A stretch of 64,000 bases of DNA from a virus. A program made the position numbers and the translations under genes. This document shows, in pieces, positions 1-64,000 of this stretch (its first letter is position 1; each line of letters opens with the position of its first letter). The DNA lies in IMG/VR virus record IMGVR_UViG_3300002092_001375, positions 3,451 to 67,450 of that record; one strand, written 5' to 3'. The notes beneath the pieces were generated by a model that was given only the letters and a program-made list of their open reading frames with translations, was not told the DNA's origin and did not search any database.

Positions 1-882
1 AAGACAGACGATGGTACGCTTAACATTTATTATACAGGTGCATGGGTTGACTTAACTAAAGTCGGGCCTGCCGGAGCAACTGGTGCTGCTGGTACTAGCG
101 GAACAACTGGTCCAACTGGATCGACTGGTCCAACTGGTGCCAATGGTAGCAATGGCTCTACTGGTCCTACAGGTTGGACTGGTCCTGCTGGCACCGGAAC
201 TACAGGTCCAACTGGTGCTAACGGAAGTAATGGTGCTACAGGTCCAACTGGATCAAATGGAAGTAATGGATCAACTGGTCCTACAGGTTGGACTGGTCCT
301 GCGGGATCAGGGTCAACTGGCCCAACCGGAGCAGCAAGTACAGTTACTGGTCCTACTGGTCCACAAGGTATAACTGGTCCGACCGGCGCTAGTAGCGGTG
401 GTGGCGGTGCTAGTGTTACTGTATCACTAACAGCACCAACTGGACCAACTGGTGGTAACTTGTGGTATAAGAGCGACGAAGGTACTCTTAAGATATACTA
501 TCAAGATGTTGACAGCGTACAATGGGTCGATGTTATTGGTACTCCTGGTAAACCTGGTGTTACTCCTCCGAAGTACATCACGATATCGATGCCTGGTACA
601 CAGACAGCACCACAGATAGGAACTGTGAGATTCTATCCACCGATCGATTGTACGATAGGTACTATATTCGCTAGCACTAGCACAGCACCAGCAGGAACAG
701 CATTGACATTTAGGATTAATAAAAACGGAACAGACACAGGATATACATTGACTATTCCTATAGGATCCTATACTATGACAGGTGTGAGTACTAATATAAG
801 TGTAACTGCTAGCGACTATCTAACGTTGGATCTCGTAACAGGTGCGGCTGTAGATTTTAGAGTTCAACTACAATATACATGA
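1..882 (+). CDS. collagen-like virion fibre protein (5' partial; begins before window)
   Basis: Frame 1 is open from base 1 ([25 protein letters not shown]...) through GPTG repeats into the 460..882 ORF. It has the NLWYKSD..TL.IYY knob and a C-terminal beta-rich domain similar to 12148..14121. Confidence 0.85.
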
Positions 883-888
883 TAAGTA
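881..888 (+). promoter_or_regulatory. late-promoter-like motif GATAAGTA
   Basis: Variant of T4 late -10 TATAAATA, at a gene boundary upstream of GAGGA SD; recurs at many gene starts. Confidence 0.55.
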
Positions 889-907
889 AGTAGAGAGGAT
901 AATATAA

Positions 908-1234
908 ATGGATAAGGATTTCTTAAAAGAGGTATTCAGTCGTAACACTGGAAATGTATACCGTTGGCAAGGTACTGTACCTGATGGTCAAGATCCGATG
1001 CACTGGATAACTGGAAAACTAGTAACAGCGATCGGCGATAACACGTTCGATACCACTGTAGTTGATCTAGGAGATCGTGGCGGTTGGGTGATATACATCG
1101 ACTCTGCTATCGAATTAGACGATTCTGAATTTTCGTTTATATGTGATTTAATTCCACCTGAGTTCGAAGGACCGCAAGATCCGATCAATGGAGAGGATTC
1201 AACTCAGATCAATCCACCTATAGAGGGACAATAA
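908..1234 (+). CDS. hypothetical acidic protein (possible fibre chaperone)
   Basis: SD GAGGA upstream; TAATG overlap with next gene. Confidence 0.7.
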   Translation: MDKDFLKEVFSRNTGNVYRWQGTVPDGQDPMHWITGKLVTAIGDNTFDTTVVDLGDRGGWVIYIDSAIELDDSEFSFICDLIPPEFEGPQDPINGEDSTQINPPIEGQ

Positions 1235-2340
1235 TGATTATTAGATACAGGATGAACAGTACTTGTACGCTGGCAAACCTAAAAACTGACCTACATAATA
1301 TAATATCCGGAAATATAACAACTACTGCTGACTTTAGCGCAGGTTGTGATAAACCCAATAGTACAGTCTATGGAACTTATCCAACTGGAATATATACTGT
1401 AGCAAACGCAGGCACTTATACATATAGTAAAGTACACGGCGATTATGGTTCTGGTACTACACATTACTTCCGATTGAGTTTCGATAGTACGAAACTGACT
1501 GGAATAACACTAGCACAATCTTACACTAGCGGTAGTGATACACTAGTTAATAGTCAAAGCCTAAGCACAGAAGTAGTTACTAACTATAATTATAGTCAAG
1601 TACTCTTAGGATATATTAACGTTAATACCATATATAGGAGTTCTAGTAATATCGCTGTTGGTCAAAAGATAGAAATGGCCAGTAATACGCAGTTCGACTT
1701 ATTAAATACTCCTCCCGGAGTTAGGATAGTATCAAAACCCAACGCAGGGGCTACTGGTACAGGTACTACTGGTAGTTACTATCTAAACAAATATGTAACT
1801 GTAGCAGCAGGTGGGTATTATGACCACATAATAAAATCCGAAGTTACATCATTAAACATAAGCCCAACTACATATTCGGCAATCGATGCTCCATACGGTA
1901 TCGATATAGTTATAACAAATAAATGTTTCTTTATCAGTGCCCAAGCGGCAAATACACATCTAGGTATATTCGATATAGGTAAGAACGGTGTTACACGCGA
2001 ATGGACCAGCAGCATGTTGATGGCTGGCGTTGATCTTTCAGGCGGACTACAGAGCCTGGCTAAAATACCATATAGTTACAAGTATAGTACATTGAGTTAC
2101 GGTACTAACAACGATGTAGTATTATTAAGAAACAATCCAGTAAAACAATACAAAGCCAGCGGTAGCATCGCTATACTAGAAAATCCGATTTTCCTTCAGT
2201 ATCCTGATGCAGGCAATGCTATCGCCACTACATATGGATTATATGCTATAGCACCCAGTGCTTATGCGATGAATTCAGTATATACCGATGGCTCGACCTA
2301 TAGATTAGTAGTAAATGATTTCGCGATTTTAGGAGCATAA
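1234..2340 (+). CDS. putative virion structural protein
   Basis: 368 aa, Ser/Thr/Gly/Tyr-rich, within fibre operon. Confidence 0.7.
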   Translation: MIIRYRMNSTCTLANLKTDLHNIISGNITTTADFSAGCDKPNSTVYGTYPTGIYTVANAGTYTYSKVHGDYGSGTTHYFRLSFDSTKLTGITLAQSYTSGSDTLVNSQSLSTEVVTNYNYSQVLLGYINVNTIYRSSSNIAVGQKIEMASNTQFDLLNTPPGVRIVSKPNAGATGTGTTGSYYLNKYVTVAAGGYYDHIIKSEVTSLNISPTTYSAIDAPYGIDIVITNKCFFISAQAANTHLGIFDIGKNGVTREWTSSMLMAGVDLSGGLQSLAKIPYSYKYSTLSYGTNNDVVLLRNNPVKQYKASGSIAILENPIFLQYPDAGNAIATTYGLYAIAPSAYAMNSVYTDGSTYRLVVNDFAILGA

Positions 2341-2343
2341 AGA

Positions 2344-3621
2344 ATGTTAGTTAAGATAAATCCCAGTTTAGGAACAGGAAATAATTCAAGTTATCTCTGG
2401 GCATATAATTTCATGCGTTGTATAGATGCTATCGTTACCGCAGCAGCAGGTAGCACACCTTCAGTTAATCCTTTAACTGCTGCTAGCACATATGATAGTG
2501 GAACGAATCTAATAACCAGCGTGATATCAAACACAGAAGCAGGTGGTTGGACCCGTAGTAGTAGTTTTAATCTAGTTGATTCGAGTTATACTTCAAGCAA
2601 ATTCGATGACTATTCATATCGAGCAGATTATTATAATTCTAGCGGTAAGAGTGCTTATCCTTATAAAAAGTTTACTCTAAAACCACAAGCATATACTACC
2701 TGGACTAGTTATCCATATCTCGATTTTATCTATGGTATTCATACTGCTACCGATTATAGCGGAACTGCTGGATATGCTTATACTGGTCCAGATGCTGCTA
2801 AGACTAGTATGAATGTATGCGAAGGGGGGAACTATCCATACCCTGCTTGGGATCCGACCTTTCCGTTAGCATTTTATACGGCTAAAACTGGTACAGTTGG
2901 TACTGCTGCGGTTAATTATAACGAATATCTCGTAGCGGCAACCCAAGATTATCTCATCATACTAAATCCTTATAATAGCGTATTATATGCCGGGCTGAGG
3001 ACAACACAACAGTGGGAAAACAGTTATAGCAATAATCCACCAATAGTAACTTGGTGTGCTAACTCATCTATATTTTATAATGTGGGTTACCATAACAATA
3101 GTAAATTTATGTGGGCATTAACTATGGATGGAACTGGCACTGTTAGACCTACCCCTACTAAAGCATGGTATTATATGACCAGTGCTGATAATAATTATGT
3201 ACAATACGCAAGCCATACTGTATTACATGGGGCAGGTAATGTCGGAATACAAAATCTAAAACCAGTTGGAGACATCACTGGTGGTCCTCTTATGCGAAGT
3301 TGTGTGGCTTCATCCGGAGCACTTTCTACTCCGGGATATCGACAACCGCCTGTGGTTGATTCTACAGGTACGCTAGTTCCCCCCGCAGTACCGATCAATA
3401 TGATGTTAGCACATCAAAGCACAGTCAGTTCTAACACTTATTTTAATGCTGGTGGACAGTGTCTCGGAATATACAAGAGCCTAGGCGGCAGTGATGCTTT
3501 TATGAACAACTATTATACCAGTACTAGCCAAACATTCACAGTAGGGGGTGATAGTTATGTACCATATGTAGTTGGTACTGATACGCTTTATAGAGATATG
3601 TATCTAGTTAGAAAGGCGTGA
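2344..3621 (+). CDS. putative virion structural protein
   Basis: 425 aa, S/T/G/Y-rich, GGAG SD upstream. Confidence 0.7.
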   Translation: MLVKINPSLGTGNNSSYLWAYNFMRCIDAIVTAAAGSTPSVNPLTAASTYDSGTNLITSVISNTEAGGWTRSSSFNLVDSSYTSSKFDDYSYRADYYNSSGKSAYPYKKFTLKPQAYTTWTSYPYLDFIYGIHTATDYSGTAGYAYTGPDAAKTSMNVCEGGNYPYPAWDPTFPLAFYTAKTGTVGTAAVNYNEYLVAATQDYLIILNPYNSVLYAGLRTTQQWENSYSNNPPIVTWCANSSIFYNVGYHNNSKFMWALTMDGTGTVRPTPTKAWYYMTSADNNYVQYASHTVLHGAGNVGIQNLKPVGDITGGPLMRSCVASSGALSTPGYRQPPVVDSTGTLVPPAVPINMMLAHQSTVSSNTYFNAGGQCLGIYKSLGGSDAFMNNYYTSTSQTFTVGGDSYVPYVVGTDTLYRDMYLVRKA

Positions 3622-3622
3622 T

Positions 3623-3991
3623 ATGGCTACTACTCCTGTATCTGATGCCTATCTAACACCAACATCAACAAGTATATCAGTAGGCAGTAATCTTGCGGCA
3701 GACTCACAAGAAAGTACATTATCTACTATCAGTACTAACAATTATAGCATAGTTCAGACTACGCTATCTGCCGCTACGATAGGTACTATCGAAGTAGGCA
3801 CTAATCTAATAGCAGACTCACAGGAAAATACATCATCTACGATCAGTGTTGCTAATTCGTCACCAATACAGAATGTGTTGTCTACCCCAGTAATAGGTGC
3901 TATAGAAGTAAGTATTACACCAATCAGTTCTACACCAACGGTATCAGAACAGATCAATCTGTCTAAAGTACAGATATGGACAATAAGTTGA
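3623..3991 (+). CDS. Ser/Thr-rich protein with ~38-aa internal repeats
   Basis: VG(S/T)NL.ADSQE.T.STIS.N...IQ..LS...IG.IEV repeated about 2.5 times. Confidence 0.65.
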   Translation: MATTPVSDAYLTPTSTSISVGSNLAADSQESTLSTISTNNYSIVQTTLSAATIGTIEVGTNLIADSQENTSSTISVANSSPIQNVLSTPVIGAIEVSITPISSTPTVSEQINLSKVQIWTIS

Positions 3992-3999
3992 GGAATTAA

Positions 4000-4977
4000 A
4001 TGGCAGCGATTACTTTTACCAGTTCACCTTCGATAAATCAAACACGTACTAGCAATGGTATTACTTGGACTTGGACCGGTACCAAATGGCGATCCGGTGG
4101 TGCTAGCAGTTCGCCAGTCGCTAATGGTGCTGTAACTTATACGTTCGGAACCGATACAGTACATGCTTTTACTTCAAGTGGTACGCTTACACTCAATTCA
4201 ACTGTTACTGCTAGGATACTGGTAGTAGCAGGTGGTGGTGGTGGGGGTTATAAATATCGCTATGACTTATGGGGCGGTGGTGGCGCCGGCGCTGGCGGAT
4301 ATCTGTATTATACTAATATATCAATGACTGCTGGTACCTACACTATCACAGTAGGCGCTGGTGGTCAAAAAGGTATCTATTCGTCTCTTACACGGGGAGC
4401 AAACGGTGGCGACAGTAGTATAATCGGTGGTAGTATCAGTTATACTGCGGTCGGTGGCGGGGGTGGAAGCAGTGGTCCTAACAGCAGCGGTCCTACTAAT
4501 GTAATCGTCGGCTATAGTGGTGGTTCGGGCGGTGGGGGTTATACTCCTGGAACGGGAATCAGTGGGCAAGGAAATAGCGGAAGGGGAGGCGGTTATTCTT
4601 ATGCCGGAGGTGGTGCTTGGTCGTCGCCAAATTTACTCGGTGATGGTGGTGCTGGTATTATTAATGATATTGCTGGATTTCCCATGTCATTTAGTGGCGG
4701 CGGCGCATGTGGAGATGGTTCTAACGGCGGTTCATACGGATATCCTGTTTTAGGTGGTGGCGGTGGTGGCGGTTGGGGTAGTTTTAACGACTATAATAAC
4801 ACTTACACATTACCCGCCGGCACAACTGTAACAGATGTTGGCAAAAGTTGGAGTTATGGTGGCGGAGGTGCTGGAAACTCTCGGCTTCCATTAGGCGGGC
4901 CAGGAGGAAGTTGGACTCTTCCAGGCGACGGTTTCGCAGGTTTCCAAGGTATCGTAATCGTAAGATATGCTACTTAA
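4000..4977 (+). CDS. glycine-rich domain virion/adhesin protein
   Basis: N-terminal TWTWTGTKW module, HAFTSSGT, VAGGGGGG...GGGGAGG, ends GIVIVRY. Confidence 0.8.
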   Translation: MAAITFTSSPSINQTRTSNGITWTWTGTKWRSGGASSSPVANGAVTYTFGTDTVHAFTSSGTLTLNSTVTARILVVAGGGGGGYKYRYDLWGGGGAGAGGYLYYTNISMTAGTYTITVGAGGQKGIYSSLTRGANGGDSSIIGGSISYTAVGGGGGSSGPNSSGPTNVIVGYSGGSGGGGYTPGTGISGQGNSGRGGGYSYAGGGAWSSPNLLGDGGAGIINDIAGFPMSFSGGGACGDGSNGGSYGYPVLGGGGGGGWGSFNDYNNTYTLPAGTTVTDVGKSWSYGGGGAGNSRLPLGGPGGSWTLPGDGFAGFQGIVIVRYAT

Positions 4978-4982
4978 ATTCA

Positions 4983-4990
4983 GATAAATA
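4983..4990 (+). promoter_or_regulatory. late-promoter-like motif GATAAATA
   Basis: Intergenic, upstream of GAGGA SD of 5010 gene. Confidence 0.6.
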
Positions 4991-5009
4991 TCCATGAGGA
5001 TGATATCTG

Positions 5010-6221
5010 ATGGCGGCATTAAACTTTCCAGCGAGTCCAAGTCTCAACGATACCTACTCTAACGGTACACAGACTTGGATATGGAACGGCACTATGTGGA
5101 AGACTGGTGGACAGATTGGACCGACTGGGCCACAAGGTCCTGCGGGCAGTGCTGGAAATGATCTACCTAAAATAACAGCAGTGACTTATACTGACGCTAC
5201 CTATACAAGTAACGGTGCTAGTAATGTTCCAGCAACAGGTGGATACGTTAAACTAACCGGCAGTAATTTTCAAAGCGGCTGTATTGTAACTGCCGGAAGT
5301 GTCGCAGCGACAGCAACCTATGTTAGCAGCACACAGGTAAACGTAGCATTAGCAGCAAACAGTGCTGGAACATATCATCTATATCTTGTCAATCCTGATG
5401 GCGGAAGTACATTAAGAGTAAACGGAATAGTGTATGCTCCTCCAGGATCGGGCGGAACTATTACTAATAGTGGTAGTTATACAATTCACACATTTACTAC
5501 TAGTGGAACATTCACTCTTAATACTTCTAAATCCGTAGACTATCTAGTAGTTGCCGGCGGTGGTTCTGGTGGTGGTGGTCAGATCGGTGGTGGTGGTGGT
5601 GCTGGCGGTTATATCAATGCTAATTCTTATAGTTTATCAAGCAGTACGTACACTATAACAATAGGTGCCGGAGCATCGACAAATAGTTCAGGGTCAACCG
5701 GGTCATCTGGATCTGATACTACTATCAGTGAAATTAGTTTTACTGCCAAAGGTGGTGGTGGTGGTGGTAGTTGGAATGCCAATACTAGTGGCCAAAGCGG
5801 CGGATCTGGTGGTGGCGGTTCTCGTGGTAATACCGGGGGATCTAGTACACAAACTAGTCCATCTGGTGGAACAGGTTATGGAAATAGCGGCGGTACTGGC
5901 ACAGGTAATACTCCACCATATACAGCCGGTGGAGGTGGCGGTGCCGGAAATGTTGGTACTATTGGCACTTCATATGGTGCTGGCGGTTCAGGGTTAAACT
6001 GGCAAAGTTTAGGAACTTATTACGCCGGTGGAGGCGGTGGTGGTTCAGTATCTCTTATAGGTACTGGAGGTACCGGCGGTGGCGGGGCAGGCGGTGCACA
6101 ATATCAAAACGGAACTGCTGGTACAGCAAATACTGGTGGTGGCGGCGGCGGTGGTGGAGACATCAGTGGCACTGGTGGCGCAGGTGGCTCCGGTGTCGTC
6201 ATAATAAGGTACTTGACATGA
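5010..6221 (+). CDS. IPT/TIG-like plus glycine-rich domain virion protein
   Basis: MAALNFP...TWIWNGTMW module, short GPTGP collagen, NDLPKIT...LTGSNF...NPDGG Ig-like domain, Gly-rich domain ending GVVIIRY. Confidence 0.8.
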   Translation: MAALNFPASPSLNDTYSNGTQTWIWNGTMWKTGGQIGPTGPQGPAGSAGNDLPKITAVTYTDATYTSNGASNVPATGGYVKLTGSNFQSGCIVTAGSVAATATYVSSTQVNVALAANSAGTYHLYLVNPDGGSTLRVNGIVYAPPGSGGTITNSGSYTIHTFTTSGTFTLNTSKSVDYLVVAGGGSGGGGQIGGGGGAGGYINANSYSLSSSTYTITIGAGASTNSSGSTGSSGSDTTISEISFTAKGGGGGGSWNANTSGQSGGSGGGGSRGNTGGSSTQTSPSGGTGYGNSGGTGTGNTPPYTAGGGGGAGNVGTIGTSYGAGGSGLNWQSLGTYYAGGGGGGSVSLIGTGGTGGGGAGGAQYQNGTAGTANTGGGGGGGGDISGTGGAGGSGVVIIRYLT

Positions 6222-7486
6222 GTCTAACATTTCCCTCAAACCCAACCCTGGGTGATACTTATACAGCATCTAACAATACCTGGTATTGGGATGGTACTAA
6301 ATGGCGCACCTATGGTATACAAGGTGCTATAGGTCCTGCGGGTGCTACTGGAACTGCCGGAAATGACTTACCTAAGATAACAGGTGTAACTTATGCTGAT
6401 GCTACCTACACAAATAATAGCCAAACAAGTATAGCAGCAAGTACAGCGGGATATATCTATCTAACTGGAAGTAATTTCCAGAGTGGCTGTAGTGTTTACG
6501 TAAATGGCACACTTATGACTACTGCTTATGTCAACGGCACGAGAGTTAATGTTGCTATAACCGGTCTATCTGCTGCTTCTTATCATATCTATTTTTATAA
6601 TCCCGACGGTGGGACTACCGTAAAAGCGAATGGTCTTAGTATAGCAAATCCATTATCATTATCCGGGGGAACTGTAACTTATGATGGAAACTATACTGTA
6701 CGTACATTTAATTCAAGCGGCACACTAACCGTATCCGGCGGCAGTGTAACTGCTGATGTCTTAATAGTAGCAGGTGGTGGTGCAGGTGGATGGTGCTACG
6801 GGGCAGGTGGCGGCGGTGCCGGTGGATTGATTTATCTAACTGGTCAATCTATATCAGCAGGCACTTACACTGTTACAGTTGGTGCTGGTGGAACCAGTGC
6901 TAGTAATTATGCTCCATACGGTGGTGGCGGTAATAATACAAGCGGAAATAATAGCGATTTTAATTCCTATGGTCCTGCATACGGTGGCGGTCGCGGTGGA
7001 CGTTACACATACGATAACGGTGCGAGCGGTGGTTCCGGTGGAGGAGGCAGTGATTCGAATGGTCAGGCTGGTGTCAGTTATGGAGGCGGCAGCGTTAGTG
7101 GACAAGGACACAATGGTGGTCAGGCAACTATCGGCGGAATGGGAGGCGGTGGTGGCGGGGCTGCTACTGCCGGAACCAATAGTGCCAGCGTTTATAGTTC
7201 ATTTTGGGGATATAATATAGATACTCCAGGTGCAGGAGGAACCGGATCAGCATACAGCATTAGCGGTTCAAGTACCTATTATGCTGGAGGCGGTGGTGGT
7301 GGTCGATATTCAGGCGGTGGTGGTGGAAACGGCGGTGCCGGTGGTGGCGGTAAGGGCGGCGGTAATGACCTTGCTTATCCTGGTACTGCTAACACCGGTG
7401 GTGGTGGCGGTGGAAGCGATGCAGGTGGAACATTTGCTGGCGGCCGAGGCGGATCCGGAATAGTAATAATAAGATACTTAACATAA
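6218..7486 (+). CDS. IPT/TIG-like plus glycine-rich domain virion protein
   Basis: Paralog of 5010..6221 with the same domain order; ATGA overlap. Confidence 0.8.
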   Translation: MSLTFPSNPTLGDTYTASNNTWYWDGTKWRTYGIQGAIGPAGATGTAGNDLPKITGVTYADATYTNNSQTSIAASTAGYIYLTGSNFQSGCSVYVNGTLMTTAYVNGTRVNVAITGLSAASYHIYFYNPDGGTTVKANGLSIANPLSLSGGTVTYDGNYTVRTFNSSGTLTVSGGSVTADVLIVAGGGAGGWCYGAGGGGAGGLIYLTGQSISAGTYTVTVGAGGTSASNYAPYGGGGNNTSGNNSDFNSYGPAYGGGRGGRYTYDNGASGGSGGGGSDSNGQAGVSYGGGSVSGQGHNGGQATIGGMGGGGGGAATAGTNSASVYSSFWGYNIDTPGAGGTGSAYSISGSSTYYAGGGGGGRYSGGGGGNGGAGGGGKGGGNDLAYPGTANTGGGGGGSDAGGTFAGGRGGSGIVIIRYLT

Positions 7487-7497
7487 GGTGATATGAG

Positions 7498-7932
7498 ATG
7501 GGACAACCAAATTTTCCAACAGGACCAACAGCAAATGCTACTTATAGCGACGGTACAACACTGTGGACCTACGATGGTACTATATGGCGTAACAGTGGCG
7601 TATATGGACCAACTGGTCCACGTGGCACTAGTGCCAATTCCAGCAGTGGATTACCAAAGATAACTACTGTTACTGTTACTAATAGCAGTTATGCGTCTAC
7701 AGGTGCCACAACTGTGAGTACTAGTGGTGGATATATACAATTAACCGGAACAGGTTTCGCATCGGGATGCTCAGTAGTGATACAGAATACAGCAGCAACT
7801 ACAACAACTTATGTTAGTGCCACCACGGTAAACGTAGCAGTTCCTGCTATGAGTGCTGGTAGTTATTTCGTCTATCTAACAAATAGTGACAGTGGCGTTG
7901 CGATTAAACCAAACGGGATTACCTACGCATAA
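7498..7932 (+). CDS. IPT/TIG-like domain virion protein (no Gly-rich domain)
   Basis: NFPTGP...LWTYDGTIW module, GPTGP, LPKIT...LTGTGF domain. Confidence 0.75.
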   Translation: MGQPNFPTGPTANATYSDGTTLWTYDGTIWRNSGVYGPTGPRGTSANSSSGLPKITTVTVTNSSYASTGATTVSTSGGYIQLTGTGFASGCSVVIQNTAATTTTYVSATTVNVAVPAMSAGSYFVYLTNSDSGVAIKPNGITYA

Positions 7933-9191
7933 TGGCTATTACGTTTCCTCCAATATTAACAGTTACAGGTGGTACTAAGACTACTAGCGGATCCTATACC
8001 TATCACGCTTTTACTTCCAGTACGACTAATTTCGTAGTTACTGGCGGAACGATTATTGCTGATGTTTTAGTAGTAGCAGGTGGTGGCGGGGCTGGAGCAT
8101 CCGGAGCAGGTGGTGGCGGTGCTGGTGGATTGATTACTATCTCAAGTTATTCTATAGCAGTAGGAACATATTCTATAGTAGTCGGTGGCGGTGGTGCTGG
8201 TGGCGCTTATGGTGATGGGATAGGAACCGATAGTACTTTCGGCTCTATTCTAACTGCTAAAGGCGGCGGTTGTAGTGGAGCATATGTTTATAGTAGGCCA
8301 TCATCAGATGGTGGAAGTGGTGGCGGTGGTAATCGAAACAGCGGCGGACATACTGGAACACAGCCTAGCCAAAGCGGCGACAGTGGTACATACGGGTTCG
8401 GTAACAATGGGTATTTTACTATTGCCGACACATACGGCGGTGGAGGTGGAGGTGCCGGACATGCTGGATATGCTCCAGGCGGCGGTGTTGGCTATAATGG
8501 CGGCAATGGTGGAGAAGGTAAATTAGTATCTACTTTTGGCACCTGGGGTACGGATGCTAGTAACAGTACAAGCCCCGCTAGCGGAAAAGGTTACTTCGCA
8601 GGTGGCGGTGGAGGCGGTACACAATACCCCGGATACGGAGGTGATGGAGGTGTCGGTGGCGGAGGATTAGGCGGCGGGTATTATGTTACAAGAGCCGGGA
8701 TCAGCGGTACAGATAATACCGGAGGCGGTGGTGGTGGCGGCACAGCCGGATACGGTGGCGGTAATGGTGGTAGTGGTATAGTATTAGTACGTTACTTAAC
8801 AGCATCGCTAACTCCATCTTCGTACACTGACAGCAATAGTGTAACATGGACTTATAACGGTACTGCTTGGCAGAGACCTCGCGGTACACTGGGTCCAACC
8901 GGACCAAGTGGTCCAACCGGTAACGGTGTGAATGATGTTCCGAGGATAACAAGTAGACTTGGAAATGTCTCCAATACAAGCGGAGGTACTATAACACTAA
9001 CTGGTACTGATTTCGTATCAGGATGTGCTGTTTACATAGGATCAACAGCAGCGACTACTACTACAGTCAATAGTAGTACACAGGTAACAGCCGTCATACC
9101 ATCGGGCATAACAGCAGGAACTTATTTCATATACATTTACAACCCAGATGGTAGCAGTGGATTCTTACCAAATGGATTAACGATAACTTAA
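7932..9191 (+). CDS. glycine-rich plus IPT/TIG-like virion protein (rearranged domain order)
   Basis: Gly-rich domain precedes TWTYNGTAW, collagen linker and NDVPRIT IPT domain. Confidence 0.8.
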   Translation: MAITFPPILTVTGGTKTTSGSYTYHAFTSSTTNFVVTGGTIIADVLVVAGGGGAGASGAGGGGAGGLITISSYSIAVGTYSIVVGGGGAGGAYGDGIGTDSTFGSILTAKGGGCSGAYVYSRPSSDGGSGGGGNRNSGGHTGTQPSQSGDSGTYGFGNNGYFTIADTYGGGGGGAGHAGYAPGGGVGYNGGNGGEGKLVSTFGTWGTDASNSTSPASGKGYFAGGGGGGTQYPGYGGDGGVGGGGLGGGYYVTRAGISGTDNTGGGGGGGTAGYGGGNGGSGIVLVRYLTASLTPSSYTDSNSVTWTYNGTAWQRPRGTLGPTGPSGPTGNGVNDVPRITSRLGNVSNTSGGTITLTGTDFVSGCAVYIGSTAATTTTVNSSTQVTAVIPSGITAGTYFIYIYNPDGSSGFLPNGLTIT

Positions 9192-9199
9192 GGTTTATT

Positions 9200-12124
9200 A
9201 TGGCAGCATTAGATTTTCCAGGATCAACGACAGCAACCGGTGGTACTATCACAACAAGTGGCTTGTATACGATCCACACGTTTACTACCACCGGAACGTT
9301 TACCTGTAGTGGAATATTTTCTTGCGATATATTAATCGTCGCCGGTGGTGGTGGTGGCGGAACTTACGGCGGTGGCGGTGGTGCTGGCGGTTTAGTTTAT
9401 TATACAGCACAATCAGTAACAACAGGATCTTATCTTGCTACCGTTGGATCAGGTGGAACTGCTGGATTATGGGCAAGTGCTTTACCAGGGAATGGATCTA
9501 ACAGCAGTTTTGGATCATCACTAACTACTGCGGTTGGCGGTGGTGGTGGTGGAAATAATACCAGTGGTGGTTTTTTTGCCCCAGGTCAGAATGGAGGATC
9601 AGGGGGCGGGGGTTCATCGGGCGATCCGGGTGGTACTAATCAAGTTCCCGGTAAAGGTATCTATCCTGGAAGTAGTTATGTTAGCGCAACACGACAAGGG
9701 TACGACGGTGGTGCTGGTGAACCCGGTAATAATGATTACGCCGGTGGTGGTGGTGGTGCTGGAGCAGCAGGTGAAGGTACTACACGAGCACATCACGCAG
9801 GCGGCGTAGGATTAGCATACAGCATTAGTGGTTCGAGTGTTTACTACTCCGGTGGCGGAGGTGGGGGTGGCTGGAGCGGTCGTGGCAGTGGTGGTAACGG
9901 AGGTGGCGGAGCAGCAAGCGGCGGGGCTGGAACTGCTAATACTGGCGGTGGCGGTGGTGGCGGTGGATATCCAGCCAACGGTGGTGCTGGAGGTAGCGGT
10001 ATCATAATCGTGCGTTACTTAACTGCTACCTTAAGTCCAGTCGCCTCGGGACAGACTTATATTCCATCATCGTTAGCAACAGGCGGAACTATAACTACAA
10101 GCGGTAGTTATACTGTACATACATTTACTAGCACTGGCACATTTACTCCCCCTTCGACATTATCAGTTGATTATCTCATAGTAGCAGGTGGGGGTGGAGC
10201 ATCAGGTGGTGCTAATGGTGGTGGTGGTGGCGGGGCCGGAGGTCTTATATACAGCACCGGTGCGAGTTTCTCTGCTACTGCATATACTGTAACTGTAGGG
10301 AGCGGAGGTCCTGGTGCTACTGCCGCAGATGCGACAAATGGCAATAACTCGTCTATCGTTGGTGGTAGCGTTAATCTAGTTGCGATCGGCGGCGGAAGTA
10401 GTAGAATTGGTGCTAACGGTAACAATGGAGGATCAGGCGGTGGCGGTAGTGCCACAGGCGGGTTAACAACAGGCGGCACAGGACAACAACCAGCAAGTGC
10501 CAGCGGCGGCTATGGTAACAATGGTGGAAATAGCACTGCTGCTGTTAGTCCTTATCCCCAAGGTGCTGGTGGTGGTGCTGGTGCTGTCGGTGGCACTGGA
10601 TCAGGTACTCAATCTGGCGCAGGTGGTATTGGACTAGCATATAGTATAAGTGGATCTAGTGTGTACTATGCAGGCGGTGGTGGTGGTGGTGCTACGTTCC
10701 AAGGATCAAGCCCAGGTGCCGGCAGTAGTGGCGGTGGTGGTGCAGGCGGTACCGCTAACGGAACAAATGGTACTGCATATACTGGAGGTGGTGGTGGAGG
10801 CGGGTCTAACAACTCAGGTAACACTGGAGGTAATGGTGGGTATGGTATAGTAATTATTAGATATCTTACTCCGGCAACTCTACCCTACGCAAGTACTTTT
10901 ACTTACGACAGTACTAATACGATTTGGCGGCGCTATTCCTCTACCGGTGGACTAACTGGAGCAACTGGACCGACCGGTAATGGTGTAAATGATATTCCGA
11001 GAATAACTGCGGTCTCACAGAGCGGAATTATCTATAGCAATAGCGGCGGTACTATAACAATAACTGGTACTGATTTTGCTTCAGGGTGTACAGCGTATAT
11101 AGGATCAACAGCAGCAACTACTACAACATTTAACAGTAGTACATCAGTAACAGCAGTATTTTCAAGTGCCATAACGGGCACTCAACATGTTTATCTATAC
11201 AATCCCAATGGTGGAACTGCGATTTCTCCCAATGCAGTAACTATAACAGTACCATTACCAACCGGTGGTACAATTTCAACTATCTCAGGATATCGTATGA
11301 ATACGTTTACTACGAGTGGTACATTTACAGTTTACGCAACTATAACTGCTAACGTGTTAATAGTAGCAGGTGGCGGCGGCGGGGCATATTGTGGAGCAGG
11401 AGGTGGCGGTGGACTATTATATGGTTCAATTACTATTCCTTCTGGAACATTTACTGTTACAGTAGGTGCCGGTGGTACTCCTGGTGTAAGCCAAGCAACC
11501 GGCAATGCTGGCACTAACAGTAGTATAAGCGGCTCAGGTATTACAACTGCTACTGCTCTCGGAGGTGGTGCTGGGATTACAGCCGCGGGAACACCGAGTA
11601 CCGGAAACGGTGGCAGTGGCGGTGGTGCTGGATACAATGCTAGTACTTCTGTAGCAAGCACCGGAGGTACTGCTACACAGAGCAGTAGCGGCGGGTTAAC
11701 TGGGTACGGAAATAACGGTGGTGGTGGTATTAACGGTGCTAACGGATCCGGTGGTGGTGGTGGTGGTGCCGGTGCAGCAGCCGCTACATCCACAAATCCA
11801 AATGCATCCACTAACGGTGGCATCGGCCGACAATATAGTATATCAGGCACTGCTCTCTATTACGCAGGTGGTGGTGGGGGTGGAGGCTATGGCGGTACAT
11901 CTGGTGGTAACGGGGGTAGCGGTGGAGGAGCAGGTGGAGCATCTGGAAGTAATACCGATGGAACGAGTGATACTGCTCGTGGAGCAACAAACCCTAGCGG
12001 AATAACCGGTGGAGACGGTGGACCAAACACCGGTGGTGGAGCCGGTGGCGGAGGGTGGAGCAGCGGATTCGGTAACGGTGGGCAAGGTGGTTCTGGTATC
12101 GTTATCATCCAATATGCTAACTAA
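9200..12124 (+). CDS. large virion protein with three glycine-rich domains and one IPT/TIG-like domain
   Basis: Three copies of GGTI...TFT.TGTF...IVAGGG...GIII.RY-type domain; NDIPRIT IPT domain between copies 2 and 3. Confidence 0.85.
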   Translation: MAALDFPGSTTATGGTITTSGLYTIHTFTTTGTFTCSGIFSCDILIVAGGGGGGTYGGGGGAGGLVYYTAQSVTTGSYLATVGSGGTAGLWASALPGNGSNSSFGSSLTTAVGGGGGGNNTSGGFFAPGQNGGSGGGGSSGDPGGTNQVPGKGIYPGSSYVSATRQGYDGGAGEPGNNDYAGGGGGAGAAGEGTTRAHHAGGVGLAYSISGSSVYYSGGGGGGGWSGRGSGGNGGGGAASGGAGTANTGGGGGGGGYPANGGAGGSGIIIVRYLTATLSPVASGQTYIPSSLATGGTITTSGSYTVHTFTSTGTFTPPSTLSVDYLIVAGGGGASGGANGGGGGGAGGLIYSTGASFSATAYTVTVGSGGPGATAADATNGNNSSIVGGSVNLVAIGGGSSRIGANGNNGGSGGGGSATGGLTTGGTGQQPASASGGYGNNGGNSTAAVSPYPQGAGGGAGAVGGTGSGTQSGAGGIGLAYSISGSSVYYAGGGGGGATFQGSSPGAGSSGGGGAGGTANGTNGTAYTGGGGGGGSNNSGNTGGNGGYGIVIIRYLTPATLPYASTFTYDSTNTIWRRYSSTGGLTGATGPTGNGVNDIPRITAVSQSGIIYSNSGGTITITGTDFASGCTAYIGSTAATTTTFNSSTSVTAVFSSAITGTQHVYLYNPNGGTAISPNAVTITVPLPTGGTISTISGYRMNTFTTSGTFTVYATITANVLIVAGGGGGAYCGAGGGGGLLYGSITIPSGTFTVTVGAGGTPGVSQATGNAGTNSSISGSGITTATALGGGAGITAAGTPSTGNGGSGGGAGYNASTSVASTGGTATQSSSGGLTGYGNNGGGGINGANGSGGGGGGAGAAAATSTNPNASTNGGIGRQYSISGTALYYAGGGGGGGYGGTSGGNGGSGGGAGGASGSNTDGTSDTARGATNPSGITGGDGGPNTGGGAGGGGWSSGFGNGGQGGSGIVIIQYAN

Positions 12125-12129
12125 AAGTA

Positions 12130-12137
12130 GATAAGTA
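12130..12137 (+). promoter_or_regulatory. late-promoter-like motif GATAAGTA
   Basis: Intergenic before collagen fibre gene. Confidence 0.55.
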
Positions 12138-12138
12138 A

Positions 12139-14124
<1,986 letters not shown>

Positions 14125-14148
14125 TGTTAGATTACGGAGAAATAAAAT

Positions 14149-15615
14149 ATGGCTGTTTCAAGAACCAATGTTAGTACCAATCTGGATTATGTCGCATACA
14201 CATCCAGCGATACCCTTAAAGATATTTTTAACAGTATAGCATCATGTCTTACTAACCACGGTTGGACACAGTATTCAACAGCTAGCGCAGGTACTACATT
14301 CTTCAACACTTATGATCCAAATGCTGGCACTACTCCCACACTTGATTTCCGTAGGGTTTTTAGAGCAGCATTAACCAACACCGGTAGTGGATTAACCTAC
14401 AAATATGTCATGTTGAGGATATTTAAACAAGCACCAGACGGTACTAACGTATATGCTTATAGTTCATTAACTTTAGTCTGGTACGTACAACTTATCCCCA
14501 TACAGTCATGGAATGGTACTACAGATGTTGGAACCAATTATGCAGGAACTGCGTTAACCGCAACCGTAAACGTAAATGGTGTATATGATAATGCAAATTG
14601 GAACAATGTTGATGATGGTTCGTGGACAGCAAAAGCACCGCATACTTGGTTCAGTCTTAGTGTAGGAGGGTTTATGTATGTGGCTGTTAGTGCTAACTGG
14701 ATCTGCATGTGGCCATATTTTAACGCAACTACCATCTATAATGGCCCACGCTGTGGCGTATTAATGTATGGCGAAGTGGCTGAAGATTTTGCTGCTTATA
14801 CCAACGTACCTCCCGTTTATGTTACTACTCTCGCTAGATTATTGGCTACTATGGGAGGACCAAATAATCCTACTTATTATAATAACGGTGCAGGTCCTGG
14901 ATCATATGGATGGATGTCGCCTCAATTTTTTATGCCTGTTACTCCTGCTAGCACTACCGGTTATACTGGTGTAGCAGACACGGTAAGAAACGGCTATCAG
15001 GCGATGGGTACAACACGAGTAATGTATGGGCATTACGGATGGTATGGTTGGGACGGTAGTGGCTTGTACGGCGGTCAAGGCACACAATCATCATATCAAA
15101 GTAATGGGGGTAATTGGAATTGGATGGCAGGACCTAATGCGTTCTTTCCTCATGTTGATCTTTCTACTGCCAACAGTTATACAACGATGAAATATAATTT
15201 GGCAGGTAACTATGATTCCGGCGGCCAGACCAGTCCTACAAGTTATACACTTACTGGTGCTCAGGCGTTCCAACAAACTGCTCTCAATTCTACAAGTTAT
15301 AAAGGCATAGAACCCATCATTGGTGGTGGGGTGTTGGGAGCAGGCGGCACACCAGCTGGTTATAATGCTAATCCCTATCCCATGTGGTGGGCACTAGGAA
15401 GAATGTATGGATTGAAATTCTATGGACAACCTGCAGGAGCAGCAACATGGAACACGTTAGATACCATCACGATGACCACCGATGCCGCTTATATGTACAG
15501 TTCTGGAGGATCTACGAACACGTTTATCTTAATAGGAACCACGCCAGCAGCTTCGGATTGGATTGCTGCTGCTCCGGTTGCATCAGCGGAAGTATTCTTT
15601 GCATTGCCAGCATAA
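14149..15615 (+). CDS. putative virion structural protein
   Basis: 488 aa, G/T/Y/N-rich, follows collagen fibre, GGAG SD. Confidence 0.7.
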   Translation: MAVSRTNVSTNLDYVAYTSSDTLKDIFNSIASCLTNHGWTQYSTASAGTTFFNTYDPNAGTTPTLDFRRVFRAALTNTGSGLTYKYVMLRIFKQAPDGTNVYAYSSLTLVWYVQLIPIQSWNGTTDVGTNYAGTALTATVNVNGVYDNANWNNVDDGSWTAKAPHTWFSLSVGGFMYVAVSANWICMWPYFNATTIYNGPRCGVLMYGEVAEDFAAYTNVPPVYVTTLARLLATMGGPNNPTYYNNGAGPGSYGWMSPQFFMPVTPASTTGYTGVADTVRNGYQAMGTTRVMYGHYGWYGWDGSGLYGGQGTQSSYQSNGGNWNWMAGPNAFFPHVDLSTANSYTTMKYNLAGNYDSGGQTSPTSYTLTGAQAFQQTALNSTSYKGIEPIIGGGVLGAGGTPAGYNANPYPMWWALGRMYGLKFYGQPAGAATWNTLDTITMTTDAAYMYSSGGSTNTFILIGTTPAASDWIAAAPVASAEVFFALPA

Positions 15616-15624
15616 GGAAAAACA

Positions 15625-16101
15625 ATGAGTGACGCTGATCAAACGATAGGAACCAATCGAGCAACTTGTCAATCCTCGTTGCCTATGACAAAGTTAGATT
15701 ATAAAAGTCTAGTTGGCAGTAGAACAGAAACAACAAACAATGAATTTAATATTGCTTTTTATCTTAGTTTTTCACAGACAATAGCAAGAGGTACCACACA
15801 ATCCTCGTTGCCTATGACAAAGTTAGATTATAAAAGTCTAACGGGCAGTAGAACAGAAATAGCACTAACAGAATTCGCTACTATGTTTTATGTTGGTCTA
15901 ACCCAGCAAATAGCCAGAGGTACTACACAATCCTCGTTGCCTATGACAAAGTTAGATTATAAAAGTCTAGTTGGCAGTAGAACAGAAACAACAAACAATG
16001 AATTTAATATTTCTTTTCTAAATTCTCCAGTAACAGCAAGAGGCACAGTAACCGCCACAGACTTTGGGTTTAAGAAATCAATACAAATGGTAGAAGGATA
16101 A
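15625..16101 (+). CDS. protein with three 43-aa tandem repeats
   Basis: QSSLPMTKLDYKSL.GSRTE repeated three times; AAGGA SD. Confidence 0.75.
   Translation: MSDADQTIGTNRATCQSSLPMTKLDYKSLVGSRTETTNNEFNIAFYLSFSQTIARGTTQSSLPMTKLDYKSLTGSRTEIALTEFATMFYVGLTQQIARGTTQSSLPMTKLDYKSLVGSRTETTNNEFNISFLNSPVTARGTVTATDFGFKKSIQMVEG
15670..16050 (+). repeat. 129-bp tandem repeat, 3 copies (starts 15670, 15799, 15928)
   Basis: caatcctcgttgcctatgacaaagttagattataaaagtcta identical in all three copies. Confidence 0.9.
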
Positions 16102-16106
16102 AAAAG

Positions 16107-16454
16107 ATGAATTATGATTCAATAATAATACAACACGACCCGCTGGATGCTTATATGTTTTCTGGCGTTGCTGGGATCGAAGCAGCACACGAACATATGT
16201 ATGCACACTGTACTATTGATTTCCAGCACAGTGCTATCCTAACACGTAAAGAAGATGGTAATGGTAGCAGAGCAGATATAAATACTATCTGGTTCGTGTT
16301 TACCACAGAATCATTACCTAGTGAATTTTTCACCAAAGTAGAATTAACAGCCGAAGGTGTACAACAACGCGATGCTCTACGAATAGCAAAAGCACAAGAA
16401 ATCGCAGATTCTATCGCAAATCTAGCAAAACTAGAAGCAGAACAAAACAAGTAA
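16107..16454 (+). CDS. hypothetical protein
   Basis: 115-aa ORF in operon, AAGGA SD. Confidence 0.7.
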   Translation: MNYDSIIIQHDPLDAYMFSGVAGIEAAHEHMYAHCTIDFQHSAILTRKEDGNGSRADINTIWFVFTTESLPSEFFTKVELTAEGVQQRDALRIAKAQEIADSIANLAKLEAEQNK

Positions 16455-16471
16455 GATGTAAGGAAAAGATT

Positions 16472-16855
16472 ATGAGCCATTTCGCAGAAATTGACGAAAC
16501 AAACACAGTACTTAGAGTTATTGTAGCAGAACAAGAATTTATCGACACGGGTGCGGTTGGAGATCCAAGCAAGTGGATCCAGACTAGTTATAATACACGT
16601 GGCGGTGTACACTACGGACAAGACGGACAGCCAGACGGTGGTGATCCGATGCGTAAGAACTATGCAGGCATTGGATACTCATACGACGCAACCCGCGACG
16701 CTTTTATCCCACCAAAGCCATACGCTAGTTGGGTATTAGATGAAACGACCTGCTACTGGAACCCACCAACACCAATGCCAAGCGACAATACTAAGATCTG
16801 GTCTTGGAATGAAGAAACATTATCTTGGGACGGAACAGATCTCCCAACACAATAA
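16472..16855 (+). CDS. conserved phage tail-fibre-associated small protein
   Basis: HFAEID..N.V.RVIV...WIQTSYN...RKNYAGIG..YD..RDAFIPPKPY.SW pattern, typical of small genes after Gly-rich tail genes. Confidence 0.75.
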   Translation: MSHFAEIDETNTVLRVIVAEQEFIDTGAVGDPSKWIQTSYNTRGGVHYGQDGQPDGGDPMRKNYAGIGYSYDATRDAFIPPKPYASWVLDETTCYWNPPTPMPSDNTKIWSWNEETLSWDGTDLPTQ

Positions 16856-16863
16856 ACTAAACA

Positions 16864-16907
16864 TTGACAACGCTCCTCATGTTGCTATATACTAACAACA
16901 TGAGGAG
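16864..16907 (+). promoter_or_regulatory. sigma70-type early promoter embedded in a 12-bp inverted repeat that covers the SD
   Basis: TTGACA 16864-69, TGCTATATACT 16883-93; ctcctcatgttg 16873-84 / caacatgaggag 16896-907. Confidence 0.75.
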
Positions 16908-16913
16908 AAATAC

Positions 16914-17171
16914 ATGAGTCGCATTTACGGACCAGAAGAAAAAGCAAAACTTATTTCAGTGATCAATCAAGGATCGCAAGTATTACAAGAAGTTGATGAT
17001 CTTAAAGGTGGTCTCAGAGATACTATTAAATCAATCGCAGAAGAACTCGATATTAAACCCGCATTGCTAACTAAAGCGATCAGCGTCGCACACAAGAGCA
17101 ACTGGCAGCAGGTTAACAGTGATTTCGAAGAACTCGAAAATATCCTAATTACTACAGGAAAAGACGCTTGA
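16914..17171 (+). CDS. small helical DNA-binding protein (T4 DsbA-like)
   Basis: 85 aa helical protein (KSIAEELDIKPALLTKAISVAHK), directly upstream of DNA polymerase. Confidence 0.55.
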   Translation: MSRIYGPEEKAKLISVINQGSQVLQEVDDLKGGLRDTIKSIAEELDIKPALLTKAISVAHKSNWQQVNSDFEELENILITTGKDA

Positions 17172-19837
17172 GTTATGTTGACGCACTCTACCTTAGAGAT
17201 GAAGATCAGGTAAAGGTAGTAGAACGTGTAAATGGCAAGCGAGAATTTAAAGAATATCCCGCTCGCTACATCTTCTACTATCCAGATCCACGTGGCAAAT
17301 ACGAAAGTGTATACGGCGAGAAACTGTCTCGAGTCGTGGCACGTAATCTCAAGGATTATCATAAGGAACTCAAGATCCATAATGGTAAGAGATTACACGA
17401 AAGCGATATTAATCCATCATTCCGCTGTTTAGAAGAAAACTATCTAAACCTAGATGCTCCTAAACTACACGTAGCGTTCTTCGATATCGAGACGGATTTC
17501 GATCCGGAACGAGGATTCGCTGATCCAAGTGATCCGTTTATGGGCATAACTGCTATAACAGTATATCTACAGTGGCTAGATAGACTAGTAACTCTAGCAG
17601 TACCTCCTAAAACACTAAAGATCGCTGAAGCAGAGAAACTAGTTACTGAATTTAGCGACTGCTTCCTCTTCGAAGATGAAGCGGATATGCTACAGACTTT
17701 CCTGGATCTATTAGATGACGCAGATATCATCAGTGGTTGGAACAGCGAAGGCTACGATATTCCCTATACTGTAAATCGCGTAGCGAGAGTACTAAGCAAA
17801 GAAGATACACGCCGATTCTGTCTATGGAATCAATTTCCAAAGAAAAGAGAATTCGAAAAATATGGTCGCCAGATGGTCACCTATGATTTCGTTGGACGTG
17901 TACATCTCGATAGTCTCGAACTTTATAGAAAATATACCTATGAAGAACGACACACTTATCGACTGGATGCTATCGGTGAAATGGAAATTGGCGAACGTAA
18001 GACGGTTTACGAAGGATCACTCGATCAGTTGTATAACAATGACTTCCGTAAGTTCATCGAATATAACAGACAGGATGTGGCACTGCTGGGTAAACTAGAC
18101 GATAAACTAAAGTTTATCGATCTATCCAACGAACTCGCACATGCCAATACTGTTCTACTTCAGACTACTATGGGTGCTGTTGCTGTTACTGAACAGGCTA
18201 TTATTAACGAAGCACATCGCAGAGGATTAATCGTAGGTAATCGTCCTAAAAGAGACGAAAGCGAAAACACACAAGCGGCAGGTGCGTATGTTGCTTATCC
18301 AAAGAAAGGTCTACACGATTGGATCGGTTCAATGGATATTAACAGTCTATATCCAAGTGTGATTAGAGCACTGAATATGGCACCAGAGACTATCATTGGT
18401 CAGTTAAGACAGACACAGACCGATGAATATATCGAAGATCTGATGATCAAGCATAAGAAAAGTTTCGCAGCAGCATGGGAAGGGCAGTTCGGTTCGCTAG
18501 AATATGAACTGGTCATGAAGCAGGATAAAGCCACAGAGATCATCATCGACTGGGCTAACGGTGATACCGTAGTTATGAGTGGTGCTGAAATATACAAGAT
18601 GGTCTATGATAGTAACCAACCGTGGATGCTCAGTGCTAACGGTACTATCTTTACACATGAATTCGAGGGTGTTATCCCTGGATTGCTAAAACGGTGGTAT
18701 GCTGAACGTAAAGAACTACAGGCTAAGATGCGTGACGCACAAGCAGCAGGTAATAAGATAGAGACTGAGTTCTGGGATAAACGCCAGTTAGTCAAGAAGA
18801 TCAATCTTAACAGTCTTTATGGTGCTATTCTAAACCCAGGTTGCCGCTTCTTCGATAAACGCATCGGACAGTCAACTACGCTAACTGGTCGTGCTATCGC
18901 TAGACACATGGCTGCTAAGGTTAATGAGATTGTAACTGGCGAAAAAGACCATCTAGGTAAGAGTATTATTTATGGTGACACCGATTCCGTATATTTCAGT
19001 GCTTATAATACGCTAAAGAAGGACATTAATAACGGTAAGATTCCGTGGACCAACGATACTGTTATACAGTTGTACGATCAGATAGCAGATGAAGTAAACG
19101 GTACATTCTCTAAGTTTATGCTCGATGCTTTCCACTGCCCAAAGAGCAGAGGTGAAGTTATTAAAGCAGGTAGAGAACTCGTAGCCAGCAAAGGACTGTT
19201 TATCACTAAGAAGCGTTATGCTGTTCTCTATTATGATAAAGAAGATAAGCGTTATGATAAAGATGGCAGTCCGGGCAAGATCAAGGCTATGGGCTTAGAT
19301 CTCAAAAGATCAGATACTCCGGAATTCATACAGAACTTCCTGAGCGATATCTTAGAGAAAGTGCTAACAGGACATGGCGAGAAAGAGATCCTAGATTTTA
19401 TCTCCGATTTCCGTACAGCATTTAAGAGCAGACCTGGTTGGGAAAAAGGCTCACCAAAGAGAGCCAATAATATCACTGCTTATCTCGGTAAGGAAACTAA
19501 AGCGGGTAAGGCAAACATGCCAGGTCATGTTAGAGCAGCCATTAATTGGAATACTCTAAAACGCATGTATGGTGATAACTACGCACAGGGCATCACCGAC
19601 GGTGCTAAGGTTATCGTCTGTAAACTGAAAAACAACCCAATGGGATTTAACTCAGTAGCATACCCAGTAGATGAGTTGAGATTACCACAATGGTTCAAAG
19701 AACTGCCATTTGACGATGCCGAAATGGAATCAACTATCATAGATGCTAAACTAGATAACCTAATCGGCGTTCTAGATTGGAATCTCTCAGGCACAGAGCA
19801 GTACAATAATTTTGCGAAATTGTTTGACTTTTCATAA
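17168..19837 (+). CDS. gp43: family B DNA polymerase (T4 gp43-like)
   Basis: ExoI FDIETD, GWNSEGYDIPY, SMDINSLYPS, KKINLNSLYG, YGDTDS, KKRYA; TTG start overlapping upstream stop. Confidence 0.97.
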   Translation: MSYVDALYLRDEDQVKVVERVNGKREFKEYPARYIFYYPDPRGKYESVYGEKLSRVVARNLKDYHKELKIHNGKRLHESDINPSFRCLEENYLNLDAPKLHVAFFDIETDFDPERGFADPSDPFMGITAITVYLQWLDRLVTLAVPPKTLKIAEAEKLVTEFSDCFLFEDEADMLQTFLDLLDDADIISGWNSEGYDIPYTVNRVARVLSKEDTRRFCLWNQFPKKREFEKYGRQMVTYDFVGRVHLDSLELYRKYTYEERHTYRLDAIGEMEIGERKTVYEGSLDQLYNNDFRKFIEYNRQDVALLGKLDDKLKFIDLSNELAHANTVLLQTTMGAVAVTEQAIINEAHRRGLIVGNRPKRDESENTQAAGAYVAYPKKGLHDWIGSMDINSLYPSVIRALNMAPETIIGQLRQTQTDEYIEDLMIKHKKSFAAAWEGQFGSLEYELVMKQDKATEIIIDWANGDTVVMSGAEIYKMVYDSNQPWMLSANGTIFTHEFEGVIPGLLKRWYAERKELQAKMRDAQAAGNKIETEFWDKRQLVKKINLNSLYGAILNPGCRFFDKRIGQSTTLTGRAIARHMAAKVNEIVTGEKDHLGKSIIYGDTDSVYFSAYNTLKKDINNGKIPWTNDTVIQLYDQIADEVNGTFSKFMLDAFHCPKSRGEVIKAGRELVASKGLFITKKRYAVLYYDKEDKRYDKDGSPGKIKAMGLDLKRSDTPEFIQNFLSDILEKVLTGHGEKEILDFISDFRTAFKSRPGWEKGSPKRANNITAYLGKETKAGKANMPGHVRAAINWNTLKRMYGDNYAQGITDGAKVIVCKLKNNPMGFNSVAYPVDELRLPQWFKELPFDDAEMESTIIDAKLDNLIGVLDWNLSGTEQYNNFAKLFDFS

Positions 19838-19853
19838 ACGATCTAAGTATAAT
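19824..19853 (+). promoter_or_regulatory. sigma70-type promoter
   Basis: TTGACT-N18-TATAAT upstream of AGGAG SD. Confidence 0.55.
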
Positions 19854-19874
19854 ATAACAACATAGGAGAAGGCA

Positions 19875-20606
19875 ATGATTAAAGACATACTTAAAGATGT
19901 AGTAGCACATACACATTCGTTAGGCTTAGGATTAGTAAAGATCACAGGCGATAAGACCGCTACTGCTATCGAAGCACTAGCAGATAATAAGGAAATCATC
20001 CTACAGGCAGAGACTAAGAATCCAGTAGTTGAATTCGATGGCACATTTGGTATGCCAGATCTCAGCAAGTTAGATCATCACTTGAAGAATCCAGAATATA
20101 AAGATGATGCTGAAATTAAAGTCGTATGGGAAGTACGCAACGGTGAAGATCAACCAGTTATGATCCACTTCGAAAATGCTGCTGGCGATTATAAGAACGA
20201 TTATAAACTCATGGGCACAGCACTTATCAACGAAAAACTCAAGACTGTTAAGTTCAAGGGTGCTAGTTGGCAGATCGAGATCGAACCAACTGTAACTGCT
20301 ATCAATCGTTTCAAACTACAGGACGCTGCTAACAGCGACGAAACGATCTTCATGGTTAAAACAGAAGGCGATCTACTTAAACTCTACTTCGGTGATGCTA
20401 ACTCACATGAAGGCAGTTTTACTTTCCATGTTGGTATTACTGGTAAATTGCGCCAGAACTGGACTTATCCGATTAAGCGTTTTATCAGCATCCTGAATCT
20501 CGATGGTGATAAGACTGTAAAGTTCAGCGATGACGGTGTAGCATTGATTACTGTTGATAGCGGTATCGCAAAATACAACTACTTCATTCCAGCGCAGACA
20601 AAATAA
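19875..20606 (+). CDS. sliding clamp (T4 gp45-like)
   Basis: 243 aa following polymerase; beta/alpha pattern with FGMPDLSKL and C-terminal YNYFIPAQ. Confidence 0.65.
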   Translation: MIKDILKDVVAHTHSLGLGLVKITGDKTATAIEALADNKEIILQAETKNPVVEFDGTFGMPDLSKLDHHLKNPEYKDDAEIKVVWEVRNGEDQPVMIHFENAAGDYKNDYKLMGTALINEKLKTVKFKGASWQIEIEPTVTAINRFKLQDAANSDETIFMVKTEGDLLKLYFGDANSHEGSFTFHVGITGKLRQNWTYPIKRFISILNLDGDKTVKFSDDGVALITVDSGIAKYNYFIPAQTK

Positions 20607-20613
20607 CAAAAAA

Positions 20614-22329
20614 ATGTTTGAAAATTTAACCGAGCAACAAGGCGATGCGGCAGTATTTCTTCCAGCCGTGAGTTCTTTCTACTCGACATTCGTGGGCAAG
20701 CAGCGTTTCGGCAATTATGTCGATCCTGCTCGCTTACCTATCTACTTTAACAATGGAGTCGAAGGACTAAACTTCTTCGACCCCGAAAAAGGCTACTTCT
20801 ATTACAAGTGGGGACTGTACTCAGCAGGTCACGCTGACCTCGATATGACCCGTAAGAGCGAAAAGGACGATATGTTCCGCAGTCGCCCACGCAATGGCGA
20901 TAGTATCGTAGTAGGCGATTCAGGAGGCTTCCAAATAGGTAAAGGTGTTTGGGAAGGTGAATGGCGTGATCCCAATGGTCCTGAGGTACAGGCTATCATG
21001 GCAGACTGTATCGCTAAGGGTATCGAATCTGTACCAGTATTAGATAAGAACGGTAAACCTGTACTGGATAAAAAAGGCAATCCTAAATATACCAAGATCG
21101 ATCACGTTAAGATCTATCAAGCGAAACTAGACGCAGCACAGAAGAAACGTGAACAGGTATTAGCGTGGATGGATGGGCTTATGGATTGGGGAATGATCCT
21201 CGATATTCCAGCATGGGTCTGTCGTAGTCCGGCAGGTGTAAAAGCCACCGGTATTAGCACATATCAAGAAGCAGTTAATGCTACTCGTCATAATAATCTA
21301 TACTTCATGGCTAATCGCAACGGCAACTGTAAGTTCTTAAACGTGTTACAGGGCGAGAATCATACAGAAGCCGAAGATTGGTATCAACAGATGAAAGATT
21401 TCTGTGATCCCAACATCTATCCATCTACACATTTTAACGGTTGGTCGATGGGTGGTCAGAACATGTGTGATATACATCTCGTATTAAAGAGACTGGTCGC
21501 TATGCGTTTTGACGGATTGTTAGAATCCGGAAAGCAAGACTGGATACATTTTCTAGGAACTAGTAAACTAGAATGGGCTTGTCTATTAACAGATATACAA
21601 CGTGCTGTACGCAAGTACCATAACCCGACGCTAACTATCAGTTTCGACTGTGCGAGTCCGTTCTTAGCAACTGCTAATGGACAGATCTATACACAGACCG
21701 AAATTGAGCATATGGAGAAGTGGGTTTATCGCATGGAGGCGAGTATAGACAATAAAAAATATTCCACCGATACTCGTGCTTTCAGCGATGCTGTTAATCA
21801 AGACAAGCATTTCCAGAAAGGTAAAGAAACTAACGGTATACGTTTCTACGATAGTCCTATCAGTGCCCGTTCTATGATTAAAGATGTCTGTGTTTATAAG
21901 CCAGGCGATCTAAATAAGAATGGTAAAGAAGGTCGTACTTCGTGGGATAGTTTCAGTTACGCTATCCAGATGGGTCATAATGTTTGGATGCATATTAATT
22001 CAGTACAAGAAGCCAATCGCCAATATGATCAAGGTGTGATACCTAATATGCTAGCCAGAGAAAAGTTTGATCGTACACTGTTTAAGGATATCGTTGATAG
22101 TATCTTTGCCGCAGAGACACGTGAAGAAGCATTGGCTATAATCGAATCGCATAATAAGTTCTGGATTGAGATTATCGGTACACGTGGGGCTACTGGTAAA
22201 AAGACTATTAATAGTTCGACACAGTTTAGTGCTTTGTTCGATATGGAAGAACCAGTCGAAGAATATCCAATCGATGATAGCGGGTTAGATGAATCTAACC
22301 TAGAACGACTAGAGGAGTCAGTAGAATGA
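20614..22329 (+). CDS. dpdA: TGT-family DNA 7-deazaguanine transglycosylase DpdA
   Basis: TGT motifs GDSGGFQ, MILDIP, NVLQG, IHFLG, SFDCASP; clustered with folE and queE; ATG 20614 preferred over 20554. Confidence 0.85.
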   Translation: MFENLTEQQGDAAVFLPAVSSFYSTFVGKQRFGNYVDPARLPIYFNNGVEGLNFFDPEKGYFYYKWGLYSAGHADLDMTRKSEKDDMFRSRPRNGDSIVVGDSGGFQIGKGVWEGEWRDPNGPEVQAIMADCIAKGIESVPVLDKNGKPVLDKKGNPKYTKIDHVKIYQAKLDAAQKKREQVLAWMDGLMDWGMILDIPAWVCRSPAGVKATGISTYQEAVNATRHNNLYFMANRNGNCKFLNVLQGENHTEAEDWYQQMKDFCDPNIYPSTHFNGWSMGGQNMCDIHLVLKRLVAMRFDGLLESGKQDWIHFLGTSKLEWACLLTDIQRAVRKYHNPTLTISFDCASPFLATANGQIYTQTEIEHMEKWVYRMEASIDNKKYSTDTRAFSDAVNQDKHFQKGKETNGIRFYDSPISARSMIKDVCVYKPGDLNKNGKEGRTSWDSFSYAIQMGHNVWMHINSVQEANRQYDQGVIPNMLAREKFDRTLFKDIVDSIFAAETREEALAIIESHNKFWIEIIGTRGATGKKTINSSTQFSALFDMEEPVEEYPIDDSGLDESNLERLEESVE

Positions 22330-22541
22330 GTACACCAGAAAAAATGATGGGACATTATCGCAGTCTTGTTGATAAGCACGAGAAACTTGACAAGGAAATC
22401 GAAGACGCATATAATCATCATGTTGACGATGTTAAGTTACACGAGATGAAAGCCAAGAAACTCCATCTCAAAGAACAGATGTTTGAACTCGAACAAAAAT
22501 TAGGGCAAGATGGAAAGAACATACTCTACGGGAATCGCTGA
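22326..22541 (+). CDS. small coiled-coil protein (YdcH/DUF465-like)
   Basis: L.DKHEKLDKEI...LHEMKAKKLHLKEQM pattern. Confidence 0.6.
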   Translation: MSTPEKMMGHYRSLVDKHEKLDKEIEDAYNHHVDDVKLHEMKAKKLHLKEQMFELEQKLGQDGKNILYGNR

Positions 22542-23064
22542 CGACGCTAAGTTTTTCGTCGGTACCGAAATAGAACACACACCAGCATACGGTATGCGTA
22601 CACTATTCGTTGTAGGTTTACAAGATTCAACTGATATTGCTATACAGTGTACTATGAATCGATGTGACCATATATACCTAGGTGCTAATCAAAGTTATAA
22701 CCCAAAAGATTATGGCGAAGTTAGTCAGTGGGATGATCTAGTGGCAAATTTACTACACGCCGACCTTTGGGTAACTCTAGATATCGATAGTAAATTTGTA
22801 GATATAAGCAGTGACTTACTTTCGTGTGCTTGTGAATATAACAAATTTATTCCTATGTTGAGTTTTAAAGTTCCATATATACGGAACCTCAATTATAATA
22901 CTTGTGTTAAAATCGACGACAAGGGGTTTAAAGCAACCAATCCCGGAGTATGGGTACATCATCTACACGATTTAATGGATCGTGGACGATTTACTGATTG
23001 GTCTAAGTACGGTAATGATGTTATAGTAGATAATACAAAGGCAGAGGAAACAGGCAATGAGTGA
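22510..23064 (+). CDS. hypothetical protein within deazaguanine cluster
   Basis: 184 aa; EIEHTPAYG, HIYLGAN, KIDD.GF.ATNPGVW. Confidence 0.75.
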   Translation: MERTYSTGIADDAKFFVGTEIEHTPAYGMRTLFVVGLQDSTDIAIQCTMNRCDHIYLGANQSYNPKDYGEVSQWDDLVANLLHADLWVTLDIDSKFVDISSDLLSCACEYNKFIPMLSFKVPYIRNLNYNTCVKIDDKGFKATNPGVWVHHLHDLMDRGRFTDWSKYGNDVIVDNTKAEETGNE

Positions 23065-23353
23065 AGATACAATTTATATAGGATGCGAGTGTCATAGCGC
23101 AAATCACATCGTCAGAGTAACTATGTTTGAATGGGAAGGTCAAGAACCTCCTGAATTTTATTTAGAATTACAAGCAGATCGCTGCTTGAGTTTTTGGGAT
23201 CGAGTACAACATGCTGTTCGTTACGTGTTCGGTAATGAGAATCTCGGCTGGCACGATGTTATTCCAAATAAAGCAGACGTTGATAAACTACACAACTTAA
23301 CTGAACGCTACCTAAACGCATACAAAGCATATGAGGCAAAACAAAATGGCTAA
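23057..23353 (+). CDS. hypothetical protein
   Basis: 98 aa with CECH motif; overlaps neighbours in operon. Confidence 0.65.
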   Translation: MSEDTIYIGCECHSANHIVRVTMFEWEGQEPPEFYLELQADRCLSFWDRVQHAVRYVFGNENLGWHDVIPNKADVDKLHNLTERYLNAYKAYEAKQNG

Positions 23354-23705
23354 TACCTACATCAAAGTCCGCACAGAATTCGAAGGTTATCATTTCTATC
23401 CAAATGCTGGAGAAATTGATCCTCGTATTAAATTCCTTGAAAATGAGCATAGACACATGTTCAAGGTAGAAGTTAAAATTAGCGTAAATCACCTTGACAG
23501 AGAATTAGAGTTTTTCCTCGTTAAGTGGGCTTTGGCTAATTTTATTCAATCAGGTAATCAAAATCATAAGTCATGTGAAATGATTGCGACTGATATCTTA
23601 AACAATCATTTGATTCCCCGTTATGGAGAAGATAGATATTACGAGGTCGTAGTATCCGAAGACGGTGAATCAGATGGTATTATCGAATACAACAGAGGAA
23701 AGTAA
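23346..23705 (+). CDS. dpdL: QueD-like T-fold protein (DpdL-type, putative CDG decarboxylase)
   Basis: FEGYH, LENEHRHMF (LxxxHRHxF rather than QueD CxxxHGH), SCEMIA, VSEDGE; start at ATG 23346 after GAGG SD. Confidence 0.65.
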   Translation: MANTYIKVRTEFEGYHFYPNAGEIDPRIKFLENEHRHMFKVEVKISVNHLDRELEFFLVKWALANFIQSGNQNHKSCEMIATDILNNHLIPRYGEDRYYEVVVSEDGESDGIIEYNRGK

Positions 23706-23924
23706 ATGAGTACGTACAAGCGAGCAGAGATCCAGAAAGTTTTTGATGATCTTGATACCTACAGGAATTTCTGTAGAGAATTCGGACATGTGTTTAACGA
23801 AGCACATCTCTATAACCCCACAACAGCGTATGGTCAATACCAGCGTTATCGTAGTGGACAACGTGTCACTAATAACTGGAAAGAAGATCGTAGATCATGG
23901 CTTGCCCAACAGCGGACGCACTAA
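23706..23924 (+). CDS. hypothetical protein
   Basis: 72 aa, GAGGA SD, TAATG overlap downstream. Confidence 0.65.
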   Translation: MSTYKRAEIQKVFDDLDTYRNFCREFGHVFNEAHLYNPTTAYGQYQRYRSGQRVTNNWKEDRRSWLAQQRTH

Positions 23925-25186
23925 TGAATCACTGGACCGTGACAATCGAAGAAGATCCAGAGACGGGGGAGTTAGCACTCCCCTTTCCTGATGAGCTAAT
24001 TGAAAAGATGGAATGGTCTATCGGCGATACATTAGTATTTGAAGATCTCAAAGATGGCTCATTTGCCATCAGGAAAAAAAAGATGACAGTATACATAGTT
24101 GATCTAGAAGCAGTTGAAACACGTTATACCGCACAATGGAAAAAACATTTACCCGAACAGATGGCTGCTGCCGGATTACAAGTAACTGTGTTAAGCGGTG
24201 GAGAAGTTCCACAGGCAACTACCCCAGGTGCGTTTCTCAACTTTGCAGGTACTAACAGTTATAAAAGCCAACAATTACAGCACATCTCAAGTCTGTTTGC
24301 TAATGGTGTAATACAGGATGGTGATTATTTCCTTTATACCGATGCATGGAACCCAACTGTTTTACAATTAAAATACATGGCAGAACTGCTTAAGGTGAAA
24401 ATACGCATCGGTGGGATGTGGCATGCCGGATCATACGATCCGCAAGATTTCCTCGGTCGATTGATCGGGGATAAGCCTTGGGTGCGTAATGCTGAATCTA
24501 GTATGTTCCACTGTTATGATGATAACTTCTTCGCTACACGATTCCATGCTAATATGTTATTGAGAGAACTATTCGACGTAGAACCAATGTTTACCGATGA
24601 TGAAATAGAACAATGGGAATTAGAGGACTACCCTGGTACTCCGAGAGTACATATTGTAGGCTGGCCTATGGAATATCTTAAGGATATATTAAGTCCTTGG
24701 AAAAATACTCCTAAGAAAGACAAGATTATATTTCCACATCGTCTAGCACCAGAAAAGCAACTTAAGATATTCAAGGATCTAGCAGAGTCTATGCCACAAT
24801 ATGAATGGTTTGTAGCACAAGAGCACACACTAACTAAAGATGAATACCATCAACATCTCGCAGAAAGCAAGATCGTGTTTAGTGCTAACTTACAGGAAAC
24901 GCTAGGCATCAGTATGTATGAAGGTGCTCTAGTTGGAACTTATCCGTTGGTACCAGATCGACTGAGTTATACAGAGATGTGGGAAGGCGGCAGTAAGTAT
25001 CCAAGCGAAGGTACATTAACATGGGAATCTTATCTAGCAAATAAAGATCGAATGATCGAAGTTATTACTCTCAATATGAGAGGCGAACTCTTGAAAGAAT
25101 ACGCACTACGAAAAGCGTTAACTGTGGGCGATAAATTCTTCAATGGTGCTGCTCTATATAAAGTAATCCTTGACTCTGCGACCTAA
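23924..25186 (+). CDS. GT-B glycosyltransferase (own start at 24083) in frame with an N-terminal AbrB/MazE-like domain (23924-24082)
   Basis: N-terminal EEDPETGELALPFPDELIEKMEWSIGDTL; GT motifs YTDAWNP, HAGSYDP, FPHRLAPEK, ETLGISMYEG, PDRLSY. Confidence 0.85.
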   Translation: MNHWTVTIEEDPETGELALPFPDELIEKMEWSIGDTLVFEDLKDGSFAIRKKKMTVYIVDLEAVETRYTAQWKKHLPEQMAAAGLQVTVLSGGEVPQATTPGAFLNFAGTNSYKSQQLQHISSLFANGVIQDGDYFLYTDAWNPTVLQLKYMAELLKVKIRIGGMWHAGSYDPQDFLGRLIGDKPWVRNAESSMFHCYDDNFFATRFHANMLLRELFDVEPMFTDDEIEQWELEDYPGTPRVHIVGWPMEYLKDILSPWKNTPKKDKIIFPHRLAPEKQLKIFKDLAESMPQYEWFVAQEHTLTKDEYHQHLAESKIVFSANLQETLGISMYEGALVGTYPLVPDRLSYTEMWEGGSKYPSEGTLTWESYLANKDRMIEVITLNMRGELLKEYALRKALTVGDKFFNGAALYKVILDSAT

Positions 25187-25197
25187 ATAATCTATAT
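25169..25197 (+). promoter_or_regulatory. sigma70-type promoter for folE
   Basis: CTTGAC-N17-CTATAT. Confidence 0.55.
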
Positions 25198-25239
25198 TAA
25201 TACTAATGCCATCCTCGGCTATAACTCGGAGAATAATTA

Positions 25240-25923
25240 ATGAGTGTTTCTAAAAAAATACGTCAGCGTATCGAAGACGCTGGCGCACGTTATTGGGCTG
25301 GTGATAACATCAGCAAGTTTATTGAATCCAATGAACGTGATGAATTGATTAATGAATTACATAATAAATTTGATGCGGTGCTGGATAGTCTTGTGATCGA
25401 TCGTGAGAACGATCCCAACAGTCATGATACAGGTAGGCGTCTTGCCAAAATGTATGTAAATGAACTGATGCGAGGTCGCTACTATCCAGCACCGGATGCG
25501 ACAAGTTTCCCAAATGAAATGGAAGATCGATATGAAGGTATGTTAGTTGTTCGAAGTGAACTGCGTAGTGTTTGCTCTCATCATCATCAACCTGTTACAG
25601 GCGTGGCATATATCGGTATCATCGCCGCAGACAGACTTATCGGTCTCAGCAAGTATACTCGCATTGCTCAGTGGTGCGCTCGTCGTGGTACTCTTCAGGA
25701 AGAACTATGTAATGATATCGCGAAGGAAATCATGAAGGCTACTGGCAGCACAGATGTTGGCGTATATATACAGGCCGAGCATGGTTGCTGTACTAATCGT
25801 GGCATTATGGCAAAGAGCAGCCTAACACAGACTACTGTATTGCGTGGGGCGTTTAATACTGACGCAGGTACAAAGAAAGAATTCTTCGATAATATTAAAT
25901 TACAACAGGATTATTCACGGTGA
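25240..25923 (+). CDS. folE: GTP cyclohydrolase I
   Basis: SVCSHHHQP, GLSKYTRIA, RRGTLQEEL, AEHGCCTNRG. Confidence 0.95.
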   Translation: MSVSKKIRQRIEDAGARYWAGDNISKFIESNERDELINELHNKFDAVLDSLVIDRENDPNSHDTGRRLAKMYVNELMRGRYYPAPDATSFPNEMEDRYEGMLVVRSELRSVCSHHHQPVTGVAYIGIIAADRLIGLSKYTRIAQWCARRGTLQEELCNDIAKEIMKATGSTDVGVYIQAEHGCCTNRGIMAKSSLTQTTVLRGAFNTDAGTKKEFFDNIKLQQDYSR

Positions 25924-26357
25924 TCAACGATGACGACGATGACGATTCAACTGTCACGATAACAGGTAGTAGTAATCTCGGTGGATTTAGTGGCAGTGGA
26001 ATATCAAGTCTAACAGCCCCTTCAATATCAACCATAACAGTCGGCGGTGGCGGCGGTGGTGGAGTTGGTGCTATAGGACATACTGGTACTACAGGTAGTT
26101 ATTATGTTTCTACCGGAACCGGTGGTGGTTCTATGTGGAGTACACCGACTATAAACACTCCTGCTGTTCTTAGCACAAGTAAAGGCAACTCTGTCGATCT
26201 CGACGAACTTGCCGAGATGATGAAGATCATGAAGGAACGTCTACTAATACTAATACCTGCTTTTGAAAAACACGAAAAATACGCCGCATTAAAAAAAGCA
26301 TACGACAACTATAAGATGATCGAAGCACTAATCCAAGAGGAAAGAAAAGATGACTAA
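25920..26357 (+). CDS. hypothetical protein with S/G/T-rich low-complexity N-terminus
   Basis: GTGA overlap with folE; helical C-terminus EKYAALKKAYDNYK. Confidence 0.65.
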   Translation: MINDDDDDDSTVTITGSSNLGGFSGSGISSLTAPSISTITVGGGGGGGVGAIGHTGTTGSYYVSTGTGGGSMWSTPTINTPAVLSTSKGNSVDLDELAEMMKIMKERLLILIPAFEKHEKYAALKKAYDNYKMIEALIQEERKDD

Positions 26358-26829
26358 AAAAATATACTACGACTGGACACAGATTGATCGATGGTGCCAG
26401 CGTATCGCATTGGATATCCTCAAGACGGATTGGCGTCCTGATTATATCGTGGGACTAACACGTGGCGGGTTAGTACCTGGTGTTATGTTAAGTCATATAC
26501 TGGATATTCCAATGCATACTCTTAAGGTAGCACTCCGTGATGGTCACGAAGATTGTGAAACTAATGCGTGGATGCCCGAAGACGTAGTTGACGGTAAGAA
26601 CATCCTAATCGTAGACGATATCAACGACACCGGCGATACGCTCGCTTGGATCCGAGATAATTGGGAAAAGAGTGTGTTTAAAGGCGACATCGAATTCCAT
26701 TGGCACAAGCGTATCAAAGTAGCAGTTATCGTTAATAATCTTGCCAGCAACGAACATATCGATTGGTGTGCTATAGATATTAACAAAGCCGAAGATCCGT
26801 CTTGGATTGTATTTCCTTGGGAGGCTTGA
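26350..26829 (+). CDS. type I purine phosphoribosyltransferase (gpt-like)
   Basis: IVGLTRGG, PRPP-binding LIVDDINDTGDT, WIVFPWE. Confidence 0.9.
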   Translation: MTKKIYYDWTQIDRWCQRIALDILKTDWRPDYIVGLTRGGLVPGVMLSHILDIPMHTLKVALRDGHEDCETNAWMPEDVVDGKNILIVDDINDTGDTLAWIRDNWEKSVFKGDIEFHWHKRIKVAVIVNNLASNEHIDWCAIDINKAEDPSWIVFPWEA

Positions 26830-26854
26830 CATCATGCGTGAGATGTATTATATT
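26826..26854 (+). promoter_or_regulatory. sigma70-type promoter for queE
   Basis: TTGACA-N17-TATATT upstream of GAGGT SD. Confidence 0.6.
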
Positions 26855-26871
26855 AATGTTAGAGGTTTATC

Positions 26872-27729
26872 ATGAGCAAGATTAAGATAAGTGAAATATT
26901 CTACAGCCTACAAGGTGAAGGTCAGTACATCGGTGTGCCTAGCATCTTCTTGAGGACGTTTGGTTGTAATTTTACCTGCGGCGGATTTGGTATGCCGCTA
27001 GGTGAAGAAAGCCAAGAGCGTGTTAATATCGCGAAGCGTGTAGGCGACTTTAATGACTATAAAGAACTGCCCTTAGTATCAACAGGCTGCGATAGTTATG
27101 CTAGTTGGGATCCTAAGTTTAAGCATCTCAGTCCAATGTTAACTGTAGGTGCTATCGTTGATCGTTTCCAAGAACTATTGCCGGAAGGCAAGTTTAGCAG
27201 AGACGAACATCTGATCATCACAGGTGGTGAACCGTTGCTCGGATGGCAACGTAGTTTCTCAGAATTGTTAGACGAAATCTATTCAAGGAATATGGGCTTA
27301 ACACATCTCACATTCGAGACCAACGGTACACAATTCTTATCACAGGACTTTGAACACTATCTCACAACAAAGGCAAATGAAGGTCTCGAGATTACTTTTA
27401 GTATCAGTGCTAAACTACCCTGCAGTGGTGAGAAGTGGGAAGATGCCATTCGTCCAGATGTCGTAAAGAACTATGTACGTATTCCAGGCCATCGCAGTTA
27501 TTTCAAATTCGTTGTTTCTAGTAAGCAGGATGTTATCGATGCTCAACGTGCGGCTGCTGCTTATTCAGTAGCAGGTATTAACATTCCAATCTACCTGATG
27601 CCAGTCGGCGGTGTTAATAGCGTGTATGAAATGAACGAAAGAGCTGTGGCAGACTATTGCCGCGACAATGGATTGAGATTCAGTCCACGTATACAAGTGC
27701 CGTTATACAAAAATCAATGGGGGACATAA
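26872..27729 (+). CDS. queE: 7-carboxy-7-deazaguanine synthase (radical SAM)
   Basis: EIFYSLQGEG, FLRTFGCNFTC...CDS, ITGGEP, FETNGT, SPRIQ. Confidence 0.92.
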   Translation: MSKIKISEIFYSLQGEGQYIGVPSIFLRTFGCNFTCGGFGMPLGEESQERVNIAKRVGDFNDYKELPLVSTGCDSYASWDPKFKHLSPMLTVGAIVDRFQELLPEGKFSRDEHLIITGGEPLLGWQRSFSELLDEIYSRNMGLTHLTFETNGTQFLSQDFEHYLTTKANEGLEITFSISAKLPCSGEKWEDAIRPDVVKNYVRIPGHRSYFKFVVSSKQDVIDAQRAAAAYSVAGINIPIYLMPVGGVNSVYEMNERAVADYCRDNGLRFSPRIQVPLYKNQWGT

Positions 27730-27730
27730 G

Positions 27731-28012
27731 ATGAAATTTGTGACAGTTATGGACATGTGGTTATTGATCATCAACATTGGGTTGATGGGATTTATCATCT
27801 ACTTTGGACGTAATCTACTCAAGACTATGACCAGATTAATGCATGTCGGTGAGCAGAGAGAACATAATGTAGAGCGACAACGCTGTATTAAACTGATCGA
27901 GACAGAGCTCGAACACTACAAAGTAATCAGCGGTATGCGTTTAGATGCCGAAGCCGATCAAGTTGTACACACACTTGAGTACGTACTTGAACAGATCAAG
28001 AAGGGTAAGTAA
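27731..28012 (+). CDS. hypothetical membrane-anchored protein
   Basis: N-terminal hydrophobic helix. Confidence 0.6.
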   Translation: MKFVTVMDMWLLIINIGLMGFIIYFGRNLLKTMTRLMHVGEQREHNVERQRCIKLIETELEHYKVISGMRLDAEADQVVHTLEYVLEQIKKGK

Positions 28013-28410
28013 TGTTTAATCTAATTAAGAATCTTTTTAAGAAACCCGAGCCTGTGGTTGCTGCTCCAGCGCCAGAATACAAAACTGAAACTACAACCAC
28101 TGTAAAAATATCCAAACCACGCAAACCTCGAAAGAAACCCAAACCTGTAGCAGAATCAAAAATATCAGAAAAAGATATGGCTACTGCTCGTAATGAGTCA
28201 TATATTCGAGTAATAGACACACAGTTTGATCCAAAGAATCCCGCAAATGGTTTCTTTGAATTAGATTGGAATGGTGTCTTCATTGACGAATTACGAAAAG
28301 CAGGGTATACTGGTGCTACTGAAGAAGAGATAGTCGACAAATGGTTTAAAGCTATTTGTCAAAATGTTGTATCCGAATCAAACCCAAACCAAGAAGTCAG
28401 GATCGTATGA
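28012..28410 (+). CDS. hypothetical protein
   Basis: FFELDWN...LRKAGYTG..EEEIVDKWF; TAATG overlap. Confidence 0.7.
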   Translation: MFNLIKNLFKKPEPVVAAPAPEYKTETTTTVKISKPRKPRKKPKPVAESKISEKDMATARNESYIRVIDTQFDPKNPANGFFELDWNGVFIDELRKAGYTGATEEEIVDKWFKAICQNVVSESNPNQEVRIV

Positions 28411-29387
28411 CAACATACATAATCATCGATACAGCAAATTGTTTTTTTAGGGCCAGACACGTAGTACGTGGTGATGTTGATACTAAACTAGGTATGGCTC
28501 TGCACATCACTCTTGCTAGTATCAAGAAAGCATGGACAGACTTTGGCGGTAATCACGTTATCTTCTGTTTAGAAGGGCGTAGTTGGCGTAAAGACTACTA
28601 TGCACCATACAAACGTAATAGAGCAGAAGCACGTTCGGCTCTTACTGAAAAAGAAGCAGAAGAAGATAAACTGTTTTGGGAAACATTCGATACCCTCAAA
28701 GATTTCGTGCGCGAAAAGACTAATTGTACAGTTATGCAACATCCGCAATTAGAAGCAGATGATCTCATCGCAGGGTGGATACAGAGTCATCCAGACGATA
28801 ATCATATTATCATCTCTACAGATAGTGATTTTGTACAGTTAATCGCACCTAACGTAAAGCAGTATAACGGTGTTTCTAATACGTTAATCACACACGAAGG
28901 TTATTTTAACGATAAAGGTAAACCCATTTTTGATAACAAAACAAATAAGCCAAAAGAAACTGCTAATCCCGAATGGCTTTTGTTTGAAAAATGTATGCGT
29001 GGTGATCCAACTGATAATGTATTCAGCGCATATCCTAAGATCCGTAAAAATAAGCTACAAGAAGCATTTGAAGATCGTAAAAACAAAGGCTTTGTTTGGA
29101 ATAATATGATGCTTCAGCGTTGGGTTGATCACGAAGGTGTTGAACATCGTGTATTAGATGACTACGATCGCAATCGTAGATTAATCGACTTATCCGCACA
29201 ACCCGACGACATTAAAGAAATAATCAAAGAAACTATCGCTACCAATTCAGTACCTAAAAACGTCGATCAAGTTGGCCTCAGATTAATGAAATTCTGTGGT
29301 CTTTTTGATCTGGTAAAAATTAGTGAACAAGCCCAGGCTTATGCAGAGCCATTAAATGCAAAATATCCGGAGAAAACACATGGATGA
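28407..29387 (+). CDS. rnh: RNase H / 5'-3' exonuclease (T4 rnh, FEN family)
   Basis: IIDTAN, YKRNR, LEADDLIA, ISTDSDF, GDPTDNV; ATG 28407. Confidence 0.9.
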   Translation: MTTYIIIDTANCFFRARHVVRGDVDTKLGMALHITLASIKKAWTDFGGNHVIFCLEGRSWRKDYYAPYKRNRAEARSALTEKEAEEDKLFWETFDTLKDFVREKTNCTVMQHPQLEADDLIAGWIQSHPDDNHIIISTDSDFVQLIAPNVKQYNGVSNTLITHEGYFNDKGKPIFDNKTNKPKETANPEWLLFEKCMRGDPTDNVFSAYPKIRKNKLQEAFEDRKNKGFVWNNMMLQRWVDHEGVEHRVLDDYDRNRRLIDLSAQPDDIKEIIKETIATNSVPKNVDQVGLRLMKFCGLFDLVKISEQAQAYAEPLNAKYPEKTHG

Positions 29388-29850
29388 ATTTAAAGCTAAA
29401 CCTATTATCGACGGCAAATTCTGGATCATCGAAGATCATGGAAACAAGATCGGAACACTAGCAAAAGATGAAACTGATAAATTTGTATTAAATGCTAAAA
29501 ATACTAGATCAGTCTACAAAGATATAAAATCCTTAGAAAGAAATTTTGGTAAAAACTTCTTCATCAGTGCAAAGAAAGAAGACATTGAAGTCAAAAACGA
29601 AATCTATGGATTTAATACTAACTGTGAACCTCATAATCCAATGTATGATGTCAAAAAGAAACTTCCATTGTTTACTAAAAGCGATGCTAGTAAGAGTGTA
29701 TATTGTGCAGGGTACTATGCAATTAAGTTTGAGAAAGGTTGGGTACGTAGTTTCTGTCCTAAGTTAATTACAATACAACGATACGAATCTAAAGGCCCAT
29801 TTAGGACCGAATTAGAACTACGTCAGGTGTTGTCCAATGTCAACAAATGA
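29380..29850 (+). CDS. hypothetical protein
   Basis: GGAG SD before ATG 29380; YCAGYY...SFCPKLIT. Confidence 0.7.
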   Translation: MDEFKAKPIIDGKFWIIEDHGNKIGTLAKDETDKFVLNAKNTRSVYKDIKSLERNFGKNFFISAKKEDIEVKNEIYGFNTNCEPHNPMYDVKKKLPLFTKSDASKSVYCAGYYAIKFEKGWVRSFCPKLITIQRYESKGPFRTELELRQVLSNVNK

Positions 29851-30082
29851 TATATCAATTGTTGTATTAGAAGATTTTATTAAAAAAGTCAGATCTGTAT
29901 CTAAGGCCAAACAAAAACAATTAAATATACCAACTGAAGAAGCTGAAACTTTAGTCTATCATCTAAATTTAACCTTATTAAAGTTAGTTGATAAATTACA
30001 AACAGCAGAAAACAAGAATAAAGAAGATTCTCAAATCTTAGTAGTTAGCATGGATGGCGGCGGATTCGAAGAAACACGATAA
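29837..30082 (+). CDS. hypothetical protein
   Basis: 81 aa ending VSMDGGGF. Confidence 0.65.
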   Translation: MSTNDISIVVLEDFIKKVRSVSKAKQKQLNIPTEEAETLVYHLNLTLLKLVDKLQTAENKNKEDSQILVVSMDGGGFEETR

Positions 30083-30085
30083 ATA
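30078..30085 (+). promoter_or_regulatory. late-promoter-like motif GATAAATA
   Basis: At gene boundary upstream of AAGGA SD. Confidence 0.55.
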
Positions 30086-30112
30086 TCATGTATAATTTCG
30101 TAAGGAATACGC

Positions 30113-30418
30113 ATGAGCCGTCCAAAACCTACTGTTATTTTAGAATACGTTAACAAGAAGAATTACAAGATGGATCAAGTTCTCGAAGCCGAAGCAATCT
30201 GGGCGGTGTTCTATAAAGAAAAACCCTTTAACTTAAAAAGCAGTAGTGTAGTTGCTAACTATCCTGGTCCTAAGTATAAGAAAACAGCATTTAGTAATCC
30301 CGGACATGCACATAATCTAGCCAAGAAATTGAACGCACAGTTTAAGACCGAAGACTTCCAAGTAGTTAAGTTAACTTCAGGAGAAGTTGTAGAATGGCAA
30401 TCAGTAAAGATACCTTAA
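30113..30418 (+). CDS. hypothetical basic protein
   Basis: MSRPKP...YPGPKYKKTAFSNPGHAHNLAKKLN. Confidence 0.75.
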   Translation: MSRPKPTVILEYVNKKNYKMDQVLEAEAIWAVFYKEKPFNLKSSSVVANYPGPKYKKTAFSNPGHAHNLAKKLNAQFKTEDFQVVKLTSGEVVEWQSVKIP

Positions 30419-30789
30419 CACGTATCTTCTTAAAACAAGCAGGCCTTACAGTCACTGACGACTCTGTGCGTAAAGCATCATTTAAATGGTGGAAGAATCC
30501 TCGAGACAAGCAAGAAGGCGGATTAGCACTTACGGACGAAGGCCTAGATCACCTTGCTGTTACGCTAGGTCTTAGATACTACGAAATTCCATTCCCTAAA
30601 AACTTCGAATTTACGACACAGATCGTATTGTTCTTAGATCAATTCATAGACTGTCCAAATTACTACACTAAAAAAGCCATACTAGTATTCAACGAAAAGA
30701 AGGCCGCGGAACTGATGCTATTCTCCGGAGATGTCCGTAAATACGGAACAGCAAAGGCTATGGCTAGACAGCGTGACTTAAATGGTTGA
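30394..30789 (+). CDS. hypothetical protein
   Basis: 131 aa, AGGAG SD. Confidence 0.7.
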   Translation: MAISKDTLTRIFLKQAGLTVTDDSVRKASFKWWKNPRDKQEGGLALTDEGLDHLAVTLGLRYYEIPFPKNFEFTTQIVLFLDQFIDCPNYYTKKAILVFNEKKAAELMLFSGDVRKYGTAKAMARQRDLNG

Positions 30790-30797
30790 CCTGCCAC

Positions 30798-30825
30798 TTG
30801 ACACGTTATATATAGATGCTATTAT
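30798..30825 (+). promoter_or_regulatory. sigma70-type early promoter with extended -10
   Basis: TTGACA-N13-TGCTATTAT. Confidence 0.7.
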
Positions 30826-30857
30826 ACATTATAGACATTTAAACACAGGAGTAAACA

Positions 30858-31940
30858 ATGTCAGATTTAGCAACTCGTACCGTTAGCATCAACAGCGCAA
30901 AGTCCGCATTGCGTCATGCATTTAAAAAGCGTCGTCCACTGTTTATTTGGGGTCCCCCAGGTATTGGTAAATCTGACGCAATCCATCAGTTAGGTACAGA
31001 ACTCGACGCTCACGTTATCGACGTGCGTTTGAGCCTTTGGGAACCTACAGATATTAAAGGCATTCCGTATTTTAATAGCGTTGATAATACTATGTCATGG
31101 GCACCTCCAGTAGAACTTCCAAACGAAGAACTCGCAAGCAAGCACGAACACATTATCCTGTTCCTCGATGAAATGAACAGTGCTCCGCCAAGCGTACAAG
31201 CGGCTGCTTATCAACTCGTCCTTAACCGTAAGGTTGGTACTTACAAGTTGCCAGATAATGTGTTCATTGTTGCCGCAGGTAACCGCGAAGCAGATAAAGG
31301 TGTTACTTACCGCATGCCTGCTCCGTTGGCAAATCGTTTCGTCCACTTGGAACTGCGTGTTGACTTTGAAGATTGGTTGAACTGGGCTATCGACAACAAG
31401 ATCCACAAGGACGTCGTTGGTTATCTGAGCTTTGCTAAACAGGATCTTTATGATTTCGATCCTAAGACTGCAAGCCGCTCGTTTGCTACGCCACGTTCGT
31501 GGGCATTTGTTAGCGAATTGCTCGACGACGACCTTGGCGAAGGTACACTTGCAGATCTCGTTAGCGGTGCTGTAGGCGAAGGTACTGGTGTTAAGTTCAT
31601 GGCACATCGTAAGGTTGCTGGACGTATGCCTAACCCAAGCGATATTTTGGCAGGCAAGGTCACTGAACTTAAAGTCAAAGAGATCTCAGCAATGTATTCA
31701 CTCACAGTGTCTATGTGCTACGAGCTTAAGGATGCTGCTGACAAGAAAGTCAAAGACTGGGATAAGATGGCGGACTACTTCTTCCGCTTTATGATGGATA
31801 ACTTCGAAACAGAACTGGTTGTTATGGGTGCCAAGGTCGCGCTTACTAACTACGATCTTCCAATCGACGCAAGTCGTATGAAGAACTTCGATGAGTTCCA
31901 CGATCGCTTTGGCAAGTACGTAATTGCTGCCAATAGCTAA
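30858..31940 (+). CDS. MoxR-like AAA+ ATPase
   Basis: Walker A GPPGIGKS, Walker B LFLDE, AAGNR, PLANRF, TPRSW. Confidence 0.9.
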   Translation: MSDLATRTVSINSAKSALRHAFKKRRPLFIWGPPGIGKSDAIHQLGTELDAHVIDVRLSLWEPTDIKGIPYFNSVDNTMSWAPPVELPNEELASKHEHIILFLDEMNSAPPSVQAAAYQLVLNRKVGTYKLPDNVFIVAAGNREADKGVTYRMPAPLANRFVHLELRVDFEDWLNWAIDNKIHKDVVGYLSFAKQDLYDFDPKTASRSFATPRSWAFVSELLDDDLGEGTLADLVSGAVGEGTGVKFMAHRKVAGRMPNPSDILAGKVTELKVKEISAMYSLTVSMCYELKDAADKKVKDWDKMADYFFRFMMDNFETELVVMGAKVALTNYDLPIDASRMKNFDEFHDRFGKYVIAANS

Positions 31941-31950
31941 GAGCTCCTGT

Positions 31951-31990
31951 TATAGCACCGTTGACAATTCCGTTAACGGTGCTATACTAT
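31951..31990 (+). promoter_or_regulatory. sigma70-type promoter within a 15-bp inverted repeat
   Basis: TTGACA 31961-66, TGCTATACT 31980-88; tatagcaccgttgac / gttaacggtgctata. Confidence 0.7.
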
Positions 31991-32007
31991 TACTATAAAC
32001 AAAGGAG

Positions 32008-33228
32008 ATGACAATGGCCGTTAAAGAACGCTCAAAAAATGATTATAAGAAAATCGAAGAAAAACTTATCACAGCACGAGTTGGACTCTTGTTGCGTCAT
32101 TCGTTTTTCGGCAACTTAGCAACACGATTGCGTATGGTAGATTGCACCGACGATCCGCGCATTAATACCGCGGCAACAGATGGTCGTTGTTTCTATTACG
32201 ACATCAACTTCGTTGATAAACTAACTCCTAAACAAAACGAGTTCTTGTTCGCTCACGAAGTTCTTCATAACGTGTTCGATCATATGACACGCCGCGGATC
32301 ACGCGATCCTGATATTTGGAACATCGCAGCAGACTATGCGATCAATCAAATCCTCATCGATGACAAGATCGGCGAACGTATTACACAGGTTAAGATTTTC
32401 CAAGATAACAAATATCGCGGCAAGAGTGCGGAAGAGATCTACGACATTATCTTTAAAAAATATGACTTACAGCAATTACAAGCACTTGGTGAACTGTTAG
32501 ATCAGCATCTCGATCCTGAGAAAGACGGTAGCCCAGATGGTAAGGGTGGTAAGAAACAATACACCAAAGAAGAATTACGTAAGATCCGCGATGAGATGAA
32601 AGAAGCTATGATCTCCGCCGCACAATCAGCAGGTGCTGGTAATATCCCTGCTGGTGTTAAGCGTATGATCAGCGAGCTCACCGAGCCCAAGATTGATTGG
32701 CGTACTATGTTACGTCAGCAAATACAGAGCACGATCAAAGCAGATTACACCTGGATGCGTCCAAGCCGTAGAGGGTGGCACACTAACGCGATCTTGCCTG
32801 GTATGAACTATGATCAAACTATCGACATCTGTGTAGCGATCGACATGTCGGGCTCTATCAGTGACAAACAAGGCCGAGACTTCCTCAGCGAAATCAAAGG
32901 TATCATGGATCAGTTCAAAGACTTCAGCATTAAACTATGGACTTTTGATACACAAGTCTATAACATGGCACATATTACTGCTGATACCATCCACGAGTTT
33001 GATACGTATGAACTTAAAGGTGGTGGGGGTACCGACTTTGAGGCCAACTGGAAGTTTATGAAAGATGAGAATATCGTTCCTAAGAAATTCATCATGTTCA
33101 CAGATGGTTTTCCGTGGGGGTCATGGGGTGAAGAAGATTACTGCGATACTATCTTCATCATCCACGGACCCGAAAGCATTAAGCCACCGTTCGGTGCTCA
33201 CAGCCATTATGAGTTTACGGCTATCTAA
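32008..33228 (+). CDS. HEXXH metallopeptidase-like plus VWA domain protein (DUF2201-like), MoxR partner
   Basis: TAATDG, AHEVLH, WNIAADYAIN, MIDAS DMSGS, GGGTDF, FTDG. Confidence 0.88.
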   Translation: MTMAVKERSKNDYKKIEEKLITARVGLLLRHSFFGNLATRLRMVDCTDDPRINTAATDGRCFYYDINFVDKLTPKQNEFLFAHEVLHNVFDHMTRRGSRDPDIWNIAADYAINQILIDDKIGERITQVKIFQDNKYRGKSAEEIYDIIFKKYDLQQLQALGELLDQHLDPEKDGSPDGKGGKKQYTKEELRKIRDEMKEAMISAAQSAGAGNIPAGVKRMISELTEPKIDWRTMLRQQIQSTIKADYTWMRPSRRGWHTNAILPGMNYDQTIDICVAIDMSGSISDKQGRDFLSEIKGIMDQFKDFSIKLWTFDTQVYNMAHITADTIHEFDTYELKGGGGTDFEANWKFMKDENIVPKKFIMFTDGFPWGSWGEEDYCDTIFIIHGPESIKPPFGAHSHYEFTAI

Positions 33229-33509
33229 TGGAACTAGAAAACATTAACCCACTTAATGTATTTGAGGCGAGGAGGTTTAACTTCCTCGCACCCCATCTTA
33301 TTCCTATAGAAGTGTCACTAACTAACTTTTATTATTATGAAGATACCGTAGTTAGTTGGATTGAACATAATTTAAAAGGTAGATATTTCTACGGAAATGT
33401 AACTAAACTAGTTGATAACCGTATAGTTACCTGCAAGGCAATCGCATTTGAAGAACAATACGAGTCAACTTTATTCCTTTTAAAATGTCCGCATATTGGC
33501 CAAAATTAA
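33228..33509 (+). CDS. hypothetical protein
   Basis: TAATG overlap; WIEHNLKGRYF. Confidence 0.65.
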   Translation: MELENINPLNVFEARRFNFLAPHLIPIEVSLTNFYYYEDTVVSWIEHNLKGRYFYGNVTKLVDNRIVTCKAIAFEEQYESTLFLLKCPHIGQN

Positions 33510-33567
33510 GGTTGTTAAATCCACTAAACGGTTATATACTAAAGAATCAATCGAAAAGGAGATATTC

Positions 33568-33828
33568 ATGGTTGACGAGAACACACAAACACCCGAAGAC
33601 GCTATAAACACAGCAGCACCGGAAACAGCAGCACCGGAAACAGCAGCACCGGAAACAGAAGAAGCAGCAGATCTGAATCTCAATGATCTTAATGCATTGA
33701 GATCAATTATCGATGTTGCTAGCACCCGTGGTGCATTTAAGGCAAACGAAATGGTTGCTGTTGGAACAGTTTATAACAAACTCGACAAGTTCCTAACACA
33801 AGCCGTAAAGGCACAACCAAATGCTTAA
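33568..33828 (+). CDS. hypothetical protein with TAAPE repeats
   Basis: AAGGAG SD before ATG 33568; IIDVASTRGAFKANEM. Confidence 0.75.
   Translation: MVDENTQTPEDAINTAAPETAAPETAAPETEEAADLNLNDLNALRSIIDVASTRGAFKANEMVAVGTVYNKLDKFLTQAVKAQPNA
33610..33654 (+). repeat. 15-bp tandem repeat x3 (acagcagcaccggaa)
   Basis: Three exact in-frame copies encoding TAAPE. Confidence 0.9.
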
Positions 33829-34516
33829 ACACGTAGGTAAGATGAAGCATAATAACGCCAAGGTATGTGTCGTTTATCGTACACTACCCGGCGAAGCTTA
33901 CTCTGCCTTAGTTGTTGGTACTTCTACTCTCAGTGAACAATATCATAATGCTATGATTAAAGAGGTAGAATCTTTGCAGGGACAAGAATCTAACGAGTTA
34001 GGGGATCTATTAAACACTCGATATTTCCCTGACGGTACAAACATGCTTCATCAGTTGCATCTAACTAAAAAACTAGTTAAAGTTCCAACCGATGGAGTAG
34101 TTATGACTCCATCCAGTAATTCAGAAATCATGCTAGATCAATTAAACATCATGATAGCTGAACAAAAGAACGTTGCGATCGACGACCTAGCGATCACTAG
34201 TGATTCTAAACAACATCGTCTCAAGAGTGAAAATGTAGATGTTAAAGACATATCTGATCCTGGTAAAAATCAAGACAATATTGAAATAACAGATCACACT
34301 AGCAAGACAACAACATCAAGCAATAATGTTGAAAGTCTAGTACCCCCACCCAAATCAACTGAGACGATTAAACCGCTAGAATCTGCTAGAGACTATCGTA
34401 GCGAAGCAGATCGCCTCTATAAGGAAGCAGCGAAACTAAGAAAAATGGCGGACGAGTTAGACCCGCCCAAAAAGAAAGTGTCAAGTGTCGCTAGTACCGA
34501 AGAGGCCACTCAATAA
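33821..34516 (+). CDS. hypothetical protein
   Basis: 231 aa; C-terminal RSEADRLYKEAAKLRKMADELDP. Confidence 0.75.
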   Translation: MLKHVGKMKHNNAKVCVVYRTLPGEAYSALVVGTSTLSEQYHNAMIKEVESLQGQESNELGDLLNTRYFPDGTNMLHQLHLTKKLVKVPTDGVVMTPSSNSEIMLDQLNIMIAEQKNVAIDDLAITSDSKQHRLKSENVDVKDISDPGKNQDNIEITDHTSKTTTSSNNVESLVPPPKSTETIKPLESARDYRSEADRLYKEAAKLRKMADELDPPKKKVSSVASTEEATQ

Positions 34517-34811
34517 AACAATAATAGACCAGTGGCCAGAGATCTTCGGTGATGTTGATTTAACTGCGATCCCTGTCCCCTATCTTCATAGTGTTATGAT
34601 CACGTTCAATGATGGACGTCAATGGAATGTAGTTCTTAAACCCGAAGAACGCGAGTCCAATAATGGAGATATACCAAAAAGTTTAAGCGAACTTTTTGAA
34701 TCATATCAAGATCAAATACAAAATGTTGATTTTCGGTTAGATGTTGAAAAGATAAAAGAAGACATAACCCAAAGTACTAGAAGATTTTTAAAGAGGAAAA
34801 AGAAAAAATGA
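34485..34811 (+). CDS. hypothetical protein
   Basis: 108 aa, WPEIFGDVDL; overlaps neighbours. Confidence 0.65.
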   Translation: MSLVPKRPLNKTIIDQWPEIFGDVDLTAIPVPYLHSVMITFNDGRQWNVVLKPEERESNNGDIPKSLSELFESYQDQIQNVDFRLDVEKIKEDITQSTRRFLKRKKKK

Positions 34812-35674
34812 CACTAAGGTCTGATATTGATTTTACTACTGATAAAAATTATGTTCCAGTACTAGATCACGGATTTGTAGGCCTCGTAGATCACATGGGT
34901 GACGACTCTGCTATAGCTCAAGCTGCTCGGGTAAGCTACGGTAAAGGTACTAAATCAGTACAAACTGATAGAGGATTAATACGTTATCTTATGCGACACG
35001 AACACACTACTCCATTTGAGATGTGTGAAGTTAAATTCCATTTAAAATTACCAATCTTTGTTATGAGACAATTGGTCAGGCACAGGACTGCTAGCCTAAA
35101 TGAGTATAGTGCCCGATACTCTGAGATCACAGATGAATTCTATCTACCCAATCCCGAAAATCTCAAGCCACAGAGTACAACCAATAAACAAGGTCGCGAC
35201 GGTGAACTCACAGACGAACAGCGAGCACACGTCGTCGCAGATCAACTCGAAGCGTGGGATCATTCCTATAACATCTACAAGCAGCATATCGACAGTGTTG
35301 GGTTGGCTAGAGAAACTGCTAGGGCGATCCTTCCAGTAGGGGGCTATACTGAGTGCTATTGGAAGGCTAACCTAAAAAACTTCTTACACATGGCTCGCTT
35401 ACGTATGGATAGCCATGCACAGTGGGAGATACAAGAGTTTTCCCGTGCTATGTACGAACTTGCTAAACCTCATTTCCCAATAGCTTGTGAAGCATTTGAA
35501 GATTACTCTGTAGATGCTATTAAAATAAGCAAACAAGAAGTAAGTTTACTTAAACGTCTTATGAAGAGCTCTTGGGAAGATCTAATAACTAATTATCGCG
35601 CTGAGGATGTAATTCGTACAGAATACGGACTTAGTAAGCGCGAATTGGAGGATTTTAAGAAGTCCTGGCTATAA
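34808..35674 (+). CDS. thyX: flavin-dependent thymidylate synthase
   Basis: AARVSY, HTTPFE, RHRTASLNEYSARY (RHRX7S), HAQWEI. Confidence 0.96.
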   Translation: MTLRSDIDFTTDKNYVPVLDHGFVGLVDHMGDDSAIAQAARVSYGKGTKSVQTDRGLIRYLMRHEHTTPFEMCEVKFHLKLPIFVMRQLVRHRTASLNEYSARYSEITDEFYLPNPENLKPQSTTNKQGRDGELTDEQRAHVVADQLEAWDHSYNIYKQHIDSVGLARETARAILPVGGYTECYWKANLKNFLHMARLRMDSHAQWEIQEFSRAMYELAKPHFPIACEAFEDYSVDAIKISKQEVSLLKRLMKSSWEDLITNYRAEDVIRTEYGLSKRELEDFKKSWL

Positions 35675-35682
35675 CGGTATAA

Positions 35683-35690
35683 GATAAATA
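35683..35690 (+). promoter_or_regulatory. late-promoter-like motif GATAAATA
   Basis: Intergenic before virion gene with AGGAG SD. Confidence 0.6.
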
Positions 35691-35714
35691 AAGTACTAGG
35701 TCAGGAGTTTCCCA

Positions 35715-37046
35715 ATGTCATTGAAATTAAGAAGAGGTACAAATGCTGAAAGATTAGCAATCATCCCAGCGGAGGGTGAGCTAATATACACTACAGATAC
35801 CAAAGAGCTTTACGTTGGCGATGGAAGTACTTTAGGTGGTAAGATTGTTGGATCTCTTCATGGAAATATTACAGAAAATCTAAATCTAGGATCACATAGT
35901 ATAACTGGAACACGGTTATCAATAGATGGTGTTAGCGGAAATATAACAGCAGCATCAACTACAACAAATCTAAAAGGATCCGTTTTTGCAGACGATAGTA
36001 CACTATTAGTAGATGGCATAAATGGAAGAATCGTTGGTACGATTTATACCAATGTTGGAAATATACAAATAACAGGCGGAACTAGCGGACAATATCTAAG
36101 AACTGACGGTTACGGTAATCTAAGTTGGCACGGTATTATAGGCGGTAGTGGGTCATCGAATTTAGCAGATTTGCTTGATGTAACTATAACCGATATAACA
36201 ACGAATGATATATTAAAATGGAATGGTTTTAATTGGACGAACAATTCTAATAACTTAGTAGATTTGCCCGATGTAACTATAACCGACATAACAACGAATG
36301 ATATATTAAAATGGAATGGTTCTCATTGGATGAACGATTCTAATAACTTAGTAGATTTGCCCGATGTTGATATATTATCTGTACGCACAAATCAGATATT
36401 ATCATATAACGGAGCACATTGGGCCAATACAAGCCATTTTGTTGGAGATATGTCTGGATCAGTATTTTCCGACGATAGTAATAAAATAATTGATGGGATA
36501 ACTGGTGACATAACCGGTGAATCAATTAAAGCAACAGTATTTTATGGTAACAACATTACTCCAAGAGTATCGTTAACATTCGATGATGGGGTTGAAGAAA
36601 GATTAACAATATACGGAGAAACCGACGGTACACTAGCTCGTAATTCATTGATTTCTATTCGTGGATATAGAGGAATGTTAACAGATCAGCAGCCTACATT
36701 AGCAAACGATGTACTAGGTGGATTATCGTTTGACGGTTTTACTGAGAATGGATATTCTGTATCTTCAGGAGTTATTGCATCCTGGAGTGCAACAGCTGAT
36801 TTTTCAAAATCTTTTCCTGATTCTAATGTAACTTTATTAACAGGCAACAATAGTGATGATTTCTTTAATCAATTTACGTTCAACGAAAAAGGAGTATTTA
36901 ATGCTCCAATTATTAAAGCATCAAATTACGGCACTAGCAGCTACCCAGCTGATCCAGAAAAAGGTTGGATTATTTTCGATAACCTAACAAACCAGTTTAT
37001 GGGATACAATGGTACAGGGTGGGTTGCTTTTACTGCTAGTCCTTAA
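35715..37046 (+). CDS. virion/tail fibre protein with Mtd-N-like N-terminus and 31-aa repeats
   Basis: LKLRRGT...EGELIYTTDTKELYVGDG; GSVFADDST motifs; L.DL.DV...ILKWNG..W repeats. Confidence 0.75.
   Translation: MSLKLRRGTNAERLAIIPAEGELIYTTDTKELYVGDGSTLGGKIVGSLHGNITENLNLGSHSITGTRLSIDGVSGNITAASTTTNLKGSVFADDSTLLVDGINGRIVGTIYTNVGNIQITGGTSGQYLRTDGYGNLSWHGIIGGSGSSNLADLLDVTITDITTNDILKWNGFNWTNNSNNLVDLPDVTITDITTNDILKWNGSHWMNDSNNLVDLPDVDILSVRTNQILSYNGAHWANTSHFVGDMSGSVFSDDSNKIIDGITGDITGESIKATVFYGNNITPRVSLTFDDGVEERLTIYGETDGTLARNSLISIRGYRGMLTDQQPTLANDVLGGLSFDGFTENGYSVSSGVIASWSATADFSKSFPDSNVTLLTGNNSDDFFNQFTFNEKGVFNAPIIKASNYGTSSYPADPEKGWIIFDNLTNQFMGYNGTGWVAFTASP
36159..36430 (+). repeat. 93-bp in-frame tandem repeat, about 3 copies
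   Basis: gatttgc at 36168, 36261, 36354; copies 1 and 2 near-identical. Confidence 0.85.
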
Positions 37047-37068
37047 CAAAAATAAATTATGTTAAAAA

Positions 37069-37413
37069 CTATCTCAATTTTCCATCATTGTAAATAATTG
37101 AAAGATTTTTTTTCGTAGTAGTACCATCAATACCGGTAGAAACTCCTATTCTATGATAATTATTATATCTCATTTTTATCTTATTGTGATAAACTAAAAT
37201 AGGATCCTGAGAAAAAATTTCCCACGATTTTTCACTATCAAATTCTATAACAGTAATACTTTTCATGTTATCATCACTAATAGTAGTATTGTATGAAAGA
37301 ATAAGATTAGATTTTATATAAACTTCGTCAATATAATTATGAATATCGTCGTCGCTTATAAAAAATTCTGTTGTATCTTGTTGTTTTATAGATATTATTT
37401 GTATTTTAAACAA
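37069..37413 (-). CDS. hypothetical protein
   Basis: 114 aa ORF overlapping upstream gene end. Confidence 0.55.
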   Translation of the reverse strand: MFKIQIISIKQQDTTEFFISDDDIHNYIDEVYIKSNLILSYNTTISDDNMKSITVIEFDSEKSWEIFSQDPILVYHNKIKMRYNNYHRIGVSTGIDGTTTKKNLSIIYNDGKLR

Positions 37414-38338
37414 TAAAGTTTTCTTTTTCTTTTATTTGAATAAAGTCTTTTGTAACTAATATACAACTTGGAAGTATAGTATCGTTATGAGATATCCAAT
37501 TAAATGGTTTAGACATATCTAATCCTTTACCTATACAAATCCAAGGTCTTGGAATAAAATTATCAACTGTATATGTTCCGTATTTTATATGTAAAGTGTC
37601 TTCAACTCTAGCAATTCTAGGATCAAAATAATTTAATACATTACAAAATGCTAACTGATAACCTTTTGAAATTGCTAACAATCCAATTTTAGAATATAAT
37701 CTTCCCATATTAAACCAATAATTTGTATCAAATTCTGTCGGAGGAACACTAATTAATAAAGGAGCATTCATTTGAGGTGCTTTAATGTCACCGTTCTTTT
37801 CTCCCATTGTTTCCCAATATATTGCTAATGCATAAATTTTCTTTCTTATTTCTTGATCAGTAATCATAATTTTATAACCAGGATTATTCTCTAATAGGAA
37901 TTGATCAATCATACTACTAATTTCAAAGAAAGTTTCTTCATCTACATTACTATTAAAATCAAAACTTCTGTGAGCATGTTTTAAAGTTTGTTGTTTAACA
38001 GTATTAAAATCGCCATCGATATCTCCCTGCAATACTATAAATTCTACATATTCTTCATTATTTGTTATTTTATAATCAATATTACTTTCTTTTAAAACAC
38101 ATTCTAAACTTCCAACTGCAAGTCCAATATGCTGCCATTTTTCAAAAGTATGAATATGAGTTGGCATGAATATTTCATCTTCTCGTCTCGGATCTAATGA
38201 TAAAAATTTATCAGTTGGAGTAAATTTTAGTCGAATTGAATCATCTAAAATTGAAATATCACATCCATAATACGTCCTTCCGCAACGGCAAGGTGCAAGA
38301 TATAACGTTTTTTCGATTGCTCTAAGTAATGCTGACAT
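37406..38338 (-). CDS. nitroreductase-fold protein (putative)
   Basis: HAHRSFD, PQMNAPLLI, GLLAISKGYQLAFC resemble flavin nitroreductase fold; AAGGAG SD and GATAAATA motif at 38360-67. Confidence 0.5.
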   Translation of the reverse strand: MSALLRAIEKTLYLAPCRCGRTYYGCDISILDDSIRLKFTPTDKFLSLDPRREDEIFMPTHIHTFEKWQHIGLAVGSLECVLKESNIDYKITNNEEYVEFIVLQGDIDGDFNTVKQQTLKHAHRSFDFNSNVDEETFFEISSMIDQFLLENNPGYKIMITDQEIRKKIYALAIYWETMGEKNGDIKAPQMNAPLLISVPPTEFDTNYWFNMGRLYSKIGLLAISKGYQLAFCNVLNYFDPRIARVEDTLHIKYGTYTVDNFIPRPWICIGKGLDMSKPFNWISHNDTILPSCILVTKDFIQIKEKENFIV

Positions 38339-38362
38339 ATTGAAACTCCTTGTATTTTTTAT

Positions 38363-39232
38363 TTATCTATATTGTTTATTGCGATCCAGCATTAAAAATT
38401 TTAAAAAATACGCAATCGGCGCACTAGTATCAATTTCCCACCATTTAAATCCTAAATCAATTGCTCTAGGTCGACTATGGTGATTATTTTGAAGCAACCC
38501 ACTGAATATACCTAGAAAAATATAATGTAATATTAAATTATTATTTGAGTCATCGACTGTATTCTTAAGTCGATAACTTAATGGAAAATCTTTAATATGA
38601 CATAACCCAGCACATGCCATGCCCAAAACAATTATAAATCTCCCAAGCAAGATTATTTTAAATAAAATAATTGGTGCTATAAAATACAATGTAATTAAAG
38701 TAGCTATTGATAAAGATATTGAGTATTCTTCACAAAATTGTGTCCATTTGTCGTTTATTAATCTAGAACTAGTTTTTACTCCTGTCCTAATAACCTTATT
38801 AACATCAGGAATTTGAAAATTACAAAGAAACTCTATAGGTAATGTTATTGCCGATCCAAACCAAAATTCTTTAAAATTGACATTATCTGCTTTTCCTTGA
38901 TCTGCATATATGTGATGTGCTGGATGCCAAATACACAAGTATCGTACAGGACCATGAGATTGATTTACCGAACATAAAAATGTTAATATTTTATATGTTA
39001 TACTATCAACATTGATTGGAAATACCGCATGAGAACAAATTCTATGTGCAAAAGTTTCTTCAATAGTTATTATATATATTGTGGCTAATAATAACCAGTA
39101 CCATTGATTTTGAATATCCATAATTGAATCGAAAAACTCATATCCGCCAATAAATATCATTGAAAATACCAAAATAAGTCTAACAATGATTTGTAATTTA
39201 TTTTTTTGATATAACTTAATATTATCCATCAT
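38363..39232 (-). CDS. membrane fatty-acid desaturase family protein
   Basis: His boxes HRICSH, HPAHH, QNNHH; WWEID; several TM segments. Confidence 0.85.
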   Translation of the reverse strand: MMDNIKLYQKNKLQIIVRLILVFSMIFIGGYEFFDSIMDIQNQWYWLLLATIYIITIEETFAHRICSHAVFPINVDSITYKILTFLCSVNQSHGPVRYLCIWHPAHHIYADQGKADNVNFKEFWFGSAITLPIEFLCNFQIPDVNKVIRTGVKTSSRLINDKWTQFCEEYSISLSIATLITLYFIAPIILFKIILLGRFIIVLGMACAGLCHIKDFPLSYRLKNTVDDSNNNLILHYIFLGIFSGLLQNNHHSRPRAIDLGFKWWEIDTSAPIAYFLKFLMLDRNKQYR

Positions 39233-39266
39233 TGATATTTATGTTAAAATAAAATTAGAAAAAAAT

Positions 39267-39354
39267 TAAGTGATAAATTACTATATACAAAAAGGATAGA
39301 ATTATGAAAGTAAGTGATAAATTACTATATACAAAAAGGATAGAATTATGAAAG
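39267..39354 (+). repeat. perfect 44-bp tandem duplication of promoter motif, SD and start codon
   Basis: taagtgataaattactatatacaaaaaggatagaattatgaaag at 39267-39310 and 39311-39354. Confidence 0.92.
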
Positions 39355-40415
39355 TTAGTAAAATACCTGGCCTTGGAAGATTTGGAATCTTTATTGATGA
39401 TGTAAACTTTGAACACCTCACAGACGAAGAGTGGACCGAGATCGGTAAACTACATCTACAGAATTTCGTAACCATCATTAGAAACTGTAATCTAAACTGG
39501 GAAAAACAGGCCGAATGGTGTATGAAGTGGGGAGATACTCGCTATGGTATACGTTATCTAATTCTAAAGAAATATCCTGGCAAGTCTTGGTCACAAGTGG
39601 TACAGCTTTCTCTAAAGGATGATCCTAGTATCGACCCTATTGATCGTTTAAGGTTACAAAATATAGCTCGAATGCAGCAAGTTAGTCCAGAAGGACGCCA
39701 TGTAATGCGAGTCACAGGCAAGCGAGATGCCGAAGGTAATGCGCTTGGCATGTTTGCTGAAGGTGAACTTCTTTGGCATTCTAATGAGAGTGGAACGCTA
39801 ACAGCCACACCCGGAGTTGCCTTATTAGCAGCCGAGAACGTAGTTGGATCTGCTACAGGGTTTATTACCACTCCAGACTATTATGAATCAGTAAGTAATG
39901 CCTTTCGTAGTGAACTCGATGAGATGACATTGATACATCGCTTTACTCCTGGCAAGATTAATCCTGGGCTTAGGATAGAACAAGATGAGGTTATGCACGC
40001 CAATATGTGCCCAGAAGATGATGCCGAGATTCCTATGATCATGCGTAGCCCTGGCGGAACGTTAGGTCTACACTATAGTATCAATACAGTACATAGTATC
40101 AAAGGAATGAGTAAAGTAGATTCCGATAAAGTGTTTGATGCCATTAACAAAGAGCTGTTTACTGAGAAATATATATATGATCATTGGTATAAGAATAACG
40201 GGGACTTCTGTCTATTTGATAATTCTATAACACTACATCGCAGATTGGGAGATATCAAAGACAGACTTTGCTATCGTATCCAACACGACTATTCCAATCT
40301 CCAAGACGGATTCTGGCAACCATATCTCCAAGAAGATTTTGCCAAACTCTACGAGGAAGAAATCAAATACTATGTAGAATTAGCAGGTATTAAAGGTTTT
40401 AAATTACCAAAATGA
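39348..40415 (+). CDS. TauD/TfdA-family Fe(II)/2OG dioxygenase
   Basis: ELLWHSNE, ATGFITT, YDHWY...GDFCLFDNSITLHRR, R..YRI. Confidence 0.8.
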   Translation: MKVSKIPGLGRFGIFIDDVNFEHLTDEEWTEIGKLHLQNFVTIIRNCNLNWEKQAEWCMKWGDTRYGIRYLILKKYPGKSWSQVVQLSLKDDPSIDPIDRLRLQNIARMQQVSPEGRHVMRVTGKRDAEGNALGMFAEGELLWHSNESGTLTATPGVALLAAENVVGSATGFITTPDYYESVSNAFRSELDEMTLIHRFTPGKINPGLRIEQDEVMHANMCPEDDAEIPMIMRSPGGTLGLHYSINTVHSIKGMSKVDSDKVFDAINKELFTEKYIYDHWYKNNGDFCLFDNSITLHRRLGDIKDRLCYRIQHDYSNLQDGFWQPYLQEDFAKLYEEEIKYYVELAGIKGFKLPK

Positions 40416-40966
40416 AAATTTTATGCACAGGGAATCCTAAAAAAGGTATTGCTAAAGAAATTTGTAATCTATTCCCTAATGCTGATTTTATTTCTAGAAC
40501 AAACGGATATGATTTAAACTCTATTAATGGTCAAGAAGATTTTAAAAATATAATATCAAATTATGATGTTTTTATAAATCATAGCCAACTAGACATCGGT
40601 GTTCAAATAAAATTATTAGAATATACTAATAATGCATGGGATAAAGGTATTGTTATTAATATCGGTAGCATAATTGAATTTCCTAAATGGGAATGGATAG
40701 ATTTAGAAGCAGCAATTGATAAAAGAAAATTAAGAGATTTAAGTTTAAACTTGATAAATGAGAATTTTAAAACTAGTTATCTAATTTTAGGAGGTTTAAT
40801 TTCTGATTGTGCAGTTGAATATTTAGATCCTTTACGGATTTATCCTTCAAAAGTAGCTAATATAATAAAATGGATTTTAGAAAATGACCTCGATATTCCA
40901 TTAATTTATATTGATAAAATGTCAGATAAATTATCTAATTTTTGGTTGGATAAAAAAACCTCATGA
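40412..40966 (+). CDS. short-chain dehydrogenase/reductase-like protein
   Basis: ILCTG...GIA, DVFIN, VINIGS; catalytic Tyr not evident (AAIDK). Confidence 0.6.
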   Translation: MKILCTGNPKKGIAKEICNLFPNADFISRTNGYDLNSINGQEDFKNIISNYDVFINHSQLDIGVQIKLLEYTNNAWDKGIVINIGSIIEFPKWEWIDLEAAIDKRKLRDLSLNLINENFKTSYLILGGLISDCAVEYLDPLRIYPSKVANIIKWILENDLDIPLIYIDKMSDKLSNFWLDKKTS

Positions 40967-41613
40967 ATAATCAAAAACTTTATTATTTTTCTGATGCAAA
41001 ATTTTTGAAACTCGATATTTCGATACCACATGAAGAAATTTTAGAAGAATGTAAAAAATTAAAAAATAGATTCACCAATCATAGAGGAAATTCCCACAAT
41101 GGATGGAAAAGTCTTTCTTTATACGGATTAGCTGAGAATAAACACGAAAGCTGGCAAGACTATAACTACAGTTCAGCTATTGAAGCAGCTAAAGACTTTG
41201 TTTGGACAACTGCTGCTGATGATTGTCCTATAACTGTTAATTGGTTAAAAAATAATTTCCCTTGTCAAAGGTTTGGAAGAGTTAGATTTATGCTAGTTGA
41301 AGCAGGAGGGCATATAGGATTGCACTCCGATACAAAATATAGAATATTAGAAAATATAAACATATCAGTAAGTAATCCAAAAAATTGTATTTGGCAATGG
41401 GGCGACGGAGAGGAATTATTTATGGAGCCCGGAAATGCCTATGCAATGAATATTAGCTACGAACACGCAGTGTATAATAGAAGCAATGAAGATAGATTTC
41501 ATTTAATTGTAGCAAGACATGATTCAACTTTAGAGTGGCAAAAACTTATCAATGATGCTGCTAAAAAATCTAATATTGTTGGGCATTACGAACAACACGA
41601 AATCGCTGTTTAA
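40963..41613 (+). CDS. Asp/Asn beta-hydroxylase-like Fe(II)/2OG oxygenase
   Basis: RVRFMLVEAGGHIGLHSD, EHAVYN...DRFHLIV. Confidence 0.85.
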   Translation: MNNQKLYYFSDAKFLKLDISIPHEEILEECKKLKNRFTNHRGNSHNGWKSLSLYGLAENKHESWQDYNYSSAIEAAKDFVWTTAADDCPITVNWLKNNFPCQRFGRVRFMLVEAGGHIGLHSDTKYRILENINISVSNPKNCIWQWGDGEELFMEPGNAYAMNISYEHAVYNRSNEDRFHLIVARHDSTLEWQKLINDAAKKSNIVGHYEQHEIAV

Positions 41614-43037
41614 CCTAATATTTTAGAACTTGCCCAATCGTAAATATGCCATGGTAGTTTCGTTAGTTGATTTATATCTGTTAAATTAAATTCTTCGACT
41701 TTACCAAATAATTTCCGTTCAGACTGATAATACCCGTCGGATGCTCGAGATGTCATCATTAATGTAATATTTGGATCTTTATTTTTTAATTTTAATAATA
41801 AACTATTTTCACAACTTATACGATATTTCAAACTCTGAGTGGCAATATATGGACAATGTGTAAAGACGTCACTAAGATTTATAATTGTATTTTTTCCTGC
41901 TAAAAGCCAATTAAAATCGTATTCTGACATATAATCTATTAAAATAAAATCAAAATTTATTTTTTTAACTTTATTCCAAATGTTTGTCCAATCGTTTTCT
42001 TCTATAAATTTTTCCCACTCTCTTTTCGTATAATCAATATAAGCATCAATATCACGATCAAAACTACTAGGCAAAACAGGCATGTGCTTACGATAAAATT
42101 CAGGATAATCTTTTCCATCCCATTCTGTTACTAATAATTTCATAAATTGTAAACAATTATAATTGATATCAGTAAATATTACTTTAGTATCATCAGTTAT
42201 GCCAATATTACAAATGTTTGTTGCCCAATATAACCCAATGCCTACAGTCACGTATTGTTCTACAGGCCCATTATAATCAATTTTTTTCTTAAATGTATCA
42301 CTATTCCACGAAGAATAAAAATTATTACAGAAAAATTGATTATAATATATTTTAGATAGTCTTTTAAGAAATACATGATCATATTCGTAATATAGATAAT
42401 ATTTGTTATCTCTTATTTTACTTCCTACATCTATTAATATCTTATTATTTTTGAGTGCTACAGAAATAATATTCCATCCGTGGCATTTCATTTCATATTT
42501 TTTTTCTTTTGTACCCGAAATTATCCATTTTGCTATTTCGTCATCATTATATAATTTTTCATTACTTCTTATTGGTTCAATTTGAATATGTTCTTCACTC
42601 TTTTGTGAACCAATAAATGGCTTATTAAGATCTAAATATTCTACCATGTTTACGATGTAAAATTGATGATGCAGTTCATAATACCCATTTTTCCAATAAG
42701 AATTTTCATTTCTTTCTAATATATGTCCAGATATAAAGAAGTCTTGCTGACATATTTCTTCGATTGCTAAAAAAATTCTATCAGATAATCCTAAATACGT
42801 ACCAGAAGAAACCACAACAGTATGCGTGTAGAAAATATCTAAACTAACTTTCTCTAATAACTTATCTTCATCTTTATCGATAAAAATATCAAAACCAAAT
42901 GATTTAAATCTATGAATTAAAAAATCTGTTATATTAATTGAAATTTCTCTAGCCCAATTACTTTGACATAATGAATGATTATCAACAATACAACATGCTA
43001 TACGTTTCTTTTTTTCTATACTAAATTCCATTACCAT
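41610..43037 (-). CDS. hypothetical protein (possible transferase)
   Basis: 475 aa; GHIL...YYELHHQFYIVN; no motif assigned confidently. Confidence 0.7.
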   Translation of the reverse strand: MVMEFSIEKKKRIACCIVDNHSLCQSNWAREISINITDFLIHRFKSFGFDIFIDKDEDKLLEKVSLDIFYTHTVVVSSGTYLGLSDRIFLAIEEICQQDFFISGHILERNENSYWKNGYYELHHQFYIVNMVEYLDLNKPFIGSQKSEEHIQIEPIRSNEKLYNDDEIAKWIISGTKEKKYEMKCHGWNIISVALKNNKILIDVGSKIRDNKYYLYYEYDHVFLKRLSKIYYNQFFCNNFYSSWNSDTFKKKIDYNGPVEQYVTVGIGLYWATNICNIGITDDTKVIFTDINYNCLQFMKLLVTEWDGKDYPEFYRKHMPVLPSSFDRDIDAYIDYTKREWEKFIEENDWTNIWNKVKKINFDFILIDYMSEYDFNWLLAGKNTIINLSDVFTHCPYIATQSLKYRISCENSLLLKLKNKDPNITLMMTSRASDGYYQSERKLFGKVEEFNLTDINQLTKLPWHIYDWASSKILG

Positions 43038-43594
43038 TTTGGGTATCTCGCTAAATCGTCCGAAAATTTATCAGGAAATAATTCCCAAACCGTTTGATTT
43101 GTTGAACGATAATAAACTTCTTTAATCTGTTTCATTATACCTTTTCTTTCTAAAGCGGGTCCAAAAATAGTATGAACTTTTTTTTGAGTTCCAACTTCAT
43201 TTTTATTTGTAGTTATGTATAATCTAGCATTCTGTGGAGCCCAATTTATACATGTTGGTATTAAAAATTGAGATGTTGGATTCTGATGTTTGGTAATCAC
43301 ACTTATGGTTCTCAATGCTGTATTATAATTATCGGATAGTTTGTCAGTAAATACACACGTACGGGCCGCGATCCTAAAACTATTTTCTCCCATAACATCA
43401 TCAAAACTATGTACTGCCACACTACCAACTGCACTATTGTTATAATATAAAATCCAAACTTTCCAATGTTTTTCATTTTTAAAACAGTCTATCATATTTT
43501 TTTGAGAGGAATTATTCATAAATCCTCTTGCAGCAGCATCTTTATAAAATTCTTCTAAATTTAATTCATTAGACCAAGGGATTATATTATACAT
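43031..43594 (-). CDS. GNAT-like protein
   Basis: WILYYNNSAVGSVAVH, FRIAARTCV, LYITTN. Confidence 0.5.
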   Translation of the reverse strand: MYNIIPWSNELNLEEFYKDAAARGFMNNSSQKNMIDCFKNEKHWKVWILYYNNSAVGSVAVHSFDDVMGENSFRIAARTCVFTDKLSDNYNTALRTISVITKHQNPTSQFLIPTCINWAPQNARLYITTNKNEVGTQKKVHTIFGPALERKGIMKQIKEVYYRSTNQTVWELFPDKFSDDLARYPKW

Positions 43595-44268
43595 TTTACC
43601 TTCTCGATAAATTCTTTTGGATAATTAGTTCTAAAACTTTCCCAACAAAGATTTTCAAGTACATTAAAAGTTTGTGGTTCGTACCAATCTATATTCAAAG
43701 ATGTTGTATATCTCTGCATTTCCAATTTTCTATTATCACTTAAATGACTTTGATGTTCAGCTATAGTGATTGGGCCTTCATTTTCTAAATATGTAAAAAA
43801 ATAATTAATACTTTTAAGCCGTCCGTTGACTATAAAATAACTACTAGGATGCATAGAAAATTTATACCATCGATTATCCTTATGTGCTTTTATAATTCTT
43901 AACATTTGATCTTGCCAATCTGATAAAATTAAATCAAAACTACATGATTTATCTAAACTCTGTTGCCAAAAATCAACACCGTCAATTTTTAAATATATTT
44001 TAAAATTTAAAAAATCTATATCTAATATTTCCGGAACCATGTCGGGGTTGTGCAATGCCATATCTTGTAAAAAATGTAATTCTCGTTGCCATTTAATATA
44101 CATAAGTTCTGGGTCTACTACTTGATTTTTTCCTTTATGATAATCACTATCATTAACATAATGCTGCACAAAAACCTTTTTATCTTCGCTTATCAAACTT
44201 GTATAAATTAAATTATTTCTCCAAGGCGTATTACCCGGAACTTGATTATAATAATAGTTATAATTCAT
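43582..44268 (-). CDS. protein kinase/phosphotransferase-like fold protein
   Basis: RELHFL...VPEILDID...KIYL, KFSMHPSSYF, LKSINYF; paralog of 49054..49716. Confidence 0.5.
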   Translation of the reverse strand: MNYNYYYNQVPGNTPWRNNLIYTSLISEDKKVFVQHYVNDSDYHKGKNQVVDPELMYIKWQRELHFLQDMALHNPDMVPEILDIDFLNFKIYLKIDGVDFWQQSLDKSCSFDLILSDWQDQMLRIIKAHKDNRWYKFSMHPSSYFIVNGRLKSINYFFTYLENEGPITIAEHQSHLSDNRKLEMQRYTTSLNIDWYEPQTFNVLENLCWESFRTNYPKEFIEKVKCII

Positions 44269-44286
44269 TCTTACCTCTTGCAGATA

Positions 44287-44302
44287 TAGTTATCAATAAG
44301 TA
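44287..44302. promoter_or_regulatory. back-to-back late-promoter-like motifs (GATAACTA on -, AATAAGTA on +)
   Basis: Divergent intergenic region; 44287-94 minus, 44295-302 plus. Confidence 0.5.
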
Positions 44303-44328
44303 ATAAAGTTAGGAATAATTTAGATAAA

Positions 44329-44403
44329 ATGATTAAGTGGTTTAAAATTTTATTTTCACGATTATTAAAAAAAAAGAAAAAACCACCGTTTATTTATTGG
44401 TAA
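44329..44403 (+). CDS. 24-aa basic peptide MIKWFKILFSRLLKKKKKPPFIYW
   Basis: ATG 44329 to TAA 44403, first ORF after the late-type motif; below ORF-track length cutoff. Confidence 0.5.
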   Translation: MIKWFKILFSRLLKKKKKPPFIYW

Positions 44404-44418
44404 TATGAAAGAATTATT

Positions 44419-45180
44419 ATGATCCCGACTAGGTTAGTTGTTTATGGTTGCAGTATCACTTCTGGTTTTGAATTAGCAGATACTATTATTTTTTCAGATT
44501 TAACAGAAAAAGAAATAGATAATAAGAAAAAAAAGATAGATATAATCGAATACATCAATTGGCAAAAAACAAAAACATCATTAGATCAAATTAAAGAATT
44601 AGAAAGAAACTTAGCTTGGCCTAAATACATAGCAGATGATTTAAATATAGAATACATTAATAAAGCATTTCCCGGCGGTGATACTGATTCGTCTATATTT
44701 TTATTAGAAAAAGATATCAATTCAAAATTTATTTTAAAAACAGACATAATTATTATAGCACATACTGATATTAGAAGATGGTTTTGGATAGATAATAATG
44801 GAATATCACACAACGGTTGTCTCGGGGGGACAGATAAACGATGGCCAACAGCAAGATTCCATAAAGATTTTGATAGATATGTAGCAAATAAGTATCATTT
44901 AGGGTATCACTGGTATAAAAATATTAAATATTTAGATATGTTATCTAAAAATCTTAACGGAATGTTACTACAACAATATTGTTATAGCAAATTAGATCAA
45001 GAATTATTAATGGATTTTCAAACTGACTTTACATCGTTAATCGATAATCAATACTCTTTCAAAAACATCTTAGATTTAAACGATTATGCTAACTTACACG
45101 TATTCGGACATCCAAAAGTAAATTATCATAAAACATTTGCTAGTCACTTATTAAATAGAATAAGAGAAAAAATACTATGA
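44419..45180 (+). CDS. SGNH/GDSL hydrolase-like protein
   Basis: VYGCSIT block I, NKAFPGG block II, GHP block V. Confidence 0.65.
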   Translation: MIPTRLVVYGCSITSGFELADTIIFSDLTEKEIDNKKKKIDIIEYINWQKTKTSLDQIKELERNLAWPKYIADDLNIEYINKAFPGGDTDSSIFLLEKDINSKFILKTDIIIIAHTDIRRWFWIDNNGISHNGCLGGTDKRWPTARFHKDFDRYVANKYHLGYHWYKNIKYLDMLSKNLNGMLLQQYCYSKLDQELLMDFQTDFTSLIDNQYSFKNILDLNDYANLHVFGHPKVNYHKTFASHLLNRIREKIL

Positions 45181-46220
45181 ATCTATTAACAAATACTGTA
45201 TCTCTTTGCGAACACTGTTATAGACATGTCCCAGCTATACGATTTGAAAGAGATGGAAAAATTTGGTTAGGAAAAACATGCGAAGAGCACGGGAATGTTG
45301 AACATATAATTGAACCAGATTCAAAATTTTATAAAGATTTTATTTACCCTCGATGGGAATATAAAACTTATTTTATAGAAGTCACAAATCATTGTAATCT
45401 AAATTGCCCACACTGCTATCAAATTCCGAATAATTCTAGTATAAACAGATCGTTAGAAGATATTATTTCTCAAATTTCTAATTATCCCAACGACGGGTAT
45501 TCGATATGCCTAGCAGGAGCAGAACCGACTGTAAGAAAAGATTTAGACCAATTAATTAGAGAAATAAACAATCTTCCTGGAAAACCTAGAGATATAATAA
45601 TTCTCACTAATGGGGTAAACTTGTCAAAAATAGAATATGCTAAAAAATTTATTAATATAAAAAATATCTTTTGGACTTTTGGATTAAATCATCCAGACTA
45701 TCATGGAAATTATATTAGAGATAAACAGTTATTAGGATTACAAAATTGCATCGATTTAGGTCTCAATATTAAAAATATAAGTTATACCCTAGAAGGCTTA
45801 CATCAATTAGAATACTGCTTAACAGAGATATTAGATTTTCGTTCTAGATTTTGTGAAAAATTTAGAATACGAGTTAGTGCCGATATAGGTAGAAACCCTA
45901 AGGAACCCGATATATATCTAAGTCAATTAGTTAAATCTGTACAAAAAATATGTGAAAAGAATAATTGGACGTACAAAGAAGAAATGTCTTCAGGAATTAG
46001 AGCACATTTTCCTGTCTACATCAATGATGTTTATATAAAACTAATTCAATGGCCGAATGTTAAAACAATTGATTTAGAAGAAATGCAAACAGAAACCTGG
46101 GCAGATTTTTTACCCGGAAAACCTATTAGTTCACTCATTCATCAAGCTATACTACGAGATGCTATAATAAATAAAAATATAACACTCAACGATACCATAC
46201 CTGAAAGATTTAGAAGATGA
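45177..46220 (+). CDS. radical SAM enzyme with N-terminal CxxC-X20-CxxH metal site
   Basis: SLCEHC...KTCEEHG, CNLNCPHC, AGAEPT, LTNG. Confidence 0.88.
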   Translation: MNLLTNTVSLCEHCYRHVPAIRFERDGKIWLGKTCEEHGNVEHIIEPDSKFYKDFIYPRWEYKTYFIEVTNHCNLNCPHCYQIPNNSSINRSLEDIISQISNYPNDGYSICLAGAEPTVRKDLDQLIREINNLPGKPRDIIILTNGVNLSKIEYAKKFINIKNIFWTFGLNHPDYHGNYIRDKQLLGLQNCIDLGLNIKNISYTLEGLHQLEYCLTEILDFRSRFCEKFRIRVSADIGRNPKEPDIYLSQLVKSVQKICEKNNWTYKEEMSSGIRAHFPVYINDVYIKLIQWPNVKTIDLEEMQTETWADFLPGKPISSLIHQAILRDAIINKNITLNDTIPERFRR

Positions 46221-47017
46221 TAAAAGGAATAAACAATCAACACTATTATGATTTAGAATCATATTTAGATATGGAATCATTTCAAAAATTACAACCCGAA
46301 ATTTATACAGGATTTGCCGAAGCAAGAGAATTTGCCAAAGAAGGTACTTGGATGAAACCGGGATTTACATGGAAAGATTCAAGTTATATTATAAATTGGA
46401 AACCAATCCCCTATGCTTTAGAAGAATTTATTGAATTGCCAGATGATGATCCAATTAAAATCGAAGGAATGAAATTATACAAAGATTTAAAAAATTATCA
46501 ATGCCGTAATAAATTTACAAGATTTTTAAAAATGGCAATGGGTGCTTACGATCCTTATATATATTATTTTTTATGGGAAGAAGGATCATGGGATGATAGA
46601 ACAGCACCTCGTAAACTAACCGAAGAAGCTCAATTTTTTCCTAATGTAGTTAAGTGGGTTGAGGAATTACAAGGTACTGTATTTGAACATATCGGTCGTG
46701 TTATATTCTTCCATTGTGAAGCTGGGGGTATTCCATTCGAACATAGAGATTTAGATGCAAAAAACGGAATAGATGAAAGATTCCCGCATCGAAACGAATT
46801 TATACATATACGACCCAATACTAAAAAAGCCATGTATATTTGGGATCCTAAAACCAAAAATAAAGTATATATAAATACAAGAGCCGGATGGTGGAATGAT
46901 CAAGATTGGCACGGCGGTGAAATGATAATGGAACCTAGTTATTCATTACGCATCGATGGAAGATTTACAGAAGAATTTCGTAAGAAACTAAGCATAGATC
47001 ATTTGGAGAACTATTGA
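46217..47017 (+). CDS. Fe(II)/2OG oxygenase-like protein
   Basis: GRVIFF...PFEHRD, DWHGG, YSLRIDG. Confidence 0.65.
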   Translation: MIKGINNQHYYDLESYLDMESFQKLQPEIYTGFAEAREFAKEGTWMKPGFTWKDSSYIINWKPIPYALEEFIELPDDDPIKIEGMKLYKDLKNYQCRNKFTRFLKMAMGAYDPYIYYFLWEEGSWDDRTAPRKLTEEAQFFPNVVKWVEELQGTVFEHIGRVIFFHCEAGGIPFEHRDLDAKNGIDERFPHRNEFIHIRPNTKKAMYIWDPKTKNKVYINTRAGWWNDQDWHGGEMIMEPSYSLRIDGRFTEEFRKKLSIDHLENY

Positions 47018-47529
47018 TGAAATATATCGGAAATTATGAATCCTGGATAAAACAAGAATGGATTGATTATATGAAAAGACCCGACACTGGATACTTTTCT
47101 CCTAGAGACTATAGCGACGAAAAAATAAATGAACCTGGGATTAAAAAACTATTCACAGACACCGAATGGGATAGAAATGGAGTATTTGCTATATCGTACG
47201 AAAAAGAAAATTTTCCGTTTAATATAGAACTACCTATAGATTTTTCCGGCTATGACTCCGAATGGTGGTTTATGAAATTTACGTGTGGGTTAGGTCAACC
47301 AATACATCAAGATATGCCAATGGACGACAAGTATACCGAAGTAAAACGTTTCTGGATGGCTTTACAAGATTATGAACTAGGCCATCTGTTTATATACGAT
47401 AGTGACAAAATACTAACTGGATATAAACGTGGAGATATATATCAATATGAAGATCTCGATATGTGGCATACCGGTGGAAACTTAGGTAATCATACTCGAT
47501 TAACATTTAATATGACGGTATACAAATAA
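47017..47529 (+). CDS. Fe(II)/2OG oxygenase-like protein (paralog 1)
   Basis: QPIHQD, RFWMALQDYELGH, WHTGGN, RLTF. Confidence 0.75.
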   Translation: MKYIGNYESWIKQEWIDYMKRPDTGYFSPRDYSDEKINEPGIKKLFTDTEWDRNGVFAISYEKENFPFNIELPIDFSGYDSEWWFMKFTCGLGQPIHQDMPMDDKYTEVKRFWMALQDYELGHLFIYDSDKILTGYKRGDIYQYEDLDMWHTGGNLGNHTRLTFNMTVYK

Positions 47530-48026
47530 TGAAATACATAGGTAATTATTCCGATTGGGTGCAAGACGAATGGGTAAGTTTTATGGAAACTCATTCGGGA
47601 TTATTAGTGCCTCGTGACCAATCTGACAAAGATAAAGCCAACAATCCATTAAATGAAAGTAAGTTAGATATAAAATCATTAGTTTTTTGTCATCATTATG
47701 ACGATAACAATACTAATTTTAAAGTAAAACCTTGCTGGGATCCATCACCTACTTACTGTTGGTGGATGAACAAGTATCTACCATTGATGTCGATGCCATT
47801 ACATAGAGATAATTACAATAATCCTAACAATACCGTGTATATTCGATATTGGGTTGCATTAGAAGATTATGTACGGGGTCATATTATGTTGTATGAAGAC
47901 ACTATAATTACAGGCTATAAAAAAGGCGACGTATTTAAGTACGAAAACCCAGATGCATACCATGCTGGTAGCAATCTTAGTTGGGTTAATAGATATTCTT
48001 TAATGGTCACTACTTGGGAACAATAA
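47529..48026 (+). CDS. Fe(II)/2OG oxygenase-like protein (paralog 2)
   Basis: MPLHRD, RYWVALEDYVRGH, YHAGSN, RYSL. Confidence 0.75.
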   Translation: MKYIGNYSDWVQDEWVSFMETHSGLLVPRDQSDKDKANNPLNESKLDIKSLVFCHHYDDNNTNFKVKPCWDPSPTYCWWMNKYLPLMSMPLHRDNYNNPNNTVYIRYWVALEDYVRGHIMLYEDTIITGYKKGDVFKYENPDAYHAGSNLSWVNRYSLMVTTWEQ

Positions 48027-48041
48027 TGTTTGGTAAAATTA

Positions 48042-48563
48042 ATGAAATTCATAGGCAACTATAATAATTTAATAACTCTCGATTTAATGAATCGTTTAGA
48101 GACACGGAATGGTGATACAGTTCCGGTGTGGCAACCCGAACGATGGACAGGACGAAAAGAATGGGAAGATGCACGAGAAATTCTTCGTCCGGGCTATGCA
48201 CACTTAAATCTTTCATTTCAACAATTTAATATTTCTTCAGAAGATATGAAGGACTTTATCTTTGATTTTAAAATTCCAAATGATGATCGTAAAATAAGTT
48301 GGTGGTTTATTAAATTATTGCCTGGTCAGATGCAACCTATGCACTTTGATCCTCATCTTATAGAAATCGTTAATCCTAAACGCTATACTGTATTTTTACA
48401 AGATTGGAAGCCCGGGCATATTTTTACATGGAATAACAAAATGATTTGCGATTATAAAGCAGGGGATTTATTCGAATGGGACGATCCGATGTGTTACCAC
48501 GGATGTGTAAATATTGGGTATGAAAATCGATATACCTTACAAATCACTACGCACGGAACCTAG
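48042..48563 (+). CDS. Fe(II)/2OG oxygenase-like protein (paralog 3)
   Basis: QPMHFD, RYTVFLQDWKPGH, YHGCVN, RYTL; MKFIGNY start at 48042. Confidence 0.75.
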   Translation: MKFIGNYNNLITLDLMNRLETRNGDTVPVWQPERWTGRKEWEDAREILRPGYAHLNLSFQQFNISSEDMKDFIFDFKIPNDDRKISWWFIKLLPGQMQPMHFDPHLIEIVNPKRYTVFLQDWKPGHIFTWNNKMICDYKAGDLFEWDDPMCYHGCVNIGYENRYTLQITTHGT

Positions 48564-49061
48564 TATATGAAACATCCAATTAGCTTCTAATCCTGCATTA
48601 ATACCACTATGCCAATCTCTACTATTATTCCATTTAATAACAAAATCCTGTTTTAAATTATAATAATAAACATCATCTAATATAAAAATATGTCCATTAA
48701 CAAATGTCTTAGGTATAACTGTATACCTAAGAATAGAGCCGTGTTTTAAATATTCTTCTTCGTTATCATCTATATCCCAATGCCACGGTACTATATATCC
48801 TGGATCTATTCTACTAATCCAACTACGATGTACATTAATATCCAACATTTTTGCCACATCTGTGACAATAGATTCGTCATAATGTAATGTGGGATAATAG
48901 TTAATCCATTTAATAGACTTTAAATTAAAATTAGCATCTTTCCAAAGTTTAAGAATTTTTTCATATTCCGGATTATTAGTATTCCATTTACTAGGATCGA
49001 TATTAATTTCTATTCCTTCTTTATTTTCTAAGTCATCTATTATTAAATTCCAATTAATCAT
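48537..49061 (-). CDS. Fe(II)/2OG oxygenase-like protein (paralog 4)
   Basis: ISRIDPGYIVPWHWD, RYTV...GHIF, WHSGIN; GAGGT SD before ATG 49061. Confidence 0.75.
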   Translation of the reverse strand: MINWNLIIDDLENKEGIEINIDPSKWNTNNPEYEKILKLWKDANFNLKSIKWINYYPTLHYDESIVTDVAKMLDINVHRSWISRIDPGYIVPWHWDIDDNEEEYLKHGSILRYTVIPKTFVNGHIFILDDVYYYNLKQDFVIKWNNSRDWHSGINAGLEANWMFHILGSVRSDL

Positions 49062-49716
49062 ATAACCTCTTATAAAATTCTGGAAATGGATTATCATTCC
49101 ACACACTCGCTAAATGCTCACACATTGTTTTTTTTATAAAAATCCTAAAATCTATTTTATCACCAATCGTAGAACCATCAAATCTTCCCGTACTATCACT
49201 GCCGATCATTCCTTCTATTTTATTTCGTTGAATAAAACAATCATTTTTTTCAATACAAGCATAAAAATCTATAGTTCGTATAGTATCATCAACTATATAA
49301 AAACAATGAGGGTAAAGGCTCATTTTATAATAACCAGCATCGTCGATATCTTTTAATATTTGAAATAGTTGTTCTTTCCAAGAGGGTATTAATTTTTCTC
49401 CCGAATACTGTATTTTATTCATAGAATTCTCAGAAAATTCTATGAATATTTTATTATCTTCAACATCTAGCAATCTCGGTGCCCAATTATATTTTTGAAA
49501 TATATTAATATATTTTAATTCTCTAACGAAAAAGAAATCAATAAGATCTTTTGTAAGATTTTTATTATTTTTTTGATAACTACTTTTTTCATCCCAGAGC
49601 ATACACATTATATTTCCTTCGGGATTTATCAACGGTGTATACATTAAATTGCTTGTTGATTTTGGATTTTTATCTGTCATTTTATAATAAAAATTCCAAT
49701 TACTAATATCAGTCAT
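49054..49716 (-). CDS. protein kinase/phosphotransferase-like fold protein
   Basis: RELKYI...WAPRLLDV...KIFIE, KMSLYPHCFY, IRTIDFY. Confidence 0.55.
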   Translation of the reverse strand: MTDISNWNFYYKMTDKNPKSTSNLMYTPLINPEGNIMCMLWDEKSSYQKNNKNLTKDLIDFFFVRELKYINIFQKYNWAPRLLDVEDNKIFIEFSENSMNKIQYSGEKLIPSWKEQLFQILKDIDDAGYYKMSLYPHCFYIVDDTIRTIDFYACIEKNDCFIQRNKIEGMIGSDSTGRFDGSTIGDKIDFRIFIKKTMCEHLASVWNDNPFPEFYKRLYD

Positions 49717-50383
49717 GTTCTATTATAAACCCTTCTACTATATATTTTTTTAATTCACCTAATGCCTTACGGTCTAAGTTAAAACTAATAATACCGTTTG
49801 AAAATGAGAAAGAATTAATAATATTAGATTTATTAGCTCTATTTAAAAATGGACTAAGACGTTCATCAAATAAAAATCTAGCATGATCCTCACTGTAATT
49901 ATTACCATTGGTTATTTTTATTTGTACAGAATCATTAAATATTGACCTATTTAATAATTTTCTAACTACTAATTGTATACGATTAATTCTCCCAAAATTT
50001 ACGGCACTATGTAATTCACCTGCATCTAATTCATACCAAGATAAGTCAGTTGTTAACTGAAACATTTCTTTTTTATTTAGATTTATTAAATACGCACAAT
50101 CTCCTGCCAAATTTAAATGATATCGGTCATCAATGTCTGCATGAGATTGATAACATTGTTTAGGTTCTAAACAAATAATTCGAGCTTCACCAATTTCAAA
50201 GGGTAAAGAATTTAATAATTTATCCCAAACTGATCCAATATAATCATTTTTAATTTTCCAGGGATCATAGAAAAAATCTCCGGTAGGTTCATTAATTGCA
50301 TATCTGAAATTTATTTTTGGTAAATTATTAGTTGCTTCATGAATTAATTTTAAATCTACTGTATAATTTATTTTTTTTAACAT
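49709..50383 (-). CDS. Asp/Asn beta-hydroxylase-like Fe(II)/2OG oxygenase
   Basis: EARIICLEPKQCYQSHADIDDRYHL, LHSAVN...RIQLVV. Confidence 0.8.
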   Translation of the reverse strand: MLKKINYTVDLKLIHEATNNLPKINFRYAINEPTGDFFYDPWKIKNDYIGSVWDKLLNSLPFEIGEARIICLEPKQCYQSHADIDDRYHLNLAGDCAYLINLNKKEMFQLTTDLSWYELDAGELHSAVNFGRINRIQLVVRKLLNRSIFNDSVQIKITNGNNYSEDHARFLFDERLSPFLNRANKSNIINSFSFSNGIISFNLDRKALGELKKYIVEGFIIEHD

Positions 50384-50388
50384 AAAAA

Positions 50389-50419
50389 TATTTATACCAC
50401 ACAACAAAAGACGTAAATA
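50389..50419. promoter_or_regulatory. divergent late-promoter-like motifs (TATAAATA on -, CGTAAATA on +)
   Basis: Exact T4 late consensus at 50389-96 (minus), 5 nt before ATG; 50412-19 (plus), 4 nt before ATG. Confidence 0.65.
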
Positions 50420-50423
50420 AAAT

Positions 50424-51284
50424 ATGGATAGAGAAAAAATAGCAAAAGATTATGATAAAATATGGCTAGAAATCGATCGGCCACAACCTCTGTCTGATCA
50501 AAAAATCGAAAAACTAATTCATGATGTACTACATGGTAATGTAGATAAAGATATAAGTGATGCCATTTATATAAATTTTAAAAAAGAAATGACCAATTGG
50601 TTATTATCTAGTAAATTAAATACAATTAGAGGTTTAGAAAATTTTAATAGAGTTGACATCATTAACGGTTGTACGCAATTTATTGATACACTATATATGC
50701 AAAACTCAATTCAAATTATTGAAGGAGATTACAAATATCATCAAAGATTAAATCATGATATTTGTTTTAGCAATCCGGGATCTTTAATTCCTAATGTACC
50801 TTTAATTATAGCTGCTCCTTTTCCTAGTATAGGTAATATACACCCACACACAATAGATATATTTAATGAAGCATTTGAAAAAAATATATCAGTTCATATC
50901 GACGGTGCATGGCTAACATGCAGTCGTAATATTAATTTTAATGTAGATCATCCGGCAATTAAATCAGTTGCTATAAGTTTAAGTAAAGGATTAGGGTTAG
51001 GTTGGAATCGTATTGGATTACGATGGACTAAAAATTTGGTATCAGATGCTATTACATTACAGAATGATTTTAAAATGAATCTTCGAGCTCCGGTAATTAT
51101 AGGATTGCATTTCTTACGAAATTTAAATCCCGATCATTTATGGAATACACATGATAAAAATTATGAAAAAATCTGCAACGACTTTGGATTAACGCCAACT
51201 AATAGTATTCATATTGCCTTACAAAATTTGAAACCAGTAGGTCTTGCACCTCTTATTAGATATTTAGATGAACACAACCAGTAA
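50424..51284 (+). CDS. PLP-dependent (fold type I) enzyme-like protein
   Basis: HIDGAW and SLSKGLGLGWNRIG (S.SK...RIG Schiff-base lysine motif). Confidence 0.7.
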   Translation: MDREKIAKDYDKIWLEIDRPQPLSDQKIEKLIHDVLHGNVDKDISDAIYINFKKEMTNWLLSSKLNTIRGLENFNRVDIINGCTQFIDTLYMQNSIQIIEGDYKYHQRLNHDICFSNPGSLIPNVPLIIAAPFPSIGNIHPHTIDIFNEAFEKNISVHIDGAWLTCSRNINFNVDHPAIKSVAISLSKGLGLGWNRIGLRWTKNLVSDAITLQNDFKMNLRAPVIIGLHFLRNLNPDHLWNTHDKNYEKICNDFGLTPTNSIHIALQNLKPVGLAPLIRYLDEHNQ

Positions 51285-52533
51285 AACATTTTGTATGCAT
51301 CCATTTACTGGATTAGCAACTAGAGAAGACGGTGCTATTCTAGCATGTTGCCGTAGCCAACCGATCGGGTGGATACAAAATAATTCTCTAGAAGAGATTT
51401 GGAATAATGATGCTATTAAAAATATACGACATCAAGTATTAAATAACCAAAGACCTAAAGAATGTAATGCATGTTTTAGTTTAGAAGACCACGGTGTGGA
51501 AAGTTTAAGACAACGGCATATAACCAATAATATACCAGAATCTAGAATAAATTTATATCCAGATGCATTAGATGATCTAAACTCAAACTACGAGATGCCT
51601 TTTAAAATTCCTACTATGGAAATTAAATTAAATAATCTTTGTAATCTTAAATGTCGTATGTGTCATCCAATGGATAGTACTAGTTGGAATGATTGGGAGG
51701 AAGTTGAAGAATTTTATGCCAAAGAAGGCAACTTTATGGTCAAGGCCATAAGAGATCTTAACCTTATTCGTAAACCTTACCTAGACAAATTTGATAATAC
51801 CCTTAACTGGTGGACTAGTTTTGAAAAGTTGTTGCCCTATTTTCGCCGTGTAGAATTTGCAGGCGGAGAACCGTTGATGGATCCCCAACACTACCATATA
51901 TTAGATATGTTAAAACCTTACGGTAATAATATAGAATTAAAATATGCTACAAATGGTACAACTTTAGGAATATCTAAAGGAAGAAATATCCACAATTACT
52001 GGAAAGATTTTAAAAGTATTGCTATTAATATTAGTATCGACGGAATTGATGATGTTTACAATTATATTCGCGGTAATGGTAATTGGGATCAAATTGTTAA
52101 CAATATTCAAGAATTTAAAAAAATTCCTAATATAAACAGAATAGTTGGAGCTGTTGCTGTACAAATAAGCAATATATTAATTTTAGATGAAATGATAGAA
52201 TATTTTTTAAATGATTTAGGTATTGTGTTTTATACAAATTTAGTTAAATATCCAAATGTATTATCGATACAAGTTCTACCTTACGATTTAAAAAAATTAG
52301 TTATAAAAAAATTAAAAATTGTAAAAACTCGAGTACACAAATTTAAATATGTAAAAGAAAATCCAATATTACACAAGATAACTATTAAACAAATTAATGG
52401 AATTATTAATTTTATCATTGCTGAAGATTTAAACTATCTGTGGAAAGATTGTGTCGAGTTTAATCGTAGATTAGATAAAACCCGTAATCAAAATTTTTTA
52501 AATATAACACCAGAATTTAAAAATTATGTATAA
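51268..52533 (+). CDS. radical SAM enzyme with N-terminal SPASM/Twitch-like Cys domain
   Basis: FCMHPF...ACC...CNAC; CNLKCRMC; FAGGEP; YATNGT. Confidence 0.92.
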   Translation: MNTTSKTFCMHPFTGLATREDGAILACCRSQPIGWIQNNSLEEIWNNDAIKNIRHQVLNNQRPKECNACFSLEDHGVESLRQRHITNNIPESRINLYPDALDDLNSNYEMPFKIPTMEIKLNNLCNLKCRMCHPMDSTSWNDWEEVEEFYAKEGNFMVKAIRDLNLIRKPYLDKFDNTLNWWTSFEKLLPYFRRVEFAGGEPLMDPQHYHILDMLKPYGNNIELKYATNGTTLGISKGRNIHNYWKDFKSIAINISIDGIDDVYNYIRGNGNWDQIVNNIQEFKKIPNINRIVGAVAVQISNILILDEMIEYFLNDLGIVFYTNLVKYPNVLSIQVLPYDLKKLVIKKLKIVKTRVHKFKYVKENPILHKITIKQINGIINFIIAEDLNYLWKDCVEFNRRLDKTRNQNFLNITPEFKNYV

Positions 52534-53422
52534 AGTATCAAGTAGATGGCCTCATCAATCGTCAATTAAAATAGAATGGAACATTGGAAAACGATGTAAT
52601 TATGATTGTAGTTATTGTCCTCCAATAATTCACGATAACACAAGTCGTCACACTAACATTGAAATTCTTAAATTAACTATTGATAAATTAATTAAATTAA
52701 ACAAACCATTACGATTAAGTTTTACAGGTGGTGAACCCTGTATACATCCTAAATTTAATGAGTTAATAACATACGCAAAAAAAGAACAAATACAGTGGAT
52801 AAGTGTAACAACTAATGGTACTCGTACTGCTAAATTTTATTCCGATATTCTAGTTAATCAATACATATTTAGTTTACACCTAGAATACGACTGGCAGCGT
52901 GTATTTAACACGTTATTACATATACATAAGACAACAGATATTAAAATTATCGCGCAAATTATGTGCCACCATAATCATTTTGATTCTGCTAAAATCTTAT
53001 TTGATAAATGTTTAGATGAAGATATCCCATTTACACTACGACGTATACGGTGGACCGACGGTGACCACGATGTCTTTGATGATACAAAGTATAATCAAAT
53101 TTATTTAGATTGGATTAAAGAACACGAGGCAACTATAATAGGAAACTGTATAATAGATGACATCCGAGTTATTCATGCAAATGATATTATTAAATTACAC
53201 TTAAATAAATATAAGAATTGGTTATGTAATGCAGGAATTGAAAGTTTAATGATAAATTGGGACGGTGATGTACACAGAGCGACTTGTAGAGTCGGTGGTA
53301 GTCTAGGCAACATATATGAAGGCAACTTCGTTGCACCTAGCGAACCCGTAACTTGTGACCGTAATTTCTGTACCTGCGCGGCAGACATTCCACTTACAAA
53401 ATATGCACCTGCAAACACTTAA
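52526..53422 (+). CDS. radical SAM enzyme with C-terminal SPASM/Twitch domain
   Basis: CNYDCSYC, FTGGEP, TTNGT; CNAG...RATC...CDRNFCTC. Confidence 0.92.
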   Translation: MYKVSSRWPHQSSIKIEWNIGKRCNYDCSYCPPIIHDNTSRHTNIEILKLTIDKLIKLNKPLRLSFTGGEPCIHPKFNELITYAKKEQIQWISVTTNGTRTAKFYSDILVNQYIFSLHLEYDWQRVFNTLLHIHKTTDIKIIAQIMCHHNHFDSAKILFDKCLDEDIPFTLRRIRWTDGDHDVFDDTKYNQIYLDWIKEHEATIIGNCIIDDIRVIHANDIIKLHLNKYKNWLCNAGIESLMINWDGDVHRATCRVGGSLGNIYEGNFVAPSEPVTCDRNFCTCAADIPLTKYAPANT

Positions 53423-54248
53423 TCCTTCTAATTATAAAAGACTATTTGCGTTCGGATGTAGTTTTACAAGATACTACTGGCCAACATGGGCCGATATACT
53501 TGCAGAAGATATTCCTTATTACGAAAACTGGGGGTGGGGCGGTGCTGGTAATCTTTATATTTTTAATGCTATTATGGAGGCACATAATAGGCATAAGTTT
53601 ACTAAAGATGATTTAATTGTAGTAATGTGGAGCAATAAGAATCGCGAAGACAGATATGTTAATAATCAATGGCTAGTAACGCCAGGATCAAATTTAGAAA
53701 AAACATACGGCGCAGATTGGGTCAAAAAATTCTACGATGAACGAGGTTGTATGATTCGAGATTTGGCAATATTGCAATCAACACAACTTTTTTTAGATAC
53801 GTTAGACTGTGATTGGATTAACATGTCTATCAACACGTTTGCTAACGAAGATCTTAATAAAATAAAAGCTACTGCTCCGCAGTATATTTCAGGTAAAGCA
53901 GATTGGAATCAAGAAGTGATAGTGCCATTACATCAAGGTGTTATTTCAGACTTGTTTATAAATCGCGATGTTATTGACTGCTATAAAAATGTATTTTTAA
54001 AATTACATCCTTCAGTATTCAAGACACTACAAGACACTAAGGAATATAAAGCCCACCCAAGACCCAACAACGGTGATGGTCACCCTACACCTTTTGAAAT
54101 TTTAACATATTTAGATTTGATTTTTCCTGGCAACACTATCAGCAACAAGGCACGACTATACACCTTAACACATGAACAGCAAGTTTGGAAAGGAAAGATT
54201 GATCAGGATACGTTTGAATCTAAATCTGTAAAAGTTGTTAGGCTATAA
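53403..54248 (+). CDS. SGNH hydrolase-like protein
   Basis: FAFGCSFT, GGAGN, VMWS, DGHPT. Confidence 0.65.
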   Translation: MHLQTLNPSNYKRLFAFGCSFTRYYWPTWADILAEDIPYYENWGWGGAGNLYIFNAIMEAHNRHKFTKDDLIVVMWSNKNREDRYVNNQWLVTPGSNLEKTYGADWVKKFYDERGCMIRDLAILQSTQLFLDTLDCDWINMSINTFANEDLNKIKATAPQYISGKADWNQEVIVPLHQGVISDLFINRDVIDCYKNVFLKLHPSVFKTLQDTKEYKAHPRPNNGDGHPTPFEILTYLDLIFPGNTISNKARLYTLTHEQQVWKGKIDQDTFESKSVKVVRL

Positions 54249-55628
54249 CAAATTTACTAATTCAGGAAATACTGTTTTAGCATTCATGCTTCGAATTGAA
54301 TCTAAGTTAACAACGTATTCTTTAAAGTCGGGCAGTAAATGAGTATGATCTTCTGCTTCAATGAATTTTAATATTGCTGCCCATCGAGGCCATCCATATG
54401 GATTATTAATCCAAAATTCATCATCTTGTCGATAATTTTCCCATAACCATTTTTTAAATTCCATAAATTTATCACGTATACGTTGCTTATGATCTTTAGT
54501 TAATATTCGAGCACTAAGGAATGTTGGTATAAACAACAGATGCATACTAAAAATGCCGCCACCGGCTTGATATTCTGAAAGATAATGTTTATTAACTTTT
54601 TTAAAATTTTGATTAATAATAAATTTAGCAAAATCAGGCAAGTGCTCAATGTTTAATGCTTGTACTGCAACTTCGATGCTTGTAGAAATGTTTTCCGGAG
54701 TATTATCAAGTTGGGTTAATACTCGCATAACATCATTCCATTTTGTTGGATATCTTATATAATAGTTTCTATCTGACTCTGCGTCAATGCTTATATTAAA
54801 TTTAACATGTTTAAACTGTGACCATATATCTATCATATTATCCGATAATAAAATTCCATTAGAATTATATCGCAAACTGATTTCTTTACTGTACCCACGT
54901 TTAATAATTTCTTCTAAGAACCATTGATGCTCTTTTATCATTAATGGCTCGCCGCCTGCAAAATAAAGTTTTTTAATATTTGGAATTTGATCAAATATAT
55001 CATTCCAAAATCCAGATTTTTCATACCAATAGTTATTAAAACTTTTACTATCCCATTTGATTTGATTTAATACATTAGGACTCTTAACACTATTCATTAC
55101 TTTTTCATAATCTTGTACCCATCTCGAACTATCGTGCGGAGAACACATTACACATTTTAAATTACAAGTATGTCCCAATCTTAAATCTAAATATCGTATA
55201 ACTGGTGGTACAGTGCCATCTGATTCTGTTTCATTGATAACCTTTTTAAAATCAAAATCGTCATTATTCCAATCATACATCTCCCATAGCCGTTTACTTA
55301 CTACTCCGTTGCTTTCTTCTTCAAAACATTTTGTACAACTAGCAGGAACTTTTCCTTCTATCATTGTTTGACGCACTGATTTCATATAATCATTATTAAA
55401 TGCTTCTAATGGTGTATCAACGCCAAAGTTGGCAGGTTTTCCATTTTCTTTTTTAATAAGTCCAATACTATGATCACCAGTACTAGCACCACTAGCATTA
55501 GCTACGCAACATAATCGACAATCCCCATTAGGTCTTGTAGCCATATGTATCCAAGGTAAAACACAGAACGTAGGAGAACCAGTAAGTTCTTCTATTTGTT
55601 TTACATAATTTTTAATTTTATCGTTCAT
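54243..55628 (-). CDS. radical SAM enzyme with N-terminal SPASM/Twitch-like Cys domain
   Basis: FCVLPW...RLCC...CTKC; CNLKCVMC; FAGGEP; YNSNG. Confidence 0.92.
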   Translation of the reverse strand: MNDKIKNYVKQIEELTGSPTFCVLPWIHMATRPNGDCRLCCVANASGASTGDHSIGLIKKENGKPANFGVDTPLEAFNNDYMKSVRQTMIEGKVPASCTKCFEEESNGVVSKRLWEMYDWNNDDFDFKKVINETESDGTVPPVIRYLDLRLGHTCNLKCVMCSPHDSSRWVQDYEKVMNSVKSPNVLNQIKWDSKSFNNYWYEKSGFWNDIFDQIPNIKKLYFAGGEPLMIKEHQWFLEEIIKRGYSKEISLRYNSNGILLSDNMIDIWSQFKHVKFNISIDAESDRNYYIRYPTKWNDVMRVLTQLDNTPENISTSIEVAVQALNIEHLPDFAKFIINQNFKKVNKHYLSEYQAGGGIFSMHLLFIPTFLSARILTKDHKQRIRDKFMEFKKWLWENYRQDDEFWINNPYGWPRWAAILKFIEAEDHTHLLPDFKEYVVNLDSIRSMNAKTVFPELVNLL

Positions 55629-56680
55629 TTTATTACCTGATCATTAATACTTATAAATGGACTATCGAGACTACACATTATTATACAAGCACTACTTGAT
55701 CGTTCTTTCCATTTTTTTTGCCAAGTTTGTTGCCATTCTTCAGTTTCTATAATAGATTTTAAACTTTGTTCTAATACATTAAATTTAGTAAAACCTAATA
55801 CTTGTTCCTGAACTTTCTTACCTTCTTCAATTATACTATTATCTTCACCAAGTAAATTTATATCATAATTTGTATATAAAAAAGATCCAATTATACAACA
55901 AGGACTCAATAAGTAATTTGCATCAATATATAGCTCTTTATCGCAAAAACTTTCACATTTAATTTTATCTGCATTTGGCCAATTTTGATGCATTTGTAAA
56001 TTTTTTTTATCTATAGGTATAATTAGGCTGTCTTTCGGTTGCTCAATATGATAGATAACATCGCCTTTCCTATTAACAACCGGAAAAGGTTTACTAAATC
56101 TCTTACTATTTTTTAATACAAATGATTTAAACCCTAACTCTTTAGATAATTTTTCAGCTTGTAAAATTTGATAATCGTTGTGTTGAAATCTAATAAAACT
56201 CCACTCAGCGTTTCCTCCAGAATCAATAAATGATGTTGCATTTAATATAATTTTATTATAATCTGTACCTATTCTATGATAGCTATGTGTATCACGTAGT
56301 CCATCGATCCCAAAAACAACTTTATGATTTAATGGCATTTCTAATGCCAATCTACTCCACCATTCTTTTGATCTTGTGCTTCCATTTGTAAAAATTAAAA
56401 CTTCTAAATTAGGATTTATTTCTTTTATATATTTTATCATAGAAATTAAATCATTATTCATAGTTGGTTCGCCGAAATCTCCACAAAAATTTAAATGATT
56501 AATTTGATTTAAAACTTCAACATTAATTATTTTAACAAAATCATCAAAAGACCAATTGTTAATTGTTAACAATGGGTTCTTAATTCCGCCATGAATATTG
56601 CGAGGACACATCGGACAACTAGCTTGACAATTATTTGTAATCTCTATTTGGATAGATTTTAATTGATTAAATTTAAACAT
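55625..56680 (-). CDS. radical SAM/SPASM enzyme
   Basis: CQASCPMC, CGDFGEP, FTNGS; C-terminal PCC...CIIMC. Confidence 0.9.
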   Translation of the reverse strand: MFKFNQLKSIQIEITNNCQASCPMCPRNIHGGIKNPLLTINNWSFDDFVKIINVEVLNQINHLNFCGDFGEPTMNNDLISMIKYIKEINPNLEVLIFTNGSTRSKEWWSRLALEMPLNHKVVFGIDGLRDTHSYHRIGTDYNKIILNATSFIDSGGNAEWSFIRFQHNDYQILQAEKLSKELGFKSFVLKNSKRFSKPFPVVNRKGDVIYHIEQPKDSLIIPIDKKNLQMHQNWPNADKIKCESFCDKELYIDANYLLSPCCIIGSFLYTNYDINLLGEDNSIIEEGKKVQEQVLGFTKFNVLEQSLKSIIETEEWQQTWQKKWKERSSSACIIMCSLDSPFISINDQVIK

Positions 56681-56685
56681 TTGAG

Positions 56686-57780
56686 TTATGCTATTATTGA
56701 ATTTCGTATCTCTATAAAATCATCTATATTTTTTGCTTTAGGAGCACACATACCACATCCGCATCGATTATTTGGGCAAATTATATTAGGAATTATTTCT
56801 TGATTAATCTTATTAGAAATTTCATTTAAAATTAAATCACTGTTAGATAAATTCCCAATTGGTCCTTTCTTTTTTTCAAGCAATGCCTTACATGTTTGAT
56901 GATGATAAACATCCTTAGTTTCTTGATCAATATATAGAAAAAACCAATCTATTAAACAATACCAATCTTTAAAAGAGGTATCGATTAAATTAATTGTTTT
57001 CCATTCTCCGTCTATCTTTCCCGATAAACATATTCCACCACAACATGAACGCCCCATTTGATTGCCTTCTAAACTATTATTAGATTTTTTATTAAATCCT
57101 TGTTGTTCCCAAAACCACTCTTGTTGTTCGGCTGTATATGTATGACTTGTTCTTCGATAAGAACCACCATCATCAATAAACCAACCTGTTCTAGTTATAG
57201 CACCATCACCGATTGGTCTTAATTTACATATGATTTTATTTTCATTTAACATCTCATATATGGATATACATTCATCCCAGTGATCCACATGCAGCATTAT
57301 ATTAACATGTAAATATTTTCCGCCTTGTTTTAATGCTAATATATTTTTTATAACTTGATCTTTTAATTTTTTATTAGCTTCGGCATGATAACTAACACTG
57401 ACTCCTCCAAAATTATCAATAATATTTTTTGTAAATCTCTCACTCCAGGCTCCGTTTGTATTTAAACTTAAACTTATATTGTTAGAAGTGTTATTAATGT
57501 GCTCTATTAAATTCCAAAAATTAGGATTAACTGTTGGCTCCCCACCGGTAAAATTAATATTTGTATTAATTGGTTCTTTTCGTTTAGAATTATATAAATC
57601 TGTATATTTCCAAATAAAATCAAATGTTTGTATTAATTCTTCTAAACTCCTATGATGACTATAATTATTGTGGCGAGTTGATTCACAATATGTACAATCA
57701 TAATTACATCGTCGCCCTGTGTCCCAAACTACACTAAACGTATTTTTATTTACATGTTTGATTGCTGTAGTCTTTATCAT
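56686..57780 (-). CDS. radical SAM/SPASM enzyme
   Basis: CNYDCTYC, FTGGEP, NTNG; CCGG, CPNNRCGCGMC. Confidence 0.9.
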   Translation of the reverse strand: MIKTTAIKHVNKNTFSVVWDTGRRCNYDCTYCESTRHNNYSHHRSLEELIQTFDFIWKYTDLYNSKRKEPINTNINFTGGEPTVNPNFWNLIEHINNTSNNISLSLNTNGAWSERFTKNIIDNFGGVSVSYHAEANKKLKDQVIKNILALKQGGKYLHVNIMLHVDHWDECISIYEMLNENKIICKLRPIGDGAITRTGWFIDDGGSYRRTSHTYTAEQQEWFWEQQGFNKKSNNSLEGNQMGRSCCGGICLSGKIDGEWKTINLIDTSFKDWYCLIDWFFLYIDQETKDVYHHQTCKALLEKKKGPIGNLSNSDLILNEISNKINQEIIPNIICPNNRCGCGMCAPKAKNIDDFIEIRNSIIA

Positions 57781-58853
57781 AATATTTTCTTATCTATAAA
57801 TTGATCCATTGGTTTACTTAGTTTATTAACACCGCATGTTCTTGCACAAGTTATCATTTTTGTATCATTCCAATATTTTTCCCAAATTGTTTGATATATA
57901 TCACTGTCAATTATAGATTGTAATGTATTCTGTGTCGCATCTAAAAAATTAATACCACCGAAATCTTTAATTAAGTTATTATATTGTAATATCATTTCTT
58001 GTCTAATACTAGCAATTTTATCCGAAGACTTAGAATAATTATAAGGTATACTTGCAATCCAACAACACGGAAATACTCGCCCAAATGCATCGATATAAAC
58101 TTCACGCAACTTCTGTGCATAACAAATTATATCACTTTCGTCTACTATATTTTTATAATTTTCAATTATATCTTGATTTATAAAAACAATATTACTGTTA
58201 TCTGATGGTTCTAAGTAATGAGTAATATTATTATTTTTATCATATACAGGAAATTTAAAATCAATCAAAAATCTACTACTATCTTTAAGTGTAAAAACTT
58301 TAAATCCTAAATCCATTGCTATTTCTTTAGCAGATTCTACTTCATGTTCATTATGTTTAAATCTTATAAAAGTCCAATCGGCATTTCCGCCGGCTTCGAT
58401 AAAAGCAGTGGCATTTCTTTGAATTTGAAAATAATCGGTACCTTGTCTATATAAACTATGTGTATTTTCAAGTCCATCTATAGCAAATACTACCATATGA
58501 TTTTCAGGTAAGGAGTTAGCTAATTCTTTCCACCAAGACTCATTTCGAGCACTACCATTTGTATGTATTCTAACATTTATCAACGATGCGTTTTCTTTTA
58601 CGTACCTACACATTTTAATTAAATCAGAATTTATGATAGGATCACCAAAATTTCCACAAAATACTATAGTTTTAATCTGGTTTAATACTTCATGATTTAT
58701 TATAATTTTAAATTTTTCAAATGACCAAGTGTTGAGTTTTAATAAAGGATTATCTAATCCCCCATGATAATTTCTACTACACATTGGGCAACTTGCTTGA
58801 CAATTATTTGTGATTTCTAAATGTACTTGCGATAATTCGGTAAATTTAAACAT
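57777..58853 (-). CDS. radical SAM/SPASM enzyme (paralog of 55625..56680)
   Basis: CQASCPMC, CGNFGDP, HTNGS; FPCCW...CARTC. Confidence 0.9.
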   Translation of the reverse strand: MFKFTELSQVHLEITNNCQASCPMCSRNYHGGLDNPLLKLNTWSFEKFKIIINHEVLNQIKTIVFCGNFGDPIINSDLIKMCRYVKENASLINVRIHTNGSARNESWWKELANSLPENHMVVFAIDGLENTHSLYRQGTDYFQIQRNATAFIEAGGNADWTFIRFKHNEHEVESAKEIAMDLGFKVFTLKDSSRFLIDFKFPVYDKNNNITHYLEPSDNSNIVFINQDIIENYKNIVDESDIICYAQKLREVYIDAFGRVFPCCWIASIPYNYSKSSDKIASIRQEMILQYNNLIKDFGGINFLDATQNTLQSIIDSDIYQTIWEKYWNDTKMITCARTCGVNKLSKPMDQFIDKKIL

Positions 58854-59439
58854 TACGAAATCCTATAATCATATATCTTGTATATAATTGTGTAGGCATT
58901 TCGCCCTCCCAAATAATTTTTAAATGGCTTTCTTTTTTAAATTCATCTAATGATGCATGACACCGTATATGTTCTGGAATATTATAATTATTACTTTGCA
59001 ATATAATTAAACTATTAGTTGACAAATTATTTAACCATAAATTATATTGATTTTGAGTAATGTGCTCACAACTAGTATTAATAATTATATCAGCCGAAGA
59101 GCCTATATCACACATATCAGCAGTTATGGCTTCAAACCTTCCATTCATTTCTTCAATTTTATTAACAGTATTTGCGGTTTCTTTACAATTTGGATCTATA
59201 TCAATTGATTTTATATTATTGGTATCAATCGATGATTGAAATAATAAACTAGCCAATACACCATTCCAGCCTCCATATATTGTAATATCAACTTTTTTAG
59301 AAATAAATGGTTTAAGATTATCAATCAACCATAATTTGCTCCTTATTTGTCCTTTCCAAAAACTTTCTAGAGTTCTTATAGGATCTCGACTGTTGCGAAT
59401 AGCATCCATCCAAAACAACACATGTTCTATATCAATCAC
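58846..59439 (-). CDS. class I SAM-dependent methyltransferase-like protein
   Basis: IYGGWNGVLA motif I, SIDIDP, IINTSCEH. Confidence 0.7.
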   Translation of the reverse strand: MIDIEHVLFWMDAIRNSRDPIRTLESFWKGQIRSKLWLIDNLKPFISKKVDITIYGGWNGVLASLLFQSSIDTNNIKSIDIDPNCKETANTVNKIEEMNGRFEAITADMCDIGSSADIIINTSCEHITQNQYNLWLNNLSTNSLIILQSNNYNIPEHIRCHASLDEFKKESHLKIIWEGEMPTQLYTRYMIIGFRNV

Positions 59440-60197
59440 AATTCTAATTTCCTTGCTATAAGTTCTGCTATGTTTTTATTGGTATTTTTACCCTGATGCA
59501 TAAGATCCCTGCCAGTGTCAATAATTTTAATAAGGTCACATTCTATATATGCTGCTGTTTCAAGAAAAAAACTCGCTTCATAATATTTGGTTTTATTATC
59601 CCATATCTGTCTTGCTAATATTGCTGTAAATACTAGATGTGTTTTTGGATTGCTGTAATCTGCTGTCCAAGAATCAAATAAATTACCTTTCGTCATATTC
59701 CACGAACCTAAATTTTTAATATTATCACTTTCATAAAAAGTACATCGACTCGAGTCAGTCCATAAATGTACTATGCCTTTAGGAGTAGGATAACCATTAC
59801 GTAATATTATAGAATTATGGAGAGAAAAAATAGTCGAAGATCCACCGGCACCTAAATTAATAACAGGTCTACCTATTATCTTTTCTAATTGATTACTGAT
59901 CGTATGCTCATCATCTATTCCTATCCCAAATACATAAGAACAACCAAAAATTACTACCGATTCTGCCCAATCGATATCTTCAAATTCTTTACATCGATAA
60001 TGATGTTTATTAACTGTGTAAGTTACTTTATTATGTCTATAATACCAATCATTAGGTAATTTCTTTAGATTTTTTTTAAAAAGAGATTCCGAGTCTGATC
60101 CCGTAAAATTATTTACTAGAGTATCTTTTGGTAAAAAGATATTTTGTTTTATTTTTTTAATAATATTTTGTCTATCTCTTCGAAGTAAATCGATCAT
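59436..60197 (-). CDS. SGNH hydrolase-like protein
   Basis: IFGCSYVFG, NLGAGGSS, RDLMHQG. Confidence 0.7.
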   Translation of the reverse strand: MIDLLRRDRQNIIKKIKQNIFLPKDTLVNNFTGSDSESLFKKNLKKLPNDWYYRHNKVTYTVNKHHYRCKEFEDIDWAESVVIFGCSYVFGIGIDDEHTISNQLEKIIGRPVINLGAGGSSTIFSLHNSIILRNGYPTPKGIVHLWTDSSRCTFYESDNIKNLGSWNMTKGNLFDSWTADYSNPKTHLVFTAILARQIWDNKTKYYEASFFLETAAYIECDLIKIIDTGRDLMHQGKNTNKNIAELIARKLEL

Positions 60198-60239
60198 AAA
60201 ATTATTTCCTTCATCATGTTAATACTCTAATATCTATTT

Positions 60240-61007
60240 TCATAATTGTAATTTTTTAGCTATATTAACAGCTAGTTTATAATTTGCTTGTATTCCTGGA
60301 TGTTTTAAATCTCTGGCACGATCTACTTTACGTATCCAATCACACTTGAGAAGTTTAGCCACATCTTTCCAATAACTGGCTTCATAATACTTTGTATCTT
60401 GCCATAATAATTTACTTGTCATACTAGCTAATACAGCATGACATTTGCCGTGTACTAGGTCTGTAGTCCATTTATCAGCATAACTGTTAGGAGTCATATT
60501 CCAAGGACCCCCATGGTGAAGATTATTTTTATAATAATATGTAGAACGATCAGGCGATGTCCATAAATGAACGATTCCTTTAGGAATTGGATATCCATTT
60601 CTAAGTATTATTGAATTATGTAAAGAATACATCATAGATGTACCTCCCATCCCTAAATTAATTACAGGAATTCCAACGATTTTATTTAATTGAGAAGCTA
60701 GAGTATCAGCATCGTCTACCCCGTCACCAAATACGTGCGAACATCCAAAAATTACTACAGATTCTGCCCAATCAATTTCATTAAAGTTATAAGTTCTATA
60801 TCCGTGGTTATTTAATTTATAGTTAACAAGATTTGTTCGATAATGCCATTTCTTTGGTTGTGTTAATAAATTTTGTTCAAATAATTCTTTAGTATCAGTT
60901 CCTGAAAATTCTAAGGTGGTATTTCCAGCTGATGGTAAAAACGTATTAGTTTTTACTAATTCAAGGATCGTGTTATTTTGTTTTTTAAATAGGTCCAATA
61001 TTGACAT
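60240..61007 (-). CDS. SGNH hydrolase-like protein (tandem paralog)
   Basis: IFGCSHVFG, NLGMGGTS, RDLKHPG; shares IDWAESVVIFGCS and LRNGYP.PKGIVHLWT with neighbour. Confidence 0.7.
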   Translation of the reverse strand: MSILDLFKKQNNTILELVKTNTFLPSAGNTTLEFSGTDTKELFEQNLLTQPKKWHYRTNLVNYKLNNHGYRTYNFNEIDWAESVVIFGCSHVFGDGVDDADTLASQLNKIVGIPVINLGMGGTSMMYSLHNSIILRNGYPIPKGIVHLWTSPDRSTYYYKNNLHHGGPWNMTPNSYADKWTTDLVHGKCHAVLASMTSKLLWQDTKYYEASYWKDVAKLLKCDWIRKVDRARDLKHPGIQANYKLAVNIAKKLQL

Positions 61008-61028
61008 TTTTAACTGCTCCGACAGAAA

Positions 61029-62042
61029 TTATTTTTTATTAAAAATTTTTCGTTTAGGCATATTTGCTTCAAAATCACACCAACACCTAGATGTATGACA
61101 TATTGTTTTAGTGATAATAGGTTGAAATTTTTCTATAAAATTTAAATCATATAAATTATATTTTATCGATTGATTATATAACATATTTCCGCATATACCT
61201 TCTATACTGCCGTCGGCTTTTATATCTAACCAATCTTTTCCTACATTACATTCCCAATCTTCAAAATTGTTTAATCGATTCAAAGTTAAAAATTTTTCAT
61301 CAATCTTATGCGTTTTATATTGATTATCTACAACTTTGGTCTTTGACATCGGAATCTTATTATTCCAAAGAAAGAAAAAAGGATTAGTACTTCTCGATCG
61401 TGATTTTTTTAAAAGTTCAGTTTGTTCAGATGTATATTTGATATTATCATGAAATATTTCTGCATATCGTATAGACCATTTATAGCTACTTTGTAAATAA
61501 TAATTATTTGCTTCTAAACAACGGTCCCAGGCAGCAGTATCCATCATTATATTAACATCAACCATTTTTCCTTTTGAATACAAATAATCAGCTACTTCTC
61601 TAATATGTTCTTTTCTAGAGAATTGGGAATGGTGGCTAATAGAAACACGATCAAAATAAGGAGTTGCCTCTATCCACCAATCCATCTTTTTAGATGCATT
61701 TGTATTCATAGTAAACAAACAATCATAATTTTTTTTAAAATGTTTAATAAAATCAATAAGTTTCTTCCAATGGGTTACTTCTCCTCCAACTAACCCTATC
61801 TGAAATTTTTTCTTATTTGTATGGGTTTTATAATAATCTAATAAATGAGAAAGATTGGCTATTAATATATCATAATCTGGCCATTTTTTATCGCCCTCAT
61901 TACATCCAGGCCAGCAATACCAACATTGATAATTACAAATATTGCCCAAGTGGAGCTCTACTCGAAAAAAATTATCTGGCCAATTTTGTTTAACTTCAAC
62001 TATTTCCACTTTGGTACCTTTGAATCTGCTGAACTTATACAC
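61029..62042 (-). CDS. radical SAM/SPASM enzyme
   Basis: CNYQCWYC, VGGEVT, NTNAS; CNVG...GIC...CHTSRCWC; start uncertain. Confidence 0.88.
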   Translation of the reverse strand: MYKFSRFKGTKVEIVEVKQNWPDNFFRVELHLGNICNYQCWYCWPGCNEGDKKWPDYDILIANLSHLLDYYKTHTNKKKFQIGLVGGEVTHWKKLIDFIKHFKKNYDCLFTMNTNASKKMDWWIEATPYFDRVSISHHSQFSRKEHIREVADYLYSKGKMVDVNIMMDTAAWDRCLEANNYYLQSSYKWSIRYAEIFHDNIKYTSEQTELLKKSRSRSTNPFFFLWNNKIPMSKTKVVDNQYKTHKIDEKFLTLNRLNNFEDWECNVGKDWLDIKADGSIEGICGNMLYNQSIKYNLYDLNFIEKFQPIITKTICHTSRCWCDFEANMPKRKIFNKK

Positions 62043-62974
62043 GTATTAGTTATACATTTTTCTACTTTATTAAAAATTTCAAAACCTTCTGTTAAAGTAC
62101 CTAAGATTTTATCTGAGCAACTATAACTTCTTTTAACCTCATTACTACGAATTATAATACTTTGATATCCACTACTACATGACCATCCGTTAAATTTATT
62201 AAATCCAAAAGCATTAAATCTTTCTGCCTGATCAAAATCATACTTATTACCTTTACTATCATATAATAGGATTTGATTAAAAGGTTGCGTAAATCTTGTC
62301 TGCATAATATCTAGCATTTCGTCTGTATAACTGCTAACTATAGCCGATGCTGTTTCATTACTTTGAGGTTTTAGTGTAACCGGAATTCCTCTATCATAAA
62401 ATCTTTGGCACCTAGCTAGATATTCAAAAAATTTTTCAGGAACCATAACTTGATTTATTGTAATAAAAATACCATTCTCTAGAAGATATAATAATTTTTC
62501 TGTAAATTGTTCTTCATCTGCAAACTCGGCATGAAAACTAGCAGTAATACTTGCTCGATTAAAAAGTTTCAACGATGGCATAATCTTTTGCCACCAACGC
62601 ATACTTGGACTACAATTACTAGTCATATGAAAACTTTGATATGACAACATTTCGTTTGCATAATATTTTATTAAATCATTAAATCTTTTATAAGCAGTAG
62701 GTTCTCCACCACTAAAACTAAAATGAAAATTAGTAAATCCGTTTTCTCTTGCTTGTTTTTTTATTTCGTCGATAGTATTTGTATAAATTTTAAATTCTTG
62801 ATAATCTAGGATATTACTCCTAGCATAAGGCCAGCAATAGCTACAATTATAATTACAAAAACGTCCTAGTATCCAGCTAACAGAAAATAGATCAGAATCT
62901 AACATAGTCTTTTGACCGAAACTAACAATATCATCCCATGGTATATTCTGAAAATCAGTATTTTTTAAATTCAT
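62000..62974 (-). CDS. radical SAM/SPASM enzyme
   Basis: CNYNCSYC, FSGGEP; CSSG...YSC...CITNTCISSAD. Confidence 0.9.
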   Translation of the reverse strand: MNLKNTDFQNIPWDDIVSFGQKTMLDSDLFSVSWILGRFCNYNCSYCWPYARSNILDYQEFKIYTNTIDEIKKQARENGFTNFHFSFSGGEPTAYKRFNDLIKYYANEMLSYQSFHMTSNCSPSMRWWQKIMPSLKLFNRASITASFHAEFADEEQFTEKLLYLLENGIFITINQVMVPEKFFEYLARCQRFYDRGIPVTLKPQSNETASAIVSSYTDEMLDIMQTRFTQPFNQILLYDSKGNKYDFDQAERFNAFGFNKFNGWSCSSGYQSIIIRSNEVKRSYSCSDKILGTLTEGFEIFNKVEKCITNTCISSADSKVPKWK

Positions 62975-64000
62975 CTTCTAACCATTGCCAATCATTTATT
63001 TTAGATAACATTACTTTATTATCTACATATTTAAATCCAAATTCTCTACCTGCTATAGCACCTTTTATTGCATATTCCCCATATAATTGATCAATACCCT
63101 TGCTACACCACACGCTTAATCTATTAACTGTTTCTTGATCATCCTGCCCGTCAATAATCCTACTAGATAATTTTACACATTCTCTGAAAGCACTTTTCCA
63201 TGTATTAAACGGATCCGTATTAAAGACAGTTATATTACTAATATGTGTTATTGGTTTAAACCTGGTGCTTATTGACGTTGTCATATCTACCGAATTTACA
63301 TCCATATTTTCTGTTAAATATTTCGGCAATAGCTTAACTCCTCCATATCCGTATGAAAGATCATTGATAGGGTTTTTACTTTCCCACACATGTACAATAT
63401 CTCTTTCATATCGAGTGACTATATAACTAAAATCAAAATTATTCACTATCTGAGCATCACCATCGACTACCCAAAACATTTCAGTTTCTGCTATTTTAGC
63501 AGCAGCGATGTGTGCTTGATGTATGCCTTTAACATTATGAATTCTTTTAACTCTTGGAAATTGATCTTTTAATCTATTGTAATTTTCTTCAGCATTGGGT
63601 TCATTATAACTAATAAAAACAATGTCATACAATGAGTTTTTAGATGCAGGAATGCTGTGCTCTTTTCTTTCTAATAAAATTCTATATTCAATTTCTCGTT
63701 TCGATATAATTTTCTTTTTTGATAATAGTTTTATCCCTTCGTAATTTTCTTCATTCATAAAAATATTTTTAAATGCATGGTTAATCGATCTATCATATAT
63801 ATTACTGTGTTCAAAATAATAATTAGAAAAACTAAATGTTTCGAGGACATCGATTTCTTTTGGAATAACCCAGAACATCTCTGTTTTTGTATTTTGTAAT
63901 GCTTCTAGATATTCTTCATAAGAATCAATAGTAAAAATATCATAAACTACTGGTACTGTTGCGACGATATCCCATTCTTTCCTCGATATAGGAAATCTAT
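62955..64000 (-). CDS. GT-A-like glycosyltransferase with repeated domain (5' partial; extends beyond window)
   Basis: Frame is open to window end; DIVFISYNE, GIHQAH, FWVVDGD (DxD), YGYGGVKL; TEMFWV occurs twice. Confidence 0.7.
   Translation of the reverse strand, partial: RFPISRKEWDIVATVPVVYDIFTIDSYEEYLEALQNTKTEMFWVIPKEIDVLETFSFSNYYFEHSNIYDRSINHAFKNIFMNEENYEGIKLLSKKKIISKREIEYRILLERKEHSIPASKNSLYDIVFISYNEPNAEENYNRLKDQFPRVKRIHNVKGIHQAHIAAAKIAETEMFWVVDGDAQIVNNFDFSYIVTRYERDIVHVWESKNPINDLSYGYGGVKLLPKYLTENMDVNSVDMTTSISTRFKPITHISNITVFNTDPFNTWKSAFRECVKLSSRIIDGQDDQETVNRLSVWCSKGIDQLYGEYAIKGAIAGREFGFKYVDNKVMLSKINDWQWLEDEFKKY

Follow-up and report, generated by a model that had tools for sequence, protein, structure and literature searches.

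Among published loci, the island described here is closest in kind to the host-recognition cluster found in pelagi- and cyanomyophages and to a radical SAM module in Campylobacter phage CP220. Ralstonia phage RsoM2USA carries a module of GT, N_Twi radical SAM, GT and MT-like genes. The 64,000-nt stretch of DNA analysed here (the window) contains an enzyme island of more than 27 kb that adjoins a tail-fibre gene, with a step in GC content at 37046/37069. The island (GC 0.28–0.33) is AT-richer than the phage core (0.36–0.51), as had been proposed, and is a hypervariable accessory block of an uncultured freshwater jumbo myovirus, with a genome that we infer to measure ~350–450 kb.

This island is genuine phage DNA and not a chimeric host fragment, a possibility raised together with the original prediction. 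Contigs from three independent lake studies bridge the 37046/37069 step: X4, which spans 36338–37509 with 1 difference, X5 (36292–39927) and X8 (36912–37374). Moreover, two related contigs, G002 and G003, each carry on a single contig a DNA polymerase 71–75% identical to that of the window and 9 and 11 radical SAM matches, respectively, which argues against a chimera. G003 is collinear with the window, and the island of G002 is internal, flanked by a ThyX-like gene and an Mtd_N-fibre-like gene.

All nine ORFs predicted to encode radical SAM enzymes scored above the Pfam Radical_SAM cut-off, and a scan of the whole contig detected exactly nine such genes. These are listed here with two neighbouring genes; genes are named below by their lower coordinate.

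45177..46220, plus strand: radical SAM protein with an N-terminal HMPTM-type zinc ribbon (Pfam Zn_ribbon_HMPTM 55 bits, Radical_SAM 53.1 bits)
51268..52533, plus strand: N-terminal-twitch radical SAM protein (NF033640 326.5 bits vs a cut-off of 170; Pfam SPASM at residues 9–69, and Radical_SAM)
52526..53422, plus strand: radical SAM protein of a subfamily with a C-terminal Cys cluster (Pfam 43.1 bits)
54243..55628, minus strand: N-terminal-twitch radical SAM protein, core gene (NF033640 377 bits)
55625..56680, minus strand: radical SAM protein (Pfam 29.6 bits vs a cut-off of 29.5)
56686..57780, minus strand: radical SAM protein with a C-terminal Cys cluster (Pfam 38.2 bits; Cys positions)
57777..58853, minus strand: radical SAM protein, core gene (Pfam 31.5 bits)
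58846..59439, minus strand: Rossmann-type methyltransferase-like protein, core gene (alignment A9 invariants, motif level only)
61029..62042, minus strand: radical SAM protein with a C-terminal Cys cluster (Pfam 30.5 bits; Cys positions)
62000..62974, minus strand: radical SAM protein, core gene (Pfam 47.9 bits)
62955..64000, minus strand: GT-A-fold glycosyltransferase, core gene, cut by the contig end (Pfam match in a homolog, and homolog model)

Every one of the nine radical SAM proteins has the CX3CX2C motif and at least six further cysteines. Extra SPASM/Twitch-like cysteines had been claimed for eight of them; Pfam SPASM was significant in 51268 only, and NF033640 (N-terminal twitch) was reached by 51268 and 54243 only. 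The 52526 gene is a paralog of 56686, 61029 and 62000, and 55625 and 57777 are paralogs of each other (42% identical), the former being 25–27% identical to gp083 and gp080 of CP220. NCBIfam gave partial matches of 45177 to Tes and TrsS, and 54243 has 3380 homologs at E <= 1e-10.

The predicted glycosyltransferase was borne out. Full-length homologs of 62955 are tandem GT-A proteins. Pfam Glycos_transf_2 is matched by homolog L078 (29.8 bits, cut-off 23.3). The model of homolog L074, 59% identical (pLDDT 85), retrieved K4 chondroitin polymerase (4e-7) and Mimivirus R699 (1e-5) with Foldseek, and the GT-A fold gave a VIA Z of 11.7 to B4GALNT1. IspD-type cytidylyltransferases share this fold (Z ~10.5), which counts against a sugar-transfer reading. 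For the methyltransferase proposed at 58846, Rossmann-like motifs are present, but a profile search with the family gave no significant PDB match.

Shuffled orthologs of island genes were found in 14 of 14 related viral loci, among which a core recurs, consisting of the tandem GT-A transferase, the Rossmann protein, the N-terminal-twitch radical SAM protein and two further radical SAM subfamilies. The same core also appears in RsoM2USA, the module of which includes a 58846 homolog, and predatory Bdellovibrionota have it on their chromosomes next to GT2 genes. Among 79 cellular loci, 65 of them labelled Bdellovibrionota, 57777-like genes were present in 44, 62000-like genes in 43 (45–50% identity), 58846-like genes in 29 and the glycosyltransferase in 24. 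The flanks of nine cellular loci contain GT2 genes (6 of 78 ORFs) and housekeeping genes.

Around this core, the oxygenases and related proteins of the island are the following.

38363..39232, minus strand: 289-aa membrane His-box protein, weakly desaturase/hydroxylase-like (His boxes; phrog_35201 E 5.5e-6)
39348..40415, plus strand: TauD/TfdA-family Fe/2OG dioxygenase (Pfam TauD 58.2 bits vs a cut-off of 27)
40963..41613, plus strand: Asp/Asn beta-hydroxylase-family Fe/2OG oxygenase (Pfam Asp_Arg_Hydrox 56.9 bits vs a cut-off of 22.6)
41610..43037, minus strand: 475-aa protein of a virus-only family (Atlas clusters 94–97% viral; score 0.84 to a 688-aa Asp_Arg_Hydrox cluster)
46217..47017, plus strand: 266-aa conserved protein, possible Asp/Asn-hydroxylase-like oxygenase, a lead only (Atlas score 0.96 to a viral Asp_Arg_Hydrox cluster)
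47014..48563, plus strand: three tandem small cupin paralogs (47014–47529, 47529–48026, 48030–48563) with HxD...H (alignment A2 invariants)
48537..49106, minus strand: fourth small cupin paralog with HxD...H (alignment A2)
49709..50383, minus strand: Fe/2OG beta-hydroxylase of the Cpz10/proline-hydroxylase type (family profile A6 vs 7v4f, Cpz10, E 2.3e-20; vs 4p7w, E 7e-8)

Eight Fe/2OG-type genes had been claimed. Three of them are firm (39348, 40963, 49709) and four (47014, 47529, 48030, 48537) are recognised by profile comparison, the small-cupin family being linked to that of 49709 by hhalign (84% probability, E 7e-6). The eighth, 46217, is only a lead: its orthologs are 46–75% identical with an invariant HRD...H, but PDB profile and hhalign searches with the family gave no support for an oxygenase. 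Cpz10 (PMC9814697) is the comparison enzyme for reading 49709 as a small-molecule-type hydroxylase. A 41610-like gene adjoins a 40963-like (Asp_Arg_Hydrox) gene in two relatives (L004 and L005). The desaturase suggested at 38363 stands at motif level, with its His boxes present, but the match to the NCBIfam DesA family (E 0.001) is far below cut-off.

The remaining genes encode helper enzymes or proteins of no assigned family.

37069..37413, minus strand: 114-aa ORF, no Pfam match
37406..38338, minus strand: 310-aa ORF, no family assigned
40412..40966, plus strand: short-chain dehydrogenase/reductase, SDR (profile A11 vs PDB SDRs, best E 2e-14)
43031..43594, minus strand: 187-aa conserved protein (orthologs 44–52% identical in relatives)
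43582..44268, minus strand: small protein-kinase-fold kinase (profile A7 vs TTK kinase E 3.7e-5, vs Bud32-type kinase E 0.011)
44329..44403, plus strand: 24-codon ORF behind a AATAAGTA motif
44419..45180, plus strand: SGNH-like protein, motif level (invariant GCS..N..G..D..H, alignment A10)
49054..49716, minus strand: second small protein-kinase-fold kinase (member of alignment A7)
50424..51284, plus strand: PLP fold-type-I protein, aminotransferase class I/II-like, with invariant SxSK (alignment A1; model pLDDT 70.7)
53355..54248, plus strand: SGNH-like protein, motif level (alignment A10)
59436..61007, minus strand: two SGNH-like paralogs, 49% identical (59436–60197, 60240–61007; alignment A10)

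The SDR, the PLP enzyme and the two kinases agree with what had been predicted. Foldseek placed the 50424 model near BacF, TyrAT and CobD (E ~5e-7, TMq ~0.5); 50424, 51268 and 52526 together make up a syntenic triad. The four SGNH-like genes retain their invariant motif, but PDB profile matches of the family were not significant. Neither the "nitroreductase-like" label of 37406 nor the "GNAT" label of 43031 was upheld: both proteins lacked matches in Pfam, PHROGs and NCBIfam, the former also lacking homologs in the fetched viral loci and the latter a match as a PDB profile.

Fibre genes 5010, 12148, 14149 and 35715 are preceded by ATAARTA, and the island units had been proposed to start with the same motif. 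The motif occurs 14 times in the island, compared to 50.1 +/- 6.9 in shuffles (3.6-fold depleted; 0 of 200 shuffles below 30), and 30 times in nine related islands, where 174 are expected; 12 of these 30 lie in upstream windows making up 2.3% of positions. It is therefore avoided within island genes and concentrated at gene heads, both in the window and in the related islands. Copies are found 28 nt upstream of 37406, 10 nt upstream of 38363 and 12 nt upstream of the 49709 gene's ATG at 50383 (ATAAATA), and 26 nt upstream of 54243 (ATAAGTA). The sharing with fibre genes holds, but of six visible unit heads only two have an exact ATAARTA no more than 45 nt from their first gene; it lies at ~125 nt in two more and is absent from two. 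In G002 the motif stands before virion structural, head-protease and tail-spike/fibre-type ORFs, and also before a ribonucleotide reductase gene. This last placement, and the closeness of an exact motif to only two of the six heads, count against the reading proposed below. No early-type promoter pattern heads any of the island units. From these motifs we infer that T4-late-like ATAARTA promoters drive the island, which would therefore be made together with the virion genes.

We tentatively read the island as late-expressed sugar or glycoconjugate tailoring by a conserved core and a variable periphery, giving this reading slightly less than an even chance. The island would probably build and attach an unusual modified sugar: the core would most likely use radical chemistry to edit a sugar or a small sugar-linked moiety, and would then transfer it to an acceptor, with virion fibres seeming slightly more likely than the host envelope. 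The periphery, with its small-molecule-type Fe/2OG hydroxylases, class I/II PLP aminotransferase-like enzyme, two small kinases, SDR and SGNH-type esterases/acyltransferases, may add or remove hydroxyl, amino, phosphate and acyl groups. A glycan or glycoconjugate reading, among the alternatives originally considered, agrees with the presence of a tandem GT-A transferase and with the GT2-rich surroundings in which the cellular homologs lie. Several further observations count against the proposed reading as a whole. Profile searches recognised no nucleotide-sugar activating or dehydratase gene in the island part in view, and no flippase or polymerase was recognised there; the SDR, homologs of which occur in Bdellovibrionota clusters, is of the classical and not the extended (sugar-nucleotide) type; the 50424 fold resembles amino-acid enzymes and not sugar aminotransferases; and in G003 members of island families lie within a 7-deazaguanine cluster. 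Moreover, relatives differ strongly in which genes they carry and in what order, and five island genes have no homolog in those fetched, so the genes may not form one pathway.

That the island instead makes a modified peptide (RiPP), as also envisaged earlier, is weakened. The sole small ORF, 44329..44403, is not conserved (among the fetched viral loci, tblastn matched it at E 0.013 at best, and not within an island) and was not counted as a precursor-peptide gene; no conserved precursor peptide was found in the island by comparison with those loci, and no PqqD/RRE-type domain is among the Pfam matches of the nine radical SAM proteins. The proposed absence of an NRPS/PKS scaffold was confirmed, as profile searches gave no such match among island ORFs, none of which exceeds 475 aa. 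Radical SAM enzymes beside O2-dependent oxygenases, regarded as unusual in the original prediction, are not so, since examples of such pairs are known from aerobic pathways, as PqqE with PqqC and Fom3 with HppE.

A 44-nt tandem duplication (39263..39359, plus strand; 2.2 copies) covers the TauD-like gene's RBS and start; other runs have a single copy, the X4, X5 and X8 contigs skipping 43–44 nt there.

The island (37069-64000) differs in base composition from the phage core, with a GC content of 0.28-0.33 over 36001-64000 against 0.36-0.51 over 1-36000, which bears out the AT-richness described in the original prediction. About 33 tightly packed ORFs lie within it in seven blocks of alternating strand, and every product but the His-box protein looks soluble. 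Nine radical SAM genes had been proposed there, and all nine were recovered, each with a CX3CX2C motif and a match to Pfam PF04055 of 29.6-53.1 bits (cut-off 29.5); a contig-wide scan returned exactly nine. They fall into four groups: the N-terminal-twitch (N_Twi) genes 51268 and 54243 (genes are named by their start coordinate), the 42%-identical pair 55625 and 57777, the genes 52526, 56686, 61029 and 62000 with a C-terminal Cys cluster, and 45177 with an HMPTM-type zinc ribbon. Full-length membership of NF033640 (N_Twi_rSAM), a subfamily model without an assigned reaction, was found for two of the nine, 51268 (326.5 bits) and 54243 (377 bits; cut-off 170), both with N-terminal Cys residues before the SAM motif, the remaining seven scoring 30-44 bits or being unlisted. 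As for the SPASM/Twitch-like extra cysteines claimed for these proteins, at least six Cys beyond CX3CX2C, candidate cluster ligands, are present in each of the nine, but PF13186 is significant for 51268 only (35.6 bits, N-terminal).

The assignment of eight genes as Fe/2OG oxygenases is firm for 39348 (TauD), 40963 (Asp_Arg_Hydrox) and 49709, was reached by profile for four small cupins, and is a lead only for 46217, for which hhalign against the two cupin families stayed below significance. In PDB profile searches the 49709 family matched the caprazamycin hydroxylase Cpz10 (E 2e-20), and proline hydroxylases too. The four small cupins have an invariant HxD...H and are tied to the 49709 family (hhalign probability 84%); the basic residue that follows the distal His, a predicted 2-oxoglutarate site, varies among them (alignment A2). 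Both kinase-like genes have a protein-kinase fold, a profile match supports the SDR, the PLP enzyme is modelled as fold type I, and the glycosyltransferase label is supported by a GT-A fold. The motifs of the four SGNH-like genes, the methyltransferase and the desaturase are present, but nothing was found beyond the motif level, and the labels "nitroreductase-like" and "GNAT" gained no support from family or profile searches. The composition of the island had thus been described largely correctly. Pfam, PHROGs and NCBIfam, in a library set that varied per ORF, gave nothing for 37069, 37406, 41610, 43031, 44419, 46217, 50424, 53355, 58846 and 59436; PDB profile searches gave no match for the 46217 and 43031 families and non-significant matches only for the 50424, cupin, 58846 and SGNH families. 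At 39263-39359 a 44-nt stretch with the RBS and start codon that serve the TauD-like gene is duplicated in tandem (2.2 copies, 96% match); contigs from three other runs have a single copy, and the duplication is either a strain polymorphism or an assembly slip.

The window comprises bases 3451-67450 of a 67,450-bp IMG/VR virus contig estimated by CheckV to be 15% complete. Phage genes fill its first 37 kb, including ThyX, a family-B DNA polymerase and the following fibre genes:

4000-14121, array of Gly_rich_2 and collagen-type fibre genes (Pfam)
35715-37046, Mtd_N-type fibre gene abutting the island

Gly_rich_2 domains were recognised by Pfam in five consecutive genes (4000-12124), the 974-aa product of one having three matched stretches, and the collagen-repeat fibre gene comes next. 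The best cultured relatives of the polymerase are those of jumbo myoviruses, namely Sinorhizobium phage Phosso (49%), Agrobacterium phage Atu_ph07 (46%) and Rak2-like coliphages (43%). Completeness values of 15-46% across contigs of 67-163 kb would correspond to a genome of roughly 350-450 kb. The sequence occurs in freshwater and lake metagenomes, and megablast of core and island DNA against 50,697 phage records gave no match.

Near position 37,050 the GC content changes abruptly from about 0.40 to 0.30, and the contig ends inside the island; both features could mean that a foreign low-GC fragment was fused to a phage contig during assembly. However, the step is bridged by contigs from three different studies, X4 (36338-37509, one difference), X5 (36292-39927) and X8 (36912-37374), with similar depth left and right of it in X4 and X5. 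Moreover, polymerase and island occur on one contig in the related viral contig G002 and again in G003, and the promoter motif of the phage is counter-selected within the island. A chimera therefore has a vanishingly small probability: the check for a chimeric host fragment called for by the original prediction refuted it as far as contigs can show. The polymerases of G002 and G003 are 71-75% identical to that of the window, and these contigs hold 9 and 11 radical SAM matches, respectively. G003 is collinear with the window as far as the island; the island of G002 is internal (about 77-105 kb), flanked by a ThyX-like gene and an Mtd_N-fibre-like gene. Both islands are just slightly AT-richer than their cores, and the strong GC step is therefore a trait of the variant in the window. 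From 37043, at the fibre/island junction, one of the X5 contigs agrees with the island rightward and carries unrelated sequence leftward; a variant phage therefore couples the same island start to another upstream gene, and the divergence just left of 37043 suggests a recombination boundary at this junction.

Homologs of 54243 number 3380 (E <= 1e-10), the longest contig that carries one being 342 kb, and a 199-kb contig encodes the identical protein. All 14 viral loci recovered with this gene, at 41-82% identity, hold many island orthologs in shuffled order; the five records counted have 9-15 radical SAM matches each, and for five island genes (37406, 38363, 44419, 45177 and 53355) no homolog turned up in the retrieved relatives. 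In 8 of the 14 loci the triad 50424-51268-52526 keeps its synteny. A scan of 185,579 species genomes left 79 cellular loci, 65 of them labelled Bdellovibrionota; the contigs concerned reach 3 Mb, and one isolate is among the sources. The partners of the 54243-like gene in the 79 loci are a 57777-like gene (44 loci), a 62000-like gene (43), a 58846-like gene (29) and the glycosyltransferase (24). The flanks of nine cellular loci carry SecY, adenylate kinase and similar genes, GT2 accounting for 6 of 78 ORFs. Bdellovibrionota were considered as a candidate host of the phage, with gene sharing as the sole basis; no tRNA genes that could serve as a host clue were found within the window.

In our phage search, the sole cultured phage with a recognisable mini-module was Ralstonia phage RsoM2USA (MG752970.1), a jumbo phage of 343.8 kb in which genes 347-350 (positions 8034-11746 of the fetched locus L106), all annotated as hypothetical, encode a glycosyltransferase, an N_Twi radical SAM protein, a second glycosyltransferase and a methyltransferase-like (MT-like) protein. 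Three core families of the island stand side by side there (31% and 42% identity for the glycosyltransferases, 23% for the radical SAM protein and 33% for the MT-like protein), but the module is a minimal one of four genes, without the Fe/2OG, PLP, kinase and SGNH periphery. Searches of phages by tblastn gave just four records for 54243, at 22-30% identity, and none for 46217.

Two promoter-like motifs were found in the phage core. ATAARTA lies 17-34 nt upstream of genes 908, 5010, 12148, 14149, 30113 and 35715, T4-type late promoters being defined by an element resembling TATAAATA some 10-35 nt ahead of the late gene. The sigma-70-like pattern TTGAC-N16-19-TAYWMT has 10 matches against 2.6 expected, mostly upstream of replication-module genes:

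748, 16864, 19824, 22387, 28283, 30798, 31961 and 36730 (range 748-36758), TTGAC-N16-19-TAYWMT sites

The occurrence of the TTGAC pattern at replication genes versus ATAARTA at fibre genes suggests a T4-like split into putative early and late promoters. In G002 ATAARTA precedes 22 ORFs, some of them encoding virion structural proteins, a protease for head maturation or proteins of tail-spike/fibre type, and one a ribonucleotide reductase, with zero structural proteins among the 10 ORFs behind the early pattern. In the island ATAARTA occurs 14 times versus 50.1 +/- 6.9 in dinucleotide shuffles, six of the copies lying at the head of a gene or within non-coding DNA, which totals a few hundred bases, and the early-type pattern has one match, which is intragenic. 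Nine related islands have 30 copies versus 174 expected, 12 of which fall within the 2.3% of positions covered by upstream windows. These figures support ATAARTA as a putative functional element. The idea that island units start with the motif of the fibre genes was borne out in part: an exact copy lies at most 45 nt from the first gene in two of six visible unit heads and about 125 nt off in two more, but is absent from the other two. From the motif statistics together with the gene associations, the island appears to obey the promoter grammar of the phage itself, probably that of the late class. A tblastn search for a gp55-like factor with the annotated late-sigma-like protein of Campylobacter phage CP220 gave nothing below E 0.46 in the window, G002, G003 and four loci, all incomplete contigs, and scans of the island for generic sigma-70 promoters and terminators revealed no excess over shuffles.

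The core comprises the glycosyltransferase (62955..64000), the MT-like protein 58846, the N_Twi radical SAM protein and two further radical SAM subfamilies. Modelled on a 59%-identical full-length homolog, the transferase is a tandem GT-A protein (pLDDT 85), and the top Foldseek matches of this model are two-domain glycan-building enzymes: K4 chondroitin polymerase (4e-7), Mimivirus R699 (1e-5) and LH3 (1.6e-4). Its C-terminal domain matches B4GALNT1 (Z 11.7), with IspD-type cytidylyltransferases near (Z 10.5), and a DGD motif (D362, alignment A13) is conserved, which corresponds to the DxD of a glycan locus. No genes for nucleotide-sugar synthesis, export or polymerisation were recognised in 37069-64000, the part of the island before the contig end, past which such genes may be located. 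The profile of the N_Twi protein has no close solved relative in the PDB; CteB, SkfB, Tes, MoaA and BlsE match the common core alone. Most TauD-family enzymes act on small molecules. The model of the PLP enzyme resembles amino-acid aminotransferases and decarboxylases, and Cpz10, the nearest solved relative of 49709, is described in its report as hydroxylating a uridine-linked amino acid (PMC9814697). The helper enzymes thus point to small-molecule chemistry. Given the GT-A fold, this helper chemistry, a weak case for a RiPP and a partial one for DNA modification, we chose as the tentative reading, with a probability a little short of even, that the island tailors sugars or glycoconjugates, whatever the acceptor. 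In a more elaborate form, the island would act as a chemical diversifier of host range: the radical SAM enzymes would rewrite sugars late in infection, the tandem GT-A transferase would set them on the tail fibres of collagen-like and Gly-rich type, virion binding would be altered through reshuffled tailoring genes and not by fibre-gene mutation alone, and in predatory Bdellovibrionota the homologous core would serve an equivalent surface decoration. Taken as a whole this scheme is improbable.

A related possibility is that the enzymes remodel the LPS, O-chain or capsule of the infected cell, for example to block superinfection. Such is the published interpretation of the glycosyltransferases in the closest island type, the host-recognition cluster of pelagimyophages, as given in the main text of that study (PMC7029224); moreover, homologs lie beside GT2 genes in Bdellovibrionota chromosomes, where the target must be a cell component, and the fold matches include the polysaccharide polymerases K4CP, heparosan synthases and hyaluronan synthases. 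We consider this unlikely, as the proteins are soluble-looking except for the His-box one, the family searches revealed neither a transporter nor a flippase or undecaprenyl-linked enzyme among them, and late-type promoters would leave little time for a change of the surface. It is rather unlikely, too, that the island is a dump of mobile accessory genes, with radical SAM, cupin and SGNH paralogs acting independently on different targets. The shuffled gene order in all the related loci, the varying number of radical SAM matches, the five genes without a homolog, the insertion of the same families elsewhere in G003 (31.8-38.9 kb) and the description of the CP220 block as interchangeable and probably non-essential in the text of Timms et al. 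(PMC2853527) would fit such independence. However, the five-gene core stays together in phages and Bdellovibrionota at 41-50% identity, the synteny of the triad recurs, and tight gene overlaps form operon-like units.

The island might instead elaborate a modified base, through a 7-deazaguanine or thymidine pathway for instance, or make a nucleoside-type metabolite. In G003 (locus L016, about 31.8-38.9 kb) members of island families, namely one radical SAM gene, two small cupins and a PLP gene resembling 50424, are inserted among homologs of the window genes of 23897-26829, a putative DpdA/FolE/QueE-type cluster; this insertion is either a functional link or merely another insertion site. Further points in favour are the uridine-linked substrate of the nearest solved relative of 49709 (as reported in PMC9814697), a weak BlsE match, and the presence in CP220 of 11 radical SAM genes alongside DNA that is fully modified with 7-deazaguanine, according to the texts of PMC2853527 and bioRxiv 10.1101/2023.04.13.536721. 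Against this, the base-modification cluster and the island are apart in the window, families of DNA-binding, base-exchange or pyrophosphorylase type were not recognised among the island hits (several ORFs having no assignment), it is GT2, not DNA-modification genes, that adjoins the Bdellovibrionota clusters, and the known base-modification pathways are, to our knowledge, far below 27 kb in size. DNA modification is accordingly doubtful, keeping some weight because of the G003 insertion into the putative deazaguanine cluster and the CP220 combination. There is an equally low probability that the chemistry is free of sugars and consists of RiPP or side-chain modification of virion proteins, to which the PDB entries that match the N_Twi profile best, the peptide modifiers CteB (4e-8), SkfB and YydG, the Asp/Asn hydroxylase-family genes of the island and the collagen-like and Gly-rich fibre genes upstream could point. 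Yet these matches span the common radical SAM core only and do not exceed those to MoaA, Tes or BlsE, and the auxiliary Cys domain of the core enzymes is N-terminal. The only small ORF that might encode a precursor, at 44329-44403 (24 codons), has no conserved counterpart in viral loci L001-L026, the remaining intergenic gaps being at most 42 nt or without an ORF, and no PqqD/RRE recognition domain, leader protease or exporter appeared in the Pfam hits (E <= 0.01) of 33 island ORFs. The peptide alternative raised in the original prediction is therefore weak.

Islands of this general kind have been described. According to the main text of Zaragoza-Solas et al. (2020, PMC7029224), pelagimyophages and cyanomyophages, which are aquatic T4-type myophages, have a host recognition cluster (HRC), a hypervariable, non-syntenic island with tail-fibre neighbours, glycosyltransferases and under-recruitment in metagenomes; marine members are said there to have radical SAM proteins, with an Asp/Asn beta-hydroxylase core to all, and modification of the host O-chain is the authors' interpretation. 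The present island resembles the HRC in its large size, shuffled content, abutting Mtd_N fibre gene and glycosyltransferase, and in G002 a fibre-like gene follows it. It differs in that radical SAM and Fe/2OG genes dominate, with one glycosyltransferase in view and no LPS sugar-nucleotide genes. Moreover, the HRC is defined by its position, with VrlC on one side and the neck protein gp14 on the other, in genomes of some 140-200 kb, as stated in the same text, and the window belongs to a jumbo lineage, its polymerase being nearest to those of Phosso, Atu_ph07 and Rak2-like phages. The island type thus matches the HRC in hypervariability, tail-fibre neighbours, glycosyltransferases, radical SAM proteins and Asp/Asn hydroxylase, and the island is one form of a kind of phage hypervariable region already known.

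In the Campylobacter phages CP220 and CPt10, 11-12 radical SAM genes are reported without an assigned function in the main text of Timms et al. (2010, PMC2853527). The central "interchangeable" block of CP220 (gp080-gp089) places five radical SAM genes beside two genes of the nucleotide-diphospho-sugar-transferase (GT-A) fold; its gp080 and gp083 are akin to 55625/57777 (24-27% identity, E 1e-13 to 1e-15) and gp081 to 52526/61029/62000 (E 2e-5 to 1e-4). Unlike the island, CP220 has no detectable N_Twi enzyme, no Fe/2OG set and no BLAST-detectable glycosyltransferase homology; it has an amidinotransferase instead, and its host and habitat are others. A virus-encoded GT-A enzyme is also shared with the glycosylation of virion proteins in PBCV-1 (A64R), Mimivirus (R699) and mycobacteriophages, and A64R, R699 and LH3 are among the Foldseek matches; the likeness to A64R/R699-type glycosylation is one of fold alone (TM 0.17-0.43). 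We know of no part played by radical SAM enzymes in the PBCV-1, Mimivirus or mycobacteriophage systems. A search of the main texts of the literature found no paper on such an island, on the N_Twi core or its reaction, or on the link with Bdellovibrionota. The "moraphage" paper deals with another lineage and has zero occurrences of "radical" in its available text (PMC12619734), and a small trio of radical SAM, amidinotransferase and PLP genes is described for a cyanophage in the main text of PMC12801897.

The island is real and, as judged from its motifs, appears to be in line with the regulation of the phage itself, and its radical SAM chemistry is potentially interesting. These families have thousands of metagenomic members, and the N_Twi radical SAM family and its partners lack an assigned reaction. 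If the core edits sugars, it would extend the carbohydrate chemistry of radical SAM enzymes by a new branch, and large aquatic phages and predatory bacteria would gain a new route to surface variation. The window adds an AT-rich block that is shown to be non-chimeric, statistics for an island that would follow the late-type promoter grammar of its phage, and a connection with the radical SAM module of CP220. Two culturable carriers, Ralstonia phage RsoM2USA and a Bdellovibrio isolate (locus L054), open the question to test.

Some cellular labels call for caution. Loci L027, L072, L073 and L074, from metagenome-assembled genomes binned as Crocinitomicaceae, Rickettsiales, Dojkabacteria and Neisseriaceae, respectively, have island genes at 38-62% identity, and L073 has homologs of the phage replication module as well; these are probably phage contigs that were mis-binned. 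Among the loci L028-L105, tandem arrays of N_Twi radical SAM genes, with up to five or six paralogs, were seen in predatory bacteria (e.g. L103), and similar arrays are present under other labels in L070 and L072.
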